This document shows, in pieces, positions 1 through 64,000 of a stretch of 64,000 nucleotides of DNA; the stretch's first letter is position 1; the number at the start of each line of letters is the position of its first letter. The notes beneath the pieces were generated by a model. The model was not told the DNA's origin and ran no database searches. It saw only the letters and a program-made list of their open reading frames with translations. The position numbers and the translations under genes are program-made. The DNA is taken from contig CAYSDY010000002.1 in assembly GCA_964429995.1 (NCBI GenBank), positions 110,361 to 174,360 of the forward strand. Direction: 5' to 3'. The DNA is from an uncultured Methanosarcinales archaeon. Its GTDB lineage: Archaea > Nanobdellota > Nanobdellia > Woesearchaeales > UBA583.

Positions 1-1208
1 TAATAATGTGTATCAAATAATCCATAATCACTGTAATTCATGTTTAGATTTGTCAATAAGCCAAGTTCTACAATGTATTCATCATCTCCAGAAATAATTG
101 GCAGTGCATTAGAAACATTAGCGATAATTGATTTGCTTTCAGTTTTATTGCTACTAGAATTTAAGGTAACGTTAATTGTGTATGACCCTTGCTGATTGTA
201 CATTAGTTTAGTAGATGTAAAAGTGCCTGTGTTTAAGTTACTAGAATTGCTTATGTATCCATCTCCCCAATTAATAGTTAAATTGTATTCAAAAGAACTA
301 TTATAATTAAAACTTATATTTAATGTTAACGATTTACCTTCAAATAAACTTTGATTAGGTCCAATACTCAAATTTAATGTTTCATTGTAAGAATCTGTGT
401 TTACATAATTGTTTGTTAACGGCAAATAATCATATACTTCTGTCCATAAATCAATCTTATGAGCACTTTCTCCAATTCCATCTAAATTAGTGTCATTTCC
501 GTTATAATCTGACCAAAAATTACCACCTATATGTGTACCATTAATTATGTTATTAGTTAGAAACTTTGTAGTATTAAAATGATTATTTAAATTCCCATTG
601 AATATTATATTATAAGAACAATTAAACTTATTATTATATATGATATTGTTAGAAGAAGGATCCCCCATAAAATCAACAAATTCTATTCCAGTTCCAACTG
701 CTGAATCAAAAATAGAATCTTTTACAGTAACATTATCACTCCCTTCAAATAAGATACCCCAATCCATGTCATAAAAAGAATTATTTTCAATGATATGATT
801 ATCTCCATTAACTTTTATTGAAGTTCTAATGTTATTGAAAGTAGAATTTTGAATTTGTACATTCTGATCACTTGGGTTTCTTATATAAATTCCTAAATTT
901 GTAAAATCTTCAAAAATACAATTTTTGATTGTTATATTAGAATGTTCTATCCATAAGCCTTCGTTTGCCATTCCATTTTTTAAAGTAGATCCATTACAAT
1001 CTAAAAAAATATTATCATTAGAAGTTATGAACCCAACAGCAGGAGATCCCATATTTAATGTGTAAATTCCGTTACATAAAACAGTATCTGAATTTAGATA
1101 ATTTGGATTAGTTAGGTCAGGAACTAAACAACTATGTGTTATTCTAATGTTAAAAATAAAAATCAAAAATAAAAGTATCAGGATTTTAAATTTATTTTTA
1201 GTTGCCAT
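1..1208 (-). CDS. Secreted parallel beta-helix repeat protein (NosD/pectate-lyase-like), N-terminal signal peptide; C-terminus truncated by window edge
   Basis: ATG at 1208 (minus). My own translation gives MATKNKFKILILLFLIFIFNIRITHSC..., a signal peptide followed by repeated N/G/I-rich beta-helix-like repeats (NITIKNCIFEDF, NVTVKDSIFDS) with no stop codon to position 1. Absent from the ORF track because it runs off the window. Confidence 0.5.
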   Translation of the reverse strand, partial: MATKNKFKILILLFLIFIFNIRITHSCLVPDLTNPNYLNSDTVLCNGIYTLNMGSPAVGFITSNDNIFLDCNGSTLKNGMANEGLWIEHSNITIKNCIFEDFTNLGIYIRNPSDQNVQIQNSTFNNIRTSIKVNGDNHIIENNSFYDMDWGILFEGSDNVTVKDSIFDSAVGTGIEFVDFMGDPSSNNIIYNNKFNCSYNIIFNGNLNNHFNTTKFLTNNIINGTHIGGNFWSDYNGNDTNLDGIGESAHKIDLWTEVYDYLPLTNNYVNTDSYNETLNLSIGPNQSLFEGKSLTLNISFNYNSSFEYNLTINWGDGYISNSSNLNTGTFTSTKLMYNQQGSYTINVTLNSSSNKTESKSIIANVSNALPIISGDDEYIVELGLLTNLNMNYSDYGLFDTHY

Positions 1209-1222
1209 TTTATTTTGAGAAA

Positions 1223-4200
1223 TTAACATTCTCCTTCATTATATTTTGTGATTCCTGCCTTATTTGCAAGACAACTATTTGGATAAGTTTTCTTATTGGC
1301 ACAAACAGGTTCGTAATCAGAAGAACATAGAACATTCTTTGAATAATCTGTGGAGTCGTTGCTAAAAATGTTTTTTATCCATCGTTCAATTTTTCTAAAA
1401 ACACTAGGTTCTAAATTAGTGATTTTGATTTTTCCTTCTGTAAATTTTAAGTAAAAAGTTTGTCCAGGATTTTTGGATAAGATAATTTCTTCAAGTATTT
1501 CTTGATTTATTTCTATTAGTATTTGTGCATTTTGCGAATGGTCTTCTTGAATGATTCCAGTGCTTATATCAATATTTAATTTTTCTATACTTAAATCTGT
1601 TCTAATTCCGTTAATGTTGATGATGTTTTTTGTTTTTAGAAAATTAACCAGATCATCATAACTTGAGATATAATAATCTGCTATTTGAATGTAGGTTATA
1701 TTTTCTAAAGATTTATTCAATAAGTGTTGACTGATGATTTCTGATAAATCTTCTTTACTTAAATTAGTTTTTTTACTTTGGTTTTTATCTAGTATTATTT
1801 CAAAATCATAATCTTTTTTATCACACATTTTTTTAAGGATGAAATAGCTTGCTTCTAATTCTTGATGATTTAGAACCTTATCGTTCTTTGATTTAATATT
1901 TCTATTTCTGGAAATTGATTTTAATTTTTCTAAGCTGGAATCTTTAGAAATAATAGTGTAATTTTTATTTTTGTAATATGAATCTGATAAATATGTATTT
2001 TTAATTGATTCAAAATAACTGCAATCTAATTTAAGGCTTTTAAAATCAGTTGCCTTTAAACTGATACCTATATTTTTTTTTATATCGTTAAATTTAATAG
2101 AATCGAATAAAATTTCTATTCTTTTATAGGTTGGTTGTGTAATGTTTAATTCTTTTACAGGCTCTGGTGTGATTGCAAACATTCTTACATATCTTTGGTA
2201 AGTAATCATTTTAAGTTCACAGTCATATGAGTTTTTTGAACATTCTAAGGCAAGAATTTGGTTTTTATTAGGATTAATATCAATTGCAACAATATTTTTA
2301 TTGTTTGTTACATTGTATACTAAATCTATTCTTTTTAAAGCAAAATCATAATAATAAATACTGCTATTTAATGTTTTATTATCAATTTCTATTTCTCCTA
2401 AAGAAAAAAACATACCTTTTGGAATATTATTAGAATCTAGTTTGTAATCAAATCTTAAATCATATATTCTTCCTTTTGGTATTGTAAATTCAAAAGTTGA
2501 ATTAATTGGATATTTATTTAAAATATTTTTATCGTTTTTAATTATTTGAACAATAGCCCCAGAACTTGAAGATCCGTGTGTTGTTAATGCTATATATTTT
2601 CCGTCGTTAGAATATGCAACATAAGCAGGATTATAATAAGATCCCTTTGTAGATAAAACATCAAATACAAAGGTTTTATTTGTGCTATTATTTATGCCCA
2701 TGTAGTTATGATAAACTAAAGAATGTGTATTAGATGATATGTATGATGATGGGTCAATTCCTACTTGTTTAGACATTATATAAGATTCTTTTGAATCAGC
2801 AGGATTTCTCATTAAATATTGTTGACAATTTGGAACATTAGTTCCAAAATAACTATGATTTGAGTATAATTCGTAATATTTGTCTAAATATTCCTGTTCA
2901 TTAATTCCGTAATAATATTTTGCTCCCATTAATTCGGATTCTTTAAAATAAATCCATTCTGCTGAGTTAACAGAAGATAGTTGTTTATTAGGGGAAATAG
3001 ATTCTAAATTTACATTTAATGTGGGGAAAAATCTTATTTTAAACAAATCCAATTTAGTTTGTGGGTCTTTTTCTTTACTTACAAAATAAATATTTTTACT
3101 TGCATCTTTTGACCAGCCAGTTAGAAATTGTTTTGTATAATCGGGAATGTAAAAAAGAGCATTTCTTATAAAATTAAAACTATTACTATTTTCGTTAAAA
3201 TTCATTAAGTGATACAATAGGCTTTTATCTATTTGGGAATTACTATTAGATGCTACACCATAGATAAAAGAATTTCCATCAGGTGAAAAATAACCGCAAG
3301 TATCTCTTTGTGAATTTCCACTGTCTAAAACTCTTATAGACTTAACGTTGTAGCTAAAATTATTATTGAAAAATAAACTTATATTTTTAGATTTTTTATC
3401 TTCAAATTCATCTTTTATTGAATCTTTTGATACACATTGTCCATTTTTCCAAATTTTATTATTTAATACAGAACATGCTTTATGTAAATTTGATTCGTAA
3501 CATGTATCAAAAAAAGCGTCCCAAATAAAATTATTTTCTTTACAATCTTCTTCATCTTCTAAGTCAAAACATTCGTCTAAAGAATCAGACCAATACAAAT
3601 CATCATTTAAACATTCTGCTTGTTCTATTGATTCAGCACAAACTCCATAAGAAGAAACAAATAATCCATCTTCATCACAACATTCATCTTCACTTTCAAC
3701 ACACATTCCTAAATTTTCACAAAAGAAAAGATCTTCAGACATACATTCATAAACATCTTCCGATTCAATACAATCTCCATCTAAATAAAATGCTTCCTGT
3801 TCAATACATTCCATTTCAAAATCTGATTCATAACATGAATCAGTTATAATACTCCAAAAATTTCCTTCAATTAAACATTCTGCTTCATTTTCTGTTTCGG
3901 CACAATATTCTTCATCTTCAACCCAAAAGCCATTTTTCCAGTTTGTACATTCAAATTCATTATATTCTACACCTTCAGAAATACAATATCCATCTTCCCA
4001 AATTCCACCTGTTTCTTCACAATATCCCTGTTCAAACGAAACACATTCATCTTCTTGGTTTAAAATTCCTGAACAATAATCATCTGTATCATATTGACAA
4101 AGACCAATTTCAAAACAGGTTGCTTGTTCTAAATCTATGCATTCATCTAATTCATCAATATACATTTGTTCTTCATATTCACAACATTCAGGAGTAGAAC

Positions 4201-4657
4201 CTCTGATTAAGCTGTCATCAATAAACATGTCACAATTTTCAATCATGTAATCTGCAAATACTTCCCAGCAGAAATCATTCATTTCATCTTCATATTCATA
4301 AACGCAGATATCACCGTAATAATCTTCATTTTCTTCAACACATTCTTGTCCATTGCTATATTCTGGAAATTCTGCCAGACAATCATTTTCGTATTCCTCT
4401 TTATGTTCATTTAAACATTCCCAAGAATATATTGAATCACCAAGTGGAAATTCTTCTAGACACATATTTTTTAATTCATCTGCAAAATCATTTTCGCAGA
4501 CTTCCTGACAAGCTAATTGATGGAAAAAAGTTCCATTAACAAAATTAGCAAAAATTAAAATATTAATAAAAAGAATTAAGATTTTATTAATATTAACGTA
4601 TCTTTTAAATTCAATTATATCTTTTTTTGAATTATATTTTTTTAATGAATTACTCAT
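1223..4657 (-). CDS. Large membrane-anchored/secreted protein: Cys-rich acidic tandem repeat region, PD40/TolB-like beta-propeller repeats, C-terminal Kazal-type inhibitor-like domain
   Basis: 1144-aa ORF. N-terminal signal anchor ILILFINILIFANFV. About 60 Cys in D/E-rich repeats (ECxxE...C). FSPDGNSF and YSNDGKYIAL PD40-like motifs. C-terminal CSSDYEPVCANKKTYPNSCLANKAGITKYNEGEC matches the Kazal Cys/Tyr spacing. Confidence 0.6.
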   Translation of the reverse strand: MSNSLKKYNSKKDIIEFKRYVNINKILILFINILIFANFVNGTFFHQLACQEVCENDFADELKNMCLEEFPLGDSIYSWECLNEHKEEYENDCLAEFPEYSNGQECVEENEDYYGDICVYEYEDEMNDFCWEVFADYMIENCDMFIDDSLIRGSTPECCEYEEQMYIDELDECIDLEQATCFEIGLCQYDTDDYCSGILNQEDECVSFEQGYCEETGGIWEDGYCISEGVEYNEFECTNWKNGFWVEDEEYCAETENEAECLIEGNFWSIITDSCYESDFEMECIEQEAFYLDGDCIESEDVYECMSEDLFFCENLGMCVESEDECCDEDGLFVSSYGVCAESIEQAECLNDDLYWSDSLDECFDLEDEEDCKENNFIWDAFFDTCYESNLHKACSVLNNKIWKNGQCVSKDSIKDEFEDKKSKNISLFFNNNFSYNVKSIRVLDSGNSQRDTCGYFSPDGNSFIYGVASNSNSQIDKSLLYHLMNFNENSNSFNFIRNALFYIPDYTKQFLTGWSKDASKNIYFVSKEKDPQTKLDLFKIRFFPTLNVNLESISPNKQLSSVNSAEWIYFKESELMGAKYYYGINEQEYLDKYYELYSNHSYFGTNVPNCQQYLMRNPADSKESYIMSKQVGIDPSSYISSNTHSLVYHNYMGINNSTNKTFVFDVLSTKGSYYNPAYVAYSNDGKYIALTTHGSSSSGAIVQIIKNDKNILNKYPINSTFEFTIPKGRIYDLRFDYKLDSNNIPKGMFFSLGEIEIDNKTLNSSIYYYDFALKRIDLVYNVTNNKNIVAIDINPNKNQILALECSKNSYDCELKMITYQRYVRMFAITPEPVKELNITQPTYKRIEILFDSIKFNDIKKNIGISLKATDFKSLKLDCSYFESIKNTYLSDSYYKNKNYTIISKDSSLEKLKSISRNRNIKSKNDKVLNHQELEASYFILKKMCDKKDYDFEIILDKNQSKKTNLSKEDLSEIISQHLLNKSLENITYIQIADYYISSYDDLVNFLKTKNIININGIRTDLSIEKLNIDISTGIIQEDHSQNAQILIEINQEILEEIILSKNPGQTFYLKFTEGKIKITNLEPSVFRKIERWIKNIFSNDSTDYSKNVLCSSDYEPVCANKKTYPNSCLANKAGITKYNEGEC

Positions 4658-4780
4658 ATAGATGATTTTATGTTAGTAAATTTATAAGCTTTTTTATATG
4701 CAGACTTTAAAGTCTTATTTTGTTTAATGATTTTTTGGTACTGTACTTTTACTGACTATAGTTAAATTAACTTTTTTAAT

Positions 4781-4812
4781 AAAAATCCCCGTCATTCATG
4801 GCGGGGATTTTT
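4781..4812. promoter_or_regulatory. GC-rich perfect hairpin (11-bp stem aaaaatccccg/cggggattttt, 10-nt loop) in divergent intergenic region
   Basis: Seen directly in sequence. It is the only GC-rich palindrome in an otherwise AT-rich spacer between divergent genes 1223..4657(-) and 4916..5548(+). Confidence 0.3.
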
Positions 4813-4915
4813 ACTTAATGAGCAAATAGAAAAAGAGTTTGAAATAAGAATTTATAGATAAAATTAAACAATAAATTTATAAATACCGGTAAATAGGTAT
4901 GATTATACTTAAAAT

Positions 4916-5548
4916 ATGGTAAAGCTACTTACAGAAAAACAATTGAATATCTTCAAGGTTTTTAGAGAAAATATTTTCAAAGAATATACCTATAATGAAT
5001 TAAAAGAAAAACTAGATGAAAAATCCAATAGTTTTTTAATATCTTCTTTAAAAAAAATTAAAGAAATGGATTTAATTATAGATCAAAAAATTAATAATTC
5101 TAAAATTTATTATTTAAATTTAGAAAATGATTTAGTTTTTGATTATATTGAACTTATAAATTACGATTTTTATAAATCAAATACATTAAAAAAAATAATT
5201 AATTTATTAAAAAATCAATTAGATACTCAACTATATTCATACTCAATTGTAATATTTGGATCTTTTGCAATAGATAAAGAGAAAAAAAACTCAGATTTAG
5301 ATATTGCAATTTTTATTGAAGATGAGAGAAATAGAGAATTTATTGAAAATAGTTTTAAATCAATTAAACTAAAATCATTAATTGAATTAGATTTACATGT
5401 AATTTCAAAAAAAGAATTTTTAAAGATGTTAAAAGTTGATTATTCTAATTTGGGTAAACTAATTTATCAAAAACATAAATGTATTTATAATACGAAATTA
5501 TTTTATAAAATATTAAAAGAAGGAGATAAAAATGGATTTAGAATATAA
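4916..5548 (+). CDS. Nucleotidyltransferase (minimal Pol-beta-type NTase, MNT-like) with N-terminal wHTH-like region
   Basis: IFGSFAIDKEKKNSDLDIAIF matches the GS...D.D signature of minimal nucleotidyltransferases. The downstream gene overlaps by 17 nt. Confidence 0.6.
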   Translation: MVKLLTEKQLNIFKVFRENIFKEYTYNELKEKLDEKSNSFLISSLKKIKEMDLIIDQKINNSKIYYLNLENDLVFDYIELINYDFYKSNTLKKIINLLKNQLDTQLYSYSIVIFGSFAIDKEKKNSDLDIAIFIEDERNREFIENSFKSIKLKSLIELDLHVISKKEFLKMLKVDYSNLGKLIYQKHKCIYNTKLFYKILKEGDKNGFRI

Positions 5549-5648
5549 AACCTATATTGAAAGAGCAGAAAATGAAATAGAACTTGCAGAGATTATATTA
5601 GAGATTTCAACAAATTCTAATAAAAAAGAAGAATTTAATTTATTATAG
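5532..5648 (+). pseudogene. Truncated HEPN-like fragment (38 codons) overlapping the NTase gene, a degraded MNT/HEPN toxin-antitoxin partner
   Basis: MDLEYKTYIERAENEIELAEIILEISTNSNKKEEFNLL*. It resembles the first helix of HEPN proteins but lacks the Rx4-6H motif and is far too short. Confidence 0.3.
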
Positions 5649-5661
5649 TAAAAAGAATATT

Positions 5662-5701
5662 GCAAATTTACCAATTATTGTGCATTTAAGTAATTTCTTT
5701 T
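5662..5701. repeat. Copy 1 of ~40-nt imperfect direct repeat (core tttaccaatWattgtgcatt ... aatttctttt)
   Basis: Matches 36990..37030. The 20-nt core is 19/20 identical and is followed by an identical aatttctttt. Both copies sit in convergent 3-prime intergenic regions. Confidence 0.5.
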
Positions 5702-5712
5702 GCTATTAACTA

Positions 5713-6276
5713 TCAATCAGCATAAATAGTTTCTTCATCATATTTATTATATATATGATTCATATTGTTTAAACTTTTTAACTGAATTTTTTCATTATTT
5801 ATTTCAACAATACTTATTGATGTTGGATCTAATACAATATTTTTTGTTTTTTCAGGTTCGATCTCTAATGTTTTTGAAATGAAAAACTTCATAATATTCC
5901 CATGAGAAACAACAAATACTTTTTTAAGATTCATAGATATTAATTTATTCCAAAAAATATTAGCTCTTTCTAAATCTTCTTCAATTCTATTCGATCTTGT
6001 ACCTTCTTTAGGAGCACCTCCGACAATTAATCTATGTATCTCTTGAAGTTCATTTGTTATTTTAAGCTCTGGTTTATTGATATTTTGTAATTGAATTTCT
6101 TTTGCTGTTAGTTGAGCTCTTTCTAAATCAGATGATATAATTAAATCAATTTTTTCATTTTTTAAACTTTCTGCTAATAGATTTATTTGTTTTTTACCAT
6201 TCTCAGTAAGAATTGGAGGTTTATTTGGGTCTAAATTGGCTTCTGTTTCTGCATGTCTAATTAAATATATTTCCAT
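5713..6276 (-). CDS. Histidine phosphatase family protein (phosphoglycerate-mutase-like)
   Basis: N-terminal LIRHAETEAN (RHG-type catalytic His motif) and later SHGN. Last gene of the tightly packed minus-strand operon, 1 nt after the upstream stop. Confidence 0.7.
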   Translation of the reverse strand: MEIYLIRHAETEANLDPNKPPILTENGKKQINLLAESLKNEKIDLIISSDLERAQLTAKEIQLQNINKPELKITNELQEIHRLIVGGAPKEGTRSNRIEEDLERANIFWNKLISMNLKKVFVVSHGNIMKFFISKTLEIEPEKTKNIVLDPTSISIVEINNEKIQLKSLNNMNHIYNKYDEETIYAD

Positions 6277-6277
6277 T

Positions 6278-6850
6278 TTACTTAGTTAAAATATCATAAA
6301 TATTCTTCTCTAGTTCTTCTTTAACATTATCAAAAGAATGATTAGTATTCATATAATTAATATTTATTTCTAAGTTTTTAGCTATTTCTTTTGAATAATT
6401 TTGAAATTTTTCTTTATCATTTGTTCCTTGATAAATAACTATATCTTTGTTTTTCAAATGATTGATGTCAAACACTACATCTTCTAACTTCAACAAACCT
6501 AAATCTGTATTCATTATGTTAGATATAGTTGAATTTCCAATAATTATAGGAGATGCCAAAAATATATATTTATCAAAATTAATATTGGTTAATAAAGAAA
6601 TAACTCCACCAAAGCTTTTACATATTGTAAAAATATGTTTATAGTTTTTTTCTTCTTTTTTTAATTCTAAATTAATTAATGAAACAAGCTTATCAAATGT
6701 TGTATTTTCAAAATCACAAATAACCTCTATAACATCAAACTTATCTTCAAATGTTTCTATTTCAAATAATGAATCAAACTTTTTTTTAGATGCACCTGAA
6801 AAAAACACTATTAAAGATTCATTTCTATTATCAATTATTTTATTTATCAT
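6278..6850 (-). CDS. Small alpha/beta-hydrolase-like protein (putative Ser-Asp-His)
   Basis: LIVFFSGA, CKSFGG (nucleophile-elbow-like), QGTNDK and NHSF motifs. I prefer the internal ATG at 6850 (11-nt overlap with the upstream gene) over the longest ORF start at 6928. Confidence 0.45.
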   Translation of the reverse strand: MINKIIDNRNESLIVFFSGASKKKFDSLFEIETFEDKFDVIEVICDFENTTFDKLVSLINLELKKEEKNYKHIFTICKSFGGVISLLTNINFDKYIFLASPIIIGNSTISNIMNTDLGLLKLEDVVFDINHLKNKDIVIYQGTNDKEKFQNYSKEIAKNLEININYMNTNHSFDNVKEELEKNIYDILTK

Positions 6851-7880
6851 TTTTATTATACATACATAATAAGTTTCCTTTATATAATTCTCCAGTTTCC
6901 CAATATGAATAAGCTCTACAACCTCCACATAATTGAATTAATTCACAATCTTTACAATTACCTTCAAATTTCCTATTCCTCATGATATTATAATCTTTAG
7001 AATTGTTCCAAATATCAATTATAGAAGTAGTATTAGTATCACCAATTATAATATCATTTAACATAGGACAGAATGCTACATTACCATCATTATTAAAATA
7101 CATATAACTAATTCCAACACTACAACCTGCATACAAATTAAAAGTACCATAATTGTCTTTAATATTTTGTAATAATGATTTATTTGCAGCTAATGCCAAT
7201 GGATCTCCAGAGAAATAATGAATATTATATTTTTCAGAATATTTTGGAAGTTGTTCTAATATTTTAAAATATTCTTTTTTATCTACGAATAATTCTTTTT
7301 CATTAAGATTGGCATATCCCATATAAATACATCCTCTCAATCCAACTTCATCTGCACCTAAATCTTTTGCAAATTTAAAGAAATCTTCAATGTCATCTTT
7401 ATTAATATTCATTATTGTAAGTCTTAAAACAAATGGAATATTTAACAACACACAGTTTTGAGATGCTTCTACTACCTTATCATATGATAATTTATTTTGT
7501 CTAATATAATTATGAGTTTCTTTTTTATAGCTATCTAAAGAGAATTGTATTCTATCCAAACCTATTTCTTTTAATTTTTTTAATTTTTCTAAATTACAAA
7601 AATATGCATTTGAAACCAATATTATTTTCATTTTAGTATTTTTCTTAATAAATTCAATAATTTCATATAAATAAGGATATAGTAATGGCTCTCCACCCCC
7701 TAATTCTATCCATTCAACTTCATCTCCCCAGTTTGTATTTATTTGGGTTAAGATATCTATTACTTTTTCTTTTGAGATATGATTATTCTCATCAACTCTT
7801 CCTCTACAATGTAAACATCTAAAATTACATTTTCCTGTTAAATCAATATGTATTATTTTCGGTTTAAATTTTAAGTTCAT
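6840..7880 (-). CDS. Radical SAM enzyme with C-terminal SPASM/twitch-like Cys-rich domain
   Basis: CNFRCLHC (CX3CX2C) near the N-terminus. C-terminal CKDCELIQLCGGCRAYSYWE Cys cluster. The ATG at 7880 forms an ATGA overlap with the upstream stop; an alternative ATG lies at 7943. Confidence 0.8.
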   Translation of the reverse strand: MNLKFKPKIIHIDLTGKCNFRCLHCRGRVDENNHISKEKVIDILTQINTNWGDEVEWIELGGGEPLLYPYLYEIIEFIKKNTKMKIILVSNAYFCNLEKLKKLKEIGLDRIQFSLDSYKKETHNYIRQNKLSYDKVVEASQNCVLLNIPFVLRLTIMNINKDDIEDFFKFAKDLGADEVGLRGCIYMGYANLNEKELFVDKKEYFKILEQLPKYSEKYNIHYFSGDPLALAANKSLLQNIKDNYGTFNLYAGCSVGISYMYFNNDGNVAFCPMLNDIIIGDTNTTSIIDIWNNSKDYNIMRNRKFEGNCKDCELIQLCGGCRAYSYWETGELYKGNLLCMYNKNDK

Positions 7881-8626
7881 TTTTTTAATGTTGTTATTGC
7901 CCTTGGTTGTAATATATATATATTTCCATGATATATTGTCCATTCAATATCCTGTGGATATTTAAATATAGACACTATTTGTTTACCAATTTCAGCTAAT
8001 TCATAAATTTGATTTTTAGATAAAATATTTTTATTTCTACCATACATATGTCTAATATTATCAGAGTTAATTAAATATGTATCTGCAATTGTATTACCTG
8101 AAACTAATGCGTCACATGTTCCTGCTTTTACTTCTAATAACATCTCTTCTTTTTTTGACATTGGACTTTGTGTAAACAATGTTCCTGAAAAATTGCCTTT
8201 CAAAAACTCTTGTATGATTACAGCGAATGACAAATTATCAATATTTATTGATAAAGCTAAAGCATAGTCTTGTAATCTTTCTGATTTAGAAGAATTCCAG
8301 CAAGAAATGATACTTGATGCAATATTTTCCACTTTAACATTTAACAACGATTCAAATTGACCGGGGAAAGCATATTTATTTCCATCTTCTAGATTGGAAG
8401 ATGACCTCACAGCATAATTTTTTTCATGATTTACAAATGAATTAAATGTTTTATCTTGTTTTAATAATTTTTCTAATTCTTCTATATTTGGATTTTGCTG
8501 TCTAATAGTATCTGAGATTACAATTCCTTTTGGGACTAAAATATTATGTTTTATTATTTGTGATAAATTAAATGCTTTATTTCCGTATAAATTTCTATCG
8601 TGAATCCTTGCCAAACCATCTATCAT
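7877..8626 (-). CDS. PEP-utilizing enzyme N-terminal ATP-binding domain protein (PPDK_N / PEP synthase / rifampicin phosphotransferase-like), stand-alone
   Basis: YGNKAFNLSQI and YAVRSSSNLEDG correspond to the GGKAANL and AVRSSA.AED motifs of PPDK_N. ATGA overlap at both ends. Confidence 0.65.
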   Translation of the reverse strand: MIDGLARIHDRNLYGNKAFNLSQIIKHNILVPKGIVISDTIRQQNPNIEELEKLLKQDKTFNSFVNHEKNYAVRSSSNLEDGNKYAFPGQFESLLNVKVENIASSIISCWNSSKSERLQDYALALSINIDNLSFAVIIQEFLKGNFSGTLFTQSPMSKKEEMLLEVKAGTCDALVSGNTIADTYLINSDNIRHMYGRNKNILSKNQIYELAEIGKQIVSIFKYPQDIEWTIYHGNIYILQPRAITTLKK

Positions 8627-9630
8627 TTTCTTTTAATTTTTGCTTCTCCAATATTTTCATCAAAGTTAACTTTTATACTAATAATATCATCATCTTGTAT
8701 TTTTTCAGTTCCTTTATTATTATACAATTCAGTTCCAACTATACAAGGGATGTCTAATTCTCTAGAAACAACTGCTGCATGACAAGTTATTGAACCAGTA
8801 TCAGTAATTATTCCGCCTGCTTTTGTCATTAAACTTGTTAATTGAGGATCTGTTCTTGGTGCAACAAGTATATCACCTTTATTAAAATTCATATTTTTTA
8901 AATCATCTCTAATAGTTATAGGGTCAAACTTTGTTAGTATTTTAGCAATTCCTTCTATTTCCCCTTCTGATGCAGGAATTCCATTTATTATTTGTTCCAA
9001 ATTAGTTTGTTTAGAAAAAATTAAAGCAGCTTGCATATAATCTAATTTAATTTTTTGATTAAATCTGTCTACTAAATTATTTTGATAACTATTAATTGGG
9101 TCAACTAATCTTATATAGCTATTCTTATGTCCTCTAATTACAATATTATGAGTAGGATAGCTAGTTGGGTAATTAATTTCAACTAATATTGGTAATCCTT
9201 TCTCAACAAATGGATGCAAATCGTCATATTCAAAAGGCCCATTTATTATATTAAAATTTTCACTATTTGATAATTCATCTATATATGGCAAAAATTCATT
9301 CATAAAATCATCAAATAAATCATGTGGGAAAAATATAGGATTTGGTTTTCTTGGGCCCTCCATTAACATAGTTACACGATATCCATTATCAATAGCATAT
9401 TTAGCAAGTTTGGGATAACTTCCATATTCTCCAAACCCTCCTTCCCAAAATCTAATGATTCTATGTATTTCCATTTCTTTTTCTTCTGTTAATGGATATT
9501 TCTCAGGTTCAAAATAATTAAACATCATTAATGCACTTGCAGCTATGCAAGTAGTTGGAGTAGTTTGTAAATAACTATTAACAGCTAATTTTATACTTTT
9601 TCTTTGTAAATAATTATATTTATCTTCCAT
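8623..9630 (-). CDS. Fusion: papain-fold C39-like cysteine peptidase domain + PEP-utilizing enzyme mobile (phosphohistidine swivel) domain
   Basis: N-terminus has QTTPTTCIAASALMMF, then HNIVIRGH...RLVDPI (Cys-His-Asp pattern of C39 double-glycine peptidases). C-terminus has TGSITCHAAVVSRELDIPCIVGT, the phosphohistidine swivel signature. Confidence 0.55.
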   Translation of the reverse strand: MEDKYNYLQRKSIKLAVNSYLQTTPTTCIAASALMMFNYFEPEKYPLTEEKEMEIHRIIRFWEGGFGEYGSYPKLAKYAIDNGYRVTMLMEGPRKPNPIFFPHDLFDDFMNEFLPYIDELSNSENFNIINGPFEYDDLHPFVEKGLPILVEINYPTSYPTHNIVIRGHKNSYIRLVDPINSYQNNLVDRFNQKIKLDYMQAALIFSKQTNLEQIINGIPASEGEIEGIAKILTKFDPITIRDDLKNMNFNKGDILVAPRTDPQLTSLMTKAGGIITDTGSITCHAAVVSRELDIPCIVGTELYNNKGTEKIQDDDIISIKVNFDENIGEAKIKRK

Positions 9631-10549
9631 CTTCCTTTGTTAAATCTAGTAGTAAATCTTGTTTTATATCTAAAGCATAATTTGCATTATTAACTAAATG
9701 ATTATTACTTTTTGCTTTTAATTTTAAAAAAATTGATTCTCTAAATAATACATCTAAAACACCGAATTCAACTTTGTATCTTTTTTGAGGTTCTTCATAT
9801 CCTCCCCAATGTGACATTCTATGTAATAATCTAATACTTTCTTCTAATTCGGGATGTTTATTAGCAATATTTTCAATTAATGTTTGATATCTTTCAACTT
9901 TTTTATTTTGGTTAGCTTGCACTCTTTCTAATAATGAGAAATCATAGTCTAATTCAAAAGTATTTAATTCTAAATGAGCTAAGTCAATATTAGAATATGT
10001 AAATTCATTTGCAAATTCAGTAATATTTTTGTTTCCATTTCTTACTTGATAAACATAATTTACTAATTGAATTTCAAAACTACTAATTGGAGGGATAACT
10101 ATTTTCTCAGCTGTATCTAATAATTCTTTTCGAATTTTTTCTATTCTTGGCTCTAATCCTTCAGAAACATAAACCCTTAATCTACAATCATTAAATATAA
10201 ATTGTTTTAAGTAAGTCTCCCAATTGTCTTCACTACTTAGAATAACATCCCAATTTTGTGCTAATTGAAATAAAGAATTATCATGTTGATACCAACTAGA
10301 AATATATTTATTAAAAAAGTCTAAATCTGAACATTCATCTCTTTCTTTTCTAATTTGTTTCATAGAATTTGCAAATAAATTTCCAGAGTGTTCAGATTTT
10401 AGTATTAAATTTCTTAACTCAATTAAATCCATGCCTAAATCTTTCAAACTAGAATTTACAACATTATTTATTATCTCACGATTATAGCTTTGTAACCAAA
10501 ATAAATAATCCCTTTCAAATTGAAAGGGCACAGTTAATTTTTGAATCAT
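9620..10549 (-). CDS. Hypothetical protein, co-operonic with the peptide-modification genes
   Basis: 309-aa ORF with no motif I recognise. Its ATG overlaps the stop of the upstream 37-aa ORF (ATGA). Confidence 0.45.
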   Translation of the reverse strand: MIQKLTVPFQFERDYLFWLQSYNREIINNVVNSSLKDLGMDLIELRNLILKSEHSGNLFANSMKQIRKERDECSDLDFFNKYISSWYQHDNSLFQLAQNWDVILSSEDNWETYLKQFIFNDCRLRVYVSEGLEPRIEKIRKELLDTAEKIVIPPISSFEIQLVNYVYQVRNGNKNITEFANEFTYSNIDLAHLELNTFELDYDFSLLERVQANQNKKVERYQTLIENIANKHPELEESIRLLHRMSHWGGYEEPQKRYKVEFGVLDVLFRESIFLKLKAKSNNHLVNNANYALDIKQDLLLDLTKEDGR

Positions 10550-10659
10550 TTTATTCTTCTTTTACTTCTTGTGATTTTTTGTGATTCTTTTATATCAGCT
10601 TTGATACCACCATAAGCAACGCATGCTAGTTGCCATAAAACTTTTTCTGTATTTTCCAT
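10546..10659 (-). CDS. Candidate precursor peptide (37 aa) with double-glycine motif
   Basis: My translation is MENTEKVLWQLACVAYGGIKADIKESQKITRSKRRIK*. The N-terminal half is hydrophobic/acidic and ends in GG. The C-terminal half is strongly cationic. Stop TGA overlaps the ATG of the next gene. A TATA-like tttataaaaat lies about 45 nt upstream. Confidence 0.35.
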   Translation of the reverse strand: MENTEKVLWQLACVAYGGIKADIKESQKITRSKRRIK

Positions 10660-10820
10660 TTTGAAGTATAACAAGATTTACTTGTTATGTATTTATGATT
10701 TTTATTTTTATAAATGTTACGATATTACTCGAAGTTAATAACATTAAAATTTATAAACTTTTGTTTATGTCACTACTAATTACTAAAACTTAAATAGTTT
10801 GAACTTTTAGAATATTATAG
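10660..10820. promoter_or_regulatory. Divergent promoter region (TATA-like boxes on both strands) between the peptide operon and integrase
   Basis: AT-rich 160-nt spacer with tttataaa-type boxes at about 10702..10713 (reading minus) and 10748..10757. Confidence 0.3.
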
Positions 10821-11948
10821 ATGCAGTTTATAGAATCATACAAATTTAAGCATAAAGATTGGAATCAAACAAAAATTAGAGTTTTGATTCACATGGTAAG
10901 AAATTTTGAACCTGAAAATCATAGACTATTTGCTCAAATGCTTTCAATGTTAGAACCTGAAAGCTCAAAGAAAATATTTGAAGAAATAAAAAATATGGGA
11001 GAGTATTTCAAAAGAATTATTGATATTGCAAATGTCGAAGATGAGAAGAATAATTTAGTTGAACAAATTTTAGCTTCAAAAAATGATTCAACAATTAATT
11101 CCACTGAAAGTTATGATGTATTGAGTATGTATAATAAATATAAAGAATCATTTTCTGAGTGGATGTTTACAAATAGAACTAAAAGGTATGCTACAAGTAC
11201 TGTAAATGAATGTTCTAAATTGTTTGCATGTGATGTTAAGAATATTTTAGATATTAGAAGAGAGATTGTAAATAATAAAAGCTTACCTCCTAGAACTAAT
11301 AATGCTTTTAGAGCTTTTTTGAATTTTGTAGAAGAAAAGACTCCAATTAGTCCGATTTTACTAAATGATTTAAGAGTATATATTAAAGGTGGTGTTGGAG
11401 AACATGTTGACAAGAGAGTTCCAACTAAGGAAGAAATTTTAAGATCAATTCAAACAATTAAAAGAGATTATTCCAATAACGATTTAATGCTTTATTATTT
11501 TTTATTTGAGTCAGGATGTAGATTTGAGGAACTTAAGAAAGTTATCTTAGAATTTGATTTTGATAAGTTTGTTGAAGGAGATGATTTTTCTTACTATAAA
11601 TTGTTTTGGAGAAGAGGAAAGAAGAACTCATTTATATTATTCTTTAGACCTGAAACTATAAAACATATTGTAGATAATTTAAAGATTTATCAAGATAATA
11701 CTTATTTAGAAAGGTTTAAAGATTGGCTTCAAGATAATCAAGATATTGAAAGTTCAAAGTATGTAAGAAAATTTACATTTACAGAAATGATTCATACTAG
11801 TGAGATTGATATAACTATTGCAAATCTGTTTCAGGGAAGAACAACAAAAGGAGACATTGGTGAGAAACATTACTTGGAATATGAAAGATTACTAGTTAAA
11901 TGGTATCCAAAATTTTTACCATTTGCAAAAGAAATTGAAGGTGAGTAA
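10821..11948 (+). CDS. int: Tyrosine recombinase / integrase
   Basis: C-terminal catalytic region has ESGCRFEEL (R) and RKFTFTEMIHTSE ... GRTTKGDIGEKHYLEY (H..R...Y). Paralogous to the integrase at 37283. Confidence 0.75.
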   Translation: MQFIESYKFKHKDWNQTKIRVLIHMVRNFEPENHRLFAQMLSMLEPESSKKIFEEIKNMGEYFKRIIDIANVEDEKNNLVEQILASKNDSTINSTESYDVLSMYNKYKESFSEWMFTNRTKRYATSTVNECSKLFACDVKNILDIRREIVNNKSLPPRTNNAFRAFLNFVEEKTPISPILLNDLRVYIKGGVGEHVDKRVPTKEEILRSIQTIKRDYSNNDLMLYYFLFESGCRFEELKKVILEFDFDKFVEGDDFSYYKLFWRRGKKNSFILFFRPETIKHIVDNLKIYQDNTYLERFKDWLQDNQDIESSKYVRKFTFTEMIHTSEIDITIANLFQGRTTKGDIGEKHYLEYERLLVKWYPKFLPFAKEIEGE

Positions 11949-12005
11949 AAGTCTTTAGAGACAACTTTATAAATAATCTTGTTATGAATATGTTAGGATA
12001 CAAAA

Positions 12006-13031
12006 ATGAAAGATTTAACAATCAAAGATGAAATTACTGAATTTATTATATATAAAGCACCTAATGAAGAAATTAAGGTAGAAGTATTTTTACATAATGA
12101 AACAGTCTGGTTAACGCAAAAAAGAATGTCGGAACTTTTTGATGTTGGAATCCCTGCAATTTCTAAACATTTAGATAATATTTATTCTGAAGGAGAATTA
12201 GATAAAGATTCAACTATTTCCATTTTGGAAACAGTTCAAAAGGAAGGAAATAGAGAAGTTAAAAGAAAACTCGAGTATTATAATTTAGATGTAATTATTG
12301 CAGTTGGTTATAGAGTTAATTCATATAGAGCAACTCAATTTAGAATTTGGGCAACAAAAATACTCAAAGAATACATTATTAAAGGATTTGCAATGGATGA
12401 TAAGAGATTAAAAAATCCTAATAATGTTTTTGGTAAGGATTATTTTGATGAACAATTAGAAAGAATACGAGATATAAGAAGTAGTGAGAGAAGATTCTAC
12501 CAAAAAATAACTGATATCTATTCTCAGTGTAGTGCTGATTATGATTCTAAATCTAAAATTACTGAAGATTTTTTTGCAATAGTTCAAAATAAACTACATT
12601 ATGCAATCTCTGGAAAAACAGCTGCAGAAATTATATATTCTAGAGCAAATAGTAAAGAACAAAATATGGGACTTACTTCTTGGAAAAATTCTCCTAAAGG
12701 AAAGATTAGAAAAACTGATATTAGTATTGCAAAGAATTACCTTAACAATGAAGAATTGGATTCATTAAATAGAATTGTATCAATGTATTTAGATTATGCT
12801 GAAATGCAAGCTAAAAAGCAAAATATAATGTATATGAAAGATTGGGTTAATAAATTAAATGCTTTTTTAAAATTTAATGAAAGGGAAATCTTACAAGATT
12901 TGGGCAAAGTTACTTCTGAGATTGCTAAAGAGTTTGCAGAAACAGAATTTGAAAAATATCGTATCATTCAGGATAGATTATTTAAGAGTGATTTTGATAA
13001 GTTAATTGAAAAAAGTAGAGATATAAAATAA
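12006..13031 (+). CDS. RhuM family virulence/cell-filamentation-like protein
   Basis: ETVWLTQKRMSELFDV, YYNLDVIIAVGYRVNS, ATQFRIWATKILKEYIIKGFAMDD are the characteristic RhuM blocks. RhuM genes are commonly RM-associated. Confidence 0.75.
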   Translation: MKDLTIKDEITEFIIYKAPNEEIKVEVFLHNETVWLTQKRMSELFDVGIPAISKHLDNIYSEGELDKDSTISILETVQKEGNREVKRKLEYYNLDVIIAVGYRVNSYRATQFRIWATKILKEYIIKGFAMDDKRLKNPNNVFGKDYFDEQLERIRDIRSSERRFYQKITDIYSQCSADYDSKSKITEDFFAIVQNKLHYAISGKTAAEIIYSRANSKEQNMGLTSWKNSPKGKIRKTDISIAKNYLNNEELDSLNRIVSMYLDYAEMQAKKQNIMYMKDWVNKLNAFLKFNEREILQDLGKVTSEIAKEFAETEFEKYRIIQDRLFKSDFDKLIEKSRDIK

Positions 13032-13953
13032 ATATTTTCAACATTGAATTTATGTTACCATGCTATATTGTAATAAGTTTTAGATAATTTATTTTTTTAT
13101 AAATTGTAATTTTTTATTTTTTAGTTGTTAATTAATGAATTTTGTTTGTTTGTGAATGTTTTTAGTGATTTTTTTTATTTTGCTAATTTTTTTTATCTCT
13201 ATGGAAGTTAATCGCCCCAAAAAGATTAGTTTTTATGTGGGTGTATTTTTGATGTTTTTTGAGGTGGGTTTGTTAATACATATATATGAAATTTTTGGAT
13301 TTTTGTGACAAAAGGAAAAGTTCATTTTTCTATTGATTTTTTAATTAAAAATTCAATTTGAAAAAATCTAAGTTTTTATTTGTTTTTTCAAGAAGTTATT
13401 AGGCATTAGTAATGTTAATTGCTATTTTTGGTGATTTTTTTTGAATTTATAGTGGCGTCTAGAAATAAGAGATAATTTTAAAATATATAAAATCGCCACT
13501 ATATGCCAAAAATGATATTTACTAGTATTTTTGAGTTTCTTAAAAATACTATTTAAATAGCATTTTTACTATATATGAATTTGAGTTTGGAAGCTTTCAG
13601 TTGTTTTCCCACCAAAATAGTTTTTTTTATGAGTTGGTTTTTTCTGTTTTTTGGATGTTTGCTCTGAGTATACATACTAAATCTGAAAATCGTGTTTTTA
13701 AATTATGGTTTTTTGGGATTGAAATAAAATTTTGTGAATAAAACAAAAGTTTGAAATTAGCTTCAAATTGAAGAGTTTTTGGTATTTTATGATAAGTTGT
13801 AGGTCAATTGAGAGTTTGTATTGAATTTTTAGGTTTGAAGTGGGTTAATTTGGGAATTGAAGTTAATAAAAAACTATTTATTTGCTGTCTTTAGTTATAA
13901 TAAGTAATAAAGTATTTAAATAAACTTAATTAAAAATTATTATATAATAAAAA

Positions 13954-16500
13954 ATGGCTAAAAAAAAAGTAAAACTTATTCCAGTCAAAGAAAAAACTAG
14001 TACTGATGATTTTAAAGATCAAGTTAAACAATATACTCATCAAGAATCTAAAAGGATTAATAACCCTCCTATTGGTTTAGTTACAGCAGAAACTGATAGT
14101 TTGAATGGAGTTAAAAAATATGAATATGATCCACATTTAAATCCTCAATTAGTTTGGGCTGGAAAGAAAGAAGGAATTAGTTTTGAAGTTGATACCGTTT
14201 CTCTTCATGTTCATGAAAGAATAGATCCATTATCTATTATTGAGAATGTGAAGAAAAGTGATGGTGAGATACAATTTTCTCTTTTCCATTATTTTGAAAA
14301 TGATAACAGACCTATAAGAGAAGCGATTGAATTTTATAAACACGAACAAAACTGGTCAAATAGATTAATTGCAGGAGATTCTTTGATTGTAATGAATTCT
14401 CTTCTTGAAAAAGAAGGAATGACTAGAAAAGTTCAGATGATTTACATTGATCCACCTTATGGAATTACTTATGGTTCTAATTTTCAACCATTTGTTAATA
14501 AACGAGATGTGAAAGATAGAAAAGATGAAGATTTAACTCAAGAGCCAGAAATGATTAAAGCATTTAGAGACACTTGGGAATTAGGGATTCATTCGTATTT
14601 AAGTTATTTAAGAGATAGATTAAAACTCTCAAAAGATTTATTGACTGATAGCGGAAGTTGTTTTGTTCAAATTTCTGATGAAAACTTACATCATGTAAGA
14701 GAAATAATGGATGAAGTTTTTGGTCCTGAGAATTTTGTTAGTCTGATTGCTTTTAAAAAAGGATTAGGATATTCTGAGAAATTTATTCCTTCTGTTTATG
14801 ATTATTTAATTGTTTATGCAAAGGATAAGACTCAGCAAAAATATAGAAAACCTCTTGTTTTTGATGACGAAGAGAATTTTATTACTTTTGGTTGGATTGA
14901 ATTACCTAATGGTGAAAGAAGAAGAGTTTCTAAAAAAAACGATTTTGTTAATGATAAATTTGTAACTAAAGGGAGATTATTTCAAACATCAACTTTAGTT
15001 TCTAAAGGTTCTGCTAAAGAATCACAAGAATATGAAATGGAAGGAACAAGATATTTCCCTTCGACAGGAACACATTGGAAAACAAAATGTCCTGAAGGAT
15101 TAAATAATTTGAAAAGTAAAAATCGTTTAATTGGCGTGAATAAAACTCTTGCTTTTGTAAGATTTAAAGAGGATTTCCCATATAAAATACCAACTAATGT
15201 TTGGGATGATACATTACAAAGTACATTTTCCTCTGATAAAGTCTATGTTGTACAAACTAATACTAAAGTTATTCAAAGATGTATTCTTATGACAACCGAC
15301 CCAGGAGATTTAGTATTAGATCCTACTTGTGGAAGTGGAACTACTGCATTTGTTGCAGAACAATGGGGAAGAAGATGGATAACTTGCGATACATCGAGAG
15401 TTGCTACAACACTAGCAAAACAAAGATTAATGACATCTATTTTTGATTATTATGAATTAGCTCATCAAAATGAAGGGATTAAATCTGGTTTCAAATACAA
15501 AACTGTTCCACATATTACTTTAGGTTCGATTGCAAATAACGAGCCAACAAATGAAGAAACTTTATACGACCAACCTTTTATTGACAAAAAGCGTAGAAGA
15601 GTTACTGGTCCTTTTACCTTAGAAGCTGTTCCATCTCAGAGAGTAACAAGTTTTGAAGATGTTGAACAAGCAATACAAGAACCTGATATGACAATTGCTC
15701 GTTCTGGAGAAACAATGAAACAGAACGATTGGATTGATGAAATGCTTGCAACAGGAATAAGAGGAAAAGCAGGACAAAAAATTGAATTTGTAAGAATAGA
15801 AACTCTTGGTGGAACAAGATGGGTTCATGCAGAAGCAGAGACTAAAGACGGACAAAAAGTAGTTATTTCTTTTGGTCCCCAATATGCACCATTAGAACAA
15901 AGGCAAGTAGAATTGGCAATTGAAGAATCTCAATCATTAGTTCCAAAACCAAAAATGATTATTTTTGCGTCATTCCAATTTGATCCTGAAGCAGCCAAAG
16001 ATATAGATGAGTTAAAATGGCCTGGAGTCAATATTCTAAAAGTTCAGATGAATACTGATCTCTTAACAAACGACTTAAAGAAAAAGCGTTCAAGTAGTGA
16101 ATCCTTCTGGTTAATGGGACAACCAGATATAGAAGTTAAAAAACAAAACGATAAATATGTTGTAGAAGTAAATGGATTTGATTATTATAACACAAAAACT
16201 GGTGAAATCGAATCTGGAGATTCTTCAAAAATTGCAATGTGGGAATTGGATACTGATTATGATGGAAGAAGTCTTTATCCAAGACAAGTGTTTTTTCCAA
16301 TGGCTGGAAGTGGAGAAGGTTGGGATAAACTCGCAAAAAACATTAAAGCAGTTATTGATGAAGAACTAATTGAACAATATAAAGGAAATATTTCAATCCC
16401 TTTCAAACTTGGTCCAAATAAAAGAATAGCTGTAAAAATTATTGATGATAGGGGAATCGAATCTTTAAAGATTGTGGAGATTAAAGATGGAAACAACTAA
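13954..16500 (+). CDS. mod: Type III restriction-modification system methyltransferase (Mod), N6-adenine/N4-cytosine class
   Basis: DPPYGITYG (motif IV) precedes LDPTCGSGTTAFVAEQWGRRWITCD (motif I), the beta-class order. 848 aa, with a long C-terminal extension. Confidence 0.85.
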   Translation: MAKKKVKLIPVKEKTSTDDFKDQVKQYTHQESKRINNPPIGLVTAETDSLNGVKKYEYDPHLNPQLVWAGKKEGISFEVDTVSLHVHERIDPLSIIENVKKSDGEIQFSLFHYFENDNRPIREAIEFYKHEQNWSNRLIAGDSLIVMNSLLEKEGMTRKVQMIYIDPPYGITYGSNFQPFVNKRDVKDRKDEDLTQEPEMIKAFRDTWELGIHSYLSYLRDRLKLSKDLLTDSGSCFVQISDENLHHVREIMDEVFGPENFVSLIAFKKGLGYSEKFIPSVYDYLIVYAKDKTQQKYRKPLVFDDEENFITFGWIELPNGERRRVSKKNDFVNDKFVTKGRLFQTSTLVSKGSAKESQEYEMEGTRYFPSTGTHWKTKCPEGLNNLKSKNRLIGVNKTLAFVRFKEDFPYKIPTNVWDDTLQSTFSSDKVYVVQTNTKVIQRCILMTTDPGDLVLDPTCGSGTTAFVAEQWGRRWITCDTSRVATTLAKQRLMTSIFDYYELAHQNEGIKSGFKYKTVPHITLGSIANNEPTNEETLYDQPFIDKKRRRVTGPFTLEAVPSQRVTSFEDVEQAIQEPDMTIARSGETMKQNDWIDEMLATGIRGKAGQKIEFVRIETLGGTRWVHAEAETKDGQKVVISFGPQYAPLEQRQVELAIEESQSLVPKPKMIIFASFQFDPEAAKDIDELKWPGVNILKVQMNTDLLTNDLKKKRSSSESFWLMGQPDIEVKKQNDKYVVEVNGFDYYNTKTGEIESGDSSKIAMWELDTDYDGRSLYPRQVFFPMAGSGEGWDKLAKNIKAVIDEELIEQYKGNISIPFKLGPNKRIAVKIIDDRGIESLKIVEIKDGNN

Positions 16501-19288
16501 TCATTTAATCATAAACAGCCCTTATGAAAAACCACAAAAACATCTAAAGTATTTAAGGGAAATTAGAAAATTTGAATTGGTTGAAGGAAGAAGACCTGCG
16601 GGCTATGTTGTTGCTTCAGAACATTCTAAGAGTTTTGATGATCCCGGTATTTTTGTTGAGTTAGAACTCGCAAATAGAATAAGAGAAAGAGTTCAAAAAT
16701 GGAAAGACAATAATTATCCCGGAATTTCATCAATAACTAAAGATTTACTTGAACATTGGAAAAATCAAGATAGAAATTTAAGGTTCTTTTTTTGTCAGAT
16801 TGAAGCAATTGAAACTTTAATTTGGTTAATCGAAGCTCCTGAAAGTGAGAAACAAGGAATTGAAATTCCGTTTGATGGGGGAGATATTCAAAGAATATGC
16901 TCCAAGATGGCAACTGGAACAGGAAAAACAATAGTTATGGCTATGTTAATTGCATACAACATAATAAATAAAGTTACTTATTCAAAAGATACACGATTCT
17001 CAAAAAATGTTCTTGTTGTTGCTCCAGGATTAACTGTAAAAAGTAGACTTCAAGTTTTACTTCCTGATGCTGATGATAATTATTATGAAGCATTTGATAT
17101 TGTACCGCAAGATTTGTATGATAAACTAAGACAAGGAAGAGTCAAGATAATTAACTGGCATTCTCTTGATTGGGATACTCAGGATAGAATTAACAAAAAA
17201 ATTGAGAATGGAACTCTTAGAACTGTTGATAAAAGAAAGAAAATTGAAATTAGTGATGAAGCATATATAAAAAATGTATTGGAAGAGTTGTCTGATGCAA
17301 AAAAAATTTTGGTTATTAATGACGAAGCACATCATGCTTGGCGAATTAATCCTGAAGCAAAAGGAAAATATCAACGAATTGGTGAAGATAAAGACAGTGC
17401 TGAAGAAGCAACAATTTGGATAAGTGGATTGGATAAAATAAATAAATCTAGAGGAATTATCCAATGTCATGATTTTTCTGCAACTCCTTTTTATCCTTCT
17501 GGTAAAAAAGTAGGGGAAGATCAGCTTTTTACATGGATTGTTAGTGATTTTGGACTAAATGATGCAATAGAGTCGGGACTAGTAAAAACTCCTAGAGTGG
17601 TTATTCGTGATGATGGAAAACTCGACAAAAAAATGAAATCTCGTTTTTACCATATTTATATGGATCCAACTGTTAAAAGTGATTTAAACAGAAGTGTTGA
17701 AGCAGAAGTTCCTCTTCCTGATTTAATTGTACAAGCTTATTATCATTTAGGAAAAGATTGGTTAGAAACACTAAAACTATGGAATAGTTCAAATCCTCCG
17801 TCTGAAGTTCCTCCAGTTATGATTACAGTTTGTAATAGAACCGAAACTGCTGCAAGAGTTGAAAATGCTTTTTTGAAAGGTAAAATAAAGATTGATGAAT
17901 TAAAAGATTCAAGTAAAACCTTGAGAATTGATTCAAAAATTTTATCTGAAGCTGAAACTAAAAAAAACACCACTGAGATTAATTCAGAAAATAAGCTATC
18001 TAAAGAAAAACAAGCAGAATTATTAAGACAGCAAGTTGATACTGTTGGAAAAAAAGGAATGCCTGGAGAACAAATCCAAAATGTAATTTCTGTTGGGATG
18101 TTATCTGAAGGTTGGGATGCAAAAACAGTAACTCATATCATGGGTCTGAGAGCATTTTCAAGTCAGTTATTATGTGAGCAAGTAGTCGGAAGAGGATTAA
18201 GAAGAGTCTCTTATGAAGTTGATGAAGAAACAGGACTATACAAACCCGAATATGTAAATATTTTCGGCGTTCCTTTTACATTCTTACCACACGAGGGCGG
18301 AGAAGATACTCCTCCGGAGCCACCTAAACCAAGAACTAGAATTTTTGTTGATGATATCAAAAAAGAACATGAAATAAAATGGCCCAACATAATTAGAATT
18401 AATCATGTATATTCTTCACAACTTCATTTAGATATGAAAAATGTTAAGAGAATAGAATTAAGACCAGAAGATACTCCTTTCAGAAGTGAACTTGCTCCTT
18501 TTTTGGAAGGAAAACCTGATAGCACCAAACTAAGTGAGATAAATCTGAGCGATGAAAAAATTGAAGAAATGTTAAAAGTCTTAAGGAAACAAAGACTTAT
18601 TTTTGAAATTGCAAGAGATATTTTTGATCAAGTAAAACCCAATTGGTCTGGCAAAAGGGAACATTTACTTATTCAAATAGTAAAAATTGTAGAAGATTTC
18701 ATAAATTCTAACAGGTTGATAATTAAAGGAGAAATCTATAAAGAGGATTTGAAAAAAAGATTATTAATTCTTCTTAATATGAATAAAATAGTACAACATT
18801 TATTTAATGCAATTAGATTTGAAAATACTGAAGAATTAGTTCCTATATATGATAAGGAAAAACCTATAAAATCAACTGCAAATATGATGACTTGGTACAC
18901 GACAAAACCTTGTGAACTTAATAGAAAATCACATATAAGTCACACAATATTTGATAGTACTTGGGAAGCAACAGAAGCATTTGAATTAGACAGAAATGAA
19001 AATATTGAGTCTTGGGCAAAAAATGATCATCTGAATTTTTATGTTAATTATGTATTTAATGGAGTTATTCATAAATATTATCCTGATTTCTTGATAAAAT
19101 TAAGAAATGGTAAAATGTTAGTATTAGAAGTAAAAGGATTAGATAGTCAACAGAATAAAACAAAAAGAGAATATTTCAAAGAATGGATAGATGCAGTAAA
19201 TAATGATGGTCGTTTTGGAGTTTGGGAATTTGATGTTTCTTTTAGACCTGCAGACATAAAAGACATTTTACAAAAACATTCTAAATAA
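16487..19288 (+). CDS. res: Type III restriction enzyme Res subunit (SF2 helicase + PD-(D/E)xK endonuclease)
   Basis: MATGTGKT (motif I), LVINDEAHHAW (DEAH), SEGWDAKTV...QVVGRGLRR (motif VI), C-terminal PDFLIKL...LVLEVKG. ATG at 16487 overlaps Mod by 14 nt. The ORF track's 16472 start is TTG. Confidence 0.85.
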   Translation: METTNHLIINSPYEKPQKHLKYLREIRKFELVEGRRPAGYVVASEHSKSFDDPGIFVELELANRIRERVQKWKDNNYPGISSITKDLLEHWKNQDRNLRFFFCQIEAIETLIWLIEAPESEKQGIEIPFDGGDIQRICSKMATGTGKTIVMAMLIAYNIINKVTYSKDTRFSKNVLVVAPGLTVKSRLQVLLPDADDNYYEAFDIVPQDLYDKLRQGRVKIINWHSLDWDTQDRINKKIENGTLRTVDKRKKIEISDEAYIKNVLEELSDAKKILVINDEAHHAWRINPEAKGKYQRIGEDKDSAEEATIWISGLDKINKSRGIIQCHDFSATPFYPSGKKVGEDQLFTWIVSDFGLNDAIESGLVKTPRVVIRDDGKLDKKMKSRFYHIYMDPTVKSDLNRSVEAEVPLPDLIVQAYYHLGKDWLETLKLWNSSNPPSEVPPVMITVCNRTETAARVENAFLKGKIKIDELKDSSKTLRIDSKILSEAETKKNTTEINSENKLSKEKQAELLRQQVDTVGKKGMPGEQIQNVISVGMLSEGWDAKTVTHIMGLRAFSSQLLCEQVVGRGLRRVSYEVDEETGLYKPEYVNIFGVPFTFLPHEGGEDTPPEPPKPRTRIFVDDIKKEHEIKWPNIIRINHVYSSQLHLDMKNVKRIELRPEDTPFRSELAPFLEGKPDSTKLSEINLSDEKIEEMLKVLRKQRLIFEIARDIFDQVKPNWSGKREHLLIQIVKIVEDFINSNRLIIKGEIYKEDLKKRLLILLNMNKIVQHLFNAIRFENTEELVPIYDKEKPIKSTANMMTWYTTKPCELNRKSHISHTIFDSTWEATEAFELDRNENIESWAKNDHLNFYVNYVFNGVIHKYYPDFLIKLRNGKMLVLEVKGLDSQQNKTKREYFKEWIDAVNNDGRFGVWEFDVSFRPADIKDILQKHSK

Positions 19289-19310
19289 TTCCATTTTGGG
19301 TATAAAATGA

Positions 19311-19394
19311 ATGTAACTACAATGTAACTGAGGGAGTTATAACTTCTCTTTAATTCATTTAAAAGATGCTTTTAGATGTAATTACAATGTAACT
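19311..19394. repeat. Two 19-nt direct repeats (atgtaaYtacaatgtaact) 65 nt apart, each an internal duplication of aatgtaact
   Basis: Units at 19311..19329 and 19376..19394, 18/19 identical. They lie in the convergent intergenic region between res and the gene 19393..20037. Confidence 0.45.
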
Positions 19395-20037
19395 AACAAT
19401 AATCTAAATACAAATTTCCAAAATCAGTAACTCTATTGTTTTCATCTAATATTCCCATTTCCTTACATTTTTTCAAAACTTTATAGACATACTTTTTATC
19501 TTTAGGATATGTTAATACATATTTATTCATGTTAATCTTTTCATTCCAACCAGGTTCAATTCCTTTTCTAAATCCTTCAAGTATTTCTCTTTCTTTGGGA
19601 TGTAAGTCTATTTTTATTATTGGAAATGTTTCTGCAACATTATCGTGACTTAAAAAAGTTAATTTGTATATGTCAGAATTTCTTATATATGATATTAAGG
19701 TTAATATGCTTCCAATTCTTTTATATCCTGCTGAAATTTCAAAATGGAATTTCACATTAGGAAACTGCTTTTTAATGTTATCTAATTCTGTTATTATTTG
19801 TTTTCCAATGTTGTATGTTGATTGCCATGAATCAATTTGAAGCCATCTTTTATATTCATAATTAGTTCCATCATATTTAGAATAAAATGTTTGATCTTGC
19901 TTTGGACCATTCTTTCCTTTATAACAAAATCCGAAATTTTCGGTATTCTCAACTAATGCTAATACACCATCATATTTTTTTTGATGAGGATAATTTAAAC
20001 TTTTCCCAGACCCAATTGCAGTTACATAAAACTTCAT
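19393..20037 (-). CDS. Hypothetical protein
   Basis: 214-aa ORF with ATG start and no recognisable motif. Confidence 0.4.
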   Translation of the reverse strand: MKFYVTAIGSGKSLNYPHQKKYDGVLALVENTENFGFCYKGKNGPKQDQTFYSKYDGTNYEYKRWLQIDSWQSTYNIGKQIITELDNIKKQFPNVKFHFEISAGYKRIGSILTLISYIRNSDIYKLTFLSHDNVAETFPIIKIDLHPKEREILEGFRKGIEPGWNEKINMNKYVLTYPKDKKYVYKVLKKCKEMGILDENNRVTDFGNLYLDYC

Positions 20038-20122
20038 AATTCTATCTAATTTAACACATTTTATATATTTTTCGCTTTATCTAAGAAGAATTACTTATAA
20101 AGTTTTAAAGATATTAGTATTT

Positions 20123-20434
20123 ATGGTAAAAACTAAACCAACAAAAGTTACAAGAACTGTAGATGAAGTTCTAGATGGAGATACTTTTAGAGTTAAAACA
20201 AAAGTTAATGGATCTAATTATATTAGATTAGAAGATATAGATACTCCTGAAAAAGGTGAAAGAGGTTACTCTCAAGCAAAACAAGCTTTGAAAAAACAAA
20301 TTGAAGGCAAAAAAGTTACAATAACAACTTCAACTAAATGTCATTTTGGAAGACCTCTTGCAAAAGTCACACAAAATAGAACAAATGTCAGTAAAAGTAT
20401 GGATAAATTTTCAAAAAAAGGAGGTAAAAAATAA
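20123..20434 (+). CDS. Minimal staphylococcal-nuclease (SNase/thermonuclease)-like protein
   Basis: LDGDTFRV, IRLEDIDTPE and HFGRPLAKV match the SNase Ca-binding and catalytic positions (D21, D40, T41, E43, R87 equivalents). Confidence 0.55.
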   Translation: MVKTKPTKVTRTVDEVLDGDTFRVKTKVNGSNYIRLEDIDTPEKGERGYSQAKQALKKQIEGKKVTITTSTKCHFGRPLAKVTQNRTNVSKSMDKFSKKGGKK

Positions 20435-20534
20435 TAGTTTTTTACACATTAACAATATTTATTTCAATTTTTTAATAATTTGGGATAAAAATTGTTAATG
20501 TTATTTATAAAAAACAATCGATTCATAATTAAAA

Positions 20535-21797
20535 ATGATAGAAATAATATTATTAATTGTACTTATTGTGTTAGTTTTATTTTTAATATTTAAGAAAAAT
20601 AATTCTAATTCAAATACAGCAGATGTTGAAAAGTTCTCAGGAATGATTGAAGGTCAACTAAAGACTCAACCAGATTTAGTATCAAGTAAGATTGGAGAAG
20701 TTTTACAAACTAAATTTGGTGAATTTAAGGATAACTTATATAAGAATAATCAAGAACAGGTTAAAGAGTTTGGAGAGCTTAAAACAAATTTAAGTAAATC
20801 ATTAGGAGAAAATACTGAAAAATTAACTTTAGGTTTAAATACATTTAAAGAAACCTTCAAAAAAGATGTTAACAATGATTTTGAGAAACTAAATAAAACT
20901 GTTGAAGATAAATTGGATAAAATATCTAATAAAGTAATGGAAAATTTAAATGATAATTTCGAGAAAACAAATAAAACATTTTTGGATGTTATGAAAAGAT
21001 TAGAAATAATTGATAGCGCACAACAACAAATGCAAAAATTATCTACTGATGTTGTTTCATTAAACGATGTACTAAATGATAAAAAAACAAGAGGGATTTT
21101 TGGTGAAGTTCAATTAAATCAAATATTATATAGAATATTTGGTGAAGGAAATAAAGGAAAAACTTATGATATTCAACATAAATTTGATACTGGTGCTCAA
21201 TCTGATGCAGTTCTATTATTGCCTGAACCATTTAAGAAATTAGCAATTGATTCAAAATTTCCTTTAGAGAATTATAAAAAAAGTTTAGATAAAAGTTTAT
21301 CCTCACAAGAGATTGAACAATATAAAAAATTATTCAAGCAAGATTTAAAAAAACATATTGATGATATTGCATCTAAATATATAATTCAAAGTGAAACAGC
21401 TGATCAAGCTGTTATGTTTTTACCTGCAGAATCAATTTTTGCAGAAATCCAAGCATTTTATGAAGATGTTGTAACATATAGTCAAAAGAAAAGAGTTTGG
21501 TTAGTATCTCCAACTACTCTTATGGCTGTATTAACTTCAATCCAAATAATGTTAAAAGATGCAGAAAGAAGCAAATACACTCAAATTATTCAAGAACAAT
21601 TAATTAAATTATCTGAAGAATTTTCAAGATATAAAATTAGATGGGATAGATTAAGTAAAGATATTGAGAAAGTTAGTAATGATGTAAGAGACATAAATAC
21701 TACAACTACTAAGATTAGTACAAAATTTGAACAAATCTCAAATGTAGAAGTTGAAGATGAAAAATTATTAGAGGAGGTTTTACCTTTATCTAAATAA
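20535..21797 (+). CDS. rmuC: DNA recombination protein RmuC family
   Basis: N-terminal TM, coiled coil, then RGIFGEVQLNQIL, IDSKFP, VMFLPAESIFAE and LVSPTTLMAVL blocks typical of RmuC. Confidence 0.65.
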   Translation: MIEIILLIVLIVLVLFLIFKKNNSNSNTADVEKFSGMIEGQLKTQPDLVSSKIGEVLQTKFGEFKDNLYKNNQEQVKEFGELKTNLSKSLGENTEKLTLGLNTFKETFKKDVNNDFEKLNKTVEDKLDKISNKVMENLNDNFEKTNKTFLDVMKRLEIIDSAQQQMQKLSTDVVSLNDVLNDKKTRGIFGEVQLNQILYRIFGEGNKGKTYDIQHKFDTGAQSDAVLLLPEPFKKLAIDSKFPLENYKKSLDKSLSSQEIEQYKKLFKQDLKKHIDDIASKYIIQSETADQAVMFLPAESIFAEIQAFYEDVVTYSQKKRVWLVSPTTLMAVLTSIQIMLKDAERSKYTQIIQEQLIKLSEEFSRYKIRWDRLSKDIEKVSNDVRDINTTTTKISTKFEQISNVEVEDEKLLEEVLPLSK

Positions 21798-21867
21798 ATT
21801 GCTTTTTAATAAAGTATTTAAACAAATGATTTGAGGAATTAATAAGATATTAAAAGTTAAAAATAAA

Positions 21868-23283
21868 ATGAAAAAGTTTGATTTAAATATAGAAAAAGTG
21901 CTAGAAGATTGGGAAGTTTATCATGCAACAAGAGAAATTATTGCTAATGCACTAGATGAACAAGCATTAACAAATTCTTCTGAAATAAAAATTTTTAAAG
22001 AAAATGATAAATGGCATATAAGAGATTTTGGTAGAGGAATAAAATATGAACATTTAACTCAAAATGAATCTGATGAAAAACTTAAATTTCCCGAAAAAGT
22101 AATTGGAAAATTTGGAGTTGGATTGAAAGATGCTTTTGCAACTTTTGATAGGAAAAATATTAAAGTTTTAATAAAATCTAAATATAGTGATATTACTTTA
22201 GGAAAATCTTCCAAAAAGGACTTTGAAGATATCATGACATTACATGCTTTAGTTTCAGTACCATCTAACCCATCCATGAATGGAACAGATTTTATACTTG
22301 ATGGAATTAAGGATGAAGATATTGAATTAGCTAAAGAGTTTTTTTTAAAGTTTTCAAATGAAACAGAGTTAGAAAAAACCCAGTATGGTTCAGTACTGAA
22401 AAAACATTCTACTGGAAAAATTTATATCAATGGTCTAAGAGTTGCTGAAGAAGAGAATTTTCTTTTTTCATATAATATTACTTCTATAACTACAAAAATT
22501 AAAAAGTCTTTAAATAGAGAAAGAACTAATGTAGGAAGGAGTGCTTATACTGATAGAGTTAAATCAATTTTATTAGAATGTGAAGAATTTAAAGTTGCAG
22601 AAACATTAGTTAATGATTTGGAGAAATTTGAATTAGGAGAATCACATGATGAACTTAGTTGGATTGATGTATCAGTTCATGCTTGTAAATTATTAAATTC
22701 AAAAGATAAAGTTATATTTTTAACTCCTTATGATTTGTCAGAAAATCAAACAATGGTAGATAGAGCAAAGAGAGACAATATAAGAATTGTAACTATTCCT
22801 GAGAATGTGAAATATAAAATAAGGGGACAAGAGGATACAGAAGGAAATATAATAAGAGATATTGATGAATATGCTTCTGAATGGAATAATAGTTTTGAAT
22901 TTTCTTTTATAGATGAAAAACTATTATCTAATAATGAAAAAGAAATATTTTCAAAGAAGAATGAGATTTTTGAATTAATTGGGGGGAAACCTAAAAAAAT
23001 TAAAAATATTTTAATTTCAGAAACAATGAGATTAGAATCTCAAGGATATCAGGAAGCAGTTGGATTATGGGAAGAACATGAAGGAAGAATTATTATTAGA
23101 AGAGACCAATTAAGTGATTTAAGTTCCTTTGCAGGAGTTCTTTTGCATGAAACTGCTCATGCTATCTGTGGGTATTCAGATATAACTATTGAATTTGAAA
23201 ACCAATTGACTTCTTTACTTGGAATAATTGCTGAAAAAAAAATAAAAAAATCTTTTTGGAGGATATTCAAAAATGATAACTAA
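21868..23283 (+). CDS. GHKL-type ATPase (MORC/HATPase-like Bergerat fold) fused to C-terminal HExxH metallopeptidase-like domain
   Basis: EIIANALDE (N-box), IRDFGRGI (G1 box), and C-terminal LLHETAHAICG (HExxH, ImmA/IrrE-like). Confidence 0.5.
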   Translation: MKKFDLNIEKVLEDWEVYHATREIIANALDEQALTNSSEIKIFKENDKWHIRDFGRGIKYEHLTQNESDEKLKFPEKVIGKFGVGLKDAFATFDRKNIKVLIKSKYSDITLGKSSKKDFEDIMTLHALVSVPSNPSMNGTDFILDGIKDEDIELAKEFFLKFSNETELEKTQYGSVLKKHSTGKIYINGLRVAEEENFLFSYNITSITTKIKKSLNRERTNVGRSAYTDRVKSILLECEEFKVAETLVNDLEKFELGESHDELSWIDVSVHACKLLNSKDKVIFLTPYDLSENQTMVDRAKRDNIRIVTIPENVKYKIRGQEDTEGNIIRDIDEYASEWNNSFEFSFIDEKLLSNNEKEIFSKKNEIFELIGGKPKKIKNILISETMRLESQGYQEAVGLWEEHEGRIIIRRDQLSDLSSFAGVLLHETAHAICGYSDITIEFENQLTSLLGIIAEKKIKKSFWRIFKNDN

Positions 23284-24691
23284 AGCAAAATCAATTGAAG
23301 AATTATATGAAGAAACAAAAAACTATGACCTAGTTATTACTAATGATGCACCTTTGAATACGGCATTAAACAAAACTGTAAATAAACCAATGCTTGGTTC
23401 TTTTGCTTTGACTTCTAAATTAATTGGTTCCAAATATTCCGATTACTTGTTTGAAGAAGAACAACTAGATTTTCCAGAATTAGTTTTAAAAATTCAAAAA
23501 GAATTCAAAATAAATCTAAAAGAAGCTTTGTACTACATAAAAAATATAATGACTGTTTGGCAACATACAGGAAGTTTAGAAGAAAGTAAAAAATATCTAT
23601 CTAACAAAGAAAAAGATATAGTTAAAGTATTAGAAAAATTACCTACATATCAATTATCTATGCAAAGTATGAATTTAACTTTTTTAGATAAAACTAATAT
23701 CGCAACAATTGGAAAAGAAATTTTTAATGAATTAGATAAAAAAGTTTTAACTCTTCCTACAACTCAAATATCTACATTTACAGATAGAGAACATAAACTT
23801 GATACTATTTATCTTTTTAATTCTCAAAATGAAATTATAAATAGAGTTATTTCTATGATTAACAAAGATAATCAAAATGGAATTGCTATAGTTCTAAATA
23901 TTGAAAGTGATTATTTACCTCTAATTAAAGCAAGATTAATTAACAATGGAATTGAATTAAATGAAAAATTATTCTTATTTCAAGAATTTAGAACAAGAGA
24001 ATACTTGTCCATTATAGAAACATTCTACTCAATGCATAATATTTATACAAAAGAATTAACACCAATTGGAAATATATTTAATATTGATATTGACTCTTCT
24101 TTAGAAAATGCTTTATTTTTAGAATTATGTAAAGTAGATAAGAATGCTCAAAAGTTATTCAACTTATTACAAAATTTGAAAAAGAAAAGCTTCGGTGAAT
24201 TAGTTAAAGAACTTGAAAAGTATGATTTAAGATTACCTAAAGAATTTGTTGATGTTTTGTTTAAATTAGAATTATATAACACTCAAATAACTAAAAATAA
24301 ATTTTTAGAGTTGAAATATTTTATTGAAAATTTTGAACAAGAAATTGAGACAAATAAAATAGGAGTATTATTAATTGATGCAAAGAATTCAACTTATGTT
24401 AATAGAGATATTATTTTTTATTTAGGAATGGATTATTCTTGGACTAAAACAATTGAAGATGCTAAGTATATTGACAAAAAACAAGAACTTGAAAAAAATA
24501 TTAAAAAGTTTGAGATATTAATTCAGCAAGGAAAAGAAAGATTTTTCTTTATCCCAAAATATACTTCTGGAACAGATACAATTCCTCCCTTTTATTTTAA
24601 TTTTATATATGAAACTAATGTCGAAAATATTCTTCTAAGGTTTTTGATATTAAAGAAATTATTAACAAGAAGGAAATACAAGAATTTGTAA
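23273..24691 (+). CDS. Hypothetical protein, probably the N-terminal (inactivated helicase-like) part of an AddB-like protein whose nuclease domain is in the next reading frame
   Basis: 472 aa with no Walker motifs. Its frame ends 2 nt before an open frame that carries the nuclease N-terminal Cys motif, across a T5 homopolymer at 24641..24645. Confidence 0.4.
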   Translation: MITKAKSIEELYEETKNYDLVITNDAPLNTALNKTVNKPMLGSFALTSKLIGSKYSDYLFEEEQLDFPELVLKIQKEFKINLKEALYYIKNIMTVWQHTGSLEESKKYLSNKEKDIVKVLEKLPTYQLSMQSMNLTFLDKTNIATIGKEIFNELDKKVLTLPTTQISTFTDREHKLDTIYLFNSQNEIINRVISMINKDNQNGIAIVLNIESDYLPLIKARLINNGIELNEKLFLFQEFRTREYLSIIETFYSMHNIYTKELTPIGNIFNIDIDSSLENALFLELCKVDKNAQKLFNLLQNLKKKSFGELVKELEKYDLRLPKEFVDVLFKLELYNTQITKNKFLELKYFIENFEQEIETNKIGVLLIDAKNSTYVNRDIIFYLGMDYSWTKTIEDAKYIDKKQELEKNIKKFEILIQQGKERFFFIPKYTSGTDTIPPFYFNFIYETNVENILLRFLILKKLLTRRKYKNL

Positions 24692-24693
24692 AT

Positions 24694-25917
24694 AATCCTG
24701 TAACTAAATCTGCTGAAATAAAAATAAAAGAAACTATTTCAAATACAGCCTTAAACAATTTTTTATTATGTCCAAAAAAATATTCATACTCAACTTTAGT
24801 TTCAAATCTAGATAAAGAAGTATTTTTAAGAGGAAATTTAGTTCATGCATTTGCAGAATTCTATGTTAATAATCAAGAATTTGTAAAAAGTAAAGAGATT
24901 GAAGAATTTGTTGATATTATTATGAATAACTTAAAATTAATGTCTAATCCTTTTCAAAATAGTATTTTAAAAACTAAAATAAGATTTGCATGTATTGCAA
25001 TTGTTGATTTTATTGATAATCTTAAAATTGACGAAAGTCTTAGTTTTGAATCGTTTAAAGAAATTTCTAGAAAGAATGAAGAGAATGTATTTGCAAAGCA
25101 TTATTCTAAATCAATGGATAAACCTAATGCGGAATTAGAGTTCAAAGATAATGAATTAAAATTACATGGACTAATAGATTTAGCAGTAAATCAAGAATTA
25201 ATTATAGATTATAAAACCTCTAAAGATAGGAAAAAAGTAATTGATATTGTAAGAAATGCAAGTTTGAGAAACATTTCAGATAAATGTGATTTTCAACCTT
25301 TAGTTTATCTTTCAATATTTAGGAAAATAACTCCCAATAAAAAAATTCAATTTTGGTATAATTTTCCTATGACAGATATTTATGAAAAGATTGTAGGTAT
25401 TGAATTAGAAGAAGATAATAATGTTAAAGTTCATTATATTCCAACTTCATTTATAGATTATATTGTTTCAAAAGACTTTTATGATTATTTTAACGAAACA
25501 GCTCCAAAATATGCTGAACCGATATTGAGTTTAGTAGAAGATTTCTCTTATTTCAAAGATAAAGAAATCCCCGAAGAATTATTAGAAGAGTCAGATCAAG
25601 TCTCAGAATTATTATTTGAAGATTTTAATCAATATTTGATTTCATTAGGACTTAAAGATAATAAAACAAATAGCGGGAATGTATTAAAAGTTTTAAAAAA
25701 TGTATTTGCATTTAAAGTAGGACAACAATACAAACAAAAAGAAGTTTTCTTTTTCAAAGATGATTTAGATAACTTTGAAGAATATGTAAATCAAAGTATT
25801 AACAAAATGAATGAATACATTAAATCTAATTTCCCTTATGAACCAATAGATGGCGAAAACACTTGTAATAATTGTGATTTCAAAAAGCTATGTTTAAAGA
25901 GGTATGAGGTAAAATAA
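24694..25917 (+). CDS. PD-(D/E)xK nuclease with Fe-S Cys ligands (Cas4/AddB nuclease-domain-like); reading frame open upstream of first ATG (24922), likely frameshifted continuation of 23273..24691
   Basis: Upstream in-frame region has LNNFLLCPKKYSY (N-terminal Cys motif). Core has GLIDLAVNQELIIDYKTSK. C-terminus has CNNCDFKKLC (CX2CX5C). There is no ATG/GTG/TTG between the stop at 24616 and 24922. Confidence 0.5.
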   Translation, partial: NPVTKSAEIKIKETISNTALNNFLLCPKKYSYSTLVSNLDKEVFLRGNLVHAFAEFYVNNQEFVKSKEIEEFVDIIMNNLKLMSNPFQNSILKTKIRFACIAIVDFIDNLKIDESLSFESFKEISRKNEENVFAKHYSKSMDKPNAELEFKDNELKLHGLIDLAVNQELIIDYKTSKDRKKVIDIVRNASLRNISDKCDFQPLVYLSIFRKITPNKKIQFWYNFPMTDIYEKIVGIELEEDNNVKVHYIPTSFIDYIVSKDFYDYFNETAPKYAEPILSLVEDFSYFKDKEIPEELLEESDQVSELLFEDFNQYLISLGLKDNKTNSGNVLKVLKNVFAFKVGQQYKQKEVFFFKDDLDNFEEYVNQSINKMNEYIKSNFPYEPIDGENTCNNCDFKKLCLKRYEVK

Positions 25918-25918
25918 A

Positions 25919-26410
25919 ATGACAATTCAAAAAAAACTTAAAACAATGAATAAGGAAGAGTTAATTTTAGTTATTAATGATTTATTAAAATATAATTCTG
26001 AAAATAGAAAGTATTTAAATTTAAGATTATCTGATGAAATTGATTTTAAAAAATTATCAGAAGAATCAAAAATAAAAATTAAAAATTGTTTTTCAGATTT
26101 TAAAGCAGATATTAGAAGAAGTAAAAAGATACTTAGCGATTATAATAAATTAAATCCTCCTATTGATTTGTATTTAGATTTATTCTTATTCTACTTAGAA
26201 TATGGAATTAAATATGGACAACATAGAGATATGTATTCAAGCTTCTATTATAGCTTTGAAATAATGTTTGAAAAGTTTCTTGATTTAATTAAAAATGATT
26301 CAATTTTAGTTTCAAAGTATAAATCAAAGTTAGAAAAGATTGTTGATAATTCTCAACCAGGTTATGGACATTACGATACTCTTTCAGAATTAATGGAGGT
26401 TATAAAATAA
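25919..26410 (+). CDS. Hypothetical small protein
   Basis: 163 aa, with 1-nt gaps to both neighbours. Confidence 0.4.
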   Translation: MTIQKKLKTMNKEELILVINDLLKYNSENRKYLNLRLSDEIDFKKLSEESKIKIKNCFSDFKADIRRSKKILSDYNKLNPPIDLYLDLFLFYLEYGIKYGQHRDMYSSFYYSFEIMFEKFLDLIKNDSILVSKYKSKLEKIVDNSQPGYGHYDTLSELMEVIK

Positions 26411-26411
26411 A

Positions 26412-29243
26412 ATGGGAGCAAATACAAAACAAGATGCAGTAATTAAAAGTACAGATGGAATTTATATTGTAGATGCAGGAGCAGGAACGGGTAAGACATA
26501 TTCAATTACACAGAGATATTTAGAAATATTAAACAAAGGAGTTAATCCTAAAGATATTTTTTTAGTTACATTTACCAGAAATGCATCAACTCATATGAAG
26601 GAAAAAGTAATTTCTAAAGCTGATCCAAAAATAGCAACAGAGATAATAGATGCTCCAATACAAAACTTTGATTCTTTTTGTTTTAAAATTGTTTCAAAAT
26701 ATGGTTTGAATGCACCAAAGATATTAGGAATTGAAGATAATCTTTCAGGATATAAATTAATATCTCAGTCAGTTATACAAAAAAGAATATTTAATAAATT
26801 CTTTAATCAATTCTTAGAAGATAATCAAGATAAATATCAAAAATTATTAGTTTCAATATCAAATCAATTAGAAATACATTCTTTAATTGAGACATTATTA
26901 TCTAAAGGGATTTATCCTACAAAAACAGGATGGTTTTTAGATGCTGAAGATAAACTTAAAGGAGATTATAAATTATTTGCAGAACATTTTAATAAAATAA
27001 ATGAACCTGGAATTGGTGCTAAAGGACCAACTCAATCAGATTTATTAAGTAAGATGAAAACTAGGATTTCATCTAAAAGCTTTTTAGATATACCTGAGAC
27101 TATAGAAACTGAAAAACAAGTAAATCCTAAGTTGATAGATGATATATTTTATGATGATAGGGGAGAAATTATTGAATTTATTCATCATGTATTTATTGAT
27201 TACATTGAATATATGATTAAAGAAAATTCTATGACATTTTCATTAATTGCTATGTTTGCATTTTTAATTTTGTATAATGAAGATGAAGTAAGAAATATTA
27301 ATTCATTCGATTATATTATGGTTGATGAATTTCAAGATACTAATGAAATGCAATTTATGTTAATTCTTCTTTTATTAAAGAAACCTAATCTTTGCGCTGT
27401 TGGTGATTGGAAACAAGGTATTTATGGATTTAGAAATGCTACAATAAGTAATATTAGAGAGTTCAATACTAAGATTGAAAGATATAAAAATCAGTTAAAC
27501 AAAGAAAAGATAAGAATTTCATTTGATGTTTCTCAAATAACACCTCTTGATTTTGATGTAAATTATAGAAGTTCTCAAAAAATTTTAACTTTTTCTGAAA
27601 GGAGTTTAATTACAAAAGCAAGTAAGAATGAAACTATTGATATAGAAGATATTCAAAAAGATATTGTTTCCTTGAAAAGTAATTTTGAATATGATGAATG
27701 TAGTGAGATTAAGTACTATGAAGCAATTGACAAAGAAACTGAAATTAATTATATATTAGAAAAGATTCAAAATTTAGTAGGCAAGAAGACAATAAAATAT
27801 TTTGATTCAGAGATAAAAGAGTACAAAGAAAGATTTATTGATTTTAATGACATTGTAATTCTTTCAAGAACTAGGACTTTTGGCTTAGAAGTTCAAAAAA
27901 AAGCTAACGAATATAATATTCCTGCAGTTTATGAAGGAGGAATTAAACTATTTGAAGAAGAACCTTCAATTTTGCTTCTTGCTTGGTTAAAACTTTTATT
28001 ATATAAAAATAAAAGAGAAGCATGGATACCAATTCTTGAAAAAGAAAGTTATTCATATGCTCAGATTAAATATATTCTAGATAATAAAGAGTATCCTAAA
28101 GAGATTCTTGAATTTAGAGAACATTTGTTGAAAAATAGAAAGATAATAAACTATATTATTGATGAAATATTGAAAAGATATAATTTTACAGGTCCAGTTT
28201 CAAATGCAATGCTCAATATTTTAGATCAAATATTCCATTCAACTTTGATGTCAATAAGTGATTTAATTGTGTTCATTGAAGAAAATATTGAAAATGGGGA
28301 AACATACAATATTGAAATGGAAGGCTCGACTAATTCAATTAAAATTCAAACAATACATGGTTCAAAAGGATTAGAATATCCTATTGTGTTTGTTGTTAAT
28401 TGTAATCTTTCGAATTTCCCAAGTACAATCTCGGATAGTAACTCTTTAACATTTAACGAGATAGTAGGAATAAGAAATAAGAAGTTTTATTCTACTGAAC
28501 ATGAGTTTGTATTTGATAATTGGAAAACTGAACTTGCAAACATGGGATTATTTTCAGATATGGATGAAGAAAGAAGATTATTGTATGTTGCAATAACTAG
28601 AGCAATGTATGATGTTTATTTTACAGCTCACAGACCCTCCGAATTCTTCAATGAACTTTCAGGAGAAGAAAAAGAAGTTATTGAAGAGACTAAGATTGAA
28701 AAATTAAATTTAGTTGAAAAGCAAGAATCATCGACACTAAAAATTAATACTGTTATTGAGGCTAAAAATAAAGTACTAGGTGTTCATGATTTAATGAATT
28801 TTAAAGAGGGACAAAAAGGAAGAGGTATGGAATTTGGAACGATTATACATAAGCTTGCATTTAGATATATTAAAGGATTAAAGATAAGTTCTATTGATAA
28901 TGAATTTAAGCAAGACTTTGAGAATATTAAATCTTTTGTTGATACTGAGTTGAAATATGGGAAGCTTATGCCTGAGATTGATTGTTCTTTACCTATTGAT
29001 GGAACTTTAATTAGAGGAATAATAGATTTAGTTGTAGAGTTTGATAATAGAATTGAGATAATTGATTGGAAAACTGATTTAGTAAAAGATAATATTGAAG
29101 AATATTCTAAGCAATTATCTATTTATTATTATGTATTGAAGGCTATTTATCCTGATAAAGAGATTGTTTGTAAAATCTTTTGGACTTGTAAGGCGCAAGT
29201 TGATGTAGTTAAAGTTGTTGAATTAGGGGTGGTGATAGAGTAA
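26412..29243 (+). CDS. UvrD/PcrA-like SF1 helicase with C-terminal PD-(D/E)xK nuclease domain (AddA/RecB-like)
   Basis: VDAGAGTGKTYS (motif I), VDEFQDTN (motif II), IHGSKGLEYPIVFVV and LLYVAITRA (V/VI). C-terminal GIIDLVVEFDNRIEIIDWKTD is the nuclease motif. Confidence 0.8.
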   Translation: MGANTKQDAVIKSTDGIYIVDAGAGTGKTYSITQRYLEILNKGVNPKDIFLVTFTRNASTHMKEKVISKADPKIATEIIDAPIQNFDSFCFKIVSKYGLNAPKILGIEDNLSGYKLISQSVIQKRIFNKFFNQFLEDNQDKYQKLLVSISNQLEIHSLIETLLSKGIYPTKTGWFLDAEDKLKGDYKLFAEHFNKINEPGIGAKGPTQSDLLSKMKTRISSKSFLDIPETIETEKQVNPKLIDDIFYDDRGEIIEFIHHVFIDYIEYMIKENSMTFSLIAMFAFLILYNEDEVRNINSFDYIMVDEFQDTNEMQFMLILLLLKKPNLCAVGDWKQGIYGFRNATISNIREFNTKIERYKNQLNKEKIRISFDVSQITPLDFDVNYRSSQKILTFSERSLITKASKNETIDIEDIQKDIVSLKSNFEYDECSEIKYYEAIDKETEINYILEKIQNLVGKKTIKYFDSEIKEYKERFIDFNDIVILSRTRTFGLEVQKKANEYNIPAVYEGGIKLFEEEPSILLLAWLKLLLYKNKREAWIPILEKESYSYAQIKYILDNKEYPKEILEFREHLLKNRKIINYIIDEILKRYNFTGPVSNAMLNILDQIFHSTLMSISDLIVFIEENIENGETYNIEMEGSTNSIKIQTIHGSKGLEYPIVFVVNCNLSNFPSTISDSNSLTFNEIVGIRNKKFYSTEHEFVFDNWKTELANMGLFSDMDEERRLLYVAITRAMYDVYFTAHRPSEFFNELSGEEKEVIEETKIEKLNLVEKQESSTLKINTVIEAKNKVLGVHDLMNFKEGQKGRGMEFGTIIHKLAFRYIKGLKISSIDNEFKQDFENIKSFVDTELKYGKLMPEIDCSLPIDGTLIRGIIDLVVEFDNRIEIIDWKTDLVKDNIEEYSKQLSIYYYVLKAIYPDKEIVCKIFWTCKAQVDVVKVVELGVVIE

Positions 29244-29244
29244 G

Positions 29245-30693
29245 ATGATTGACTATAATAAAATAGAAACTATATTACAAACTTCAAAAGCTTTTGAGTT
29301 AATCAGAGTAAAGAATTTGCCTGAAATTCTTTCATTTTTATATAAAGAATTTAAGGAAGATAGTAATAGTACTTTAAAGTATGAAGAAGCCATAACTAAA
29401 CTTTCTAATTATTTAGATATATTGGAAAGTGAAAATGAAAATGATTTTTTAATTAGTAATTTTGAAAAAGCAAGAAAAGTATTAGACAAATGGTGTAAAA
29501 AAGAATTTTTGGTAAGGACTGAAGATTCTAAAGGTAATTGGAATATTTCTTTAACTCCTGAAACTAATAAAGTTATCTTGTGGATTGAAGATTTAGAAGA
29601 AAAAGATTTTATAGGTACTGAATCAAGGTTTCAACTTATATTTAATCAACTAAAAGATATAATTGAAAAAAGTACTTTAGATCCTGTTGAAAGAATAAAA
29701 CAATTAGAAGAAAGAAAAACTGAAATAGAAATAGAAATTCAAAATGTAAAAAATGGAATAATAAATCCTGTTGAGAATTATTTAATTCAAGAGATGTATG
29801 AAAATGTATTAAAAAATGCTAGAAGTTTAGTTTCTGATTTTTCAGAAGTTGAAAAAAATTTTAAAGAAATTATAAGTAAAATATATGAAGACCAAATTAG
29901 TCAAAAATATTCTAAAGGTTCAATTGTTATTAATACTTTTAATTCATTGGAAGCATTAAAAGAAAAAGATCAAGGAAAAAGTTTCTATGGATTTTGGCAA
30001 ATTTTATTTAATCAAAATGGTTCATCTCAATTAGATAAGTTAATTGGAGAAGTTCATTTAATTTTAGATGACAAGAAAATAAAAAATAAAGATTTCTTTT
30101 TAGAAGATCTTAGATTTCAATTACATGAAGCAGGGAAGAAAGTAATTGCTACAAATATTCTTTTAGCCGAAAGATTAAATAGGTTAGTAAACAACGAAAA
30201 TTTAAAAGAAAGTAAAAAAATATTTGAGACAATTAATGAGATTAAAAAATTAATGATTCAAAATGTTAATAATTCAAATAATATAAATAATTTAATGTGT
30301 ATAGAATTAAATCCTGAATTTAATTTTCCATTTGAAAGAAATCTTTTAGAATTAAGTTTTAAATCAAATATTAAAGAAATTATTTTACCTGAAATTAAAA
30401 TTAATCTGGAAGATATAAGTGAATTATTTTCATATGTTCCTGTAAATGAAACTGAGTTAAAAAATAGAATATTGGAACAAATAAAGGATAATAAAGAAAT
30501 TTCATTAGGGGAATTAACAAAGAATATCCCTATAGAGAAAGGAGTTGAAGAAATTTTAAAATATTATAGTTTAGCTTTAAATGATTTACAAAAGTTTTCA
30601 AATATTGATAATATTAATAAGGAGATAATTACTTTTGATTATAATAAACAAATAGGGTTAGAGGTACCTAAAATTATATTTACTAAAAATTAA
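29245..30693 (+). CDS. jetA: Wadjet JetA-like (MksF-like kleisin-type) protein
   Basis: 482 aa. It is the first of four overlapping genes whose sizes and order (482/196/1131/384 aa) match JetA/B/C/D. It has a coiled-coil middle and no catalytic motifs, as expected. Confidence 0.5.
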   Translation: MIDYNKIETILQTSKAFELIRVKNLPEILSFLYKEFKEDSNSTLKYEEAITKLSNYLDILESENENDFLISNFEKARKVLDKWCKKEFLVRTEDSKGNWNISLTPETNKVILWIEDLEEKDFIGTESRFQLIFNQLKDIIEKSTLDPVERIKQLEERKTEIEIEIQNVKNGIINPVENYLIQEMYENVLKNARSLVSDFSEVEKNFKEIISKIYEDQISQKYSKGSIVINTFNSLEALKEKDQGKSFYGFWQILFNQNGSSQLDKLIGEVHLILDDKKIKNKDFFLEDLRFQLHEAGKKVIATNILLAERLNRLVNNENLKESKKIFETINEIKKLMIQNVNNSNNINNLMCIELNPEFNFPFERNLLELSFKSNIKEIILPEIKINLEDISELFSYVPVNETELKNRILEQIKDNKEISLGELTKNIPIEKGVEEILKYYSLALNDLQKFSNIDNINKEIITFDYNKQIGLEVPKIIFTKN

Positions 30694-30694
30694 A

Positions 30695-31285
30695 ATGGAA
30701 AATAATGATACTAATTATGATGAAAAATCTATATATTCTGAAACTCTAATAAAATTACTTAAAGGTATTTTGTATAATGATGATGTTAATGCCTGGGATA
30801 ATTTAAGAATTTTTCAAAAAGATATAAGAAATTATTTTTTAAAAATAAATCTTGAATTAATTATTGATGAAGATAAAGGTTTTGCTTTTTTAAAACAAAT
30901 TGAAAATGATGAAAATAAAAATAATTTGCCAAAATTAATTAATAAAACTTCTTTAGGCTATGATTTAACTTGTTTTTTAGTAATATTGAGAGAATGGTTA
31001 GAAGATTTTAAGAAAAATTCAGCAAATTTATCAACTTTATATATTTCTGAAGAAGATATAAAGGAAAGAATCGAGTATTTTTTTAAACATAATACTGATG
31101 GTTTGCAATTAATTAAAAGAATTAAACATTTAATAAAAGAAACAATAAAATTAGGATTTATAAAAGAAATTAATAATTCAATAGAATTAAAATATGAAGT
31201 AAAAAGAAGTCTAGAAGCTAAAGTCAATGTTGATTTTCTAGAAAATTTTAAGGAGGAATTAGAGAAGAATGGAACTGAAAATTAA
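30695..31285 (+). CDS. jetB: Wadjet JetB-like (MksE-like) protein
   Basis: 196-aa acidic protein. N-terminal LIKLLKGILYNDDVNAWDNL...EDKGFAFLKQ resembles the conserved JetB/DUF4194 block. 1-nt gap to jetA and overlap with jetC. Confidence 0.5.
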   Translation: MENNDTNYDEKSIYSETLIKLLKGILYNDDVNAWDNLRIFQKDIRNYFLKINLELIIDEDKGFAFLKQIENDENKNNLPKLINKTSLGYDLTCFLVILREWLEDFKKNSANLSTLYISEEDIKERIEYFFKHNTDGLQLIKRIKHLIKETIKLGFIKEINNSIELKYEVKRSLEAKVNVDFLENFKEELEKNGTEN

Positions 31286-34200
31286 AGAATATGATGATTC
31301 CATTAGTGGTTTCAGATTAAATTTTATTGAAGTATATAATTGGGGTTTATTTCATGGAAATGTTCAAAGAATTAATCCTAATAGTAAAAGTTCAATTTTA
31401 TTGGGAGAAAATGGAGCAGGTAAGACAACATTAGTAGATGCAATTCAAACTATATTAGTTCCAAACAAATTAAGAGCATATAATCAATCTTCAGGAGCAG
31501 AGAATAAAAAAGATAGAAATGAGATTACATATATTCAAGGAAAATATGGAGAAATTAAAAATAATGAAACTGATAATAGTATAACTGAACAGTTTCTAAG
31601 AACTGAAAAAGGTGAGATATATTCTGTACTTCTGGCTTCTTTCTCAAATTTAGATAAAAAAGAAATATATACTTTAATTCAAATATTATGGTTTGGAAAA
31701 AATGGAATAAAAAAATTATATATTGTTTCAAATAAAGAATTAACTATTGATAATGATATTAGACCTTTTAATAATGATGCTAAATGGAGAAGAGATTTTC
31801 AAAAAGAATATGAGAAAAATCTAGTTTTATTTGAATTAGATAACTCTGGAAAATATTTTCATTTAATTCAAAAAATATTTGGATTAAGATCTGAAAAAGC
31901 TTTGAGTTTATTTTCAAAAACTATAGGAATAAAAGTTTTAGGTAGTCTAGATGAATTTATTAAGAATGAAATGATTGAAGATTATAACACAGAAGAAGAA
32001 TTTAGAGAATTGCATAAACATTATTTATCTTTATTATCTATTCATAAATCTATTCAAAAAGCGAAAAAACAAATTCTATTGTTAAAACCAATATTTGAAG
32101 AAAATAATGAACTTGAAAAAATAAATACTGAATTAAATAAAGTTCTTTTAATTGAAGAAAATATTGAACTATATTTTCAAAAGATTAAACTGGCAAAATT
32201 AATTGAAAATTCTGAATTAATAAATAAAGAAATTGTTAAAATTAAAATAGAGGTTAATAATATTATAGAAAGAATTAATAAATTTAAATTAAAAGAAAAA
32301 GAATTAGAAACAATGATTAATTCAGATGAACAAGGCAAATTAATAATTAATATTGATTCTCGAATTGAGAGTTTAAAAATAGAACAAAAAAAAGTACATT
32401 TTAAACATCAATCTTATATAGAACTTTGTGATCTTGTTGGAATAAATATTAATAATCTAAATGAAGAAAAATTTATTATTAATAATAATAAAATAAAACA
32501 AGAAATTGTTTTAGTAAATTCAGAATATGAGAAGAAAAAAGAAGAATGGGCTGATAAAAGAAATGAAGTTGAAAATTTAAGTACAAATATTAAAGATATT
32601 AGTGAAGAATTAAGTTCATTAGAAAACAGAAAAAACAAAATTGATTATAATTTGATAAAAGTTAGACATAAAATAATAACAGAATTAGGATTAAAAGAAT
32701 TAGAAATACCATTTGTTGGAGAATTAATTAAAGTAAAAGATTCGGAAAAAGATTGGGAGAAAGCAATTGAAATTGCATTAAGAAGTTTTGCTTTAAAACT
32801 AATAGTTCCTGAGAAACATTATTCAAAAGTAAATAAATATATAAAAACAACATTTTTAAACGAAAAAATTTCATATTACAAAGTTAATGATAATTTTATA
32901 ACTAATATTGAAGAACATGATAAAACTAAGTTTTTAATAAATAAAGTTGAAATCAAGGATGATACGCAATATTTTAATTGGATAAAATATAATATTTCTA
33001 GATACTATAATTACATTTGTACTGAAAATTTAGAAGAATTTGAGAAAGAGGATAAGGCAATAACTAAAGAAGGATTATTAAGAGATTATAATAAACATCA
33101 AAAAGATGACCGTAAAAATTTATTTGATAAAAGTAAATTTATATTGGGATGGAATAATGAAGATTTACTTAAAATTAAAAAAAACGAATTAGAATTTATA
33201 CGGAACCAACAAAAATTATTGAAAAGTGAAGAAATTGATTTTAAGAATCAATTATTAGCATTGGAAAATAAAAAAGAAACATTAAACGATTTAATTAAAT
33301 ATGATAATTATGAAATAGTTGATTTTAATTCAATTCTTATTGAGATTAGTAATTTAGAAAAAAATAAATTAAAAGTACAAAAGAATAATTCGAAAATAGA
33401 TGATTTTCAAAATCAATTAGAAAAAACTAAAGAAAAAATTGAAATAAATGATAAAAATAGAATAGATAAATTAAGTAAACAAAAGAACTTTGAAGATAAT
33501 TTAAATTTAATAAATGAAAAAATTGAATCAATTAAAATAATAGTTGAAAATTCTAAGTTAAATTTTGATATAGAAAAACTAATTGAAGAATTTTTAGAGA
33601 TTAATATTCTCAATTGGAATTTAAATAATTTTGAATCAAATCAAAGATTTGAAGAAAAGAAAATACAGCATTTAAAAGAAAAATTAAGAGAAGAAATAGA
33701 TAATAAATCTAAAAAAATTTTAGAATTAATGTCTGAATATAGAAATCCTAAAGATCAAAAAATACATGAGGATTTTCCAGAATGGATTGGTGAAAATAGT
33801 TTTCTTTCGATTAAAGTTGATTATTTATATGAATATATTGATAAATATAAAAAAATTGAATGTGAAGAATTGCCTGATGCAGAAGAACAATTTGAGAGAA
33901 TATTTGAAGAATCTATAATCTTTAAAATGGCTGATTTTCAAGAAGAATTGGAAAAAAGAAGAAAAAAAATAATAGAGAGTATTAGAGAATTAAATTTATC
34001 ATTAGAAAAAATAGATTTTACTTCATTTCCACAAACTTATATTAAAATAAATGAAGAGACAACCAACAATGAGTATATAAAAAAATTTAGAGAAGAACTT
34101 AGAGATTGGAAACCTAATGCAGGAGGTTTAAGTAGAGGTTACAATAAAGATGCATATGAAGAAAGCTTTAATAAAATTAAAATGTTAATAAATAAATTAT

Positions 34201-34664
34201 CAACTAATGATAATTATAGAAAATTTGTTATGAATGTTAAAAATTGGTTTACATTTTCAGTAAATGAATATTGTAGAGATGATAATTATTTAAGAAGGGT
34301 ATATCAAAGTACTAGTGAACTTTCAGGAGGAGAGAAAGCTCAATTAACATATGCAATATTAGGAGCTTCATTATCATATCAATTTAACATTGAGAAAGGT
34401 ATTAAATCTCAAAATTCATTTCGTTTTGTAATAGTAGATGAAGCATTTAGTAAACTTGATAATATTAAATCTAAATATTTGATGGAATTAATTAAAAAAT
34501 TACATTTACAAGTTTTAATAGTTACTCCTAATGAAAAGATGCATGTCGCTCAAGATTATGTTCAAAATGTTCATTATATAAATAAAAATGATAATATTTC
34601 CACTATAATGAATATGCCATATATTGAATTTGATAAATTAATAAATAAAAATGAAAATCTCTGA
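31269..34664 (+). CDS. jetC: Wadjet JetC-like SMC-family ATPase (MksB-like)
   Basis: N-terminal LLGENGAGKTTL (Walker A). About 800 aa of K/E-rich coiled coil. C-terminal LSGGEKAQLTYAILGA (ABC signature) and FRFVIVDEAFSKLD (Walker B). Confidence 0.75.
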   Translation: MELKIKEYDDSISGFRLNFIEVYNWGLFHGNVQRINPNSKSSILLGENGAGKTTLVDAIQTILVPNKLRAYNQSSGAENKKDRNEITYIQGKYGEIKNNETDNSITEQFLRTEKGEIYSVLLASFSNLDKKEIYTLIQILWFGKNGIKKLYIVSNKELTIDNDIRPFNNDAKWRRDFQKEYEKNLVLFELDNSGKYFHLIQKIFGLRSEKALSLFSKTIGIKVLGSLDEFIKNEMIEDYNTEEEFRELHKHYLSLLSIHKSIQKAKKQILLLKPIFEENNELEKINTELNKVLLIEENIELYFQKIKLAKLIENSELINKEIVKIKIEVNNIIERINKFKLKEKELETMINSDEQGKLIINIDSRIESLKIEQKKVHFKHQSYIELCDLVGININNLNEEKFIINNNKIKQEIVLVNSEYEKKKEEWADKRNEVENLSTNIKDISEELSSLENRKNKIDYNLIKVRHKIITELGLKELEIPFVGELIKVKDSEKDWEKAIEIALRSFALKLIVPEKHYSKVNKYIKTTFLNEKISYYKVNDNFITNIEEHDKTKFLINKVEIKDDTQYFNWIKYNISRYYNYICTENLEEFEKEDKAITKEGLLRDYNKHQKDDRKNLFDKSKFILGWNNEDLLKIKKNELEFIRNQQKLLKSEEIDFKNQLLALENKKETLNDLIKYDNYEIVDFNSILIEISNLEKNKLKVQKNNSKIDDFQNQLEKTKEKIEINDKNRIDKLSKQKNFEDNLNLINEKIESIKIIVENSKLNFDIEKLIEEFLEINILNWNLNNFESNQRFEEKKIQHLKEKLREEIDNKSKKILELMSEYRNPKDQKIHEDFPEWIGENSFLSIKVDYLYEYIDKYKKIECEELPDAEEQFERIFEESIIFKMADFQEELEKRRKKIIESIRELNLSLEKIDFTSFPQTYIKINEETTNNEYIKKFREELRDWKPNAGGLSRGYNKDAYEESFNKIKMLINKLSTNDNYRKFVMNVKNWFTFSVNEYCRDDNYLRRVYQSTSELSGGEKAQLTYAILGASLSYQFNIEKGIKSQNSFRFVIVDEAFSKLDNIKSKYLMELIKKLHLQVLIVTPNEKMHVAQDYVQNVHYINKNDNISTIMNMPYIEFDKLINKNENL

Positions 34665-35805
34665 GAAAATAATTAATACTAGTAAGAATAAATATTTGGA
34701 CTTTTTAAAAAGTATTATATTAAAAGATGAGAATTTTTTCCCATTAAGATTAAGAATAAAATTGCCACATCCAAAAAATAATTATTTAGAATTTTATGAG
34801 ACAATGAAGGAAATAAATTCCAAATCAAAAGAATCAATAAAATATGGTTATTTAATTTCTTTTAATCCTGGAATAAAAACTAGAGATGCAGGGACTCAAG
34901 ATATTCCTAATTCAGTTTTTTTTGAATCTGAAAAAGATTATTTATCATTTTTAAATAAAGAACAGGAAGTTAATCAATTTAAAAAAGATTTTAAGTTAAT
35001 TTTAACAAAGTATCCTGAATTGAAATCATGGATTGAAAGATTTCCAATTAAAATAATTAATTCAGCAGGATTATGGCATGATATATTGAAGGTCTGTGAT
35101 TATTTTTATTTGAACCCTAAACCTAATTTATATATTAGGGAATTGCCAATACAAGTTCATACTAAATTTATTGAAAATAATGAAGCAATAATTAGAGAAT
35201 TGTTAGACATATTAATTAGTAATGAAATTAACTCTTTAGAATTTGATTTTAAAAAAAGATTTAACTTAAAGTATGATCAATTTTTAATCAGAGTTAAAGT
35301 TTTGGATAAGAACATACTTTTGAAAAATAATTTGAATAACTCTTTTTTAGATTTTAGTTTACCACTAGATTTATTTGAGAAATTAAATTTAAATGTTGAT
35401 AAAGTATTTATTGTTGAAAATAAGATGAATTTTTTAACTTTCCCAAATATTGAAAATTCAATAATCATATCAGGTTCAGGGAATGGAGTCAATATTTTAA
35501 AGAATTCTTCTTGGCTTAATGAAAAACAAATTTATTATTGGGGTGATATAGATTCTCATGGTTTTGCAATTCTTTCAAGTTTTAAAAAATATTTCTCAAA
35601 TATAAAATCATTATTTATGGATTTTAAAACATATGATACATTTAAAGAGTTTGAAGTAAAAGGAGAAAAAACAGTTCAAGAAACTTTTTCTAATTTAACT
35701 GATGAAGAATTAAAAGTATTTAATTATGTTCATAGTAATAATTTAAGATTAGAGCAAGAAAGAATTTCTCAAGAATATATTATTAATAATTTGAAAAATG
35801 AATAA
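34651..35805 (+). CDS. jetD: Wadjet JetD-like protein with C-terminal Toprim domain (MksG-like)
   Basis: 384 aa. VFIVENKMNF (Toprim Glu) and YYWGDIDSHGFAI (DxD) lie in the C-terminal half. Overlaps jetC by 14 nt. Confidence 0.6.
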   Translation: MKISEKIINTSKNKYLDFLKSIILKDENFFPLRLRIKLPHPKNNYLEFYETMKEINSKSKESIKYGYLISFNPGIKTRDAGTQDIPNSVFFESEKDYLSFLNKEQEVNQFKKDFKLILTKYPELKSWIERFPIKIINSAGLWHDILKVCDYFYLNPKPNLYIRELPIQVHTKFIENNEAIIRELLDILISNEINSLEFDFKKRFNLKYDQFLIRVKVLDKNILLKNNLNNSFLDFSLPLDLFEKLNLNVDKVFIVENKMNFLTFPNIENSIIISGSGNGVNILKNSSWLNEKQIYYWGDIDSHGFAILSSFKKYFSNIKSLFMDFKTYDTFKEFEVKGEKTVQETFSNLTDEELKVFNYVHSNNLRLEQERISQEYIINNLKNE

Positions 35806-36958
35806 ACAACAACTATACCTAAAAAAGATTGAAAATGATGTTAATGAGAAAATATATGATTTGTTAATTCAACATCTAAAAGATGTTCATAAAGTACTTC
35901 CTAGAACTGATGATAATAAAGATTATTTAAGAGAGTTAAATAAACATCTATTCAAAGCATTAGAAGATTTAAAACAAACAAATAGATTTAACTACTTACA
36001 AAACTATAGACACTCAATTCTTATTATAAATACTATTCTTAGCTATAAACCTGATGAGAAACATCTAAAAGAAGTTAAGCTTTCAATATTAAATAGATTT
36101 TCCTCAGATATTATTTACGATAAAAAAGAGAAGATTCCATTAAAGTCTCAAATGACTGAACTTAGAATTACTTATGATACTAGCTATTTAATCTATCTTT
36201 TAGAAAAAGTTTTCATACCAAAAGAGATGTGGGATAAGGCAATGTATTGTTTAATTGCAATAGAATTAGTAGAACCAGATCATAACGATATTGATAAATT
36301 TAAAGAAATAATCACAAAACATCTAAAAAAAGAAGAATTAAAATATAAAGAATTTGAAGAACCTAAAGACTATATTATTCTTTTAGATACAAATATTATT
36401 TTAAATAAAGTATTATATGATGTTGGAGAATATAAAATATCTCATAACAAATTAGAAGAGTATAACTCTTTGATGGAAAAATGGGGAAATAACAATAAGT
36501 TTGTAATAACTAACTCTATAAAAGAAGAGTTAGACAAACAAATTAAATTTTCAATTGATACAGTAAACGATGTTTGTTCTAAGTTTAAACATTTTAATAA
36601 AAATGAAATTATTACAACACTTGAAAAGAGGTTTAATAATTTAATAAAAAAATATGCAATTGCAATAGAAGATAAACAATATGATTTAACAAATATTGAA
36701 AAATTCTACTCAAATTACTTAGGAAACTTATATGAAATAACTTTAGATAAAATCGAAAACAAGAAGTTATCTAAAAAATTAAAAAAACTCTCAGATAGGG
36801 AAGGTTTGCTTCCAGAAATAGGAGATCTGAAACTTTTAGCAGATGCAATTGAACTTAAGAAATCTAATTCAAAGGTAGCAATACTTTCAAATGATAAAGA
36901 CTTGTATTTATTTAATGAACAATTAGAAAAAGAATTTGGAATAAGAATTTACAAATAG
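35798..36958 (+). CDS. PIN-domain nuclease with long N-terminal helical extension, translationally coupled to jetD
   Basis: C-terminal domain has YIILLDTNIIL, KEELD, LLADAIE and LSNDKDL, the four acidic positions of PIN domains. Its ATG overlaps the jetD stop by 8 nt. Confidence 0.55.
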   Translation: MNKQQLYLKKIENDVNEKIYDLLIQHLKDVHKVLPRTDDNKDYLRELNKHLFKALEDLKQTNRFNYLQNYRHSILIINTILSYKPDEKHLKEVKLSILNRFSSDIIYDKKEKIPLKSQMTELRITYDTSYLIYLLEKVFIPKEMWDKAMYCLIAIELVEPDHNDIDKFKEIITKHLKKEELKYKEFEEPKDYIILLDTNIILNKVLYDVGEYKISHNKLEEYNSLMEKWGNNNKFVITNSIKEELDKQIKFSIDTVNDVCSKFKHFNKNEIITTLEKRFNNLIKKYAIAIEDKQYDLTNIEKFYSNYLGNLYEITLDKIENKKLSKKLKKLSDREGLLPEIGDLKLLADAIELKKSNSKVAILSNDKDLYLFNEQLEKEFGIRIYK

Positions 36959-36989
36959 GATTCAAAACTCTAACAAATAACAACCTAAA

Positions 36990-37030
36990 GCACTTTTACC
37001 AATAATTGTGCATTCTAAAAATTTCTTTTT
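36990..37030. repeat. Copy 2 of ~40-nt imperfect direct repeat (see 5662..5701)
   Basis: gcacttttaccaataattgtgcattctaaaaatttctttttt here versus gcaaatttaccaattattgtgcatttaagtaatttcttttg there. Confidence 0.5.
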
Positions 37031-37282
37031 TAGTAAGTCTGGATTTATTCCCTTAGCAGAAACTCTAAAACTTTCAAATTTATCATTTAAGAGAAATTTT
37101 CCTCTCTTCTCAGATTCAAATTCCACATATCTTGTCGTTTTCATAATATTTCTAAAAATTTGGTTATTTTTAACACTTTGCAAAGACCATCAACCTAAAT
37201 TTGAGCCACTTATAGCCAAGATAATGAGAGAAATATTTCAGAACAAGTCTTAGTCTTAAAATGTCAAAAAAGTCTTCAAATA

Positions 37283-38203
37283 TCAATGTTTAATCACCTC
37301 TAACACTTTTTCATATTCTTTTACTGCAATCTCTTTTTTGTTTAAATAATGAGTCATTCCAACATTTTTTGAAGTTGACCTTCCAGATATGAAGTTTGCT
37401 ATTTCAATTGCAACTCCTGCTTTAACCATTAAAGTAAATGAATACTTTCTTAGATATTTTAAATGAACTATTTTCTTATTATCTTGAGTATGATCTACAA
37501 ATCTATTGAAGTATGTTTTATCAAATTTGCCAATATGTTTTTTTAATTCATTATATAATTCTAATGTGAAGAATAAATAATAAGATGATTTCTGACCTCT
37601 TAAATAGAAATTATTGTAAGTAACTATGCCGTTTTCATGTATTTCTATGTTTTTTTCATCAAAATTTTCAAAGAAATGTTTAACTTCTGTTGTCCTAGCT
37701 GTTGTTTCAATATAGAATCTATATAATAAATAATGTAATCGATCATACTTAGAGACTTCTTTTACAGAGTTTTTAATTTCCAAACATGTTGGAATATAAG
37801 TATCAATATGAACTTCATTGTGAATTTTAATTCTTCTTCGGATATTTTCAATTATATCTAAGTCTAATATATCAAACTCTTCTAAGTAATTCAGCCATAC
37901 TCTAATTGCAACTCCTCCTTGTCTTTTGTTAATTTTTTCAAGAGCAATAGCATTTTTAATCTCTTCAATAGTATTAACACCAATCTCTTCAAACAATTTA
38001 GTTAGACAATTAAAAACAGATACTGCGTAAGTTCTTGTGAACTTTTTTAAAGTATATACTTTATATTCATTTTTTGTCTTAAAGTATATACTTTTTAATT
38101 TTATAAAATTTTGATTTTTTGGCGTAAAATTTTCTAGATTTCGAGAAATTTGCTGTTGATTAGAAATTTGAGAGGAGGCGTATTTGCCCCCTAGAGACGC
38201 CAA
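37283..38203 (-). CDS. int: Tyrosine recombinase / integrase (second paralog); reading frame is open through the adjacent tRNA-Ser gene, start undefined
   Basis: C-terminal RKYSFTLMVKAG...GRSTSKNVGMTHYLN (H..R...Y) and IETTARTTEV (R). The ORF track's longest frame (37283..38326) begins at a TTG inside the tRNA duplicate and reads through the tRNA. There is no ATG/GTG/TTG downstream of the tRNA until about residue 98. Relative to int 10821, the protein lacks about 60 N-terminal residues. Confidence 0.65.
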   Translation of the reverse strand: MASLGGKYASSQISNQQQISRNLENFTPKNQNFIKLKSIYFKTKNEYKVYTLKKFTRTYAVSVFNCLTKLFEEIGVNTIEEIKNAIALEKINKRQGGVAIRVWLNYLEEFDILDLDIIENIRRRIKIHNEVHIDTYIPTCLEIKNSVKEVSKYDRLHYLLYRFYIETTARTTEVKHFFENFDEKNIEIHENGIVTYNNFYLRGQKSSYYLFFTLELYNELKKHIGKFDKTYFNRFVDHTQDNKKIVHLKYLRKYSFTLMVKAGVAIEIANFISGRSTSKNVGMTHYLNKKEIAVKEYEKVLEVIKH

Positions 38204-38279
38204 GACAGGGATTTGAACCCTGAATTCCGAAGGAACTACATTAGCAGTGTAGCGCAATACCGAGTTATGCGATCTTGGC
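38198..38279 (-). tRNA. tRNA-Ser (anticodon GCU), no encoded CCA
   Basis: Minus-strand sequence gccaaga..ctaca-ctGCTaa-tgtag, long variable arm ttccttcggaatt, T-arm cagggttcaaatccctg, acceptor tcttggc plus discriminator g. The 7-bp acceptor and 5-bp anticodon stems pair perfectly. Confidence 0.8.
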
Positions 38280-38308
38280 ATTAGGTCTCTTTTTTTAGTC
38301 GCCGCCGG

Positions 38309-38348
38309 ATTAGCAGTGCTGCGCAATACCGAGTTATGCGACCTTGGC
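38309..38348 (-). repeat. Tandem partial duplicate of tRNA-Ser 5-prime half (acceptor/D-arm/anticodon loop, ~40 nt, 3 mismatches)
   Basis: Reads gccaaggtcgcataactcggtattgcgcagcactgctaat on the minus strand, versus gccaagatcgcataactcggtattgcgctacactgctaat in the tRNA. It lies 29 nt upstream of the tRNA 5-prime end. It is a likely att remnant. Confidence 0.55.
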
Positions 38349-38447
38349 TTTATAATATTTGTTTATAGTATTTCATTTATAATATTTTTGTTTTTGTTTT
38401 ATGGATAAATCTAAAGTTTTATAAATGAGATTTATTTTCCTTTTATT

Positions 38448-38615
38448 ATGGCTGATATTAAATATGATGAGTATGGAAATAAACTTGTCAATGATTTTGG
38501 AAGTGTAACATTTAAATGTCCAAAATGTGGAGAAGTTGAAATTTCAAGAAGCAGAAAAGCAAGAGAACTTGTAAAAGAGTATACTTGTCCTAAATGTGGA
38601 TTTATAGGTCCTTAA
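38448..38615 (+). CDS. Small zinc-ribbon protein (two CPKCG pairs), 55 aa
   Basis: My translation is MADIKYDEYGNKLVNDFGSVTFKCPKCGEVEISRSRKARELVKEYTCPKCGFIGP*. Too short for the ORF track. Compact intergenic placement ahead of the PPIase gene. Confidence 0.45.
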   Translation: MADIKYDEYGNKLVNDFGSVTFKCPKCGEVEISRSRKARELVKEYTCPKCGFIGP

Positions 38616-38628
38616 ATATTTTTTTCAA

Positions 38629-39279
38629 ATGGTTGTAAAGAAAGATTCTTTTTTTAGCAAACCTTATGTGTTGTTATCTTTGTTTTTGTTGATTTTATGT
38701 GTTTTATCTCTTTGGTTTGTATTTTCTCAAATTAGCAATTTAAATGTAAAAATGGAAAAAAATGATAATTATGAAAGTAATCCTACTGTTGTTTTTGATA
38801 CAAATTTTGGTATTATAAAGCTTGAGGTTTTTTTGAATGAAAGTCCAGTTACAGCAGGTAATTTTATTAATCTTGTAAAAACTGGTTTTTATGATGGAGT
38901 TAAATTTCATAGGGTTATTAATGGTTTTATGATTCAATCAGGTGATCCTTTGTCTAAGAATGACTCTTTGAAGAGCAGATGGGGAACTGGTGGAAGTGAA
39001 AATATAGAAGATGAATTTATAAGTGGACTTTCAAATGTTAGAGGAACTATTGCTATGGCAAATACTGGTAAAAAAAATAGTGGATCTTCTCAATTTTTTA
39101 TAAATCTTGTAAATAATACAGGTCTTGATTGGGATAAGGAACCTTTAACAAGTAAACATCCAGTTTTTGGAAAAGTTATTGAAGGAATGGATGTTGTTGA
39201 TAAGATTGCACTTGTAAGTACTGGTTCAGGCAATATGCCTTTAAATCCGGTTATTATTCAAAAAGCTTATATTGATTAA
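38629..39279 (+). CDS. Cyclophilin-type peptidyl-prolyl cis-trans isomerase with N-terminal membrane anchor
   Basis: FYDGVKFHRVINGFMIQSGDP and GTIAMANTG...SQFFINL blocks are typical of cyclophilins. N-terminal TM LLSLFLLILCVLSLWFVF. Confidence 0.85.
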   Translation: MVVKKDSFFSKPYVLLSLFLLILCVLSLWFVFSQISNLNVKMEKNDNYESNPTVVFDTNFGIIKLEVFLNESPVTAGNFINLVKTGFYDGVKFHRVINGFMIQSGDPLSKNDSLKSRWGTGGSENIEDEFISGLSNVRGTIAMANTGKKNSGSSQFFINLVNNTGLDWDKEPLTSKHPVFGKVIEGMDVVDKIALVSTGSGNMPLNPVIIQKAYID

Positions 39280-39294
39280 TTTATTTTATTTTTT

Positions 39295-40299
39295 ATGAAT
39301 TCTAGTGAAAAATTAAGTTTACCTGAAAATATTGTTTCTGAATTGAAAAAAAAGCAGTATGGAGTGTATAATCATTCTGCTGTTCAGATATGCACATGGA
39401 ATAAAAAAGCCCTTATTGAAGGGGGAACATGTTATAAAGAGAAGTTTTATGGTGTTGATTGTCATTCATGCATGCAGTTTTCTCCTGTTGCTATGTGGTG
39501 TCAGCAGAATTGTACTTTTTGCTGGAGACCAATGGAGTATATGAAAAATATAACTATAAAGTATGATGATGTTGATGCTCCAAATCAAATTGTTGATAAT
39601 CTTGTTGTTTTAAGACAAAAGCTTGTTTCTGGTTTTAAAGGAAATTCTAAAATAAGTATGGAAAAATGGAATGAATCTTTAGTACCAACACATTATGCAA
39701 TTTCACTTTCAGGAGAACCTACATTATATCCTAGACTTAATGAGATGGTAATGTATCTTAAATCTTTAGAAAGAACTAAAACAATTTTTATAGTTTCAAA
39801 TGGCCAGGAACCTGAATATTTTAAAAACCTTATAAATGATGAAAAATCAATGCCAACACAACTTTATCTTTCAATAGATGCACCTACCAAAGCTCTTTTT
39901 AAGAAGATAAATTGTCCTGTTTATCCTGATGGCTGGGAAAGACTTAACATGACTTTATCTTATTTTAGCAAGATTAAAACAAGAAGGGTTTTTAGGATGA
40001 CACAGATTAAAGGGCTTAATGATGTTGATGAACTTATTGATGATTATAATAAAATGATTGAACTTGGAAAACCTGATATAATAGAGGTTAAGGCATATAT
40101 GCATATTGGTTGTAGTAGGAATAGACATACTAAGGATCAAATGCCTTTTCTGGATGATGTTGAGCGGTTTGCAAGAAAACTTGAAGCTTCTAATCCTAAT
40201 TATACTATAATGGATGTTATGGAAGAATCAAGAATAGTTGTAATGTTAAGAATTGATTCTGCGTATACTCTAAAAATTCAAAAGTATGAAAATCAGTAA
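39295..40299 (+). CDS. taw1: tRNA 4-demethylwyosine synthase Taw1/TYW1-like radical SAM enzyme
   Basis: QICTWNKKALIEGGTCYKEKFYGVDCHSCMQFSPV and CQQNCTFCWRP (radical SAM CX3CX2C) are characteristic of archaeal Taw1. Confidence 0.75.
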   Translation: MNSSEKLSLPENIVSELKKKQYGVYNHSAVQICTWNKKALIEGGTCYKEKFYGVDCHSCMQFSPVAMWCQQNCTFCWRPMEYMKNITIKYDDVDAPNQIVDNLVVLRQKLVSGFKGNSKISMEKWNESLVPTHYAISLSGEPTLYPRLNEMVMYLKSLERTKTIFIVSNGQEPEYFKNLINDEKSMPTQLYLSIDAPTKALFKKINCPVYPDGWERLNMTLSYFSKIKTRRVFRMTQIKGLNDVDELIDDYNKMIELGKPDIIEVKAYMHIGCSRNRHTKDQMPFLDDVERFARKLEASNPNYTIMDVMEESRIVVMLRIDSAYTLKIQKYENQ

Positions 40300-40403
40300 T
40301 TAGAGTATATGTTATTGAGAATTTTGAAAAACCCTAAAATTCTCAGAAGAGTGTTATCAAAAAACTCTTATAAGTCCTAATGGAACAAGTTCAATTCTAA
40401 ATT

Positions 40404-40540
40404 TATTCCTTTGAATACTCCACTGCTCTGTGCTTTAATATTCAAAGGAATGATCAAAAATTGCAATAAAAAAAATTGAGTGATAAATACCCCATCATTT
40501 ATTCATAGGAATAACTCAAATTTTGTAATTTTTGTTTTAT
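40404..40540 (+). repeat. ~135-nt structured intergenic element, copy A (12-bp perfect stem ttcctttgaata/tattcaaaggaa + conserved ~95-nt tail)
   Basis: Matches 45647..45768. Stem sequences are identical, loops differ (20 nt vs 11 nt). The tail tgatYaaaaattgcaRtaaaaaaaaWtgagtgataaatRccccatcatttat...gRataaYtcaaattttgtRatttttgttttat is more than 90% identical. Confidence 0.6.
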
Positions 40541-40645
40541 AGGTTTTTTACAACCCTCTATTAAAAATTAATTTTAAAAATATGTTATATTTTTACTGTT
40601 AAGTTTAAACATTTATTTAAAATATTTTTTTATACTTTCTTATCT

Positions 40646-43537
40646 ATGAGATATTACAAGACAGGTATTTGCGTTTTATTGTTTTTTTTTGTTTTTTGCA
40701 ATGTTGTTTTTGGTGTTGGCGTCTTTGAAAATGGACGATATGTTTATTATACTAATAATTCACAACCACAGATAAGTATTAATATTACTGCTGGCAATGA
40801 AAGGCTTTTTATTGATAAAGGAGTTTTTTCATCTGATAATTTTGAAAAAGTTTATATTATACCTTCAGAGGATAGATATTTACCTTTATTTGCAAGTGGT
40901 AGTTATAATTTTTTACTTGATTTTGGAATTTCAAACATGAATAATCCTAAATTTAAATTGTTTGTTTATGATATGTCTAACAATCAGGTTGTTCCTAAGG
41001 GAGATTCTGTTGATTTTTCTTTAGTTTATGATAATGTGTCTCCTTTTATGACTTATTTTTTGAATGATATCAAAAAGAGTTCTAAACTAATGTTTAAGTT
41101 TAATGAGAGAATTTCTGAGCTTAAGGTTTCTTTTGATGGTCTTGGAACAATAAGATATAACAATATAGAGTACAATAATGTTTTGCTCAATGATATAATT
41201 TCAATTGATGTATCGAGTCTTAATTTTAAGAAGGATTTGTATGATATAACAATAGAATATGTAGATCTTGCTGGGAATGTTGTTGTTGAAACAAAAACAG
41301 TTTATGTTGGTCTTGAAGATCTTAAGGTTGAACTTCTTACAGTTAATGAGGATTCTTCTTTAAAGTATAATTATGATTCAAAATACCCATCTTTTTTTAA
41401 CAAAACAATATATTCTTCTTCTTCTGATTTTTTAATTAAAATAAAGACCAATAAAAATGCAAACTGTTTTTTTAGTTCTTCTTCTTATCAATTTAAAGAA
41501 TTTTATGCTCTTAATGATAAAAAATTAATGGAAAGCGATTCTGAAAATTTGACACATAGTGTAAGTGTTGGAAAGTTGGATGAGAAAATATGGATAGCTT
41601 GTCAGAATACTTATTATGAGAGTGAAATTGTTTATCTTAGTGCGGTTATGGGACTTGGAAATACTTTAATAAATATTGAAAAGTATGATCCATTAACTTT
41701 ATCTATTATTGATTTTGAACCAACAGGATTAGTTACAAATAATCCATTTTCTGTTTTGGCAAATACTGATAATCGTGCTATTTGTAATTATAGAATAGAT
41801 GATGCTGAACTTTTAATGATGGATACTTTAAATTTTACATCTTTTAAAAAAGAGAATGTTCAAACTACTGTTGGTACTCATGAACTGTATTTTGAATGTT
41901 TTGATGTTTTGGGCAGAAAGGCTGTAAAGAATACAAATATTCAGGTTGATCCTAATAGAGGAGTAAGTATTGTTAGTTATTCTCCTAAATATGTTGCAAA
42001 GACTTCTTCAGATATAGAGCTTACATTAAGTGAATCTAATAATGATATAAAATGCCGTTATAGTAAGACACAAAAAAGTAAGAGTAGTTTTTTAACATTG
42101 CCTTTGATATCTAATGGAGTGGGTAATAAGAGAAGTTTTTTACTTAGTGGCCTTGTTTCTGGAAATAATACAGTTTATATATATTGTAGCAAAAATGATG
42201 AGATTAGCGAGGATGTGATATCAATTATATATGATGATAAAGGGATGATGATTGATAATCTTAAATTTATTAATGGAAAGTATAAAAGTGATTATCTTGG
42301 TAGTTCTTTAGAACTTGAATTAGATTTTGATTTATCATCTCTTGTTCCTGTTTCTAAATATACTTTAACTGTTGTTTACAAGGATGATGATAATTATAGT
42401 AAAACTTATTCTGGTAGCAAACCATTATATCTAAAAAGAGATCTTAATGATTCTTTAAAGGTTGTTCTTGTTGCTGATAATGGTTTAACTACTGTTACAA
42501 AAGAGAAGATGATAAAGTTTGATATGGATCCTCCGGTTGTTGAGATAATTAATGTGCTTCAGGGAAAAAAGATTACATGTACAGATCCATTAAGTGGTTG
42601 TGCGTTGATATATTATGGATTTTCAAAAACGGATTTTGATTGTTTGCCAAATAAAATATATGCTAATTCCTCAGATGTGATCAATGTTGCTGGTCAGGTT
42701 TACATGTGTGCTCAGGCTTTTGATTATGTAGGATTATCTTCTAAAGTAACAGTTCTTGTTGGTGATTATAAGCCAAAAGAGGAAGAAAAGAATACTACAG
42801 TTGTTGATAATAAAAAGGATGATAAAAAAACAGATACTGATGATAAAAAGGTTACAGAACCTGAAAATCCATTTAAGAATATAGATGAAGATGATAATAC
42901 ATCTGATGAAAATAATACTGGAATGATAATAGGTGCTGTTATTTTATTGTTTGCAACTGTTGGTGGAGGAGGTTATTATGCATATAAAAAAGGATATCTA
43001 AACAAGGAGCTTGAAAAATTAGGAATAAAAACACATATGCAGAATTCTGGCAATGATTCTTTAATGCAGAATAATTCATCATCAGCAGGAAAAAATAATG
43101 GAATGATTTATGATTCATCTTCTATGCCTTATAGTAACAGGAAAGTTTCATCTTATGATTCTGGTGCTGAATATGATAAGCATATAAACAAAATAAATAG
43201 TTTTATTGATTCAAAGATTAGTGAGACATCTAATGTATTTGCTGAATTTGATGAAAAGAAAAAAAAGAAGGATGATGATAAGGATTCTGATTTTGATCAA
43301 AAAACTCTTATATCAAAAAAGAAATCTAAATCAAATATTATTGAAGAAGAGGATTTTGATGAATTTTACAAAGCAAGCAAGGAAATAGAAAAAAACATAC
43401 AAATGGATGACATAAAAGATCAAGCTACATCATTTGAGGAATATTATAAAAACAAAAAAAAAGACAAATCAGAATTAAAAGATAAGGATATTAAAAATAA
43501 GGATTCTAATAAAAAGGATGATGAAAAGAGTAAGTAA
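40646..43537 (+). CDS. Large cell-surface protein (signal peptide, Ig/beta-sandwich-like repeats, C-terminal TM anchor and K/D/E-rich cytoplasmic tail); S-layer/adhesin candidate
   Basis: N-terminal ICVLLFFFVFCNVVFG signal. C-terminal GMIIGAVILLFATVGGGGYYAYKKG TM followed by a lysine/aspartate-rich tail. Confidence 0.6.
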   Translation: MRYYKTGICVLLFFFVFCNVVFGVGVFENGRYVYYTNNSQPQISINITAGNERLFIDKGVFSSDNFEKVYIIPSEDRYLPLFASGSYNFLLDFGISNMNNPKFKLFVYDMSNNQVVPKGDSVDFSLVYDNVSPFMTYFLNDIKKSSKLMFKFNERISELKVSFDGLGTIRYNNIEYNNVLLNDIISIDVSSLNFKKDLYDITIEYVDLAGNVVVETKTVYVGLEDLKVELLTVNEDSSLKYNYDSKYPSFFNKTIYSSSSDFLIKIKTNKNANCFFSSSSYQFKEFYALNDKKLMESDSENLTHSVSVGKLDEKIWIACQNTYYESEIVYLSAVMGLGNTLINIEKYDPLTLSIIDFEPTGLVTNNPFSVLANTDNRAICNYRIDDAELLMMDTLNFTSFKKENVQTTVGTHELYFECFDVLGRKAVKNTNIQVDPNRGVSIVSYSPKYVAKTSSDIELTLSESNNDIKCRYSKTQKSKSSFLTLPLISNGVGNKRSFLLSGLVSGNNTVYIYCSKNDEISEDVISIIYDDKGMMIDNLKFINGKYKSDYLGSSLELELDFDLSSLVPVSKYTLTVVYKDDDNYSKTYSGSKPLYLKRDLNDSLKVVLVADNGLTTVTKEKMIKFDMDPPVVEIINVLQGKKITCTDPLSGCALIYYGFSKTDFDCLPNKIYANSSDVINVAGQVYMCAQAFDYVGLSSKVTVLVGDYKPKEEEKNTTVVDNKKDDKKTDTDDKKVTEPENPFKNIDEDDNTSDENNTGMIIGAVILLFATVGGGGYYAYKKGYLNKELEKLGIKTHMQNSGNDSLMQNNSSSAGKNNGMIYDSSSMPYSNRKVSSYDSGAEYDKHINKINSFIDSKISETSNVFAEFDEKKKKKDDDKDSDFDQKTLISKKKSKSNIIEEEDFDEFYKASKEIEKNIQMDDIKDQATSFEEYYKNKKKDKSELKDKDIKNKDSNKKDDEKSK

Positions 43538-43582
43538 GGTTTTATTTATCTAAGTTTTCTTTTAAAAGGAAATTCTTTTTAA

Positions 43583-44284
43583 ATGAAACATAGTTTTATA
43601 TTTTTAATGAATAAAAAGAAAGGTTTTTTGGATTACCTTAAAAGGTTCTGGAAATATTTATGGCATGATGATTCTTTGGGTTCTTATGTCTTAAATTTTA
43701 TTTTTGCATTTATTTTTATAAAATATCTGTTCTTTCCTACAATTGGTTTTTTACTTAACAATGATTATCCTATGGTTGCAATTGTTTCAGGTAGTATGGA
43801 ACATAAAATAGTTAATCATAATGTGTGTGATAAAAATGTTGTTGATACGCAAAATAAAAACCTTAATTTTGATGAATGGTGGAGTTTGTGTGGTACATAT
43901 TATGAAAAGATTAACATAACAAAAGCTGACTTTAAAGATTTTGATTATTCAGGTGGGCTTAATATAGGAGATATGATGGTTTTGTATGGAAAAGATCCTA
44001 AAAACATAGAAGTTGGAGAAATACTTGTATTTATTCCACAAGATAGGAATTTTTTTGTGCAAAAAGGTCCAGTTATACACAGAGTGGTTGATAAATGGGA
44101 AAATGAGAATGATGGTAAGTTTTATTTTGCAACTAAAGGGGATCATAATTCTGAAATATTTAAAGATTTTGAAAATAATATATCATCTGATAATGTGATT
44201 GCTGTTGGAGTTGTAAGAATTCCTTATATGGGATATGTAAAGATTATGTTTACAAAATTGGTATCTTATGTGACTGGTGGTTAG
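43583..44284 (+). CDS. Signal peptidase I (S26 family, archaeal Sec11-type)
   Basis: VAIVSGSMEH (box B Ser), GDMMVLYG (box C), IHRVV and TKGDHN (box D/E). Confidence 0.65.
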   Translation: MKHSFIFLMNKKKGFLDYLKRFWKYLWHDDSLGSYVLNFIFAFIFIKYLFFPTIGFLLNNDYPMVAIVSGSMEHKIVNHNVCDKNVVDTQNKNLNFDEWWSLCGTYYEKINITKADFKDFDYSGGLNIGDMMVLYGKDPKNIEVGEILVFIPQDRNFFVQKGPVIHRVVDKWENENDGKFYFATKGDHNSEIFKDFENNISSDNVIAVGVVRIPYMGYVKIMFTKLVSYVTGG

Positions 44285-44288
44285 GCAA

Positions 44289-45623
44289 ATGATTGAATCA
44301 AAACTTAGAAGTGTTGTTTTAGGAAGGATTAAAACGGATGAGTCTGAACATGCTTTTATTACATCTTGTGTTGAATCTGTTATTAAAAATCTTACAACTT
44401 GTGCTGAAAAATTAAATATTGACTGTAATTTTTTTGTTGGTGGTAGTTTTGGAAAGAATACTTATCTTAAGAATAATTCAGATGTTGATGTCTTTGCAAG
44501 GTTTTCTTTATCATATGATGATGATAAACTTAATGTTTATCTTGAAAAAATTTTAGAATTGGCTGGATATGATTATAAAAAACTTAAAGGATCAAGAGAT
44601 TATTTTGCTTTTTCTTTAAAGAATGGTAAAATTAGTCTTGATTTTGAGATAGTTCCTAATAGGTTTATTTTGTCTGCGGATAAGGCATTAAATACTACTG
44701 ATGTTTCTCCTTTTCATGTTGAGTTCATAAAAAAGATAGCTAAAAAAAATCCTTCTGTTTGCGATGAGATAAGACTTGCAAAACAGTTTTTTAAATCAAA
44801 AAAGTTATATGGTGCTGAGAGTTATATTAAAGGGTTTTCAGGTCATGTTATAGATATTATGATAAGTTATTATGGTAGTCTTGAAAACTTGCTAAATGAT
44901 GCTAAAACATGGGGAGAAGAAAAATTGATCGACATTAACAATGAATATGGATGTATTGATAAGGCAAAAGATTTTATGGGTAAATGTGGTAAATCATCAA
45001 GACTTATAGTTGTTGATCCTGTCTTAAAAGAGCGTAATGCAGCAAAATCGTTAAGTGATGATAATTATGCAAGATTCATTTTGATTGCAAATTTTATTTT
45101 GGAATTAAAAGAATCAGATTTTATAATAAATGATGTAGAAATCTTAGACTTATTTAAAAGTGCAAAAAAATTTGCAGAATCAAATGGTATGTTTTTTCTT
45201 TCGTATATTGTATCAGTTGATATGAAAGGAAATAGTTGTGATATTGTTGGGTCAAAACTTTTAAAATTACATGGAAAACTTAAAAAGTATTATGAATCGT
45301 ATGATTTTTTTTCATTAAAGGATACTTTTTCAGTAGAACTTAAAAGATCTAATCAGGCTTTAATGGTATTTTTTTTTGAATATTCTAAATTGTCTGACCT
45401 AAAAAAGGTTATAGGTCCTTATGTTCATATGAAAGATAGTGTTGCAAATTTTATAAAAGATAAAAAATTTTATTTTGTTGAAGATTTTAGAGTTTACTCG
45501 TATCAGAAGAGAGATAAGTGCAAACTTAAGGATATTGCTTTTGTTGATGCTTTAAAAATGGAAAAACTTTTAGGTAAGGATATGAGTTTTGTTTCAAAAG
45601 TTAGATTTTATTCTAATCTTTAA
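44289..45623 (+). CDS. cca: CCA-adding enzyme (archaeal class I tRNA nucleotidyltransferase)
   Basis: FFVGGSFGKNTYLKNNSDVDVFARF (G[GS]x9-13Dx[DE] Pol-beta NTase motif) in a ~445-aa protein. I prefer the ATG at 44289; the ORF track's 44277 start is GTG. Confidence 0.6.
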   Translation: MIESKLRSVVLGRIKTDESEHAFITSCVESVIKNLTTCAEKLNIDCNFFVGGSFGKNTYLKNNSDVDVFARFSLSYDDDKLNVYLEKILELAGYDYKKLKGSRDYFAFSLKNGKISLDFEIVPNRFILSADKALNTTDVSPFHVEFIKKIAKKNPSVCDEIRLAKQFFKSKKLYGAESYIKGFSGHVIDIMISYYGSLENLLNDAKTWGEEKLIDINNEYGCIDKAKDFMGKCGKSSRLIVVDPVLKERNAAKSLSDDNYARFILIANFILELKESDFIINDVEILDLFKSAKKFAESNGMFFLSYIVSVDMKGNSCDIVGSKLLKLHGKLKKYYESYDFFSLKDTFSVELKRSNQALMVFFFEYSKLSDLKKVIGPYVHMKDSVANFIKDKKFYFVEDFRVYSYQKRDKCKLKDIAFVDALKMEKLLGKDMSFVSKVRFYSNL

Positions 45624-45646
45624 AGTTATATTTTAGGTTTATGTTT

Positions 45647-45768
45647 TATTCCTTTGAATAAATGAATACTTCAAAGGAATGATTAAAAATTGCAGTAAAA
45701 AAAAATGAGTGATAAATGCCCCATCATTTATGGCTGGGATAATTCAAATTTTGTGATTTTTGTTTTAT
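45647..45768 (+). repeat. Structured intergenic element, copy B; overlaps the last 13 codons of smc
   Basis: See 40404..40540. It lies between the convergent cca and smc genes. Confidence 0.6.
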
Positions 45769-48700
45769 TATCTTCTTTTTCTATATAATCACTCATGTTT
45801 CTTAAATCAAGACTTACTACATCACTTATCTTGTATTTATCCATTGTAACTCCATATATTATCTCTGCACTTTGTATTAAGTGTTCACTATGGCTTACAA
45901 CTATGTATTGTGCGTATTTGGAATATTGTCGTATTAGTTTTCCTAATTTTTCTGCATTCATTATGTCAAGTGCAGCATCTACTTCATCAAATATGTAAAA
46001 ACTTGCAGGATTGAATTCTTGTACTGCAAATATGAAAGCTATTGCTGTAATTGTTTTTTCTCCACCTGATAATGATTTTATATCAAGATAATTTTTTTGT
46101 GTAAGCCTTACTCTTATATCTACTCCATTGTTAAATATGTCGTTTTCGTTTTCAAGTATTAACTCAACTTCTCCTTTTGTTGATAGTGTTGAAAATACTT
46201 CTATAAAATTCTTTTTTAGTTTATTGAAAGTTTCTAAGAATTTTTCTTTCTTTTTTACATCCATTTCTGCTATAAGTTTTAATATATCTTCTTTTTCTAT
46301 GTTTAATGATTCTCTTTTTTCTAATAAATTATTAAATTCTTCGTATAGCATGTCATAAACTTCAATCGCTTTAAGATTGATTGAACCAAATGAATTTATT
46401 TTTGATTTTATATTGTTTACCTTGTTTTGTAATTCTTTTATATTTAATTCGTTGTTGTTTAGTTCTTTTTCGACATCTGTTATCAATTCTTCTATTTTAT
46501 TATGTCCTATTTGATTTCCATCAGATCCTGTCATTATGAACTCGCTCTTTATTTCTTCATATACAAGATCAAGTTCTTCATTTAATGTTTCGTTTAATGT
46601 ATTAAATTCAGATAATGAATAATTTAGTGTTGCAATATCTGTTTTGATTTTTTCAAATTTGGAATATTCTTTGTCGTATTCTTCTTCCAATTTTTTTCTT
46701 GATGATTTTAAATCATCTCTTTGTTGAATAAATTCTTTATAATTTTTTGATAATTCTTTTTCTTTTTTTTGGTTTGTTTTTAATTCTTCTGATAATTCTT
46801 TATCTTTTTGTGATAATTCTTCTAACTTTTCCTTAAATTCTTTTATTGCAATTTCAGATTCTTTTGCTATTTTATGTAAATTGTTTATATCAGGTGTTAA
46901 AACATTTTTTATCTGTATATTGTGACTGTCTATTGAAAGATTGATTTTTGCTAAATTTTCTTTTAAAGAGTCTCTTTCTTTTTCCATAAGATTAATTGTT
47001 TCTATTATGTCTGCCTGTTGGTTTGAATTGAATTTAAATTTGTTTTTTTCAGTGTTTAATTCTTCTATTTCTTTTGTTAACAAATCTATGTCTTTATCTA
47101 TTTTTTTTATACTATTTTCTATGACTACTTTGTCTGAAAGTATGTTATTTATCAATTCGTGGATTTCCTTATCACTTGAATTTATTGAGAGTATTTTTTC
47201 AATTTTACTTATTTCTCCTTCAAGTTCTGCTTTTTCCTGTCTTAGCGAGTATAGTTTTTCTTCACTATTCTTTTTTTCTTCTTTTAATATATCAATACTT
47301 GAAGATACAGAACTAATTTTATTTTCAAGTGCCTGCATTTTTTCTTCAAGCACATCGTCTTTAAAGATACCCATACTTGTGTTTTTTGATTTAAAACCAC
47401 CAGTCATTGCACCGGATTTTGATACTATATCGCCATCAAGTGTAACCATTTTATATGTACCTATTCCTATTTGTTTTGAATCTTCTATTCTTTCTATTAC
47501 TATTGAATCAGCAAAAATTAAATGAAATATGTTTTCGTATTTTGGATCGTATTTTACAAGGTTTAATGCATAATCTATTACTCCTTTCTTGTTTAATACT
47601 GATTCATCAAGTTTGAATTTTTTGTGTATTTGATTTAAAGGTAAAAATGTTGCATTTCCTATTCTGTTGTCTTTAAGATAATTAATGTATTTTACAGCTG
47701 TTGCATCATTTTCTACTACTATGTTAAATAGATTTTTGCCTGCAATTGTTTCCATTGCCATTGCATATTTTTCTGTAACGCTTGCAAGTTCTGCAACAGT
47801 ACCACATATTGAATTATCTTTATTTTTTAGTTTTATAATTGTGTCTACTGCTTTGTTTGTCATCATTATTTCTTTTGAACTTTCAAGTCTTATCTTTAAT
47901 TTTGAGTGTTTTTCTATTAATTCTGAATATTCATTTAAAAGATTGTTTAATTTTGCACTTGCTTGTGAGTTATTGCTTGCTGTTTGAGATATTTCAATTA
48001 TTGCTTTTTTTAATTTTGTTCTATACTGTTCAAGTATCTTTATTTGTTCTTTATTTTCTATATTGCTTTTTTCTATTTTATTAAGATCGTTTTCAAGATG
48101 TTCTATTTTTGTGTTTAATTTTTCTATTTGGATTTGGTTTTCCTGCTTTATCTGATTTTTGTTGTACTTTTTTGAATTTAAATCTTCTATTTGTTGTTCT
48201 ATCTCATCAATTTTTTTTAAACTTTCAGTTGAAAGGCCTTTTTTTTGTTCTGATAATTTTAATTCTGCTGTTCTTATTTTTTTTTCAATTTCTGATTTTT
48301 CATTAATAAGATCTGTAATCTTTTCATTTATAGCTTTTATTTCTGAATTATTGTTTTTTATATTTTCACTTATTTCAATATTTTTTGTTTTTATTTCCTC
48401 TATTTGTTTTTTTAATTCTGCTTTTTTTTCGTTAACTTTTTGTATTTCACCTTCAAGATAAGTTATTTTATTTGTTACTTCTATAAAATCTTGGTGTGAT
48501 TTTATTTCTATGCTTTTTTCAAGATTTTCAAGCATAAAATCTATTTTTGATTCTTCCTTTTCAAGAGTTTCAAGTTGATGTTTTGATTTTTCAAGTATTT
48601 TTTCGTTTGAACTTAATTCTTCTGTTTTTTTATCTTTTAGTTGTTTGTTTCGTAAAAGTTTTGATTTTATTAAAAGAAGATTGTTAAATCTTAATTCTGC

Positions 48701-49363
48701 TTTTGCCTGATTATATTTTTCAGCAAGTTCTTTTTCTGATTTTAATTCTTTTATGTATTTTGTCTTTTCAGCAAGAAGAAGATCTGCTTCTTTTAGATCT
48801 ATTTCAACTTTTTCAAGTTTTGATAATGAATTTTGCCTTTTTTCTTCGTAATTTGAAATGTTGGAAATTTCTTCTATTAGTTCACGCCTTTCATTTGGGG
48901 TCATGTTAACTATCTTATTAATGTCTCCTTGAAGGATTATGTTGTATCCATCTGGATTAATTGATGCATTTTTTAAGATTTCAAGTATTTCTGTTCTTGT
49001 TGCTTTTTTATCGTTTATATAGTACATAGATGAACCTAATTTGTTTACTATTCTACTTATTTTAATTTCATCACAATCAATGTTTAAAAGTTCCTTGTTC
49101 TCATTTGAAAGAAAGATTGCAACTTCTGCTTCTTTTGATGGTTTTGATGTTTTACCTCCATTAAATACAAGATTTCCAAGTTTGTCAGCCCTTAAACCTT
49201 TAGATGACATTCTTCCTAATACAAAACAAAGTGCATCAAAAACATTAGATTTTCCAGATCCATTGGCTCCAACTATTGTGTTAAAACCTTCTTCAAAATT
49301 AAGTACTGTAGGATTAGCAAAAGATTTGAATCCTTTAAGTTTTAAACGTTTAATTCTACTCAT
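45728..49363 (-). CDS. smc: Chromosome segregation protein SMC
   Basis: N-terminal FKSFANPTVLNFEEGFNTIVGANGSGKSNVFDA. Long coiled coils with a hinge. C-terminal LSGGEKTITAIAFIFAVQ and IFDEVDAALD. Confidence 0.85.
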   Translation of the reverse strand: MSRIKRLKLKGFKSFANPTVLNFEEGFNTIVGANGSGKSNVFDALCFVLGRMSSKGLRADKLGNLVFNGGKTSKPSKEAEVAIFLSNENKELLNIDCDEIKISRIVNKLGSSMYYINDKKATRTEILEILKNASINPDGYNIILQGDINKIVNMTPNERRELIEEISNISNYEEKRQNSLSKLEKVEIDLKEADLLLAEKTKYIKELKSEKELAEKYNQAKAELRFNNLLLIKSKLLRNKQLKDKKTEELSSNEKILEKSKHQLETLEKEESKIDFMLENLEKSIEIKSHQDFIEVTNKITYLEGEIQKVNEKKAELKKQIEEIKTKNIEISENIKNNNSEIKAINEKITDLINEKSEIEKKIRTAELKLSEQKKGLSTESLKKIDEIEQQIEDLNSKKYNKNQIKQENQIQIEKLNTKIEHLENDLNKIEKSNIENKEQIKILEQYRTKLKKAIIEISQTASNNSQASAKLNNLLNEYSELIEKHSKLKIRLESSKEIMMTNKAVDTIIKLKNKDNSICGTVAELASVTEKYAMAMETIAGKNLFNIVVENDATAVKYINYLKDNRIGNATFLPLNQIHKKFKLDESVLNKKGVIDYALNLVKYDPKYENIFHLIFADSIVIERIEDSKQIGIGTYKMVTLDGDIVSKSGAMTGGFKSKNTSMGIFKDDVLEEKMQALENKISSVSSSIDILKEEKKNSEEKLYSLRQEKAELEGEISKIEKILSINSSDKEIHELINNILSDKVVIENSIKKIDKDIDLLTKEIEELNTEKNKFKFNSNQQADIIETINLMEKERDSLKENLAKINLSIDSHNIQIKNVLTPDINNLHKIAKESEIAIKEFKEKLEELSQKDKELSEELKTNQKKEKELSKNYKEFIQQRDDLKSSRKKLEEEYDKEYSKFEKIKTDIATLNYSLSEFNTLNETLNEELDLVYEEIKSEFIMTGSDGNQIGHNKIEELITDVEKELNNNELNIKELQNKVNNIKSKINSFGSINLKAIEVYDMLYEEFNNLLEKRESLNIEKEDILKLIAEMDVKKKEKFLETFNKLKKNFIEVFSTLSTKGEVELILENENDIFNNGVDIRVRLTQKNYLDIKSLSGGEKTITAIAFIFAVQEFNPASFYIFDEVDAALDIMNAEKLGKLIRQYSKYAQYIVVSHSEHLIQSAEIIYGVTMDKYKISDVVSLDLRNMSDYIEKEDNKTKITKFELSQP

Positions 49364-49447
49364 TATTAATAAGAAATATTTAAAAAAAAACTTTTAAATG
49401 TTTGTTGTAAAGTTTAGTAGTAAGAGTTGATAATTTTATAAAAAACA

Positions 49448-49888
49448 TCATTTGTTAAGGAATCCTTCTATTATTTTTTCTAAATCGTTTATAATTTCTT
49501 TTTTTATCTTTGTAATTTCATCTCTTGTTATAAAATTTAATGGTTCCCATAAATCAATGTATCTTTCAAGTTTTGCAACTTCATCATGACTCGCCATTAT
49601 TTTTATTTGTTTTACCATCTTGCTTTCAAAATCCTTAACATTTTTAATTTCGCTTTTTATTTCTTTTACATCGTTTTTTATTTCTTTTATCTGTTGAAAT
49701 ATTTTTTTGAAATTATCTATTGCATTATGATCTAAAAGTTCTATTTTTTCATTGATTGTATCTAATGAATTTTCTATGTCTTTTTGTCTTTCAACTACTG
49801 TTAATATTGCTTTAGAATGAGTATCTACTGTTTCCTGAAACTGTTTCTGCTTTATTTCATCCGAGTTTCCAAAAAGGTTGCTGCTCAT
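49448..49888 (-). CDS. Hypothetical coiled-coil protein
   Basis: 146 aa, ATG start, no motif recognised. Confidence 0.4.
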   Translation of the reverse strand: MSSNLFGNSDEIKQKQFQETVDTHSKAILTVVERQKDIENSLDTINEKIELLDHNAIDNFKKIFQQIKEIKNDVKEIKSEIKNVKDFESKMVKQIKIMASHDEVAKLERYIDLWEPLNFITRDEITKIKKEIINDLEKIIEGFLNK

Positions 49889-49892
49889 TTTT

Positions 49893-51149
49893 TTATTTGA
49901 TCATTTCCTTATATATTTTTATTAGTTTTTCAGCTGGAAAATCCCATGAAAATCTATAAAAATTATTGTGTGCATTTTCTCTTATGTGTTGGTGTAAATC
50001 TTCATATCTTATAAGTGAAATCATTTGATTGGCCATTTCATCAGTATCCCAAAAATCAACTTTAAATGAATGTGTAAGTACTTCTGATATGCCAGATTGT
50101 TTGGATATTATTGTTGGTGTTCCTTTAGCAACAGCCTCAAGAGGTACTATTCCAAAAGGCTCTGATACTGATGGCATTACAAATATGTCTGCTAATGAAA
50201 AAAACATGTCCGCTTCATTCCTACTGTATTTTCTTCCAAGAAGGTATATATTGTTTTTTATGCCATATTCATCACAAAGACTTTTTATTCTTGGTAATAA
50301 GTCACCTTCTCCTGCTACTATAAACTTTGTGTCTTTTTCGTATTCTAATACTTTTTTGGCTGCTCTTATGAAAAATTCTGGACCTTTTTGAGTTGTGATT
50401 CTTCCTGCAAATAGTACTATCTTGTTTTTATTCCCATAATTTTTTCCACTTAATTCTGGTTCAAGATCACTAATACCTCCGTTATGGATTACTCTTATTT
50501 TGTCTGGATTTACATGATAGCAATCAACAAGTTTGTGTTTTACAAAATTACTTACAGCAACAAGAATGTCGCAATTAGCAAAACCTTCCTGTTCTATTTT
50601 AAATATTTCATCATCTCCACCCATATTTCCTGTCTTGTCAAGCTCAGTTATGTGTACATGAAGAATTACAGGTTTGCCAGTTAATTTTTTAAGTATTAAT
50701 GCTGCCGGAATACTTGTCCAATCGTGTGCATGAATTATGTCAAATTTTTCATCCTTGTATATTTCTGCAACTCTTTTGGCATAAAGATATACTTCTTCAA
50801 GCAGGTTATCTCCATAAAGTTTTCCTATATCTTTTTTTGTATTGCCGTTTTCTTTTTTTTGTAACTCCCTTATTCTTGCTGAGTATTTTTCGTATGTATC
50901 ATATGCTTTTATGGTACTGAAAACTCTTCTAAAATTGAGACTAAACTGTACATGTTTTCCAAAAGAATGTGCAGACTGTATTTTTAATTTTTCAAATCTT
51001 GTTTCTTCCTGTGCTGGACCATATGGCATTACATAGGTTATATCAAGTGTCTCGTTTTTGCAAAGGGAACGTGTGAGTTCGTAACATGCTATTCCTAAAC
51101 CCCCTGCAAAGTGAGGTGGAAATTCCCATCCGAGCATTAAAATTTTCAT
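49893..51149 (-). CDS. Glycogen-synthase-like retaining glycosyltransferase (GT4/GT5 clade)
   Basis: MKILMLGWEFPPHFAGGLG N-terminus, as in archaeal/bacterial glycogen synthases. C-terminal EPFGIVPLEAVAKGTPTI (E-x7-E). Confidence 0.65.
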   Translation of the reverse strand: MKILMLGWEFPPHFAGGLGIACYELTRSLCKNETLDITYVMPYGPAQEETRFEKLKIQSAHSFGKHVQFSLNFRRVFSTIKAYDTYEKYSARIRELQKKENGNTKKDIGKLYGDNLLEEVYLYAKRVAEIYKDEKFDIIHAHDWTSIPAALILKKLTGKPVILHVHITELDKTGNMGGDDEIFKIEQEGFANCDILVAVSNFVKHKLVDCYHVNPDKIRVIHNGGISDLEPELSGKNYGNKNKIVLFAGRITTQKGPEFFIRAAKKVLEYEKDTKFIVAGEGDLLPRIKSLCDEYGIKNNIYLLGRKYSRNEADMFFSLADIFVMPSVSEPFGIVPLEAVAKGTPTIISKQSGISEVLTHSFKVDFWDTDEMANQMISLIRYEDLHQHIRENAHNNFYRFSWDFPAEKLIKIYKEMIK

Positions 51150-51247
51150 CTAATAAAAAATAAGTTCCTTGTTTTATACAATTTCGTTTTTACTGCATTA
51201 AGGTAAAAAGTTTTAATTAAATGTTAATGGTAATAAAAAAATAATAT

Positions 51248-52852
51248 ATGAATTCTTTGTCTTATAATATGCAACATGATATACCTTTGTTTGAAGTGTC
51301 TTTTGAGGTGTGCAATAAGGTTGGTGGGATAAATACTGTTGTCAAATCCAAGCTTTCTTATGCGATAAAACATTTTAAAAATTATTTTTGTTTGGGTCCT
51401 TATACTTTTAAAAATGAGGAATTTGTGGAAAAGGATATTCCTAAAAAATTTATTGATGCAAGTGAATCATTAAAACAAAAAGGAATAATTATTCATTATG
51501 GTCTATGGAATTATGCAGATGTTTCTGCAAATGTTATTCTTGTTGAATATATGGGATATTCTTCTCATATTAACGAAATAAAATCAGATATCTGGGACAT
51601 TGGAAAGGTTGATTCTCTTAATTCTGACTGGTATGATTTTGATGAAGTTATGCTTTGGTCTTGGTGTTGTGGTATTGTTATTTCTGAATTGTCTAAGAAT
51701 TTTGATTCAAAAGTTTTAGTTCATGCCCATGAGTGGATGAGTGGTGGTTGTATATTTTATCTTAAAAAAGTTAAATCTTTGCAGTTTCGTACAATTTTTA
51801 CAACTCATGCAACTATGCTTGGAAGATCAATATGTGGACATGGTGAGAATCTTTACGATCTTATAGAAACGATAGATGTTGATGATTTTGCAAAAAAAAT
51901 GGGAGTTAGCATAAAACAGCAGACAGAAAAAGCTCTTGCTAATATTTCGGATTGTTTTACAACAGTTTCTGATCTTACTGGAAATGAAGCTGAACATTTT
52001 TACATGAAAAAACCAGATTTTATACTATATAATGGATTTGATAACAACAATTTTCATGCTTTAAAAAATATTGAGCTATTTTTTAAATATTCACAGAATA
52101 AATTAAAATATGCGTTGTATAATGTTTTTTCTCCTTTTTATGAATTTGATATCAATAAATGTAAAATTTATTATACTTCAGGGCGTAATGAGTTAAGAGA
52201 TAAAGGTTTTGATATATACATAAGAGCTTTGGGGCGTCTTAACGAATTGCTTAAAAAAAATAAATCAGACAAGAAGGTTATAAATTTGTTTCTTGTTAGC
52301 ATGGGTAATTTTCCAGTATTGAAAAATCCTTATGCAGTTCCATTATCTACTCATGATGTTGGAATGTCAAATGAGTATATTGAATTAATGTTTAAATGTG
52401 GTCTTCTTAATGGACCTTATGATAATGTTAAGGTTTTGCTTGTACCTAATATGCTTAATGGATTGGATGGATATTTTAACATGGATTATTATGATGTTGT
52501 TTCTGGAACAGATTTAGGAATTTTTCCATCTTTTTATGAACCTTGGGGGTATACACCACTTGAGAGCATAAATTATGCTGTACCGTGCGTGACTACAAAC
52601 CTTTCCGGTTTTGGTCAGTATATATACGATAATTTTTCGTCTAATGAGTCTGTTCAAATTCTTAACAGAAAAAATGTTGATGATGAATTTGTGATTGATG
52701 AGTTGGTTGATATAATGTTTTTTAATTTGAACAAGGATTCAAAAAAAAATATTGAATTTAAAGAGAATGCAAGAAAATTTTCAAAAAATTTTACATGGGA
52801 CAAATTTTATGAGAATTATCTTAATGCTTATGATTATGTTCTTAAAAAGTAA
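51248..52852 (+). CDS. Eukaryote-type (GT3 family) glycogen-synthase-like glycosyltransferase
   Basis: LFEVSFEVCNKVGGINTVVKSK closely matches the GT3 N-terminal block (FEV.WEV.NKVGGIYTV..TK). C-terminal FPSFYEPWGYTPLES (E-x7-E). Confidence 0.55.
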   Translation: MNSLSYNMQHDIPLFEVSFEVCNKVGGINTVVKSKLSYAIKHFKNYFCLGPYTFKNEEFVEKDIPKKFIDASESLKQKGIIIHYGLWNYADVSANVILVEYMGYSSHINEIKSDIWDIGKVDSLNSDWYDFDEVMLWSWCCGIVISELSKNFDSKVLVHAHEWMSGGCIFYLKKVKSLQFRTIFTTHATMLGRSICGHGENLYDLIETIDVDDFAKKMGVSIKQQTEKALANISDCFTTVSDLTGNEAEHFYMKKPDFILYNGFDNNNFHALKNIELFFKYSQNKLKYALYNVFSPFYEFDINKCKIYYTSGRNELRDKGFDIYIRALGRLNELLKKNKSDKKVINLFLVSMGNFPVLKNPYAVPLSTHDVGMSNEYIELMFKCGLLNGPYDNVKVLLVPNMLNGLDGYFNMDYYDVVSGTDLGIFPSFYEPWGYTPLESINYAVPCVTTNLSGFGQYIYDNFSSNESVQILNRKNVDDEFVIDELVDIMFFNLNKDSKKNIEFKENARKFSKNFTWDKFYENYLNAYDYVLKK

Positions 52853-52906
52853 ATTTTTTTTAAAATCAAAAATTTTATTAATATGACTGTTCATTAATTG
52901 TTAATA

Positions 52907-53452
52907 GTGGTAAAAATTACATTGTTTGGCTTAGCAGGAACCGGAACTTCTACAATAGGAAAGATGATTGCATCTACTTGTGGTTATGATTTTTTTTCAG
53001 GCGGATTGATGTTTAGGGATATGGCAAAGCAAAAGAATATGGATTTGTATGAATTTAGTGAGCTTTGTGCTAAAGATAAAAAGTATGACATAGAACTTGA
53101 TAAAAAAATTAAACAGTATGGAATTGATAATGATAATTTTGTTTTTGAGAGTAGAATATGTTGGTATTTTATTCCTGATTCTATAAAAATAAAACTTTCA
53201 TGTGATGATAACATAAGATTTGAACGAATATCAAAAAGAGATCAAAAGGATTTAGGATATGTAATAACTAAGACAAAAGAGCGTGAGTTATCTGAAAGAG
53301 ATAGATATATGAGATATTATGGGCTTGAAGATTATGATTCAAATTTACATTTTGATATTGTTGTTGATACAAGTTATAAAACAGAAGATGAAATATTAAG
53401 AATACTTGTAAGATTTATTGAATCTTATCAAAAAAAGAGATCAAGGATTTAA
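52907..53452 (+). CDS. cmk: Cytidylate (CMP) kinase, archaeal type
   Basis: VKITLFGLAGTGTSTIGK P-loop at the N-terminus, about 180 aa. I prefer the GTG start at 52907; the ORF track's 52898 is TTG, and there is no in-frame ATG. Confidence 0.55.
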   Translation: MVKITLFGLAGTGTSTIGKMIASTCGYDFFSGGLMFRDMAKQKNMDLYEFSELCAKDKKYDIELDKKIKQYGIDNDNFVFESRICWYFIPDSIKIKLSCDDNIRFERISKRDQKDLGYVITKTKERELSERDRYMRYYGLEDYDSNLHFDIVVDTSYKTEDEILRILVRFIESYQKKRSRI

Positions 53453-54051
53453 AAAAAGATGAAGTTTGATATCAAATGAAGATCAATAAGGCTTAATATA
53501 GTTCCAAACATTACAAGCATCATTATTATTGGAATCATCATCACTATCAGTATTTGAGGAAGAGAGTATTGATATACAGCAGAAATTGATACGAACATTG
53601 TTACAAGAAAGTACATTAAGAATGCTATTACAAAAAAAGATGCAAGTCTTAAACTAAATGTTGATATAAGACCAATCATGTACATTATAATGGCATAAAC
53701 TATTCCTGTATGAAATCCAACAGAAATCAATGGTTTTACTTTTTTGTGTTTATTCAATAACTCTGCAACAATTCCAAAAAATCCATAAAGAGCATATATT
53801 TTTATGTTGAATACAAAAGGGTATATCATCAAAAATCCAAAAAAAACTTGTGGATTTATTTCTCTGCTACCAAAAGAAATATTATCTGTAAATAGTGTTA
53901 TTAGAAAAACTACCAAAACTATTATGTAGTTAAGGAACAATGTGCTTAAAAAAATTTCTTCAAGGCTTTTTTCACGTGAAACCTTTTTCATGGTTTCTTT
54001 ATCAAATGCCATTATTTTTAATCCGTTTATGACTGAATCTGTAAGATACAT
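53449..54051 (-). CDS. Polytopic membrane protein, unknown function
   Basis: 200 aa with about 5 hydrophobic segments. Confidence 0.45.
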   Translation of the reverse strand: MYLTDSVINGLKIMAFDKETMKKVSREKSLEEIFLSTLFLNYIIVLVVFLITLFTDNISFGSREINPQVFFGFLMIYPFVFNIKIYALYGFFGIVAELLNKHKKVKPLISVGFHTGIVYAIIMYMIGLISTFSLRLASFFVIAFLMYFLVTMFVSISAVYQYSLPQILIVMMIPIIMMLVMFGTILSLIDLHLISNFIFF

Positions 54052-54117
54052 AAAACGTATAGGGTATTTTTTTATATAAATTTTATTTGCTATTTATAAA
54101 TTGTAAAAATGTAAAAC

Positions 54118-55413
54118 TTAAAATTTAATGTTCAATATAAAGCTTCCTTTGATCTTTGTTGTTTGTTTTTTAATATCGTCTATTTTGTTTTTTATGATTT
54201 TTAATGTTTTTTGATATTCATTATTTATTTCATCTTTTTTTGACTTTATAATTTCAATAGAATTATTCTTTATTAAATTTAGCCTGTTGTCTATTTTTTT
54301 TAACTTGTCTTCTAATTCAAGTATATTTTTTTGGTTTTTTGGGTTTAGATTTGTCTTGGTTATTTTTATTTCAATATTTGAGATTTCTTTTATAATTTGA
54401 TTTAATTCATATTTTTTTTCTTTTAAAGCTTCATTTATTTTGTTTTTTTGAATTTTAGAATCTTCTTGCTGTGTTTTTGATGTTTTTTCTAGTTCCTCTA
54501 ATTTGTCTTTGTATTCAAAGATGTCTTTTTCTTTTTTTGTTATTTTTTTGTCAATGTTTGCAATTTTTGATTCTAACCTTAGTATGTTATATTTTATATT
54601 GCAGAATCTTGTCCAGTATATTAGTCCTAAAGTTATTATGAATAATGGCCAGGAAAAAATAATCTTTTTTTTACCCATTCTGCTTTTTATTTTTAATTCT
54701 TTTATGTATTCATGCAATTCTTTTTTTCTAAATTCATATTCTTTTTTTTCTTTTTCTAATTTATCTATTATGTCACGTAATTCTTCATTCTCAGGGTTTA
54801 AGAAACTTGTTTGATTTAAAGATTTTTCAAGATTTTCAATAGTAATGGTTAAATTATTCTTTTTTTTGTTTAGTTCTTCTATTGATTTTAGAAAAGGTTT
54901 TGATATTAGCAGGTTTTCATTTTTAAGTTGTTTTAGTTCTTCAGAAACTATGTTTTTTTCATCGTTAAGTTTTGATATTTCACTTTTTTCTATTGCTTGT
55001 GCGCTTTGTTCATATGAGTTTAGCATATTTATCAGTTTTTGTATTGAATCGTTAGAACTTATGGTTTTTAATATGTTTTCCAGTATATCCATTTGGCTTG
55101 TTATTTCTGTAAATTCATAGTCATTGCTTTTAGGTTTTTGAAAATCATTTTTGTTTTTACTAAAATTTTCTTCAATTATTCTTTTAACTGTTTCAATATT
55201 TTCTATAGTTTTAAATGTTTTAACAATTTTAGGTTTTGTTGAATTGTTTAGTGTTGATATTATTTTTTCATTTGACTCTGTTATGTTTGCATAAGATGGT
55301 TTGATATTTTCTATTTGCAATAAAAGATCATTGTCTATGATTATAAGGGATATTTCATCATTCTGCCCTGAAAATATCAAGTTATCTTTTATGAAGAATT
55401 TTTTTTCATTCAT
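54118..55413 (-). CDS. Coiled-coil protein with one internal TM segment
   Basis: 431 aa, K/E/N-rich heptad-like sequence, TM IIFSWPLFIITLGLIYW. Confidence 0.45.
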   Translation of the reverse strand: MNEKKFFIKDNLIFSGQNDEISLIIIDNDLLLQIENIKPSYANITESNEKIISTLNNSTKPKIVKTFKTIENIETVKRIIEENFSKNKNDFQKPKSNDYEFTEITSQMDILENILKTISSNDSIQKLINMLNSYEQSAQAIEKSEISKLNDEKNIVSEELKQLKNENLLISKPFLKSIEELNKKKNNLTITIENLEKSLNQTSFLNPENEELRDIIDKLEKEKKEYEFRKKELHEYIKELKIKSRMGKKKIIFSWPLFIITLGLIYWTRFCNIKYNILRLESKIANIDKKITKKEKDIFEYKDKLEELEKTSKTQQEDSKIQKNKINEALKEKKYELNQIIKEISNIEIKITKTNLNPKNQKNILELEDKLKKIDNRLNLIKNNSIEIIKSKKDEINNEYQKTLKIIKNKIDDIKKQTTKIKGSFILNIKF

Positions 55414-55477
55414 TTTTTATGTTTATTACTATGTATAAATAGATAATCTTTTTAAATTTTTCTTGTTTTTCATTTGT

Positions 55478-56689
55478 ATGGGAAGTCTTGAGATTTTCAA
55501 GATGATTTTAGAATTTGGTGGATTACCTTTGCTGTTTTTACTATTGTTAGTTGAAGGAAATCCTATTACAGGATCATTTATACCTGGTCAGACACTTCTT
55601 ATTTTTACAGGATTTATGGTTAGTACGTTTAGGTTTACAAGTGTTTATTGGCTTATATTCATATCTTTTCTTGCAGGTTTTTTAGGTGATTTGATAGGTT
55701 ATTTTTTAGGTGTCAAACTGGGACATAATGGTCTTAAAAAATTTGGTGTTGATTCTAATGGAAGCATGTACAAATCTTCGTGTTCGTTCTTTAAAAAATA
55801 TGGTTCATTATCAATAGTACTTGGAAGAGAGTTTAATATTACTCGTGCGTTTGTTCCATTTTTTGCAGGTTGTTTTAAAATGTCAAAATATAAATTTGCA
55901 TTCGTTGCTTTTGTTTCAAATGTCATATGGAGTGTTCTATCAGTCTTGCTTGGCTATTATTTTGGTTATATAATAGTTAACAATTTTGATATGCTTTTCT
56001 TTTTTATGTTGTTTTTATCATTGTACATTTTTCTTCTTGTTTTTACATACAAATCATTTATAGCTTTTTCAAATGCAAACAAGGAACTTATTCATAAATT
56101 TTCGTTGCATAATATGATATTTGCATGGATACTTGTTTTATGTTTTATATTGTTGTTATTTATTAAGAGATGGAACATGCATATTCTTTTTAACGATTAT
56201 TTTGCATTTTTTCTTTTTCCTGAACTTTTTTATCTTGGGTTTTTACTTTCAAGAACAATGTTGTTTTTGTTTATATCGTTTTTCTTTTTTGTTTTTATTG
56301 TTACAAGAAAGTATAGGTTAGCATTAGTTTTTTTTTGGAGTCTTGTATTTAGTCTTTTCTATGCTCTTATTTTAAATTTTTTGCTGATAAAATTTTTTGG
56401 ACTCATAATGTATTATTCTGTTCTTGTGTTTTGTATTTTGATATTTTATATATGGATTTTTATGAAATCTTATAATATTACTTTAAAAAAATATTACTTT
56501 ATCAATACAGTGTTTGTTTTATTGCTTTTGTTTTTTATTTTTATCAAATTCTCTATCACTTCTAACATGTATGTTTTATTGTTATCTTTCATATTTTCTG
56601 CTATATTTTGTGAATTTCTTTTGATACTTTCAAATTATCAGGTTTTAGATAAAGTTTTATCATCAACTAGATGGTCTGATGAATTATGA
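55478..56689 (+). CDS. DedA/SNARE-associated (TVP38/TMEM64) family membrane protein with extended C-terminal TM region
   Basis: LLLLVEGNPITGSFIPGQTLLIFTGF matches the DedA core motif. First ATG is at 55478; the ORF track's 55463 is TTG. Confidence 0.55.
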   Translation: MGSLEIFKMILEFGGLPLLFLLLLVEGNPITGSFIPGQTLLIFTGFMVSTFRFTSVYWLIFISFLAGFLGDLIGYFLGVKLGHNGLKKFGVDSNGSMYKSSCSFFKKYGSLSIVLGREFNITRAFVPFFAGCFKMSKYKFAFVAFVSNVIWSVLSVLLGYYFGYIIVNNFDMLFFFMLFLSLYIFLLVFTYKSFIAFSNANKELIHKFSLHNMIFAWILVLCFILLLFIKRWNMHILFNDYFAFFLFPELFYLGFLLSRTMLFLFISFFFFVFIVTRKYRLALVFFWSLVFSLFYALILNFLLIKFFGLIMYYSVLVFCILIFYIWIFMKSYNITLKKYYFINTVFVLLLLFFIFIKFSITSNMYVLLLSFIFSAIFCEFLLILSNYQVLDKVLSSTRWSDEL

Positions 56690-56750
56690 TTTATTACTTT
56701 AAAAAAGTGGCAAATAAATATATACTGTGTTTAGTGTATAATATTTTATA

Positions 56751-57800
56751 ATGGGCTTAAGTTTTATTGAGTTTTTGTTTGGTGGAGGGAAAAAGGTTAA
56801 AAACAATGTTTCTGTGATGAATCAGGCTATGGGAAACAATGGCATGCCTGTTCCTAATCCATCAGTAAATCAGAATGCAGGTTCTCCTGTTAGTTCAGAA
56901 GTTTTGCAATTTCAGGATCAAAGAACTGCAGTACAGTCACAGATGCCTGCTAATATGCAACAGATGCCTGCAGGGCAAGGAAGTTTTTATCCTAATAATT
57001 CGCAATTCCAAAGTGGAATTGATCTTTCAAAAATACATGATGACATTAAAGAAGTAAGTGATAATGTGATAAATCTTACTACTGAGATAAAAGATATGCA
57101 AAATAGCATATCAGGAATTGATAATAGGGTTAAAGAACTTGAAAATTCTAATAAGACTGTTGATGGAAAACTTAAGGATATGGATTCAAGTATGAATAAA
57201 TTTCTTTCTTTGTATGAAATAGTCAATAGCCAATACAATCCTTTTGTTGATTCAGAATCGATTATTAAACCAGCTAAGGAAATAGTTATTTCAAACGATG
57301 GTTCAAGTGTTGTTGTAAATGATTCGCATTCAAAAGGTAATAAGGATGCTGAAAAGGTTTTAGATTTGAAATCTTCTGATGTAAGATTTGGCTCTGATGG
57401 TAAAAGGATTGATTCATTGTTAGAACTTGATACTTTAAACATTGAAGAAGCAGCACATGATGCTGTTCCTTTAACAAAATTGAAAAGCAATACTAATTCG
57501 TTGGTTGTAATACTTAGCTGGCTTGAGTATCTTGTTAAAAGATCTGGGCTTGAAGAAACAAAAAATATATTAAGATATTATACGGAAACATTGAAATGGA
57601 TAACTCCTGAAGTTTATTTTGACCTTGACAAGTTTTTAAGAGGTATGGATGATATATCTGAGTCTAGTAAAAGAGAAAAACTTGGTGTTAAAGACCATAT
57701 AGTATCTCTTTATTTCATAAGTAAGCTTAATGAAAAGAAACTTGATGACAGATTGACTGTTGCAGTGTTAAAAATTATAAAAGATTCTCAAAATGAATAA
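56751..57800 (+). CDS. Archaellum FlaC/D/E (ArlC/D/E)-domain-like protein
   Basis: Q/N/P-rich N-terminus and coiled coil. C-terminal LSWLEYLVKRSGLEETKNILRYYTETLKWITPEVYFDLDKFLRG resembles the conserved FlaD/E block. Confidence 0.4.
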   Translation: MGLSFIEFLFGGGKKVKNNVSVMNQAMGNNGMPVPNPSVNQNAGSPVSSEVLQFQDQRTAVQSQMPANMQQMPAGQGSFYPNNSQFQSGIDLSKIHDDIKEVSDNVINLTTEIKDMQNSISGIDNRVKELENSNKTVDGKLKDMDSSMNKFLSLYEIVNSQYNPFVDSESIIKPAKEIVISNDGSSVVVNDSHSKGNKDAEKVLDLKSSDVRFGSDGKRIDSLLELDTLNIEEAAHDAVPLTKLKSNTNSLVVILSWLEYLVKRSGLEETKNILRYYTETLKWITPEVYFDLDKFLRGMDDISESSKREKLGVKDHIVSLYFISKLNEKKLDDRLTVAVLKIIKDSQNE

Positions 57801-58263
57801 TATCTTTTTTTCTAAGAAGGGATCAGGAGAAGCTGTAAGTACTCTTATAATGTTTATAGCTGTTGTTAGTATCACTACTGGTTTAGTTATTGCTTTTTTC
57901 AATTATACTCAGAATACTCAACATTCTTTTGATATGCAAAACAAACTTACTAATAATAAACTGAAAACATCAATTACTGTAACTAATGTACACTATGATG
58001 AACTATCTTTATCATTAAGGGTTTATGTAAAAAATATAGGTCAGACTAATCTTGATACATCTAAATTTGATGTGTTTTTTAATAATGAATTTATTGGTAA
58101 TTTTTCGGCTTTAAATCCTGTAAACTTGTCTGAAGATTTAAGATTGCTTATTCCTTATCAGACGGTTACTCTTGTATTTAATCAGACTCCTGATTTAGGT
58201 ACAAATCAGATTAAGGTTTTGACAGAGTATGGAGTAGGAGATCAAGTATCGTTTAATCATTAA
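57793..58263 (+). CDS. Archaeal pilin/FlaG-like protein with class III (type IV pilin-like) signal peptide
   Basis: N-terminal KKGSGEAVSTLIMFIAVVSITTGLVIAFF followed by a beta-rich domain. Confidence 0.4.
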   Translation: MNNIFFSKKGSGEAVSTLIMFIAVVSITTGLVIAFFNYTQNTQHSFDMQNKLTNNKLKTSITVTNVHYDELSLSLRVYVKNIGQTNLDTSKFDVFFNNEFIGNFSALNPVNLSEDLRLLIPYQTVTLVFNQTPDLGTNQIKVLTEYGVGDQVSFNH

Positions 58264-58264
58264 A

Positions 58265-59659
58265 ATGAGTGGGTTATCTTCTTTTATTGGGTTTACTTTT
58301 GCTTTTTTTGTCATAGTCATGGTTTTTTTTAGTGTTTTTTATACTTATGAAAATCAATTAAAGCTTGAATATTCAACACTTAAGCGAATGGAGGAGAATA
58401 AGATGAATATAGATGATTTTTCGATTGGAATTGATTCATATTCTTATTCATCTGGCAGGTTAAAATTCGTATTTTCAAATAAGGGAATGAAAAATCTTAA
58501 ATTTGCTGATGATAAATCAGTTTATTGTTTTGAAATGTTTGATAATGATAAAATAAAATCTTTATCTGATTTATCTTTTGTGCCATTTAATTATTCATTA
58601 GCAGGAAATTATAACATGATTACTCCAAAAGAGTTGATGAGTGTATCTGTTTTTTATCCTGATTTTGAACATACAAACAAAACATTAAAATTTATTTCAT
58701 GTTATGGTAATAAATTTAGTTATATGATTGATTCATCAAAACACAATTGGTTATTGCCAGAATTTTTGCAAAGGAGCACTTTTGTTGTTGAAAATTCTAA
58801 AAGTTCATATTCTTTTAACGAAACTTATTATTACAATATAACAGAAGAAGATTTTGATTTTACTAAAAACATAACAGATCTGGTTTTGGTTTATCCGCTT
58901 TTAGATAGTCTTGTTCTTGATTTAACACTTGATGAATACAGACAGGATCTAATTGATTATACAGGAAAATCAAACGTATATCTTGGAAATGGTATAAATA
59001 ATGAGATTTCTGATCCTGTCTCTGAATCAGGGGTTCTATTTGGTGGACTTTTGTTTGATGGGATAAATGATAAAGTTACAGTTATGTCTGAAAATCTTAA
59101 AATTAAGAAAGATTTTTCGTTTTCATTATGGATAAAACCTAAAAGTGATACATTAAGTTCTTGTATATTTAGTGATGATACTGGTAAAAATATGTTATCT
59201 TTACAAAAACAAAATGCTAGTGATTATAATCTAAAAATGGATATGGAATTTTTTTCTTCTTCCTATTCTTTTGAAATATCTAAATTTTTAAAATATGATA
59301 AATGGAGCATGATAACTGTTGTAAGAAATGATGACAAACTAAAGTTTTACATAGATGGAAAATATTTAGAGGAACTTTCTATATCAAATGATGAGATAAA
59401 TACAACACAACTTGTAAAAAATATTGCAGGACTTAATAATTCAGAGTTTTATAAAGGAATTATGGATGAAATTAAACTTTACAATGTTGCACTTAATGAG
59501 GATGAAATAAAAATGCTGTTTTCAAATCAAGAGGTTTTTAGAGAAATGCCTTATAAAATTGAAGGATATTCTTATGAAAATAAAACAGCATTAATAAGTT
59601 TTAATGTTTTGTTTTTAGATCCTTATGGATCAGTGTCTTATAGTATGTATTATGGATAA
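58265..59659 (+). CDS. Membrane-anchored protein with C-terminal concanavalin/LamG-like domain (FlaF-like neighbourhood)
   Basis: N-terminal TM. LFGGLLFDGINDKVTV...FSFSLWIKP...KFYIDGKYLEE follows the LamG pattern. Confidence 0.4.
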   Translation: MSGLSSFIGFTFAFFVIVMVFFSVFYTYENQLKLEYSTLKRMEENKMNIDDFSIGIDSYSYSSGRLKFVFSNKGMKNLKFADDKSVYCFEMFDNDKIKSLSDLSFVPFNYSLAGNYNMITPKELMSVSVFYPDFEHTNKTLKFISCYGNKFSYMIDSSKHNWLLPEFLQRSTFVVENSKSSYSFNETYYYNITEEDFDFTKNITDLVLVYPLLDSLVLDLTLDEYRQDLIDYTGKSNVYLGNGINNEISDPVSESGVLFGGLLFDGINDKVTVMSENLKIKKDFSFSLWIKPKSDTLSSCIFSDDTGKNMLSLQKQNASDYNLKMDMEFFSSSYSFEISKFLKYDKWSMITVVRNDDKLKFYIDGKYLEELSISNDEINTTQLVKNIAGLNNSEFYKGIMDEIKLYNVALNEDEIKMLFSNQEVFREMPYKIEGYSYENKTALISFNVLFLDPYGSVSYSMYYG

Positions 59660-59777
59660 ACATAGTATATATTTAATATTTAAAGTCATTATATTTTGAT
59701 TTATTACTGTTTAAAAAATATTTTCTTCCTGTTAAGTATTTACAATTTATTTTAATTGTTATAAAATAATAATTAGT

Positions 59778-61907
59778 ATGTTTAGGTATCATTTGATAGA
59801 TGATTTTGACTTTAATGGAAAAGTTACAGGTTTAAGAGTTGATATAAATTCTCCTTTAAAAGATGGAAAAGTTATTTTGAACGAAAGAATAAGAGAACAT
59901 GCAAAAACAATTCTTGAACTTTCTGAAAAAGGAGCAAAAGTGGTTATTTTGGCTCATCAGGGAAGAAAGGGGGATGATGATTGTATAAGTTTGAAACAAC
60001 ATGCATTATTGATAGAAAAACAGATAGGTAAGAAAGTTAAATTTGTAGAAGACATATCCTCTAAGAAAGTTGCTCCTGAAATAAAAAAAATGAAAAATTC
60101 TGAAATTTTATTACTTGAAAATCTTCGTTTTTATGATGATGAGGAATCTTTTGATAATAAAAATAACAGTGTTTTAGTATTAGAGGAATTATTTGATATT
60201 TATGTTAATGATGCATTTTCTGTGGCACATAGATCTCAGACATCAATTGTTGGTTTTACGAAAATTCCTTTGGTTGCAGGAAGAGTTATGCAAAAGGAAA
60301 TTGAAGGATTAAATAATATTCTTGAAGTTAGAAGTCCATCAATATATATTCTTGGTGGAGCAAAACCAGATGACCTTATAGATATTATAGATTATGGACT
60401 TTCTAATAATCGTGTTGATTATGTTCTGCTTACAGGTGTTATTTCTGAAATAGCATTTCTTGCACAAGGTGTTGATATAGGAATTAAAAAGAAATTTCTT
60501 GAGGATAAAGGATATCTTTTAAGTTTTGATAAAGTTAAACTACTTATGGAAAAATATCATGATAAGATAGTTTTGCCCAAGGATTATGCTGTTTTTGATG
60601 GTAAAGAAAGGATTGATATTGCTATTGGTTGTGATGATTTTTCATCTTTGTCTAAAAAATACATGATTCAGGATATAGGTAAGAAAACTGTTGATTATTT
60701 TTATCATTTTTTAAAAGATGCTCAGTCGGTTTATCTTAAGGGTCCTGCAGGAAATTTTGAGGATTTAAATTTTGAGTATGGAACAAGGGAAATATTTTCA
60801 ATGTTAAGTAAAATATCAGCTTTTAAATATATGGGTGGAGGTCATAGTGTTACTGCTCTTGAAAGATATGGTTTTTTAAATAGTTTTTCATATATAAGTC
60901 TTGCAGGAGGTGCTCTTGTAAGGTTTCTTAGTGGCAAAAAACTTGTGGGTATTGAGGCTTTAGAGAAAAGTTTTGTAAAAGATGAAAAACATTATGAGGA
61001 TTTTTTGGTTGTAGGATCTAATACTCTTGATATAGGAATAAATGTGCCTGAAAATTTTAGTCAACTTCATCTTGGTGATAAGATAAAGATAGAAGAAGAT
61101 TTTAAGCAGTCTGTTGGTGGTGGTGGAGTAAATGTTGCAATATGCCTTAGTAGGCTTGGAGCAAAAGTTGCATATCTTGGAAAATTATCATATGAAAACA
61201 AAGATAAGATAAAAGAAGTGCTTGATAAGGATAAGGTTGCAATGGTTGATTCAAAGATATCTAAAAAACCTTGTGCTAAATCGGTTCTTATAGATACAAA
61301 AGATAATGATAGGATAATTTTAACATATAGAGGACAAAACTCATATCTAAAATCATCAGATTTTGATTTATCAGTTATTAATGCAAAAAATTATTATTTT
61401 TCATCTCTTAGCGATGATAGTTTTAAGACTCTTATGGATATTGCAAAGGATATAAAAGATAAAAAACCATCATCACTTTTATGTTTCAATCTGTCATCAT
61501 ACATAATAAAAACAGAATTATCATTGAATTTGCTTGTTAAAAAGTGTGATATAGTAATACTTAATTATGAGGAAGCTCAGGAGTTTACAAACAAAATTAC
61601 AATTAGTGATTGTCTAAAAAGTTTAAGGGAAAAATGTCAAAAACTTGTAGTTATAACTGATGCTGCAAACGGTGCTTATGCTTATGATGGTGAAAAAGAA
61701 TATTATGCTAAGGCTGTAAAACCAGATAAAATAGTTGATACAACTGGGGCAGGAGATGGATTTGCTGGAACTTTTTTTTATTTTTATGTTAAAGGATTTG
61801 GAATAAAAAAATCTTTAGAATTTGCTGCAAAAAACGCAGCATCTGTAATTTCATACAAAGGTTCACAGTATGGGCTTTTATATTATGATGATATAAAAAA
61901 AAACTGA
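59778..61907 (+). CDS. Fusion protein: phosphoglycerate kinase (N, ~410 aa) + PfkB/ribokinase-family sugar kinase (C, ~290 aa)
   Basis: PGK part: GLRVDINSPL, ILAHQGRKG, LLLENLRFYDDEE, GGGHSVTALE. PfkB part: GGGGVNVAICLSRLGAKVAYLGKL and DTTGAGDGFAG (anion-hole GAGD). Confidence 0.75.
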   Translation: MFRYHLIDDFDFNGKVTGLRVDINSPLKDGKVILNERIREHAKTILELSEKGAKVVILAHQGRKGDDDCISLKQHALLIEKQIGKKVKFVEDISSKKVAPEIKKMKNSEILLLENLRFYDDEESFDNKNNSVLVLEELFDIYVNDAFSVAHRSQTSIVGFTKIPLVAGRVMQKEIEGLNNILEVRSPSIYILGGAKPDDLIDIIDYGLSNNRVDYVLLTGVISEIAFLAQGVDIGIKKKFLEDKGYLLSFDKVKLLMEKYHDKIVLPKDYAVFDGKERIDIAIGCDDFSSLSKKYMIQDIGKKTVDYFYHFLKDAQSVYLKGPAGNFEDLNFEYGTREIFSMLSKISAFKYMGGGHSVTALERYGFLNSFSYISLAGGALVRFLSGKKLVGIEALEKSFVKDEKHYEDFLVVGSNTLDIGINVPENFSQLHLGDKIKIEEDFKQSVGGGGVNVAICLSRLGAKVAYLGKLSYENKDKIKEVLDKDKVAMVDSKISKKPCAKSVLIDTKDNDRIILTYRGQNSYLKSSDFDLSVINAKNYYFSSLSDDSFKTLMDIAKDIKDKKPSSLLCFNLSSYIIKTELSLNLLVKKCDIVILNYEEAQEFTNKITISDCLKSLREKCQKLVVITDAANGAYAYDGEKEYYAKAVKPDKIVDTTGAGDGFAGTFFYFYVKGFGIKKSLEFAAKNAASVISYKGSQYGLLYYDDIKKN

Positions 61908-62006
61908 TGTTTAATATTTGATGTTTTTAGGATAATTAATTTTTTATTTTTGATACGTATTTTGTTTTTTAGTAATCTTTATATAATATTTATTATTTGA
62001 AATATT

Positions 62007-63224
62007 ATGGATACTGAAAATATACCTGTTCAACCCACCATAAATATGGGTATTGTTGGACATGTTGATCATGGAAAAACATCTATTACAAAAATATTAA
62101 GTGGGAAATGGACTGATACTCATTCTGAGGAAAAAAAAAGAGGTATAACAATAAAGCTTGGATATACCAACTTTGTCATCTATTCTGATGGCAAAGAATA
62201 TTCGTTAAAAGAAAGTGATTCATTTAAGCCTGTAAGGAAAATATCAATAGTTGATGCACCAGGTCATGAATCTTTTATGGCAACAATGATATCAGGTGCT
62301 GCTATTATGGATTATGCACTTCTTGTTATTGCAGCAAATGAAAAATGTCCTCAACCACAGACAATAGAACATCTTAAAACTTTAGAAATTTCAGGTATTG
62401 AAAAGGTTATAGTTATACAAAATAAGGTGGATCTTGTAACAAAAGATTCTGCAATTGAAAATTATAGGCAGATAAAAGCTTTTCTTAAAGGAACAATTGC
62501 AGAAAATTCGCCAATAATTCCGTTTTCTGCACAATATGGGTCAAATGTTAATGTTTTACTTAATAAAATATATAATTATTTTGGTATAATTAAAAGAGAT
62601 GAAAAGGATTTACACCCATTAATGCATATAATCAGGTCTTTTGATATAAATAAACCAGGAGATGATTTTAGAAAACTTAAAGGAGGTGTTATAGGTGGTG
62701 CTATAACAAAAGGAATTCTTAAAATAGGAGATGAAATTGAAATTAAACCTGGTTTACAGATCGTAAGAGATGGACGTGTAACATTTAAACCTGTAATTGC
62801 AAAAGTGTGTGCAATACGGTCTGATTCAGAAAACCTATCTACTGCAGGACCAGGAGGAAGTATTGCAATAATGACAGGTCTTGATCCAACAGTTACTAAA
62901 ACTGATTCTTTGGTTGGTCAAATGGCAAGCATTAAAGGATATCTTCCAGAACCATTGATGACTCTTAAATTTAAAAACTTTTTTTTTGATAAAGTTATTA
63001 CATCTTCAAAAGATTATGATGTTAAATCGTTTGTGCAAAATGAACCATTGATGTTGATAGTTAATTCACTTACAACCGTAGGAAGTGTGTTTAAGGCTAA
63101 TCCTAACAGTACAGAAGTAAAATTAAGAAAACCAGTAATGGCATTTGAGGGTGATAGAGTAGTTGTTTTTAAAAGATTTGATAATAACAAATGGAGAATA
63201 ATAGGGCATGGTCTTATAGAATAA
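62007..63224 (+). CDS. eif2g: Translation initiation factor aIF2 gamma subunit
   Basis: NMGIVGHVDHGKTS (G1), DAPGHE (G3), NKVD (G4), Zn-knuckle region; archaeal-type. Confidence 0.9.
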   Translation: MDTENIPVQPTINMGIVGHVDHGKTSITKILSGKWTDTHSEEKKRGITIKLGYTNFVIYSDGKEYSLKESDSFKPVRKISIVDAPGHESFMATMISGAAIMDYALLVIAANEKCPQPQTIEHLKTLEISGIEKVIVIQNKVDLVTKDSAIENYRQIKAFLKGTIAENSPIIPFSAQYGSNVNVLLNKIYNYFGIIKRDEKDLHPLMHIIRSFDINKPGDDFRKLKGGVIGGAITKGILKIGDEIEIKPGLQIVRDGRVTFKPVIAKVCAIRSDSENLSTAGPGGSIAIMTGLDPTVTKTDSLVGQMASIKGYLPEPLMTLKFKNFFFDKVITSSKDYDVKSFVQNEPLMLIVNSLTTVGSVFKANPNSTEVKLRKPVMAFEGDRVVVFKRFDNNKWRIIGHGLIE

Positions 63225-63230
63225 AAAAAG

Positions 63231-64000
63231 ATGGATGATGAAAAGTTAGACATTGAATTGCTCTTAAAACTTGGAAAATTTACATATGATTTAAGACAAG
63301 GTGTGATGGTTTTACTAAAAGAAGGAGTTTTATATTCGCAGGTTATTGATTATTTGGAAAAGTCTGTTTTTGATAATGGATATTTGCCAGCATTTCCTGC
63401 AACAGTTTGTGTTAATGATGTTACAGCTCATTTTACTGTTTTTGATGAAAATTTTGCTTTTAAAAATCAGGATGTTGTAAAAGTTGATTTTGGAGTTTCA
63501 TACGATGGTTATGTAACAGATAATGCATTTACATGTGAGATTGGCAGTAATAAATATGATAAATTATTAAAAGCTAATAAAGATGCATTATATAGTGTAC
63601 TTAAGTTTGCAAAAACAGATATTGCAGTAAAAGAGATAGGAAAAATTGTTAATGATATTGCAGAACAAAACGGTTTTAAAACTATACATAATTTATCTGG
63701 ACATCAGATAAAAAGATATGATCTTCATGCTGGTTTAAATATACCTAATTACGATAATTCATCTAATCAAAAGATAGAAAATGGTATGGAACTTGCAATT
63801 GAACCTTTTTTTACAACAGGAGAACCACTTGTAAAATCCTATGGAAAATCTAACATACTGATTCTACTTAATCCTTTAAAAAACACAAGAGATATTATTG
63901 CAAAAAAAATACTTTTACACATTAGAAAAAAATATCCTAAATTACCTTTTTCAAAAAGATGGCTTTTAGATGATGTTTGTTTAAATTTTAATATAAATGA
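63231..64000 (+). CDS. map: Methionine aminopeptidase (type 2, archaeal), 3-prime truncated by window edge
   Basis: My translation from ATG 63231 is MDDEKLDIELLLKLGKFTYD...PATVCVNDVTAHFTV...KVDFGVSYDGYVTDNAFT...LSGHQIKRYDLHAG, the MetAP metal-ligand blocks. Confidence 0.8.
   Translation, partial: MDDEKLDIELLLKLGKFTYDLRQGVMVLLKEGVLYSQVIDYLEKSVFDNGYLPAFPATVCVNDVTAHFTVFDENFAFKNQDVVKVDFGVSYDGYVTDNAFTCEIGSNKYDKLLKANKDALYSVLKFAKTDIAVKEIGKIVNDIAEQNGFKTIHNLSGHQIKRYDLHAGLNIPNYDNSSNQKIENGMELAIEPFFTTGEPLVKSYGKSNILILLNPLKNTRDIIAKKILLHIRKKYPKLPFSKRWLLDDVCLNFNIN

What the first reader, a model, noticed from the sequence alone, without database searches (positions are those of the whole stretch)
10546..10659. 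37-aa ORF with double-glycine motif as candidate precursor peptide
MENTEKVLWQLACVAYGG|IKADIKESQKITRSKRRIK. The first 18 residues are leader-like (acidic then hydrophobic, ending GG). The last 19 are highly basic (7 K/R), core-like or antimicrobial-like. Its TGA stop shares nucleotides with the ATG of the next gene (aaaATGAttc). A TATA-like box sits about 45 nt upstream. It heads an operon that encodes a C39-like domain.
Basis: inference. Interest (0 to 1): 0.7.

Follow-up and report, generated by a model that had tools for sequence, protein, structure and literature searches.

The report
Conserved archaeal Cys/Gly-Gly precursor peptide gene
The 37-codon reading frame is a real, selected gene for the substrate peptide of a rare, undescribed peptide-modifying gene set in tiny DPANN-type archaea, but its important part is the Cys...Gly-Gly centre, not the basic tail.

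Summary
The ORF exists as described, on the minus strand (10659 to 10546). Its TGA overlaps the ATG of the next gene.

An ORF this size means nothing alone: there are 61 ORFs of at least 30 aa in 11 kb. Conservation settles it. All 12 distinct loci I recovered through the neighbouring enzymes carry a homologous 25-42 aa ORF.
- Consensus: [VI]-L-x-[QE]-x-x-C-x-x-C-G-G-[IL].
- Synonymous sites are saturated and the protein is conserved (pS 0.78, pN 0.18).
- GGAGG ribosome-binding sites precede the ORF in all six closest relatives.
- A hairpin follows the stop codon in 7 loci.

The constant gene set is the peptide, a radical SAM/SPASM enzyme, a ~300-aa all-helical protein with no solved relative, and a C39-like cysteine peptidase with an intact Gln/Cys/His/Asp set. 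In the window's subfamily the peptidase is fused to a phosphohistidine swivel domain. It is also joined by an Rph-like ATP-grasp protein and a phosphohydrolase.

The precursor idea is supported. The leader/core split is not: the basic tail is unique to this genome, and relatives have 6-13 residue, mostly acidic tails.

No Pfam, NCBIfam, PADLOC or literature description was found. The chemistry is inferred, not shown.

The parts
10546..10659 (-). Precursor-like peptide gene (37 aa, MENTEKVLWQLACVAYGGIKADIKESQKITRSKRRIK).
   Evidence: Translation. Homologous ORFs are present in all 12 distinct loci (aligned). Codon analysis gives pS 0.78 against pN 0.18. The exact sequence has already been called as a gene in public records (P0123).
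10588..10641 (-). Conserved 18-residue block V7-E24 (VLWQLACVAYGGIKADIK-E). It contains invariant Cys13, Cys/Tyr16 and Gly17-Gly18 (10606-10611).
   Evidence: Alignments. In the 17-codon block V7-I23, variable columns by codon position 1/2/3 are 9/5/15 of 17.
10546..10587 (-). Basic C-terminal tail (SQKITRSKRRIK plus stop), not conserved in relatives.
   Evidence: relatives stop 6-13 residues after Gly-Gly, mostly with acidic residues.
10510..10528 (-). GC-rich hairpin (8-bp stem, CCCTTTCAATTTGAAAGGG) followed by a T-rich tract, 18 nt after the peptide stop codon and inside the first codons of the next gene. Likely a partial terminator or mRNA stabiliser.
   Evidence: the only terminator-like site in 5.6 kb; z = -3.0. 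An equivalent hairpin follows the peptide stop in the six closest relatives; in four of them z is -4.4 to -5.9. It is absent in L023 and in the distant loci.
10707..10714 (-). TATA-like box (TTTATAAA) in the 161-nt divergent intergenic region. A possible promoter element.
   Evidence: Present in the sequence, but the motif is no more frequent than chance in this AT-rich window.
9620..10549 (-). 309-aa all-helical protein of a rare family. It is a constant partner of the peptide, and its function and fold are unknown.
9007..9603 (-). C39-like papain-fold peptidase domain (residues about 10-208 of the 335-aa protein). Candidate Gly-Gly endopeptidase or peptide-binding domain.
   Evidence: Pfam DUF3335 and Peptidase_C39_2 hits are weak. 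Foldseek top hits are 3erv, 6mpz (LahT150 with leader peptide), PCAT1 and ComA. Q22, C28 and H161 are invariant and D177 is at least 90% conserved across fused and stand-alone forms.
8623..9006 (-). Phosphohistidine swivel domain (PEP-utilizers), fused C-terminally to the C39-like domain.
   Evidence: PF00391 E = 1e-20. PDB hits to PEP synthase and Rph. His284 in the C-H-A-A motif is invariant.
7877..8626 (-). ATP-grasp nucleotide-binding protein (PPDK_N), Rph-like.
   Evidence: PF01326 E = 2.8e-34. The closest solved proteins are rifampin phosphotransferases 5hv6/5fbs, E = 4.5e-25.
6840..7880 (-). Radical SAM/SPASM enzyme (346 aa from the coupled start; the longest ORF starts at 7943).
   Evidence: PF04055 and PF13186. 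The CX3CX2C motif and seven SPASM cysteines are invariant in 10 orthologues. The best PDB sequence hit is PqqE, E = 1.8e-10.
6278..6850 (-). 190-aa protein of unknown function, translationally coupled to its neighbours. It has no counterpart in the relatives.
   Evidence: Gene call in L001. No Pfam, NCBIfam or PDB hit. The motif CKSFGG suggests an alpha/beta hydrolase, but this is an untested impression.
5713..6276 (-). Histidine-phosphatase superfamily protein, the last gene of the operon. It occupies the place of the HD phosphohydrolase found in the relatives.
   Evidence: PF00300 E = 1.1e-29. HD genes follow PPDK_N in L003, L005, L007, L008 and L015.

Best explanation
The ORF is a translated gene that encodes the substrate (precursor) peptide of a small, rare RiPP-type maturation cassette. 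The cassette is found so far in Woesearchaeota MAGs and in unassigned metagenome contigs.

**Where the function sits.** The functional part is an 18-residue block, V-L-W-Q-x-x-C-x-x-(C/Y)-G-G-I-x-x-x-aliphatic-charged. It is not the basic tail.

**Proposed mechanism (all steps inferred)**
1. The radical SAM/SPASM enzyme acts on the Cys-containing block, most likely making a thioether-type cross-link.
2. The C39-like papain-fold domain binds the peptide and cuts at Gly-Gly.
3. The all-helical ~300-aa protein is an obligatory third partner, either an enzyme or a peptide-binding scaffold.
4. In the window's subfamily, the peptidase is fused to a phosphohistidine swivel domain. It takes phosphate from ATP via the separate Rph-like ATP-grasp protein and passes it to the peptide or its product held by the C39-like domain.
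5. A phosphohydrolase later removes the phosphate. This is a histidine phosphatase here and an HD protein in relatives.
6. A hairpin just after the peptide's stop codon probably gives more precursor transcript than enzyme transcript.

**Shown:** gene reality, purifying selection, the constant gene partnership, intact catalytic residues and the domain identities.

**Inferred:** every chemical step, the cleavage site, the phosphate acceptor, and which fragment is the product.
For: **Conservation of the ORF**
- A homologous small ORF is present in all 12 distinct loci found through the enzymes or through the peptide profile.
- Its position in the operon varies: before the rSAM gene, between the rSAM and 300-aa genes, after the peptidase gene, or divergent. 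That fits a trans-acting substrate, not a cis-acting leader ORF.

**Coding signature**
- pS 0.78 against pN 0.18. Of 17 third codon positions, 15 vary; of 17 second positions, 5 vary. Leu, Gln, Cys, Gly and Ile are kept through synonymous changes.
- GGAGG lies 6-9 nt before the ATG in all six closest relatives.
- A hairpin follows the stop codon in 7 loci.

**Enzymes**
- C39-like fold and catalytic set.
- rSAM motif plus a full seven-cysteine SPASM domain.
- Swivel His284 invariant.
- ATP-grasp protein closest to Rph.
- No PEP/pyruvate TIM-barrel domain, so pyruvate is not the likely acceptor.
- In Rph the substrate-binding domain sits just before the swivel domain. Here the C39-like domain sits there. 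The Rph domain order is from my own knowledge of its published structures.

**Phosphate in the pathway**
- An HD phosphohydrolase in relatives is replaced by a histidine phosphatase here. This non-orthologous replacement argues that a phosphoester or phosphoanhydride is part of the pathway.

**Operon coupling**
- Five of the six gene junctions between 10659 and 5713 are 4-11 nt overlaps. The last, between the 190-aa gene and the histidine phosphatase gene, is a 1-nt gap.
Against: - There are no expression or peptide data.
- Only 12 loci are known, all from metagenomes.
- No RRE/PqqD-like recognition domain was detected: the rSAM core starts at about residue 10 of the 346-aa form, and the 300-aa protein is all-helical.
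- No transporter or immunity gene is conserved.
- No Ser/Thr is conserved anywhere in the peptide, so the phosphate acceptor is unknown.
- Four distant loci lack the kinase module entirely.
- The window's own peptide has Tyr where 11 of 12 have the second Cys.
- Hydrophobic positions before Gly-Gly (-5, -8, -11, -12) do not match the canonical -4, -7, -12 pattern of double-glycine leaders. That canonical pattern is from my own knowledge.
- The hairpin is absent in L023 and in the distant loci.
Confidence: 0.6

Rival explanations
1. First reader's model, a bacteriocin-like precursor. Residues 1-18 are a double-glycine leader removed by the C39-like domain. The basic C-terminal 19 residues are the mature, antimicrobial-like core.
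For: Gly-Gly is nearly invariant and a C39-like domain with an intact catalytic set is always present. Leaders are often better conserved than cores, which is general knowledge of RiPPs.
Against: - The tail is not conserved in sequence, length or charge. Two relatives have only six residues after Gly-Gly, and most tails are acidic.
- An invariant Cys and a near-invariant second Cys sit in the supposed leader, next to a SPASM enzyme.
- There is no ABC transporter or immunity gene.
- Curated double-glycine leader models do not match.
Confidence: 0.12
2. Peptide-derived cofactor or small molecule, on the PQQ or mycofactocin logic. The peptide is a disposable scaffold. A few residues around Cys/Gly-Gly are cross-linked by the rSAM/SPASM enzyme, excised by the peptidase and tailored, including transient phosphorylation, into an intracellular small molecule.
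For: - The best solved sequence relative of the rSAM is PqqE.
- NCBIfam hits include PqqE and the mycofactocin maturase, far below their cut-offs.
- No transporter is present.
- A kinase plus phosphatase pair is typical of small-molecule pathways (inference).
Against: - The distribution is very sparse: 17 relatives of the marker protein in 1.84 billion representatives.
- Neighbours are integrases, toxin-antitoxin, restriction and transposase genes, which fits an accessory, conflict-related trait better than a cofactor.
- The conserved block of 18 residues is long for a scaffold.
Confidence: 0.15
3. Not a substrate at all. The small ORF is a cis-regulatory upstream ORF or attenuator, or a small structural or metal-binding (CxxC) subunit of the enzyme complex.
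For: It overlaps the next gene's start and is followed by a hairpin. A CxxC motif can bind metal or an Fe-S cluster (general knowledge).
Against: - Its position relative to the enzyme genes varies, including a divergent orientation in L022 and a position after the peptidase in L024 and L026. That excludes a fixed cis-regulatory role.
- The amino-acid sequence is what is conserved, not the nucleotide sequence.
- The window's peptide has Tyr in place of the second Cys, which weakens a strict CxxC metal site.
- Constant pairing with a Gly-Gly-type peptidase argues for processing.
Confidence: 0.08

Closest known systems
Double-glycine leader peptides processed by C39 peptidase domains of AMS/PCAT ABC transporters (LahT150, ComA, PCAT1)
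   Same: The peptide has a near-invariant Gly-Gly. The peptidase is a papain-fold domain whose best structural matches are exactly these proteins. The Gln/Cys/His/Asp set is conserved.
   Different: - The peptidase is not part of a transporter. It is stand-alone, or fused to a phosphohistidine swivel domain.
- Pfam scores for the window protein are below the gathering thresholds.
- The conserved, Cys-bearing part of the peptide lies before and across Gly-Gly, and the part after it is short and variable.
- Curated leader models do not match.
Radical SAM/SPASM peptide maturation systems (sactipeptides and ranthipeptides such as SCIFF/CteB and freyrasin/PapB; PqqE; MftC)
   Same: A small Cys-containing peptide is encoded next to an rSAM enzyme with a complete seven-cysteine SPASM domain. 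The residue four positions after Gly-Gly is T/S/N/D/E. This resembles the acceptor variety of ranthipeptides, a resemblance recalled from memory and not tested.
   Different: - No RRE domain was detected.
- All NCBIfam peptide-maturase models score far below their cut-offs, and the top hits are NirJ2/AhbD-like.
- A new all-helical partner protein is obligatory.
- The cross-link itself is unknown.
Rifampin phosphotransferase (Rph) and the PigC/RedH-type PEP-synthase-like ATP-grasp plus swivel-His enzymes
   Same: There is an ATP-grasp protein closest to Rph. There is a swivel domain with the catalytic His. There is no PEP/pyruvate domain.
   Different: The enzyme is split into two proteins. The central substrate-binding domain of Rph is replaced by a C39-like peptidase domain. 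The presumed acceptor is a ribosomal peptide. I found no paper linking this enzyme type to RiPPs.
Kinase plus phosphatase pairs in natural-product pathways (streptomycin 6-phosphate pro-drug logic; lasso-peptide and class III/IV lanthipeptide kinases)
   Same: A phosphotransferase and a phosphohydrolase sit in one operon with a modified-peptide gene set.
   Different: The kinase family is different. No Ser/Thr is conserved in the peptide, so a lanthionine-type phosphorylation-elimination route is not supported. The comparison rests on my own knowledge.

Membership tests
Double-glycine (C39-processed) leader peptide | Gly-Gly (or Gly-Ala/Ser) at positions -2 and -1 of the cleavage site. | tested here: met
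   G17 is invariant and G18 is present in 11 of 12 sequences (Asp in L019).
Double-glycine (C39-processed) leader peptide | Canonical leader pattern (hydrophobic at -4, -7, -12; Glu at -8), or a match to curated leader models. | tested here: not met
   Hydrophobic residues are at -5, -8, -11 and -12, with Ala/Ser/Thr at -4 and Ala/Gly/Ser at -7. No NCBIfam or Pfam leader model matches.
Double-glycine (C39-processed) leader peptide | The mature core lies C-terminal to Gly-Gly. | tested here: inconclusive
   The tail is only 6-19 residues. It is conserved for six residues and free beyond that. The Cys residues lie N-terminal to Gly-Gly. The direction of processing cannot be decided from sequence.
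Peptidase C39 / C39-like clan (papain fold) | Papain-like fold with catalytic Cys and His, plus oxyanion Gln and Asp. | tested here: met
   Foldseek top hits are 3erv, 6mpz, 7n87, 3k8u and 5xe9, with TM to target 0.51-0.73. Q22, C28 and H161 are invariant and D177 is at least 90% conserved.
Peptidase C39 / C39-like clan (papain fold) | Pfam score above the gathering threshold. | tested here: inconclusive
   The window protein scores below threshold: DUF3335 22.5 against 25 bits, C39_2 18.4 against 24. The relatives L023, L019 and L022 score above threshold for DUF3335 or Peptidase_C39.
AMS/PCAT bacteriocin exporter | C39 domain fused to ABC transporter transmembrane and ATPase domains. | tested here: not met
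   The domain is stand-alone or fused to PEP-utilizers. No ABC transporter is present in any locus.
Radical SAM/SPASM RiPP maturase | CX3CX2C radical SAM cluster motif and a SPASM domain with seven cysteines. | tested here: met
   C18/C22/C25 and C253/C271/C309/C312/C318/C321/C339 are invariant in 10 orthologues. PF04055 and PF13186 both match.
Radical SAM/SPASM RiPP maturase | RiPP recognition element (PqqD-like) in the enzyme or in a partner. | tested here: not met
   No Pfam or NCBIfam RRE hit. The rSAM core starts near the N terminus. The partner protein is predicted to be all-helical, with no beta strands.
Radical SAM/SPASM RiPP maturase | Demonstrated cross-link or other modification on the adjacent peptide. 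| not testable with these tools
   This needs co-expression and mass spectrometry.
Rph / PEP-synthase-like phosphotransferase | ATP-grasp nucleotide-binding domain (PPDK_N). | tested here: met
   PF01326 E = 2.8e-34. PDB 5hv6/5fbs E about 1e-25 to 1e-24.
Rph / PEP-synthase-like phosphotransferase | Swivel domain with catalytic His. | tested here: met
   PF00391 E = 1e-20. His284 is invariant.
Rph / PEP-synthase-like phosphotransferase | Single chain with its own central (Rph) or C-terminal TIM-barrel (PpsA/PPDK) substrate domain. | tested here: not met
   The enzyme is split into two genes. There is no PF02896. A C39-like domain sits in the place of the substrate domain.

The most novel reading that the evidence does not exclude
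This is a new class of archaeal ribosomal peptide product. Its maturation would couple Gly-Gly proteolysis and His-mediated phosphoryl transfer in one polypeptide, the C39-like domain fused to a swivel domain.

One possible form of that coupling is activation of the newly exposed C-terminal Gly carboxylate, or of another oxygen of the peptide, as a phosphate intermediate for ligation or cyclisation. That would be a miniature analogue of ubiquitin-like or Pup-like C-terminal activation.

The pathway would also use a radical SAM/SPASM enzyme and a protein of a fold with no solved relative. It would be carried on mobile or defence islands of DPANN archaea.
Probability: 0.25. Interest if true: 0.88.

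Novelty: new variant of a known kind. Interest (0 to 1): 0.72.

Why it matters
- **Organisms.** To my knowledge, modified peptides have hardly been studied in DPANN archaea, which have tiny genomes and live attached to other cells. A conserved precursor with a dedicated enzyme set gives a concrete candidate for how they interact with hosts or competitors.
- **Enzymology.** The cassette combines parts not known to work together: a SPASM enzyme, a Gly-Gly-type peptidase fused to a phosphohistidine carrier, an Rph-like ATP-grasp protein, and a confidently modelled protein with no structural relative. It could therefore reveal new peptide chemistry.
- **Method.** A 37-codon ORF read by eye proved to be a real gene that at least one gene caller omitted (the L001/L002 tables), although other public records do call it (P0123).

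Tried and rejected
- The word-index search with the 309-aa protein found only the protein itself. Full phmmer was needed.
I repeated it with the TTG-extended ORF.
It was done with ids instead.
- PADLOC gave only generic rSAM/pVip similarity.
- There were no viral relatives.
- Rfam found nothing in this region.
- The bacterial sigma-70 promoter scan is uninformative for an archaeon, with 56 hits against 48 expected.
- Literature searches for this gene combination, DUF3335 and TIGR04053 found no description.

**Hypotheses rejected**
- *The 309-aa protein is the missing Rph substrate-binding domain.* There is no fold or sequence similarity to Rph, and the family also occurs in loci without any kinase.
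- *A lanthipeptide-like route: phosphorylate Ser/Thr, eliminate, add Cys.* No Ser/Thr is conserved. The window has Asp, and L015 and L023 have Asn, at the best candidate position.
- *A cis-regulatory upstream ORF.* The position and orientation of the ORF vary between loci.

**Weak evidence set aside**
- The TATA box occurs no more often than chance.
- The missing Shine-Dalgarno site is not evidence against translation, because most genes in this window lack one.
Full report
**1. The observation**

The ORF is real and lies on the minus strand. Its ATG is at 10659 and its TGA at 10546-10548, and the product is MENTEKVLWQLACVAYGGIKADIKESQKITRSKRRIK. The stop overlaps the ATG of the next gene (ATGA, 10546-10549).

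The ORF heads a run of seven genes from 10659 to 5713. Five of the six junctions are 4-11 nt overlaps, and the last is a 1-nt gap.

| Order | Gene | Window coordinates (minus strand) |
|---|---|---|
| 1 | Peptide, 37 aa | 10546-10659 |
| 2 | 309-aa protein, unknown function | 9620-10549 |
| 3 | 335-aa protein: C39-like domain plus PEP-utilizers swivel domain | 8623-9630 |
| 4 | 249-aa PPDK_N ATP-grasp protein | 7877-8626 |
| 5 | Radical SAM/SPASM enzyme | 6840-7880 |
| 6 | 190-aa protein, unknown function | 6278-6850 |
| 7 | Histidine phosphatase (His_Phos_1) | 5713-6276 |

An ORF of this size carries no weight alone, since there are 61 ORFs of at least 30 aa in 11 kb. The TATA-like box TTTATAAA at 10707-10714 exists, but the motif is no more frequent than chance in this 25% GC window: 57 found against 62 +/- 10 expected. 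Most genes in the window lack a Shine-Dalgarno sequence, so its absence before this ORF says nothing.

**2. Is it a gene?**

The 309-aa neighbour had no word-index hits. The C39-swivel protein had six full-length relatives at about 40% identity.

Their contigs all show the same cassette (and L015/L018 read): rSAM/SPASM, then a small gap, then a ~310-aa protein, the C39-swivel protein, PPDK_N and an HD protein. In every one the gap holds a small ORF homologous to the window's. Examples:
- MEKVLWQFSCLACGGISGSLDEEEN
- MEETTNNDSVILWQFACVACGGINATLE
- MEKAVNVEKNENVVLWQMACVTCGGINATIE
- MEKKIVLWQLGCLACGGINGTIDENYTAD
- MEKVLWQFSCVACGGISGNLEEECD

A profile of these peptides, searched against 5.8 billion proteins, found only four called proteins. 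These were the window's own peptide (P0123), two already seen, and one new (P0125) that sits in the same cassette.

A full phmmer search of the 309-aa protein against 1.84 billion representatives gave only 17 relatives. The more distant ones lie in loci that again hold an rSAM/SPASM gene, a ~280-300-aa relative and a stand-alone ~200-aa C39-like protein. Each also has a homologous small ORF, but in a different place:

| Locus | Position of the small ORF | Peptide |
|---|---|---|
| L019 | Before the rSAM gene | MEKQELETSLEMSCVACGDVGEIPSLDNSQDD |
| L022 | Divergent from the rSAM gene | MKGDGMVVLLEYACLTCGGIAPSAIEIERK |
| L024 | After the peptidase gene | ...VLQEFGCVACGGLSSEETCEQAEEA |
| L026 | After the peptidase gene | ...VLSEFGCISCGGLTPEEICKEIEEE |
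| L023 | Before the closest relative of the window's 309-aa protein | ...IVLYELACISCGGIKANVKKFIEF |

In total, 12 of 12 distinct loci long enough to judge carry the peptide. Across the 12 sequences M1, C13 and G17 are invariant, and L8, C16 and G18 are at least 90% conserved.

At codon level, over a 17-codon block in seven loci, synonymous sites are saturated (mean pS 0.78) and non-synonymous change is low (pN 0.18, ratio 0.23). Fifteen of 17 third positions vary against 5 of 17 second positions. All six closest relatives have GGAGG 6-9 nt before the peptide ATG. No relative has a frameshift or stop.

**3. What part of the peptide matters?**

Constraint covers an 18-residue block, V7 to E24 in the window, on both sides of Gly-Gly. 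Before the block there are 3-18 variable residues, usually starting M-E-K. After it there are 0-13 free residues.

The window's basic tail SQKITRSKRRIK has no counterpart elsewhere. Ten relatives have acidic or neutral tails, and two stop right at the end of the block.

An invariant Cys and a near-invariant second Cys next to a SPASM enzyme point to the centre of the peptide as the site of chemistry. That is an inference from what is known of thioether-forming SPASM enzymes.

The residue four positions after Gly-Gly is T, S, N, D or E. This recalls ranthipeptide acceptor residues, but it is a resemblance from memory and was not tested.

**4. The enzymes**

- *C39-like domain.* The AF2 model has pLDDT of about 85-93 over residues 10-208. 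Foldseek places it with a C39-like peptidase (3erv), LahT150 bound to its leader (6mpz), PCAT1 and ComA. Gln22, Cys28 and His161 are invariant and Asp177 is at least 90% conserved across fused and stand-alone forms.
- *Swivel domain.* It has the invariant His284 and matches PEP synthase and Rph.
- *ATP-grasp protein.* It is closest to rifampin phosphotransferase, E = 4.5e-25.
- *Missing domain.* There is no PEP/pyruvate-binding domain.
- *rSAM enzyme.* It keeps CX3CX2C and all seven SPASM cysteines. All curated maturase models score far below their cut-offs.

Because this protein also occurs in kinase-less loci, it is not simply the substrate domain of the kinase.

**5. Regulation**

The only terminator-like site in 5.6 kb is an 8-bp GC-rich hairpin at 10528-10510. 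It lies 18 nt after the peptide stop and inside the first codons of the 309-aa gene (z = -3.0).

The six closest relatives have a 30-48 nt gap at the same place, and each gap holds a GC-rich hairpin. In four of them z is -4.4 to -5.9. L023 and the distant loci lack it.

This matches the common arrangement in peptide-product operons where a leaky terminator raises precursor transcript over enzyme transcript. That comparison is general knowledge and the function here is inferred.

**6. Model**

*Shown:* a selected peptide gene that always travels with an rSAM/SPASM enzyme, a new helical protein and a catalytically intact C39-like peptidase.

*Inferred:*
- The SPASM enzyme cross-links the Cys block.
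- The peptidase cuts at Gly-Gly.
- In the Woesearchaeota-type subfamily, the peptidase domain also presents the peptide to its own fused swivel domain. That domain carries phosphate from the ATP-grasp protein to the peptide or product.
- A phosphohydrolase removes the phosphate later.

The replacement of HD by a histidine phosphatase in the window supports a real phosphate step. The acceptor is unknown, because no Ser/Thr is conserved.

Two correlations are worth testing, but the samples are small and phylogenetically confounded:
- Loci with the kinase module have W or Y at position 9 (8 of 8). They have Q at position 10 in 7 of 8. Kinase-less loci have neither aromatic residue at 9 and always have E at 10.
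- The only peptide with Tyr16 instead of Cys16 is also the only one whose operon has a histidine phosphatase instead of HD.

**7. Context and novelty**

The cassette sits next to mobile or defence genes in six loci:

| Locus | Neighbouring genes |
|---|---|
| Window | Archaeal integrase, RhuM, type III restriction-modification, RmuC, UvrD-nuclease, SbcC-like ATPase |
| L003 | Integrase, KilA-N, PIN |
| L022 | HicAB, PIN |
| L024 | Integrase, SNase |
| L023 | DDE transposase |
| L026 | LAGLIDADG |

This favours an accessory, conflict-related role. The named genomes are Woesearchaeota MAGs, and no viral copy was found.

Neither Pfam, NCBIfam nor PADLOC has a model for the peptide or the 300-aa protein. 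I found no paper describing the combination.

I classify it as a new variant of a known kind: an rSAM-type RiPP cassette with a Gly-Gly peptidase. It has two unprecedented features, the peptidase-swivel fusion with an Rph-like kinase and a partner protein without structural relatives.

**8. Confidence**

| Claim | Confidence |
|---|---|
| The ORF is a real, selected protein-coding gene | about 0.95 |
| It is the substrate of the neighbouring enzymes | about 0.8 |
| The full mechanism as stated | about 0.6 at the level of roles, much lower for any specific chemistry |

Noticed in passing
window 10821-37000: There is a large mobile or defence island directly upstream of the operon, transcribed divergently. 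It holds an archaeal integrase (10821-11948), RhuM (12006-13031), a type III methyltransferase and Res (13954-19288), RmuC (20535-21797), a HATPase_c_3 protein (21868-23283), a UvrD helicase with a PD-(D/E)XK nuclease (26412-29243) and an SbcC/SMC-like ATPase (31269-34664).
   Followed up: partly
window 1223-4657 (-): A 1144-aa protein has a very acidic, Cys-rich N-terminal half and no Pfam hit. Its C-terminus (CSSDYEPVCANKKTYPNSCLANKAGITKYNEGEC) looks like a Kazal-type inhibitor motif. That is from memory and was not tested.
   Followed up: no
window 59778-61907 (+): A single 709-aa ORF fuses phosphoglycerate kinase (residues 7-387) to a PfkB-family sugar kinase (residues 411-698).
   Followed up: no
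window 4916-5548 (+): A MntA-like nucleotidyltransferase, with PADLOC PDC-M05A/PDC-S09 hits, lies convergent with the end of the operon. It is probably a toxin-antitoxin or defence remnant, not part of the cassette.
   Followed up: no
L003 14787-16932: The Woesearchaeota contig that carries a relative of the cassette also has a second trio about 8 kb away: a radical SAM gene, an APH-type kinase and a His_Phos_1 gene. This is the same phosphatase family that ends the window's operon.
   Followed up: no
L010 2131-3055: In one metagenome contig the ~300-aa partner gene is split into 85-aa and 212-aa ORFs, while the peptide and the rSAM gene are intact. This is a frameshift or an assembly error.
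   Followed up: no
peptide positions 9, 10 and 16 (window 10633-10635, 10630-10632, 10612-10614): An aromatic residue at position 9 and Gln at position 10 track the presence of the kinase module. Tyr16, which is unique to the window, coincides with the swap of HD for a histidine phosphatase plus an extra 190-aa gene. The sample is small and confounded by relatedness.
   Followed up: partly
proteins P0009-P0121: Hundreds of CPR and DPANN proteins of 450-580 aa carry a C-terminal swivel domain behind an N-terminal region with no Pfam domain recorded. For P0012, the match to PEP synthase 8a8e begins at residue 328, so only the first ~330 residues lack a solved sequence relative. Split PEP-synthase/Rph-like phosphotransferases with unknown substrate domains appear to be common in these lineages.
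   Followed up: partly

Follow-up and report, generated by a model that had tools for sequence, protein, structure and literature searches.

Probable remains of an SSV-type, suicidal-integrase element with defence cargo at a tRNA-Ser gene of a DPANN archaeon

The SSV-type (type I, 'suicidal') archaeal integrases are described from SSV1, pTN3, the TKV elements and the pT26-2 family (PMC8371274; Badel et al. 2020, PMC7253208). Their hosts, according to PMC8371274, belong to the Sulfolobales, Thermococcales, Archaeoglobales, Methanococcales and Methanosarcinales; that account makes no mention of DPANN archaea and presents suicidal integrases as characteristic of hyperthermophiles and of a few euryarchaeal orders. 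The window analysed here, a 64-kb stretch of DNA from a low-GC, Woesearchaeales-like DPANN archaeon, contains a ~27-kb block that is probably the remains of an integrative element using a tyrosine integrase of this type, apparently trapped after its integrase gene was split and one end was lost. The DPANN element resembles SSV-type elements in its PF16795 catalytic domain, an attP inside the integrase ORF, a tRNA gene as target with the junction at the anticodon loop, a gene apparently split so that Int(N) comes to lie at one border and Int(C) at the other, apparent trapping after integration, and Int(C) relics that persist next to tRNA genes. Unlike them, it resides in a low-GC DPANN host, has an RHH-like N-terminal domain, pairs the split integrase head-to-head with an unsplit second paralogue, appears to carry a complete tRNA that leaves the host tRNA truncated, and bears defence systems in place of virus or plasmid genes. 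The original prediction of an accessory/defence island at tRNA-Ser, made up of DNA from an integrated mobile element, is borne out, its features lying where it placed them; the accompanying interpretation holds in part.

The two integrases are paralogous and face inward, as had been proposed, at 10821 (+) and 37283 (−). Int1 (10821–11948, +) is the unsplit paralogue and matches PF16795 at E=2e-24; Int2 occupies 37283–38092 (−), includes the catalytic domain, and lies within a PF16795-matching ORF (37283–38152, E=2e-26). The two proteins share 32% identity over 272 aa (E=7e-34), and in an alignment both show the conserved R, K, R and HY positions. In addition, Int2 matches the SSV1 integrase structures 3uxu, 3vcf and 4dks at E~1e-12, placing its catalytic domain in the SSV1 family. 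Of the two recombinases predicted, Int1 is intact; Int2 is only the Int(C) fragment of an SSV-type integrase, lacking ~100 N-terminal residues compared with Int1. No ATG, GTG or TTG start codon is present between the tRNA and the conserved part of Int(C). The intervening linker (38093–38197, −) is open and weakly constrained (dN/dS 0.25–1.2), and the Int(C) itself shows dN/dS values of 0.04–0.13 against its relatives; given this strong purifying selection, the fragment could still be functional. In three genomes (the window, L010 and L009) the reading frame runs on without a stop across the tRNA, and the '332-aa integrase' reported by gene callers is the fragment fused to translated tRNA.

The attachment site of this family lies within the integrase gene. 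Full-length homologues (P0011, P0012 and P0015), located on small elements, consist of an RHH-like N-terminus, an in-ORF tRNA-like stretch and then the C-terminal part, with the tRNA 3'-half sequence running antisense in P0012 and sense in P0015. One such element, L012, is a circle, as its 80-nt terminal overlap indicates. Joining a relative's Int(N) in silico to the window at either loop yields a single ORF of 380 or 403 aa without interruption. A tRNA-like attP inside the integrase frame is found in P0012, in P0015, in the open Int2 frame and in the rebuilt ORF. The feature belongs to Int2 and its homologues and not to Int1, in which no tRNA-like segment occurs (maximum GC 0.375 in 40-nt windows across the 5' region). 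Neither a free circular form nor an intact Int2 gene of the window's own lineage was found.

In relatives, the missing portion is encoded separately: Int(N) comprises the RHH-like domain, after which comes the 3' half of the tRNA, anticodon loop onward, and this unit adjoins Int1 homologues in five loci (L025, L026, L030, L031 and L032). It lies from 137 nt (L030) to 1.6 kb upstream of the Int1 homologue in four relatives, and the two genes stand head-to-head. This arrangement accounts for the inward-facing pair in the window, since it implies that the integrase genes would be neighbours in the circular element and would be moved to opposite ends by integration. Here, Int(C) sits at the tRNA border; the window contains no Int(N), nor do the 10 kb further left (L018), giving ~48 kb left of the tRNA that lack it. 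Likewise, no tRNA 3'-half copy occurs in the window at ≤3 mismatches, local alignment with four 3'-half variants gives top scores equal to those of shuffled sequence, and none lies in the 10 kb left of the window (L018), in keeping with the earlier failure to find such a copy at the left end. Instead of having been lost, the Int(N)-att unit could reside at another genomic site, as an inversion might bring about.

These observations bear on whether the element is intact and still mobile, with both integrases complete and the second att just beyond the examined sequence. The R...K...R...Y residues kept by both catalytic domains, the purifying selection acting on each, and the ATG at 38281 from which gene callers start their Int2 would all suit such an element. 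Nevertheless, it is quite improbable: the predicted Int2 N-terminus is tRNA read as protein, genuine N-termini are RHH-like and reside beside Int1 in relatives, the corresponding position directly upstream of Int1 holds unrelated genes here, and no att copy lies within ~48 kb. A decayed, integrated element that has presumably lost its mobility fits this distribution better. Of the island once described as bracketed by two recombinases and att, the inward integrase pair stands and the true left att is missing; because Int(N) and the tRNA 3' half are lacking on the left, the island is not att-bracketed and would not be excised by the normal route.

At the right border (38309–38348), which the original prediction had placed correctly, an intact tRNA-Ser(GCU), designated tRNA_A (minus strand; 38196–38280 by ARAGORN, 38198–38279 by Rfam at 55.8 bits), is accompanied by a second, truncated copy. 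Specifically, 38309–38352 matches 38240–38283 at 91% identity and 69-nt spacing, and copy B (38309–38348, −) comprises the tRNA-Ser(GCU) 5' half from acceptor stem to anticodon loop. No direct att-core repeats flank the island, this adjacent 5'-half copy being the sole repeat. Copy B ends exactly past the anticodon loop, right after CTGCTAAT, and it is at CTGCTAAT that tRNA homology starts or ends both in copy B and after Int(N); these junction sequences are the data from which a crossover at the anticodon loop is deduced. The acceptor stem of copy B, GCCAAGG, matches the tRNA of the distant relative L003. In L027, the copy B acceptor position reads GCTGAGG and the next ~1.39 kb is 96% identical to the window; the shared segment is confined to window positions 36953–38344, with flanks differing on both sides, and the L027 Int(C) is 98% identical to that of the window. 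Since the homology is bounded in this way, copy B would be the severed 5' half of the host tRNA at the host–element junction (attL), and the intact tRNA_A would have arrived with the element. The 25–29-nt spacer between them (38280–38308, −) is identical in L027 and is likewise presumed to be element-borne. tRNA_A and copy B differ, with compensation, in the A7:T66 pair and in the CTACA/TGTAG anticodon stem. The L027 copy B (GCTGAGG...CAGCA) is complemented by an attR half, TGCTG...CCTCAGC, which occurs in L032, from the same sample as L027, and in the NCBI genome GCA_020637525.1. The predicted tandem, att-like partial duplicate exists, and it is read here as the severed host half at attL rather than as a second att.

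The same copy might be a local tandem duplication or a decaying host pseudogene unconnected with integration, to which the short distance of 69 nt and the more decayed copy in L010 would lend some weight. We regard this as very improbable. The duplicated stretch stops precisely at the anticodon loop, and in relatives this is the point at which tRNA homology sets in behind Int(N); nothing upstream of copy B is duplicated. Moreover, the boundary of window–L027 homology falls inside the copy B acceptor stem, and the L027 copy B is the exact complement of the attR half from its own sample.

Around the junction, the severed-tRNA arrangement is accompanied by a perfect 14-bp palindrome, AAAGTATATACTTT, present at 38049–38062 and 38081–38094; it occurs nowhere else in the window, in which 0.12 copies are expected. 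Two palindromes occur at every Int(C) locus and one at every Int(N) locus, 8 nt upstream of its ATG, and the two window copies are translated in different frames, as KSIYF and KVYTL. Within attP they might serve as arm-type sites or as sites bound by the RHH domain. The layout recalls lambda-type attP, in which a core crossover site is flanked on both sides, here at ~150–190 nt, by repeated putative protein-binding motifs; the likeness is one of resemblance only, and unlike in lambda the whole attP would lie within coding sequence.

The left side of the island is less regular. The conserved element module (10755–13953, +), containing Int1, RhuM (12006–13031) and a 920-nt non-coding stretch, is 92–96% identical in L025 and L026, and its left edge lies at ~10755, 66 nt upstream of Int1, the very nucleotide at which the window, L030 and L026 diverge three ways. 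The place taken by Int(N)-att in relatives is occupied by a His_Phos gene and a peptide-maturation-like cluster (5707–10754, −) that includes rSAM/SPASM, a split PEP-utilising kinase, a C39-like domain and a small peptide ORF. Further left, 4804–5701 (+) is a remnant of the end of a second related element, comprising the last 17 codons of a paralogue of the 386-aa gene described below (4804–4860), a nucleotidyltransferase (4916–5548), a truncated HEPN gene (5532–5648) and the 3' remnant of the 73-aa ORF, likewise described below (~5664–5701). Of the left boundaries first entertained (10820, ~5660 or outside the window), the first comes close to the module edge at ~10755, and accessory and element-derived DNA continues to ~4804.

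Composition follows the same asymmetry. The 3-mer profile shifts sharply at 37–38 kb and not at 10.8 kb, and all of 1–37 kb deviates from the right flank, so that the anticipated compositional break is present at the right integrase and missing at the left one. Housekeeping genes do resume on the right, as expected (aS21, cyclophilin, Taw1, CCA-adding enzyme, SMC, PGK and aIF2-gamma, the last at 62007–63224). The distant relative L003 (Taw1 56% identical) carries tRNA-Ser, aS21, cyclophilin and Taw1 in this order with neither integrase nor island, which provides an island-free tRNA-Ser locus at that distance; within the species itself the search turned up no empty site, and every contig of the same population carries the island.

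Within the island, the predicted conflict-related cargo is confirmed by Pfam and PADLOC in all but one case: RhuM, type III Mod and Res, SNase, RmuC, a GHKL ATPase with an HExxH motif, a Cas4-like PD-(D/E)xK nuclease, a UvrD–PD-(D/E)xK fusion and a complete type I Wadjet. The type III restriction-modification system (13954–19288, +; GC ~31%) consists of an adjacent Mod methyltransferase (13954–16500; PADLOC MTase_III 2e-153 and Pfam N6_N4_Mtase) and Res helicase-nuclease (16472–19288; Pfam ResIII 6.5e-12, with a weak PADLOC REase_III match). Three genes follow at 19393–21797: one on the minus strand for a 214-aa protein that weakly matches CARF and wHTH, and two on the plus strand, for an SNase-like protein of 103 aa and for RmuC. 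A five-gene block (21868–29243, +) encodes the GHKL ATPase/HExxH protein, a 472-aa protein, the Cas4-like nuclease, a 163-aa protein and the UvrD helicase–PD-(D/E)xK fusion, which is AddA/RecB-like; this block matched no named defence system. The Wadjet system (29245–35805, +), at GC ~20% the most compositionally deviant segment, has all four genes in one operon: JetA (29245–30693; JetA1 4e-105), JetB (30695–31285; JetB1 4e-50), JetC (31269–34664; JetC1 2e-267) and JetD (34651–35805; JetD1 7e-133), by PADLOC, with Pfam matches to DUF3375, DUF4194/MksE, SMC-like domains and JetD_C. The exception is the proposed PIN protein of 386 aa (35798–36958, +; 89% identical in L010), which matched no PIN profile in Pfam, PADLOC or NCBIfam, resembles PIN in short motifs only (LLDTN, SNDKD), and has an AlphaFold model whose pLDDT of 38 makes it unusable for recognising the fold. 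A 73-aa ORF (36962–37183, −) is conserved beside Int(C) in L010 and L027.

Across relatives the cargo is exchanged: type I restriction-modification fills the type III position in L025 and L030, and McrBC stands in for Wadjet. The cargo is a mosaic of exchangeable cassettes rather than one coherent unit. In this respect the island resembles bacterial tRNA-linked genomic and defence islands, with an integrase beside a tRNA, a composition deviating from the host, and defence cassettes (R-M, Wadjet, McrBC, toxin-antitoxin) swapped between conserved anchor genes; it differs from them in its archaeal integrase family with self-splitting logic and in retaining no flanking direct repeat. Such mosaicism raises the question of whether a non-mobile defence island was assembled piecemeal at a tRNA hotspot, with the integrases as unrelated relics of two elements. 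The disparity between 31% GC in the type III system and 20% in Wadjet, the entirely different cargo of relatives with the same integrases, the remnant of another element at 4804–5701 and an L026 remnant suggestive of tandem integrations are all compatible with that history, which we nonetheless judge unlikely. The Int1 homologue is linked to the split-integrase Int(N) in five relative loci, one of which, L032, shares a sample with the 98%-identical Int(C) locus L027, and this linkage argues for a single two-integrase backbone with exchangeable cargo.

For that two-integrase element, the following course of events may be proposed. In its circular form, the Int1 and Int2 genes would have stood head to head, Int1 without an internal attachment site and the Int2 frame holding attP in the order RHH-like N-terminal domain, tRNA-Ser-like segment, linker and catalytic domain. 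When the element recombined with the host tRNA-Ser(GCU) at its anticodon loop, Int2 would have been split: Int(C) would have stayed beside the tRNA at the right end, and Int(N), together with the 3' half of the host tRNA, would have been carried to the opposite end, next to Int1. In the window's element lineage, the int gene would hold a complete tRNA-Ser through an in-frame 69-nt insertion, so that all that remained of the host 5' half was a dead stub (copy B) and the working tRNA came from the element; this step is deduced rather than seen, because in the L026 remnant the 69-nt insertion is missing and Int(N) runs straight into the 3' half and linker. Later, defence cassettes would have been exchanged between the two conserved ends and, in the window's genome, the Int(N)-att end replaced by the unrelated gene cluster, so that the island would be unable to rebuild Int2 or restore the host tRNA and would be fixed in the chromosome.

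A joint proposal, offered tentatively and somewhat doubtful as a whole, is that the unsplit Int1 aids excision, that int contains a complete tRNA-Ser, and that the RHH domain reads the palindromes. If this is true, Int1, intact after integration, would catalyse or assist excision and solve the 'suicide' problem within the element; integration would destroy the host tRNA copy and make the host dependent on the element's tRNA-Ser; and the RHH-like domain would read the 14-bp palindromes flanking the core as arm sites. The window locus and its relatives indicate that the suicidal integrase family is active in low-GC DPANN archaea, where these integrases carry sizeable sets of defence systems (Wadjet, R-M, McrBC) from one ~1-Mb genome to another. 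They also suggest three testable ideas: that excision could be rescued by a second integrase encoded in the element itself, that an island could become locked into its host by capturing a complete tRNA, and that attP may consist of palindromic arm sites inside coding sequence.

Two genes matching the PF16795 'Archaeal phage integrase' profile stand at the ends of the island: Int1 (10821–11948, plus strand) and the Int2 ORF (37283–38152, minus strand), which are 32% identical to each other. ARAGORN and Rfam detect a single tRNA, a tRNA-Ser(GCU) on the minus strand at 38196/38198–38279/38280, and 69 nt upstream of it lies copy B (38309–38352), a 44-nt sequence that is 91% identical to the tRNA 5′ half and breaks off exactly past the anticodon loop CTGCTAAT. 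The original prediction had placed all these features correctly, and its right border at the tRNA-Ser also stands, with a right flank of housekeeping genes including aIF2-gamma (62007–63224). Composition profiling marks this border by a sharp shift and shows no other, the segments being heterogeneous in GC (31% in the restriction-modification genes, 20% in Wadjet) within the DNA of a low-GC (~25%) DPANN archaeon whose nearest genomes carry the labels Nanoarchaeia, Woesearchaeota and Iainarchaeum. Pfam and PADLOC recover most of the proposed conflict-related cargo, namely RhuM, type III Mod and Res, SNase, RmuC, a GHKL ATPase, a Cas4-like nuclease, a UvrD-nuclease and a complete type I Wadjet system; the proposed PIN domain lacks support, as the 386-aa protein gives no profile match for it and its structure prediction (pLDDT 38) yields no usable model.

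Int2, previously taken for a complete recombinase, is only a C-terminal fragment, Int(C). Homology to Int1 begins at residue 79 of the extended Int2 ORF (~38092), leaving ~100 N-terminal residues of Int1 unmatched, and no ATG, GTG or TTG start occurs between the tRNA and the conserved part. Because Int2 has no start codon and its frame remains open through the tRNA, the 332-aa gene call from 38281 represents the fragment fused to translated tRNA; the frame is open across copy B as well. The same startless, open frame recurs in the related loci L010 (83% amino-acid identity) and L009 (73%), though the L009 linker is 68 nt longer. dN/dS values of 0.04–0.13 in the conserved part, against 0.25–1.2 in the linker, point to strong purifying selection on the former and not on the latter.

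The catalytic domain of Int2 matches the solved SSV1 integrase (3uxu, 3vcf and 4dks; E~1e-12), and an attachment site within the integrase gene is the defining property of the SSV-type 'suicidal' integrases (PMC8371274). Full-length homologues of 345–364 aa (P0011, P0012 and P0015) display an RHH-like N-terminus of ~50 aa, followed by tRNA sequence read as protein and then the Int2-homologous part. At the DNA level, the ORF of locus L013 embeds a sense T-arm and acceptor end, and that of L012 an antisense segment that begins at the anticodon loop and extends as far as the 3′ end. Such full-length genes are carried on elements of ~10–11 kb, and an 80-nt terminal overlap in L012 indicates a circle. 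The small elements of L012 and L013–L017, all from JGI metagenomes, combine the suicidal integrase with a bAvd-like (diversity-generating retroelement accessory) gene and a DUF5906 protein, and L015 and L016 additionally encode a classical PF00589 recombinase. An embedded tRNA-type attP in Int1 itself was considered and rejected, the 5′ region of the gene having no GC-rich segment.

The tRNA duplicate, earlier described as an att-like second copy, is better read as the 5′ piece of a host tRNA. Locus L027, whose Int(C) is 98% identical to that of the window, shares with it only 36953–38344 (96% identity), comprising copy B from about its position 8, the spacer, the tRNA, Int(C) and a 73-aa ORF; both flanks of L027 differ, with a TreT-like gene in place of aS21 on one side and, on the other, McrBC plus a helicase-nuclease where the window has the 386-aa gene and Wadjet. 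The homology ends within the copy B acceptor stem, which reads GCCAAGG in the window and GCTGAGG in L027. Copy B of L027 (GCTGAGG...CAGCA, then the loop) exactly complements the attR half (the loop, then TGCTG...CCTCAGC) found in L032, from the same sample, and in L030, and therefore copy B and the attR half constitute two pieces of the host tRNA. The whole of the intervening DNA would thus have arrived with the element, and with it the intact tRNA, which has compensated stems of its own. Additionally, the copy B–tRNA spacing of 69 nt equals 23 codons and keeps the frame, which fits an integrase gene containing a complete tRNA, possibly acquired by imprecise excision. L009 and the fragment P0035 represent a variant with neither the 69-nt insertion nor copy B.

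The N-terminal counterpart, Int(N), is preserved in relatives. In L026, 92% identical to the window in DNA, the minus strand carries the palindromic motif described below, the ATG of a 58-aa RHH-like domain, ACTGCTAAT with the tRNA-Ser 3′ half, and ~100 nt of Int2 linker; this structure lies 1.6 kb upstream of an Int1 homologue, with a nucleotidyltransferase–HEPN pair in between. Tandem integrations in the lineage are suggested by the frameshifted Int(N)–att–linker remnant of L026. In L025, L030 (NCBI genome GCA_020637525.1), L031 and L032, Int(N) runs into the tRNA 3′ half, beyond which lies unrelated host DNA; this clean attR sits only 137 nt from a divergently oriented Int1 homologue. When the Int(N) of a relative is connected to the window sequence at either anticodon loop, a single continuous ORF results, 380 or 403 aa long. 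Since Int(N) adjoins the divergent Int1 in these relatives, the two integrase genes would be head-to-head neighbours in the circular element, and integration would send them to opposite ends, giving the inward-facing pair that the original prediction had recognized.

A perfect palindrome, AAAGTATATACTTT, occurs just twice in the window (38049–38062 and 38081–38094; 0.12 expected), and each Int(C) locus has two copies, whereas each Int(N) locus has one, placed 8 nt upstream of the Int(N) ATG. The two copies are translated in different frames (KSIYF and KVYTL), and the constraint therefore acts on the DNA. In the rebuilt attP, the palindromes would flank the core at ~150–190 nt on both sides, making them candidate arm-type sites to which the RHH-like domain, with its weak BrnA match (E=9e-5), might bind.

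At the left end, the reported absence of a tRNA 3′ half is upheld: neither the tRNA 3′ 25-mer at ≤3 mismatches nor local alignment of four 3′-half variants finds a second att copy, and none is present in L018, the 10 kb to the left. The island apparently lacks a left att in this genome. Int(N) is also absent from the window when queried with the Int1 N-terminus, the RHH domains of distant homologues and the L026 Int(N); neither the tRNA 3′ half nor Int(N) is present in 1–38195 or in the 10 kb further left. Across Int1 and RhuM the window is collinear with L030 and L026, and all three part from one another at one nucleotide, ~10755. Past this point L030 carries Int(N), L026 carries HEPN and nucleotidyltransferase genes and then Int(N), and in the window a cluster at 5707–10754 comprises rSAM/SPASM, a split PEP-utilising kinase, a small peptide ORF and His_Phos. 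This tightly packed minus-strand operon encodes a 309-aa protein, a fusion of a C39-like peptidase with a PEP-utilising mobile domain, a PPDK_N-like ATP-binding protein, an rSAM/SPASM enzyme, a 216-aa protein and His_Phos, and has the look of a peptide-maturation (RiPP-like) cluster. A 36-aa ORF, MENTEKVLWQLACVAYGGIKADIKESQKITRSKRRIK, lies upstream of it (~10586–10696), and only the His_Phos gene is common to L026.

Further left, 4804–5701 is a remnant of another element end, holding the final 17 codons of a 386-aa-gene paralogue, a nucleotidyltransferase, a truncated HEPN and the 3′ remnant of the 73-aa ORF. The gene order matches that of the right end and of L010. A 59-nt repeat (4810–4868 and 36907–36965) was rejected as the att pair of the island; it corresponds to the 3′ terminus of a diverged paralogue, whose gene body is missing on the left. 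A hairpin at 4783–4812 was likewise rejected as a tRNA T-arm remnant, its alignment score not exceeding that of shuffled sequence. The minus strand at 1223–4657 encodes a 1144-aa secreted protein without a Pfam match, extremely Cys-, Glu- and Asp-rich in its N-terminal third and with a C-terminal Kazal-like Cys pattern.

Searches for free or empty-site forms gave no match to the tRNA 3′ 25-mer in viral contigs, only matches in unrelated organisms among metagenome contigs, and no match to either Int(N) or Int(C) in protein scans of viral contigs; exact-protein look-up of flanking genes returned only contigs of the same structure. The organism of the window is present in samples ERZ27252301/2, SRR10872661/3 and JGI 3300033172. 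Two fermentation metagenome contigs from a different, higher-GC organism, L020 (1–860) and L022 (257–287), carry an orphan 27–31-nt tRNA-Ser 3′ end identical to that of the tRNA in the window. In L020 a further tRNA 3′ end lies ~800 nt away, and this may be the tiny relic of an integrated element.

Comparison of the loci indicates that the cargo is modular. Downstream of Int1, RhuM and a 920-nt non-coding stretch, the window has type III restriction-modification where L025 and L030 have type I; beside Int(C) and its small ORF stand the 386-aa gene and Wadjet in the window, the 386-aa gene and HEPN-NTase in L010, and McrBC in L027. The non-coding stretch (13032–13953, between RhuM and the type III mod gene) has no convincing ORF and no Rfam match, and is 94–96% identical in L025 and L026, better conserved than the adjoining Int1 gene, apart from a 112-nt indel at 13451–13563. 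The GHKL gene is preceded by 69 nt of intergenic DNA (21807–21875) that is 81% identical to the sequence upstream of McrB in L027 (14407–14473) amid otherwise unrelated genes, and that may be a shared promoter or cassette junction. The sole minus-strand cargo gene (19393–20037) encodes a 214-aa protein with weak CARF (PADLOC, E=7e-8) and wHTH matches, with no CRISPR-Cas or cyclic-oligonucleotide partner visible. A second AddAB-like pair of the host lies ~6 kb outside the left end of the window (L018, 10170–15485; a 961-aa UvrD-PD-(D/E)xK and an 880-aa PD-(D/E)xK protein), and the island helicase-nuclease genes are therefore extra copies. In the right flank, a single 709-aa ORF (59778–61907) fuses phosphoglycerate kinase to a PfkB-family carbohydrate kinase.

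Collectively, the region is a decayed integrated element of the kind that uses an SSV-type suicidal integrase; it is apparently locked in place and serves as a defence island. It places a known integrase family in a DPANN host group for which we found no prior report, and the pairing of integrases, a complete tRNA borne by the element, and an RHH-like domain combined with palindromes are suggested, though not proven, to be variant features of that family.

Follow-up and report, generated by a model that had tools for sequence, protein, structure and literature searches.

The window, a stretch of 64,000 nucleotides of archaeal DNA, contained ten ORFs lying on one strand between positions 21868 and 36958 (15 kb). 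They were joined by overlaps or 1-nt gaps, with a single gap of 230 nt, which confirmed the tightly joined train described in the original prediction. The gene-by-gene annotation was likewise upheld by domain, PADLOC and motif evidence. The genes of the train and the features around it were as follows.

10821..11948, + strand: second archaeal integrase, probable left island edge (Phage_integr_3, 2.2e-24)
21868..23283, + strand: solo GHKL (Hsp90/MutL/MORC-like) ATPase with a C-terminal HExxH, MPN635_N family, 471 aa (HATPase_c_3, PF25856)
23273..25917, + strand: AddB-like subunit, split into ORFs 23273-24691 and 24922-25917 (PDDEXK_1/Cas4 matches, paralogue alignment)
25919..26410, + strand: 163-aa DUF6155-like gene at the AddB/AddA junction (homologues match PF19652)
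26412..29243, + strand: AddA-like SF1A (UvrD/PcrA-type) helicase with a C-terminal RecB-type PD-(D/E)xK nuclease, 943 aa (Pfam)
29245..30693, + strand: JetA (kleisin, DUF3375) of type I Wadjet (DUF3375 PF11855, 3e-81; PADLOC JetA1, 3.9e-105, full length)
30695..31285, + strand: JetB (KITE, DUF4194/MksE) (DUF4194 PF13835, 1.2e-30; PADLOC JetB1, 3.5e-50)
31269..34664, + strand: JetC (SMC-like ATPase) (PADLOC JetC1, 2.1e-267, full length)
34651..35805, + strand: JetD (DUF3322 N-domain and Toprim nuclease) (JetD_C, 1e-42; DUF3322, 2.5e-34; PADLOC JetD1, 7e-133)
35798..36958, + strand: 386-aa protein, N-terminal helical-repeat domain and C-terminal VapC-like PIN domain (conserved residues; PIN_12 in homologues)
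37283..38326, - strand: archaeal (Phage_integr_3) integrase, right island edge (Phage_integr_3, L001; PHROG integrase, 2.7e-31)
38196-38280: tRNA-Ser(GCT), abutted by the right-hand integrase

The two integrases were 32% identical. The 5' half of the tRNA-Ser gene was duplicated at 38309-38352; beyond this adjacent half-tRNA duplicate, no att repeats of the tRNA-Ser or of the left-integrase flank were found elsewhere in the window. A type III RM system lay 4.6 kb upstream, and RmuC was also nearby. The best explanation is that the region belongs to a 27-kb defence and mobile-element island (approximately 10.8-38.3 kb) between the two integrase genes and beside the tRNA-Ser gene, and that the low-GC host is probably a DPANN archaeon of Woesearchaeota or Nanoarchaeia type.

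The first junction, between the GHKL gene and the N-terminal AddB-like ORF, was an 11-nt overlap, and the 230-nt gap separated the two AddB-like ORFs. The following four junctions (AddB-C/163-aa, 163-aa/helicase, helicase/JetA and JetA/JetB) were gaps of 1 nt, and the last three were overlaps of 17 nt (JetB/JetC), 14 nt (JetC/JetD) and 8 nt (JetD/386-aa). Most internal starts were preceded by Shine-Dalgarno-like GGAGG or GAGGT motifs. Outside the train, nine of 23 same-strand junctions (approximately 39%) were also of 2 nt or less. Given how common tight junctions are in the genome, eight of them without a break exceed the usual length, but are nothing exceptional. A series of five cross-module junctions, each of at most 1 nt, was, on the other hand, tighter than the genome average of approximately 39%. 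This is compatible with a single operon, and selected co-expression is possible. Transcription of the train probably yields one polycistronic mRNA or a few of them. A scan for promoters and hairpin terminators gave 138 promoter-like sites, where 145 were expected, and one terminator-like site, where 1.9 were expected, numbers that are uninformative since the bacterial sigma-70 consensus was used on an archaeal host. The GC content varied among the modules from 0.21 to 0.31. In a related contig (L091), McrBC, an AddAB-like pair and Cas12a-Cas4-Cas1-Cas2 were packed as tightly as the train. In small, dense genomes, 1-nt or overlapping junctions alone are no proof of functional coupling.

The four Jet genes were in the canonical order of type I Wadjet (JetABCD/MksBEFG/EptABCD), with full-length matches to the type I models. 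JetC carried Walker A (GENGAGKT), signature (LSGGEK) and Walker B (VIVDEAF) motifs. Alignment of JetD with MksG (8b7f) showed conservation of the Toprim E (IVEN) and DxD (GDID), and JetD also matched the JetD structures 8q72 and 7til. Judged by these matches, the system is a complete, canonical type I Wadjet with its catalytic motifs intact. It differs from described type I systems in its host, a very low-GC archaeon, and in being set without intergenic spacers among unrelated modules. A tblastn search of plasmids with JetD found only Ralstonia, Streptomyces and similar sequences, which at 26% identity were too distant for use. Patterns were matched in a JetA scan of JGI metagenome contigs, in which no relative was confirmed.

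The 943-aa protein upstream of JetA combined an SF1A UvrD-like motor (UvrD-helicase, 1.5e-47; UvrD_C, 2.8e-32) with a C-terminal RecB-family nuclease (PDDEXK_1, 1.1e-07), and all family-invariant motif residues were present. Profile matches in PDB were to PcrA, UvrD1, AddA, AdnB and RecB. Matches to the NCBIfam models AddA, RecB and PRK13909 were far below the cut-offs, and because the AddA and RecB equivalog scores were so low, we call the protein AddA-like and not an orthologue.

Homologues of the helicase numbered 813 at E<1e-30. In 77 of 81 loci an AddB-like gene lay directly upstream, and in most cases the two genes overlapped by 4 nt. The two genes form a self-contained module, and the 4-nt coupling hints that their products may act as a complex. 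The module was found in haloarchaea, DPANN, Thermoplasmata, Ignavibacteria and Bacteroidota; it was mostly archaeal, often plasmid-borne and sometimes multi-copy. A helicase-profile scan of viral contigs returned no true family member, only distant UvrD-like helicases (partial matches, mostly 20-35% identical in the best segment, with E of 2e-20 at best).

None of the Jet, PIN-like, GHKL or 163-aa genes was detected by tblastn in 80 genome loci of the pair, a search whose low-GC queries could overlook strongly diverged Jet genes in the high-GC haloarchaea. ORF clustering around the pair gave no recurrent neighbour: no other family occurred in more than nine of the 81 loci, and those that recurred up to this level (Orc1/Cdc6, ParA and integrase) represented plasmid or mobile-element backbones in haloarchaea. 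Three closer metagenomic loci likewise lacked Jet genes. Among the closer relatives (70-79% identity), one pair sat between the McrBC and Cas12a-Cas4-Cas1-Cas2 genes of L091, and another adjoined a gene for an unknown 643-aa protein. The third was a second, intact pair in the same genome, approximately 25 kb upstream, which ended approximately 3.5 kb before the window start and stood alone.

The AddB-like protein appeared to consist of a degenerate helicase-like N part followed by a nuclease of the Cas4/AddB type with four cysteines. The C part matched the PDDEXK_1 and Cas4 models, and the alignment showed D...DxK, QxxxY and the four Cys (LCPKKY, CNNCDFKKLC). At the position equivalent to Walker A the sequence was DAPLNTAL, which lacks GKT. 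By hhalign, the protein aligned with the helicase 2A-end and nuclease of the AddA-like family at 92.6% probability. AddB itself, in which an inactivated helicase-like domain is joined to a nuclease with an Fe-S cluster, was matched neither in PDB sequences, by single sequence or family profile, nor in NCBIfam, and PHROG, PADLOC and NCBIfam scans of the N-terminal ORF gave nothing meaningful.

Comparison with the intact 880-aa paralogue, to which the protein was 80-83% identical over its whole length, bore out the earlier suspicion of a frameshift. One A was lost from an A5 run at about 24627-24631. When both frames were translated, the nuclease frame was open from 24622, and its first start codon was at 24922. 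Both halves had a dN/dS of 0.12-0.17, and an intact variant (P0272) was found in another sample. The base loss is best explained as a recent event. Programmed frameshifting was considered and rejected: the site reads GAAAAT, without an X XXY YYZ heptamer or a long A run, and the intact versions in the paralogue and in the other sample also disfavour it.

Between the AddB-like and AddA-like genes lay the gene for the 163-aa protein. The protein had no direct match in Pfam, PADLOC or NCBIfam, and nothing meaningful in PHROG; it had 253 representative homologues, and PF19652 (DUF6155) was matched by 26 of 35 of them. The gene was absent by tblastn from all 80 genome loci of the pair, and in the other loci with an AddB-like gene the latter abuts or overlaps the helicase start. 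Both junctions of the 163-aa gene repeat AAAATAAAATG, which is the ancestral junction of the paralogue. From this repeat and from the absence in those 80 loci, the gene is an insertion specific to the lineage, placed where the AddB-like and AddA-like genes meet.

In gene order (addB-like first, addA-like second), in translational coupling and in subunit architecture, namely an SF1A helicase with a RecB nuclease and an apparent degenerate helicase remnant with a PD-(D/E)xK nuclease of the Cas4/AddB-type 4-Cys pattern, the pair resembles AddAB of the Bacillus/epsilonproteobacterial type. It differs in having compact subunits, approximately 945 and 865 aa long, in that the AddB-like family has no match to AddB at the sequence level in PDB or NCBIfam, and in being mostly archaeal, plasmid-borne and multi-copy. 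A further likeness is to the UvrD-Cas4-like fusions, which combine a UvrD helicase with a PDDEXK_1 nuclease in bacteria and mesophilic archaea and were proposed by Hudaiberdiev et al. 2017 (PMC5704561) to play an ancillary part in several defence systems, frequently alongside type III RM, in variable neighbourhoods. The passages on these fusions do not describe the conserved AddB-like partner seen here in 77 of 81 loci.

The 386-aa protein had a PIN fold with conserved acidic residues. D197 and N199 were invariant in its family, and E244, E340 and D343 were conserved in at least 90% of the sequences; most full-length members carried an SNDKD motif, and some homologues PF16289 (PIN_12). PHROG, PADLOC and NCBIfam scans of the protein gave nothing meaningful. 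The family was small (30 hits). In five other contexts, the gene was solo (twice), followed DISARM, or followed one of two unrelated UvrD-nuclease proteins; Wadjet was beside it in none of the five, a small survey. A partnership with one helicase-nuclease family was rejected, since the UvrD-nucleases upstream in L006 and L099 were only motif-level relatives of each other; they were likewise only motif-level relatives of the window helicase. Compared with VapC-type PIN toxins, the protein has a fused, conserved helical N-domain of 190 aa, and the genes of its family come last (3') in defence operons or stand by themselves, without an upstream VapB-like antitoxin gene. Upstream of the homologues there was a gene for 109 aa, a gene for 39 aa, a helicase gene or no gene; in the window, where no VapB-like gene was found either, JetD holds that place.

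The GHKL protein matched HATPase_c_3 (3e-05) and carried a precomputed PF25856 (MPN635_N) annotation. It had the fold of a GHKL ATPase and the Bergerat-fold motifs ExxxNxxD, DxGxG and GxxGxG. Residues N27, D53xGxG, G80xxGxG and H427-E-x-x-H431 were invariant in 41 sequences of the family, as was E444 downstream of the HExxH (427-431). A fold search, which was dominated by the ATPase domain, gave no peptidase match. Its homologues, 60-80% identical and spread over archaea and bacteria, number more than 4,600. Elsewhere they were solo genes adjoining SbcCD-like or BREX genes, and neither of these two contexts, a small survey, had an AddB-like gene.

We consider it likely that the train is a stack of independent modules, with a standard Wadjet among them, and not a new composite machine. 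The first module would be the solo GHKL-HExxH gene. The second would be a two-gene helicase-nuclease of the AddAB type, with its AddB-like gene one base short and a DUF6155-like insert at the coupling junction. In the third, the canonical type I Wadjet, JetABC would by homology extrude loops and recognise small circular DNA, which the Toprim domain of JetD would then cut. The fourth would be a floating VapC-like PIN protein, elsewhere solo or behind other defence operons. Such modules would be independently mobile and packed head to tail, and we infer that they are also functionally independent. Co-transcription and the biochemical activity of each module are inferred likewise; the gene content, the intact catalytic motifs, the modular distribution among other genomes, the frameshift and the insertion junction were shown directly. 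The fallback of the original prediction, that systems are stacked here, held up: the modules occur elsewhere without Wadjet.

The reading preferred in that prediction was a composite, with the AddAB-like pair and the PIN protein as accessories of Wadjet. In its full form, all four modules would be one obligate machine, in which plasmids linearised by Wadjet are degraded by the AddAB-like pair, with the PIN and GHKL proteins as further effectors or regulators. Coupling-type junctions do run unbroken over all the modules, and the identical arrangement is present in several assemblies of the lineage. Archaea in general lack RecBCD. Liu et al. 2022 (bioRxiv 10.1101/2022.10.04.510915) showed in vitro that RecBCD breaks down DNA cut by JetABCD, so that a helicase-nuclease beside Wadjet would be a biochemically sensible pairing in an archaeon. 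However, surveys anchored on the AddAB-like, PIN-like and GHKL genes, rather than on the closest Wadjet relatives, showed no recurrent association, the outcome that the original prediction had itself named as refuting it (Jet beside the AddAB-like pair, 0/80 genome loci; Wadjet by PIN-like, 0/5; AddB-like by GHKL, 0/2), and in these loci the modules were never found together outside the lineage. Moreover, the AddB-like gene is frameshifted here while an intact pair exists elsewhere in the same genome, and the 163-aa gene is a lineage-specific insertion. The PIN domain is VapC-like, and characterised VapC toxins are known as RNases, not DNases. We regard an obligate machine as very improbable.

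Looser forms of cooperation are quite unlikely in our estimate. The pair could be a portable clean-up module, selected beside any DNA-cutting defence, with functional adjacency and varying partners (Wadjet in the train, McrBC and Cas12a in L091, with type III RM close by); archaea otherwise being without RecBCD/AddAB, it would destroy linear fragments or feed CRISPR adaptation. The defence contexts in DPANN-like relatives and here (type III RM, RmuC, Wadjet), the degradation of Jet-cut DNA by RecBCD in vitro and the ancillary role proposed for UvrD-Cas4-type fusions (PMC5704561) point this way. Yet the recurring neighbours in haloarchaea are Orc1/Cdc6, ParA and integrase, not defence genes, and the broken copy is the one beside Wadjet. 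That the pair, and perhaps the PIN-like gene, are portable auxiliaries recruited beside interchangeable DNA-cutting defences, with a seamless fusion that was selected and not incidental, seems to us quite improbable as well. Another reading, which we find unlikely, makes the pair a horizontally acquired double-strand-break repair enzyme, serving housekeeping or mobile-element maintenance, whose window copy is a decaying duplicate accidentally adjacent to Wadjet. The AddA/RecB-type architecture, the addB-addA order, the two paralogous copies, one of them frameshifted, and the plasmid-backbone neighbours in haloarchaea are consistent with it. The patchy, multi-copy, plasmid-borne distribution is, on the other hand, unlike that of a core repair gene. 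Furthermore, the dN/dS values show that, until recently, selection acted on both copies, and the window copy has an intact variant in another sample.

If the composite reading were true, the locus would define a new type of Wadjet that has its own arm for degradation. As this reading is not supported, the train is best seen as an ordinary, though unusually compact, defence island. No description of the widespread AddB-like/AddA-like module as a pair was found in the literature searched, and it is delineated here. The locus also documents a complete type I Wadjet, as judged by homology, in a low-GC, probably DPANN, archaeon, and flags two unexplored protein families in defence islands: the extremely conserved GHKL-HExxH protein (MPN635_N) and the helical-domain protein with a VapC-like PIN domain.

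The gene train at 21868–36958 consisted of ten ORFs on one strand, in a window of about 25% GC. Its junctions were overlaps of 11, 17, 14 and 8 nt and four gaps of exactly 1 nt, with a single 230-nt gap (24691 to 24922). These ORF and junction coordinates agreed with the original prediction, which had correctly described a train with overlaps or gaps of 1–2 nt and one gap of about 230 nt. GGAGG or GAGGT motifs lay within the 3' ends of the preceding genes. Elsewhere in the genome (the train left out), 9 of 23 same-strand junctions were of 2 nt or less. A DPANN-like contig (L091, 1–13647), which carried McrBC, an AddAB-like pair and a type V-A CRISPR-Cas system (Cas12a, Cas4, Cas1, Cas2), was packed as tightly as the train, with overlaps or gaps of at most 26 nt. 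The packing of the train is above average density, yet it is a property of these genomes.

Two integrases, at 10821–11948 and 37283–38326, enclose the genes from RhuM to PIN, and the train forms the right half of this 27-kb island. The features around the train were as follows.

10821–11948, + strand: left integrase, same Phage_integr_3 family as the right one and 32% identical to it
12006–21797: upstream half of the island, with RhuM-like, type III RM, 214-aa, SNase-like and RmuC genes
13954–16500 and 16472–19288: type III RM, Mod and Res, respectively
within 12006–21797, - strand: 214-aa protein with no assigned family
within 12006–21797: SNase-like gene of 103 aa
20535–21797: RmuC
37283–38326, - strand: right integrase, Phage_integr_3 (archaeal), about 325 nt beyond the train end
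38196–38280, - strand: tRNA-Ser(GCT), into which the right integrase ORF runs
38309–38352: duplicated 5' half of the tRNA, 44 nt, 25 nt beyond tRNA-Ser(GCT)

In overlapping tRNA-Ser(GCT), the right integrase was like the SSV-type integrases. No distal att copy was found within the window. Archaeal genes flanked the island (eIF2-gamma, an archaeal CCA-adding enzyme, a Wyosine_form radical-SAM enzyme and aS21), and the closest named homologues of several island proteins were from Woesearchaeota and Nanoarchaeia. Because of these genes and homologues, the host is probably a DPANN archaeon. A 109-nt direct repeat of 76% identity was also present at 40441–40549 and 45670–45778, and the 5.2-kb segment between its copies held a 963-aa gene without assigned function, a 233-aa gene and the CCA-adding enzyme. 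Farther on, a 709-aa ORF (59778–61907) encoded a phosphoglycerate kinase fused to a PfkB-family sugar kinase.

JetA, JetB, JetC and JetD matched the type I models over their full length (E 1e-50 to 1e-267), and the Pfam domains agreed. JetC retained the Walker A, signature and Walker B motifs. Alignment of JetD to MksG (8b7f) showed that the Toprim glutamate (IVEN) and the DxD motif (GDID) were kept, and JetD also matched the JetD entries 8q72 and 7til. Judged from sequence, JetABCD makes up a complete canonical type I Wadjet.

The 943-aa AddA-like protein contained UvrD and PDDEXK_1 domains. Its family, of about 945 aa, was large and well conserved (813 matches at E<1e-30, with 35–47% identity over the full length) and was found in haloarchaea, one Methanococcus maripaludis strain, Nanohaloarchaea, Thermoplasmata, Ignavibacteria, Bacteroidota and Poribacteria. 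A genome scan yielded 80 helicase loci, many on haloarchaeal plasmids. Some genomes had two or three copies, such as Halobium salinum (two) and Haloglomus halophilum (three). In tblastn with all window proteins, almost every one of the 80 loci had an AddB-like gene directly before the helicase, its N and C parts in a single frame; GHKL, the 163-aa protein, JetA–D, the PIN-like protein and RmuC had no match in any of them.

All-against-all ORF clustering was applied to 81 loci (79 genome loci and two metagenomic loci: L091, and L090 from the same genome as the window). The only recurring families were the helicase (81 loci) and the AddB-like protein (77 loci, median 862 aa); the next real neighbours, namely Orc1/Cdc6, ParA and integrases, occurred in at most nine. 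In most loci the AddB-like stop and the helicase start overlapped by 4 nt. The plasmid location in haloarchaea, the copy number and the Orc1/Cdc6, ParA and integrase neighbours (L012–L089) suggest that the pair rides on mobile replicons.

By hhalign, AddB-like residues 341–699 resembled the end of the 2A domain and the nuclease of the helicase family (92.6% probability), and the nuclease motifs and four cysteines were seen in the paralogue alignment. Comparison with AddB gave no sequence-level match in PDB or NCBIfam. "AddAB-like" is fair as a label for the architecture, and is not a claim of orthology.

An intact paralogous pair (AddB-like 880 aa, AddA-like 961 aa) was present in the same genome at L090 7357–12886, with 79–83% identity to the copy in the window. 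Where L090 and the start of the window overlap, their coordinates differ by a constant 16,348 nt; this pair therefore lies 3.5–9 kb before position 1 (about -8991 to -3462). Neither Wadjet nor the 163-aa gene was alongside it. In relatives closer than those of haloarchaea, with 70–79% helicase identity, the pair was followed by no same-strand gene, by Cas12a-Cas4-Cas1-Cas2 (L091, with McrBC upstream of the pair), or by a 643-aa gene without assigned function. Among the loci compared, Wadjet adjoined the pair in the window lineage only.

The predicted frameshift in the window AddB-like gene was borne out. The gene was 80–83% identical throughout to the 880-aa paralogue, and the frame switched at the A4/A5 run at about 24627–24631, where GAA-AAA-TAT had lost one A to become GAAAATAT. 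No start codon is available in the stretch that encodes the first Fe-S cysteine (LCPKKY); the 331-aa ORF alone would therefore be without it. The same split products were found on four contigs (NCBI, JGI, ENA), and a variant more than 90% identical, from another sample, had a frame continuous across the break. Sequence of this lineage came from, among others, ERZ27252302, JGI 3300033169 and 3300033172, and SRR10872663. The lesion is recent, because dN/dS against the paralogue was 0.12–0.17 in both halves and in the helicase.

The 163-aa gene encoded a diverged DUF6155 member; in L090, L091 and L101 no such gene was called at the junction of the AddB-like gene and the helicase. At both its ends the junction sequence (25908–25921 and 26401–26414) was AAAATAAAATG, which the paralogue has once, between AddB and AddA; the stop-N-start motif is thus in two copies. 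The gene is a lineage-specific insertion, placed exactly at the ancestral AddB/AddA coupling junction, which became duplicated.

The PIN-like gene, a helical domain with a VapC-like PIN, was the last gene in varied defence-type operons (window 35798–36958; L006 and L099, both 10001–11164; L007 10001–11152): DISARM, two unrelated UvrD-nucleases and Wadjet. The 8-nt overlap behind the DISARM-like operon was identical to that in the window. The two different UvrD-PDDEXK proteins were related to the window helicase at motif level only. The gene was also found solo, once amid NYN, Fic and type I RM genes and once downstream of NUDIX genes. Wadjet was absent from all five of these other contexts, a small sample. 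The PIN-like gene may act either as a floating accessory or, standing alone, in abortive infection.

The GHKL-HExxH protein (21868–23283) had invariant Bergerat and HExxH motifs and a fold resembling Hsp90, MutL and MORC. Its family (MPN635_N) was very large (more than 4,600 matches) and unusually well conserved, at 60–80% identity across archaeal and bacterial phyla; members (P0151–P0270) came from DPANN, Methanomicrobia, Bathyarchaeia, Chloroflexi and Zixibacteria, and the family additionally matched phrog_6077. In the two contexts examined, the gene was solo and convergent with SbcCD-like or BREX genes.

The original prediction had proposed a composite Wadjet with AddAB-like and PIN parts, to be refuted if neighbourhood surveys gave no recurrent association, or else two stacked systems. 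The surveys, which started from the AddAB-like, PIN-like and GHKL genes, showed no such association, and the stacked alternative is favoured by the finding of the modules apart elsewhere. A looser synergy between the AddAB-like pair and Wadjet would agree with the degradation of JetABCD-cleaved DNA by RecBCD in vitro (bioRxiv 10.1101/2022.10.04.510915), and an ancillary role in several defence systems has been proposed for UvrD-Cas4-type fusions (PMC5704561). The AddAB-like copy beside Wadjet is, however, the broken one, and we regard such synergy as unlikely.

Every non-Wadjet component was found elsewhere without Wadjet and without the other components, as seen in the AddAB-like loci and in the small PIN-like and GHKL samples. 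On this ground, we consider it likely that the train is a stack of independent modules, probably co-transcribed, within an integrase-bounded island.
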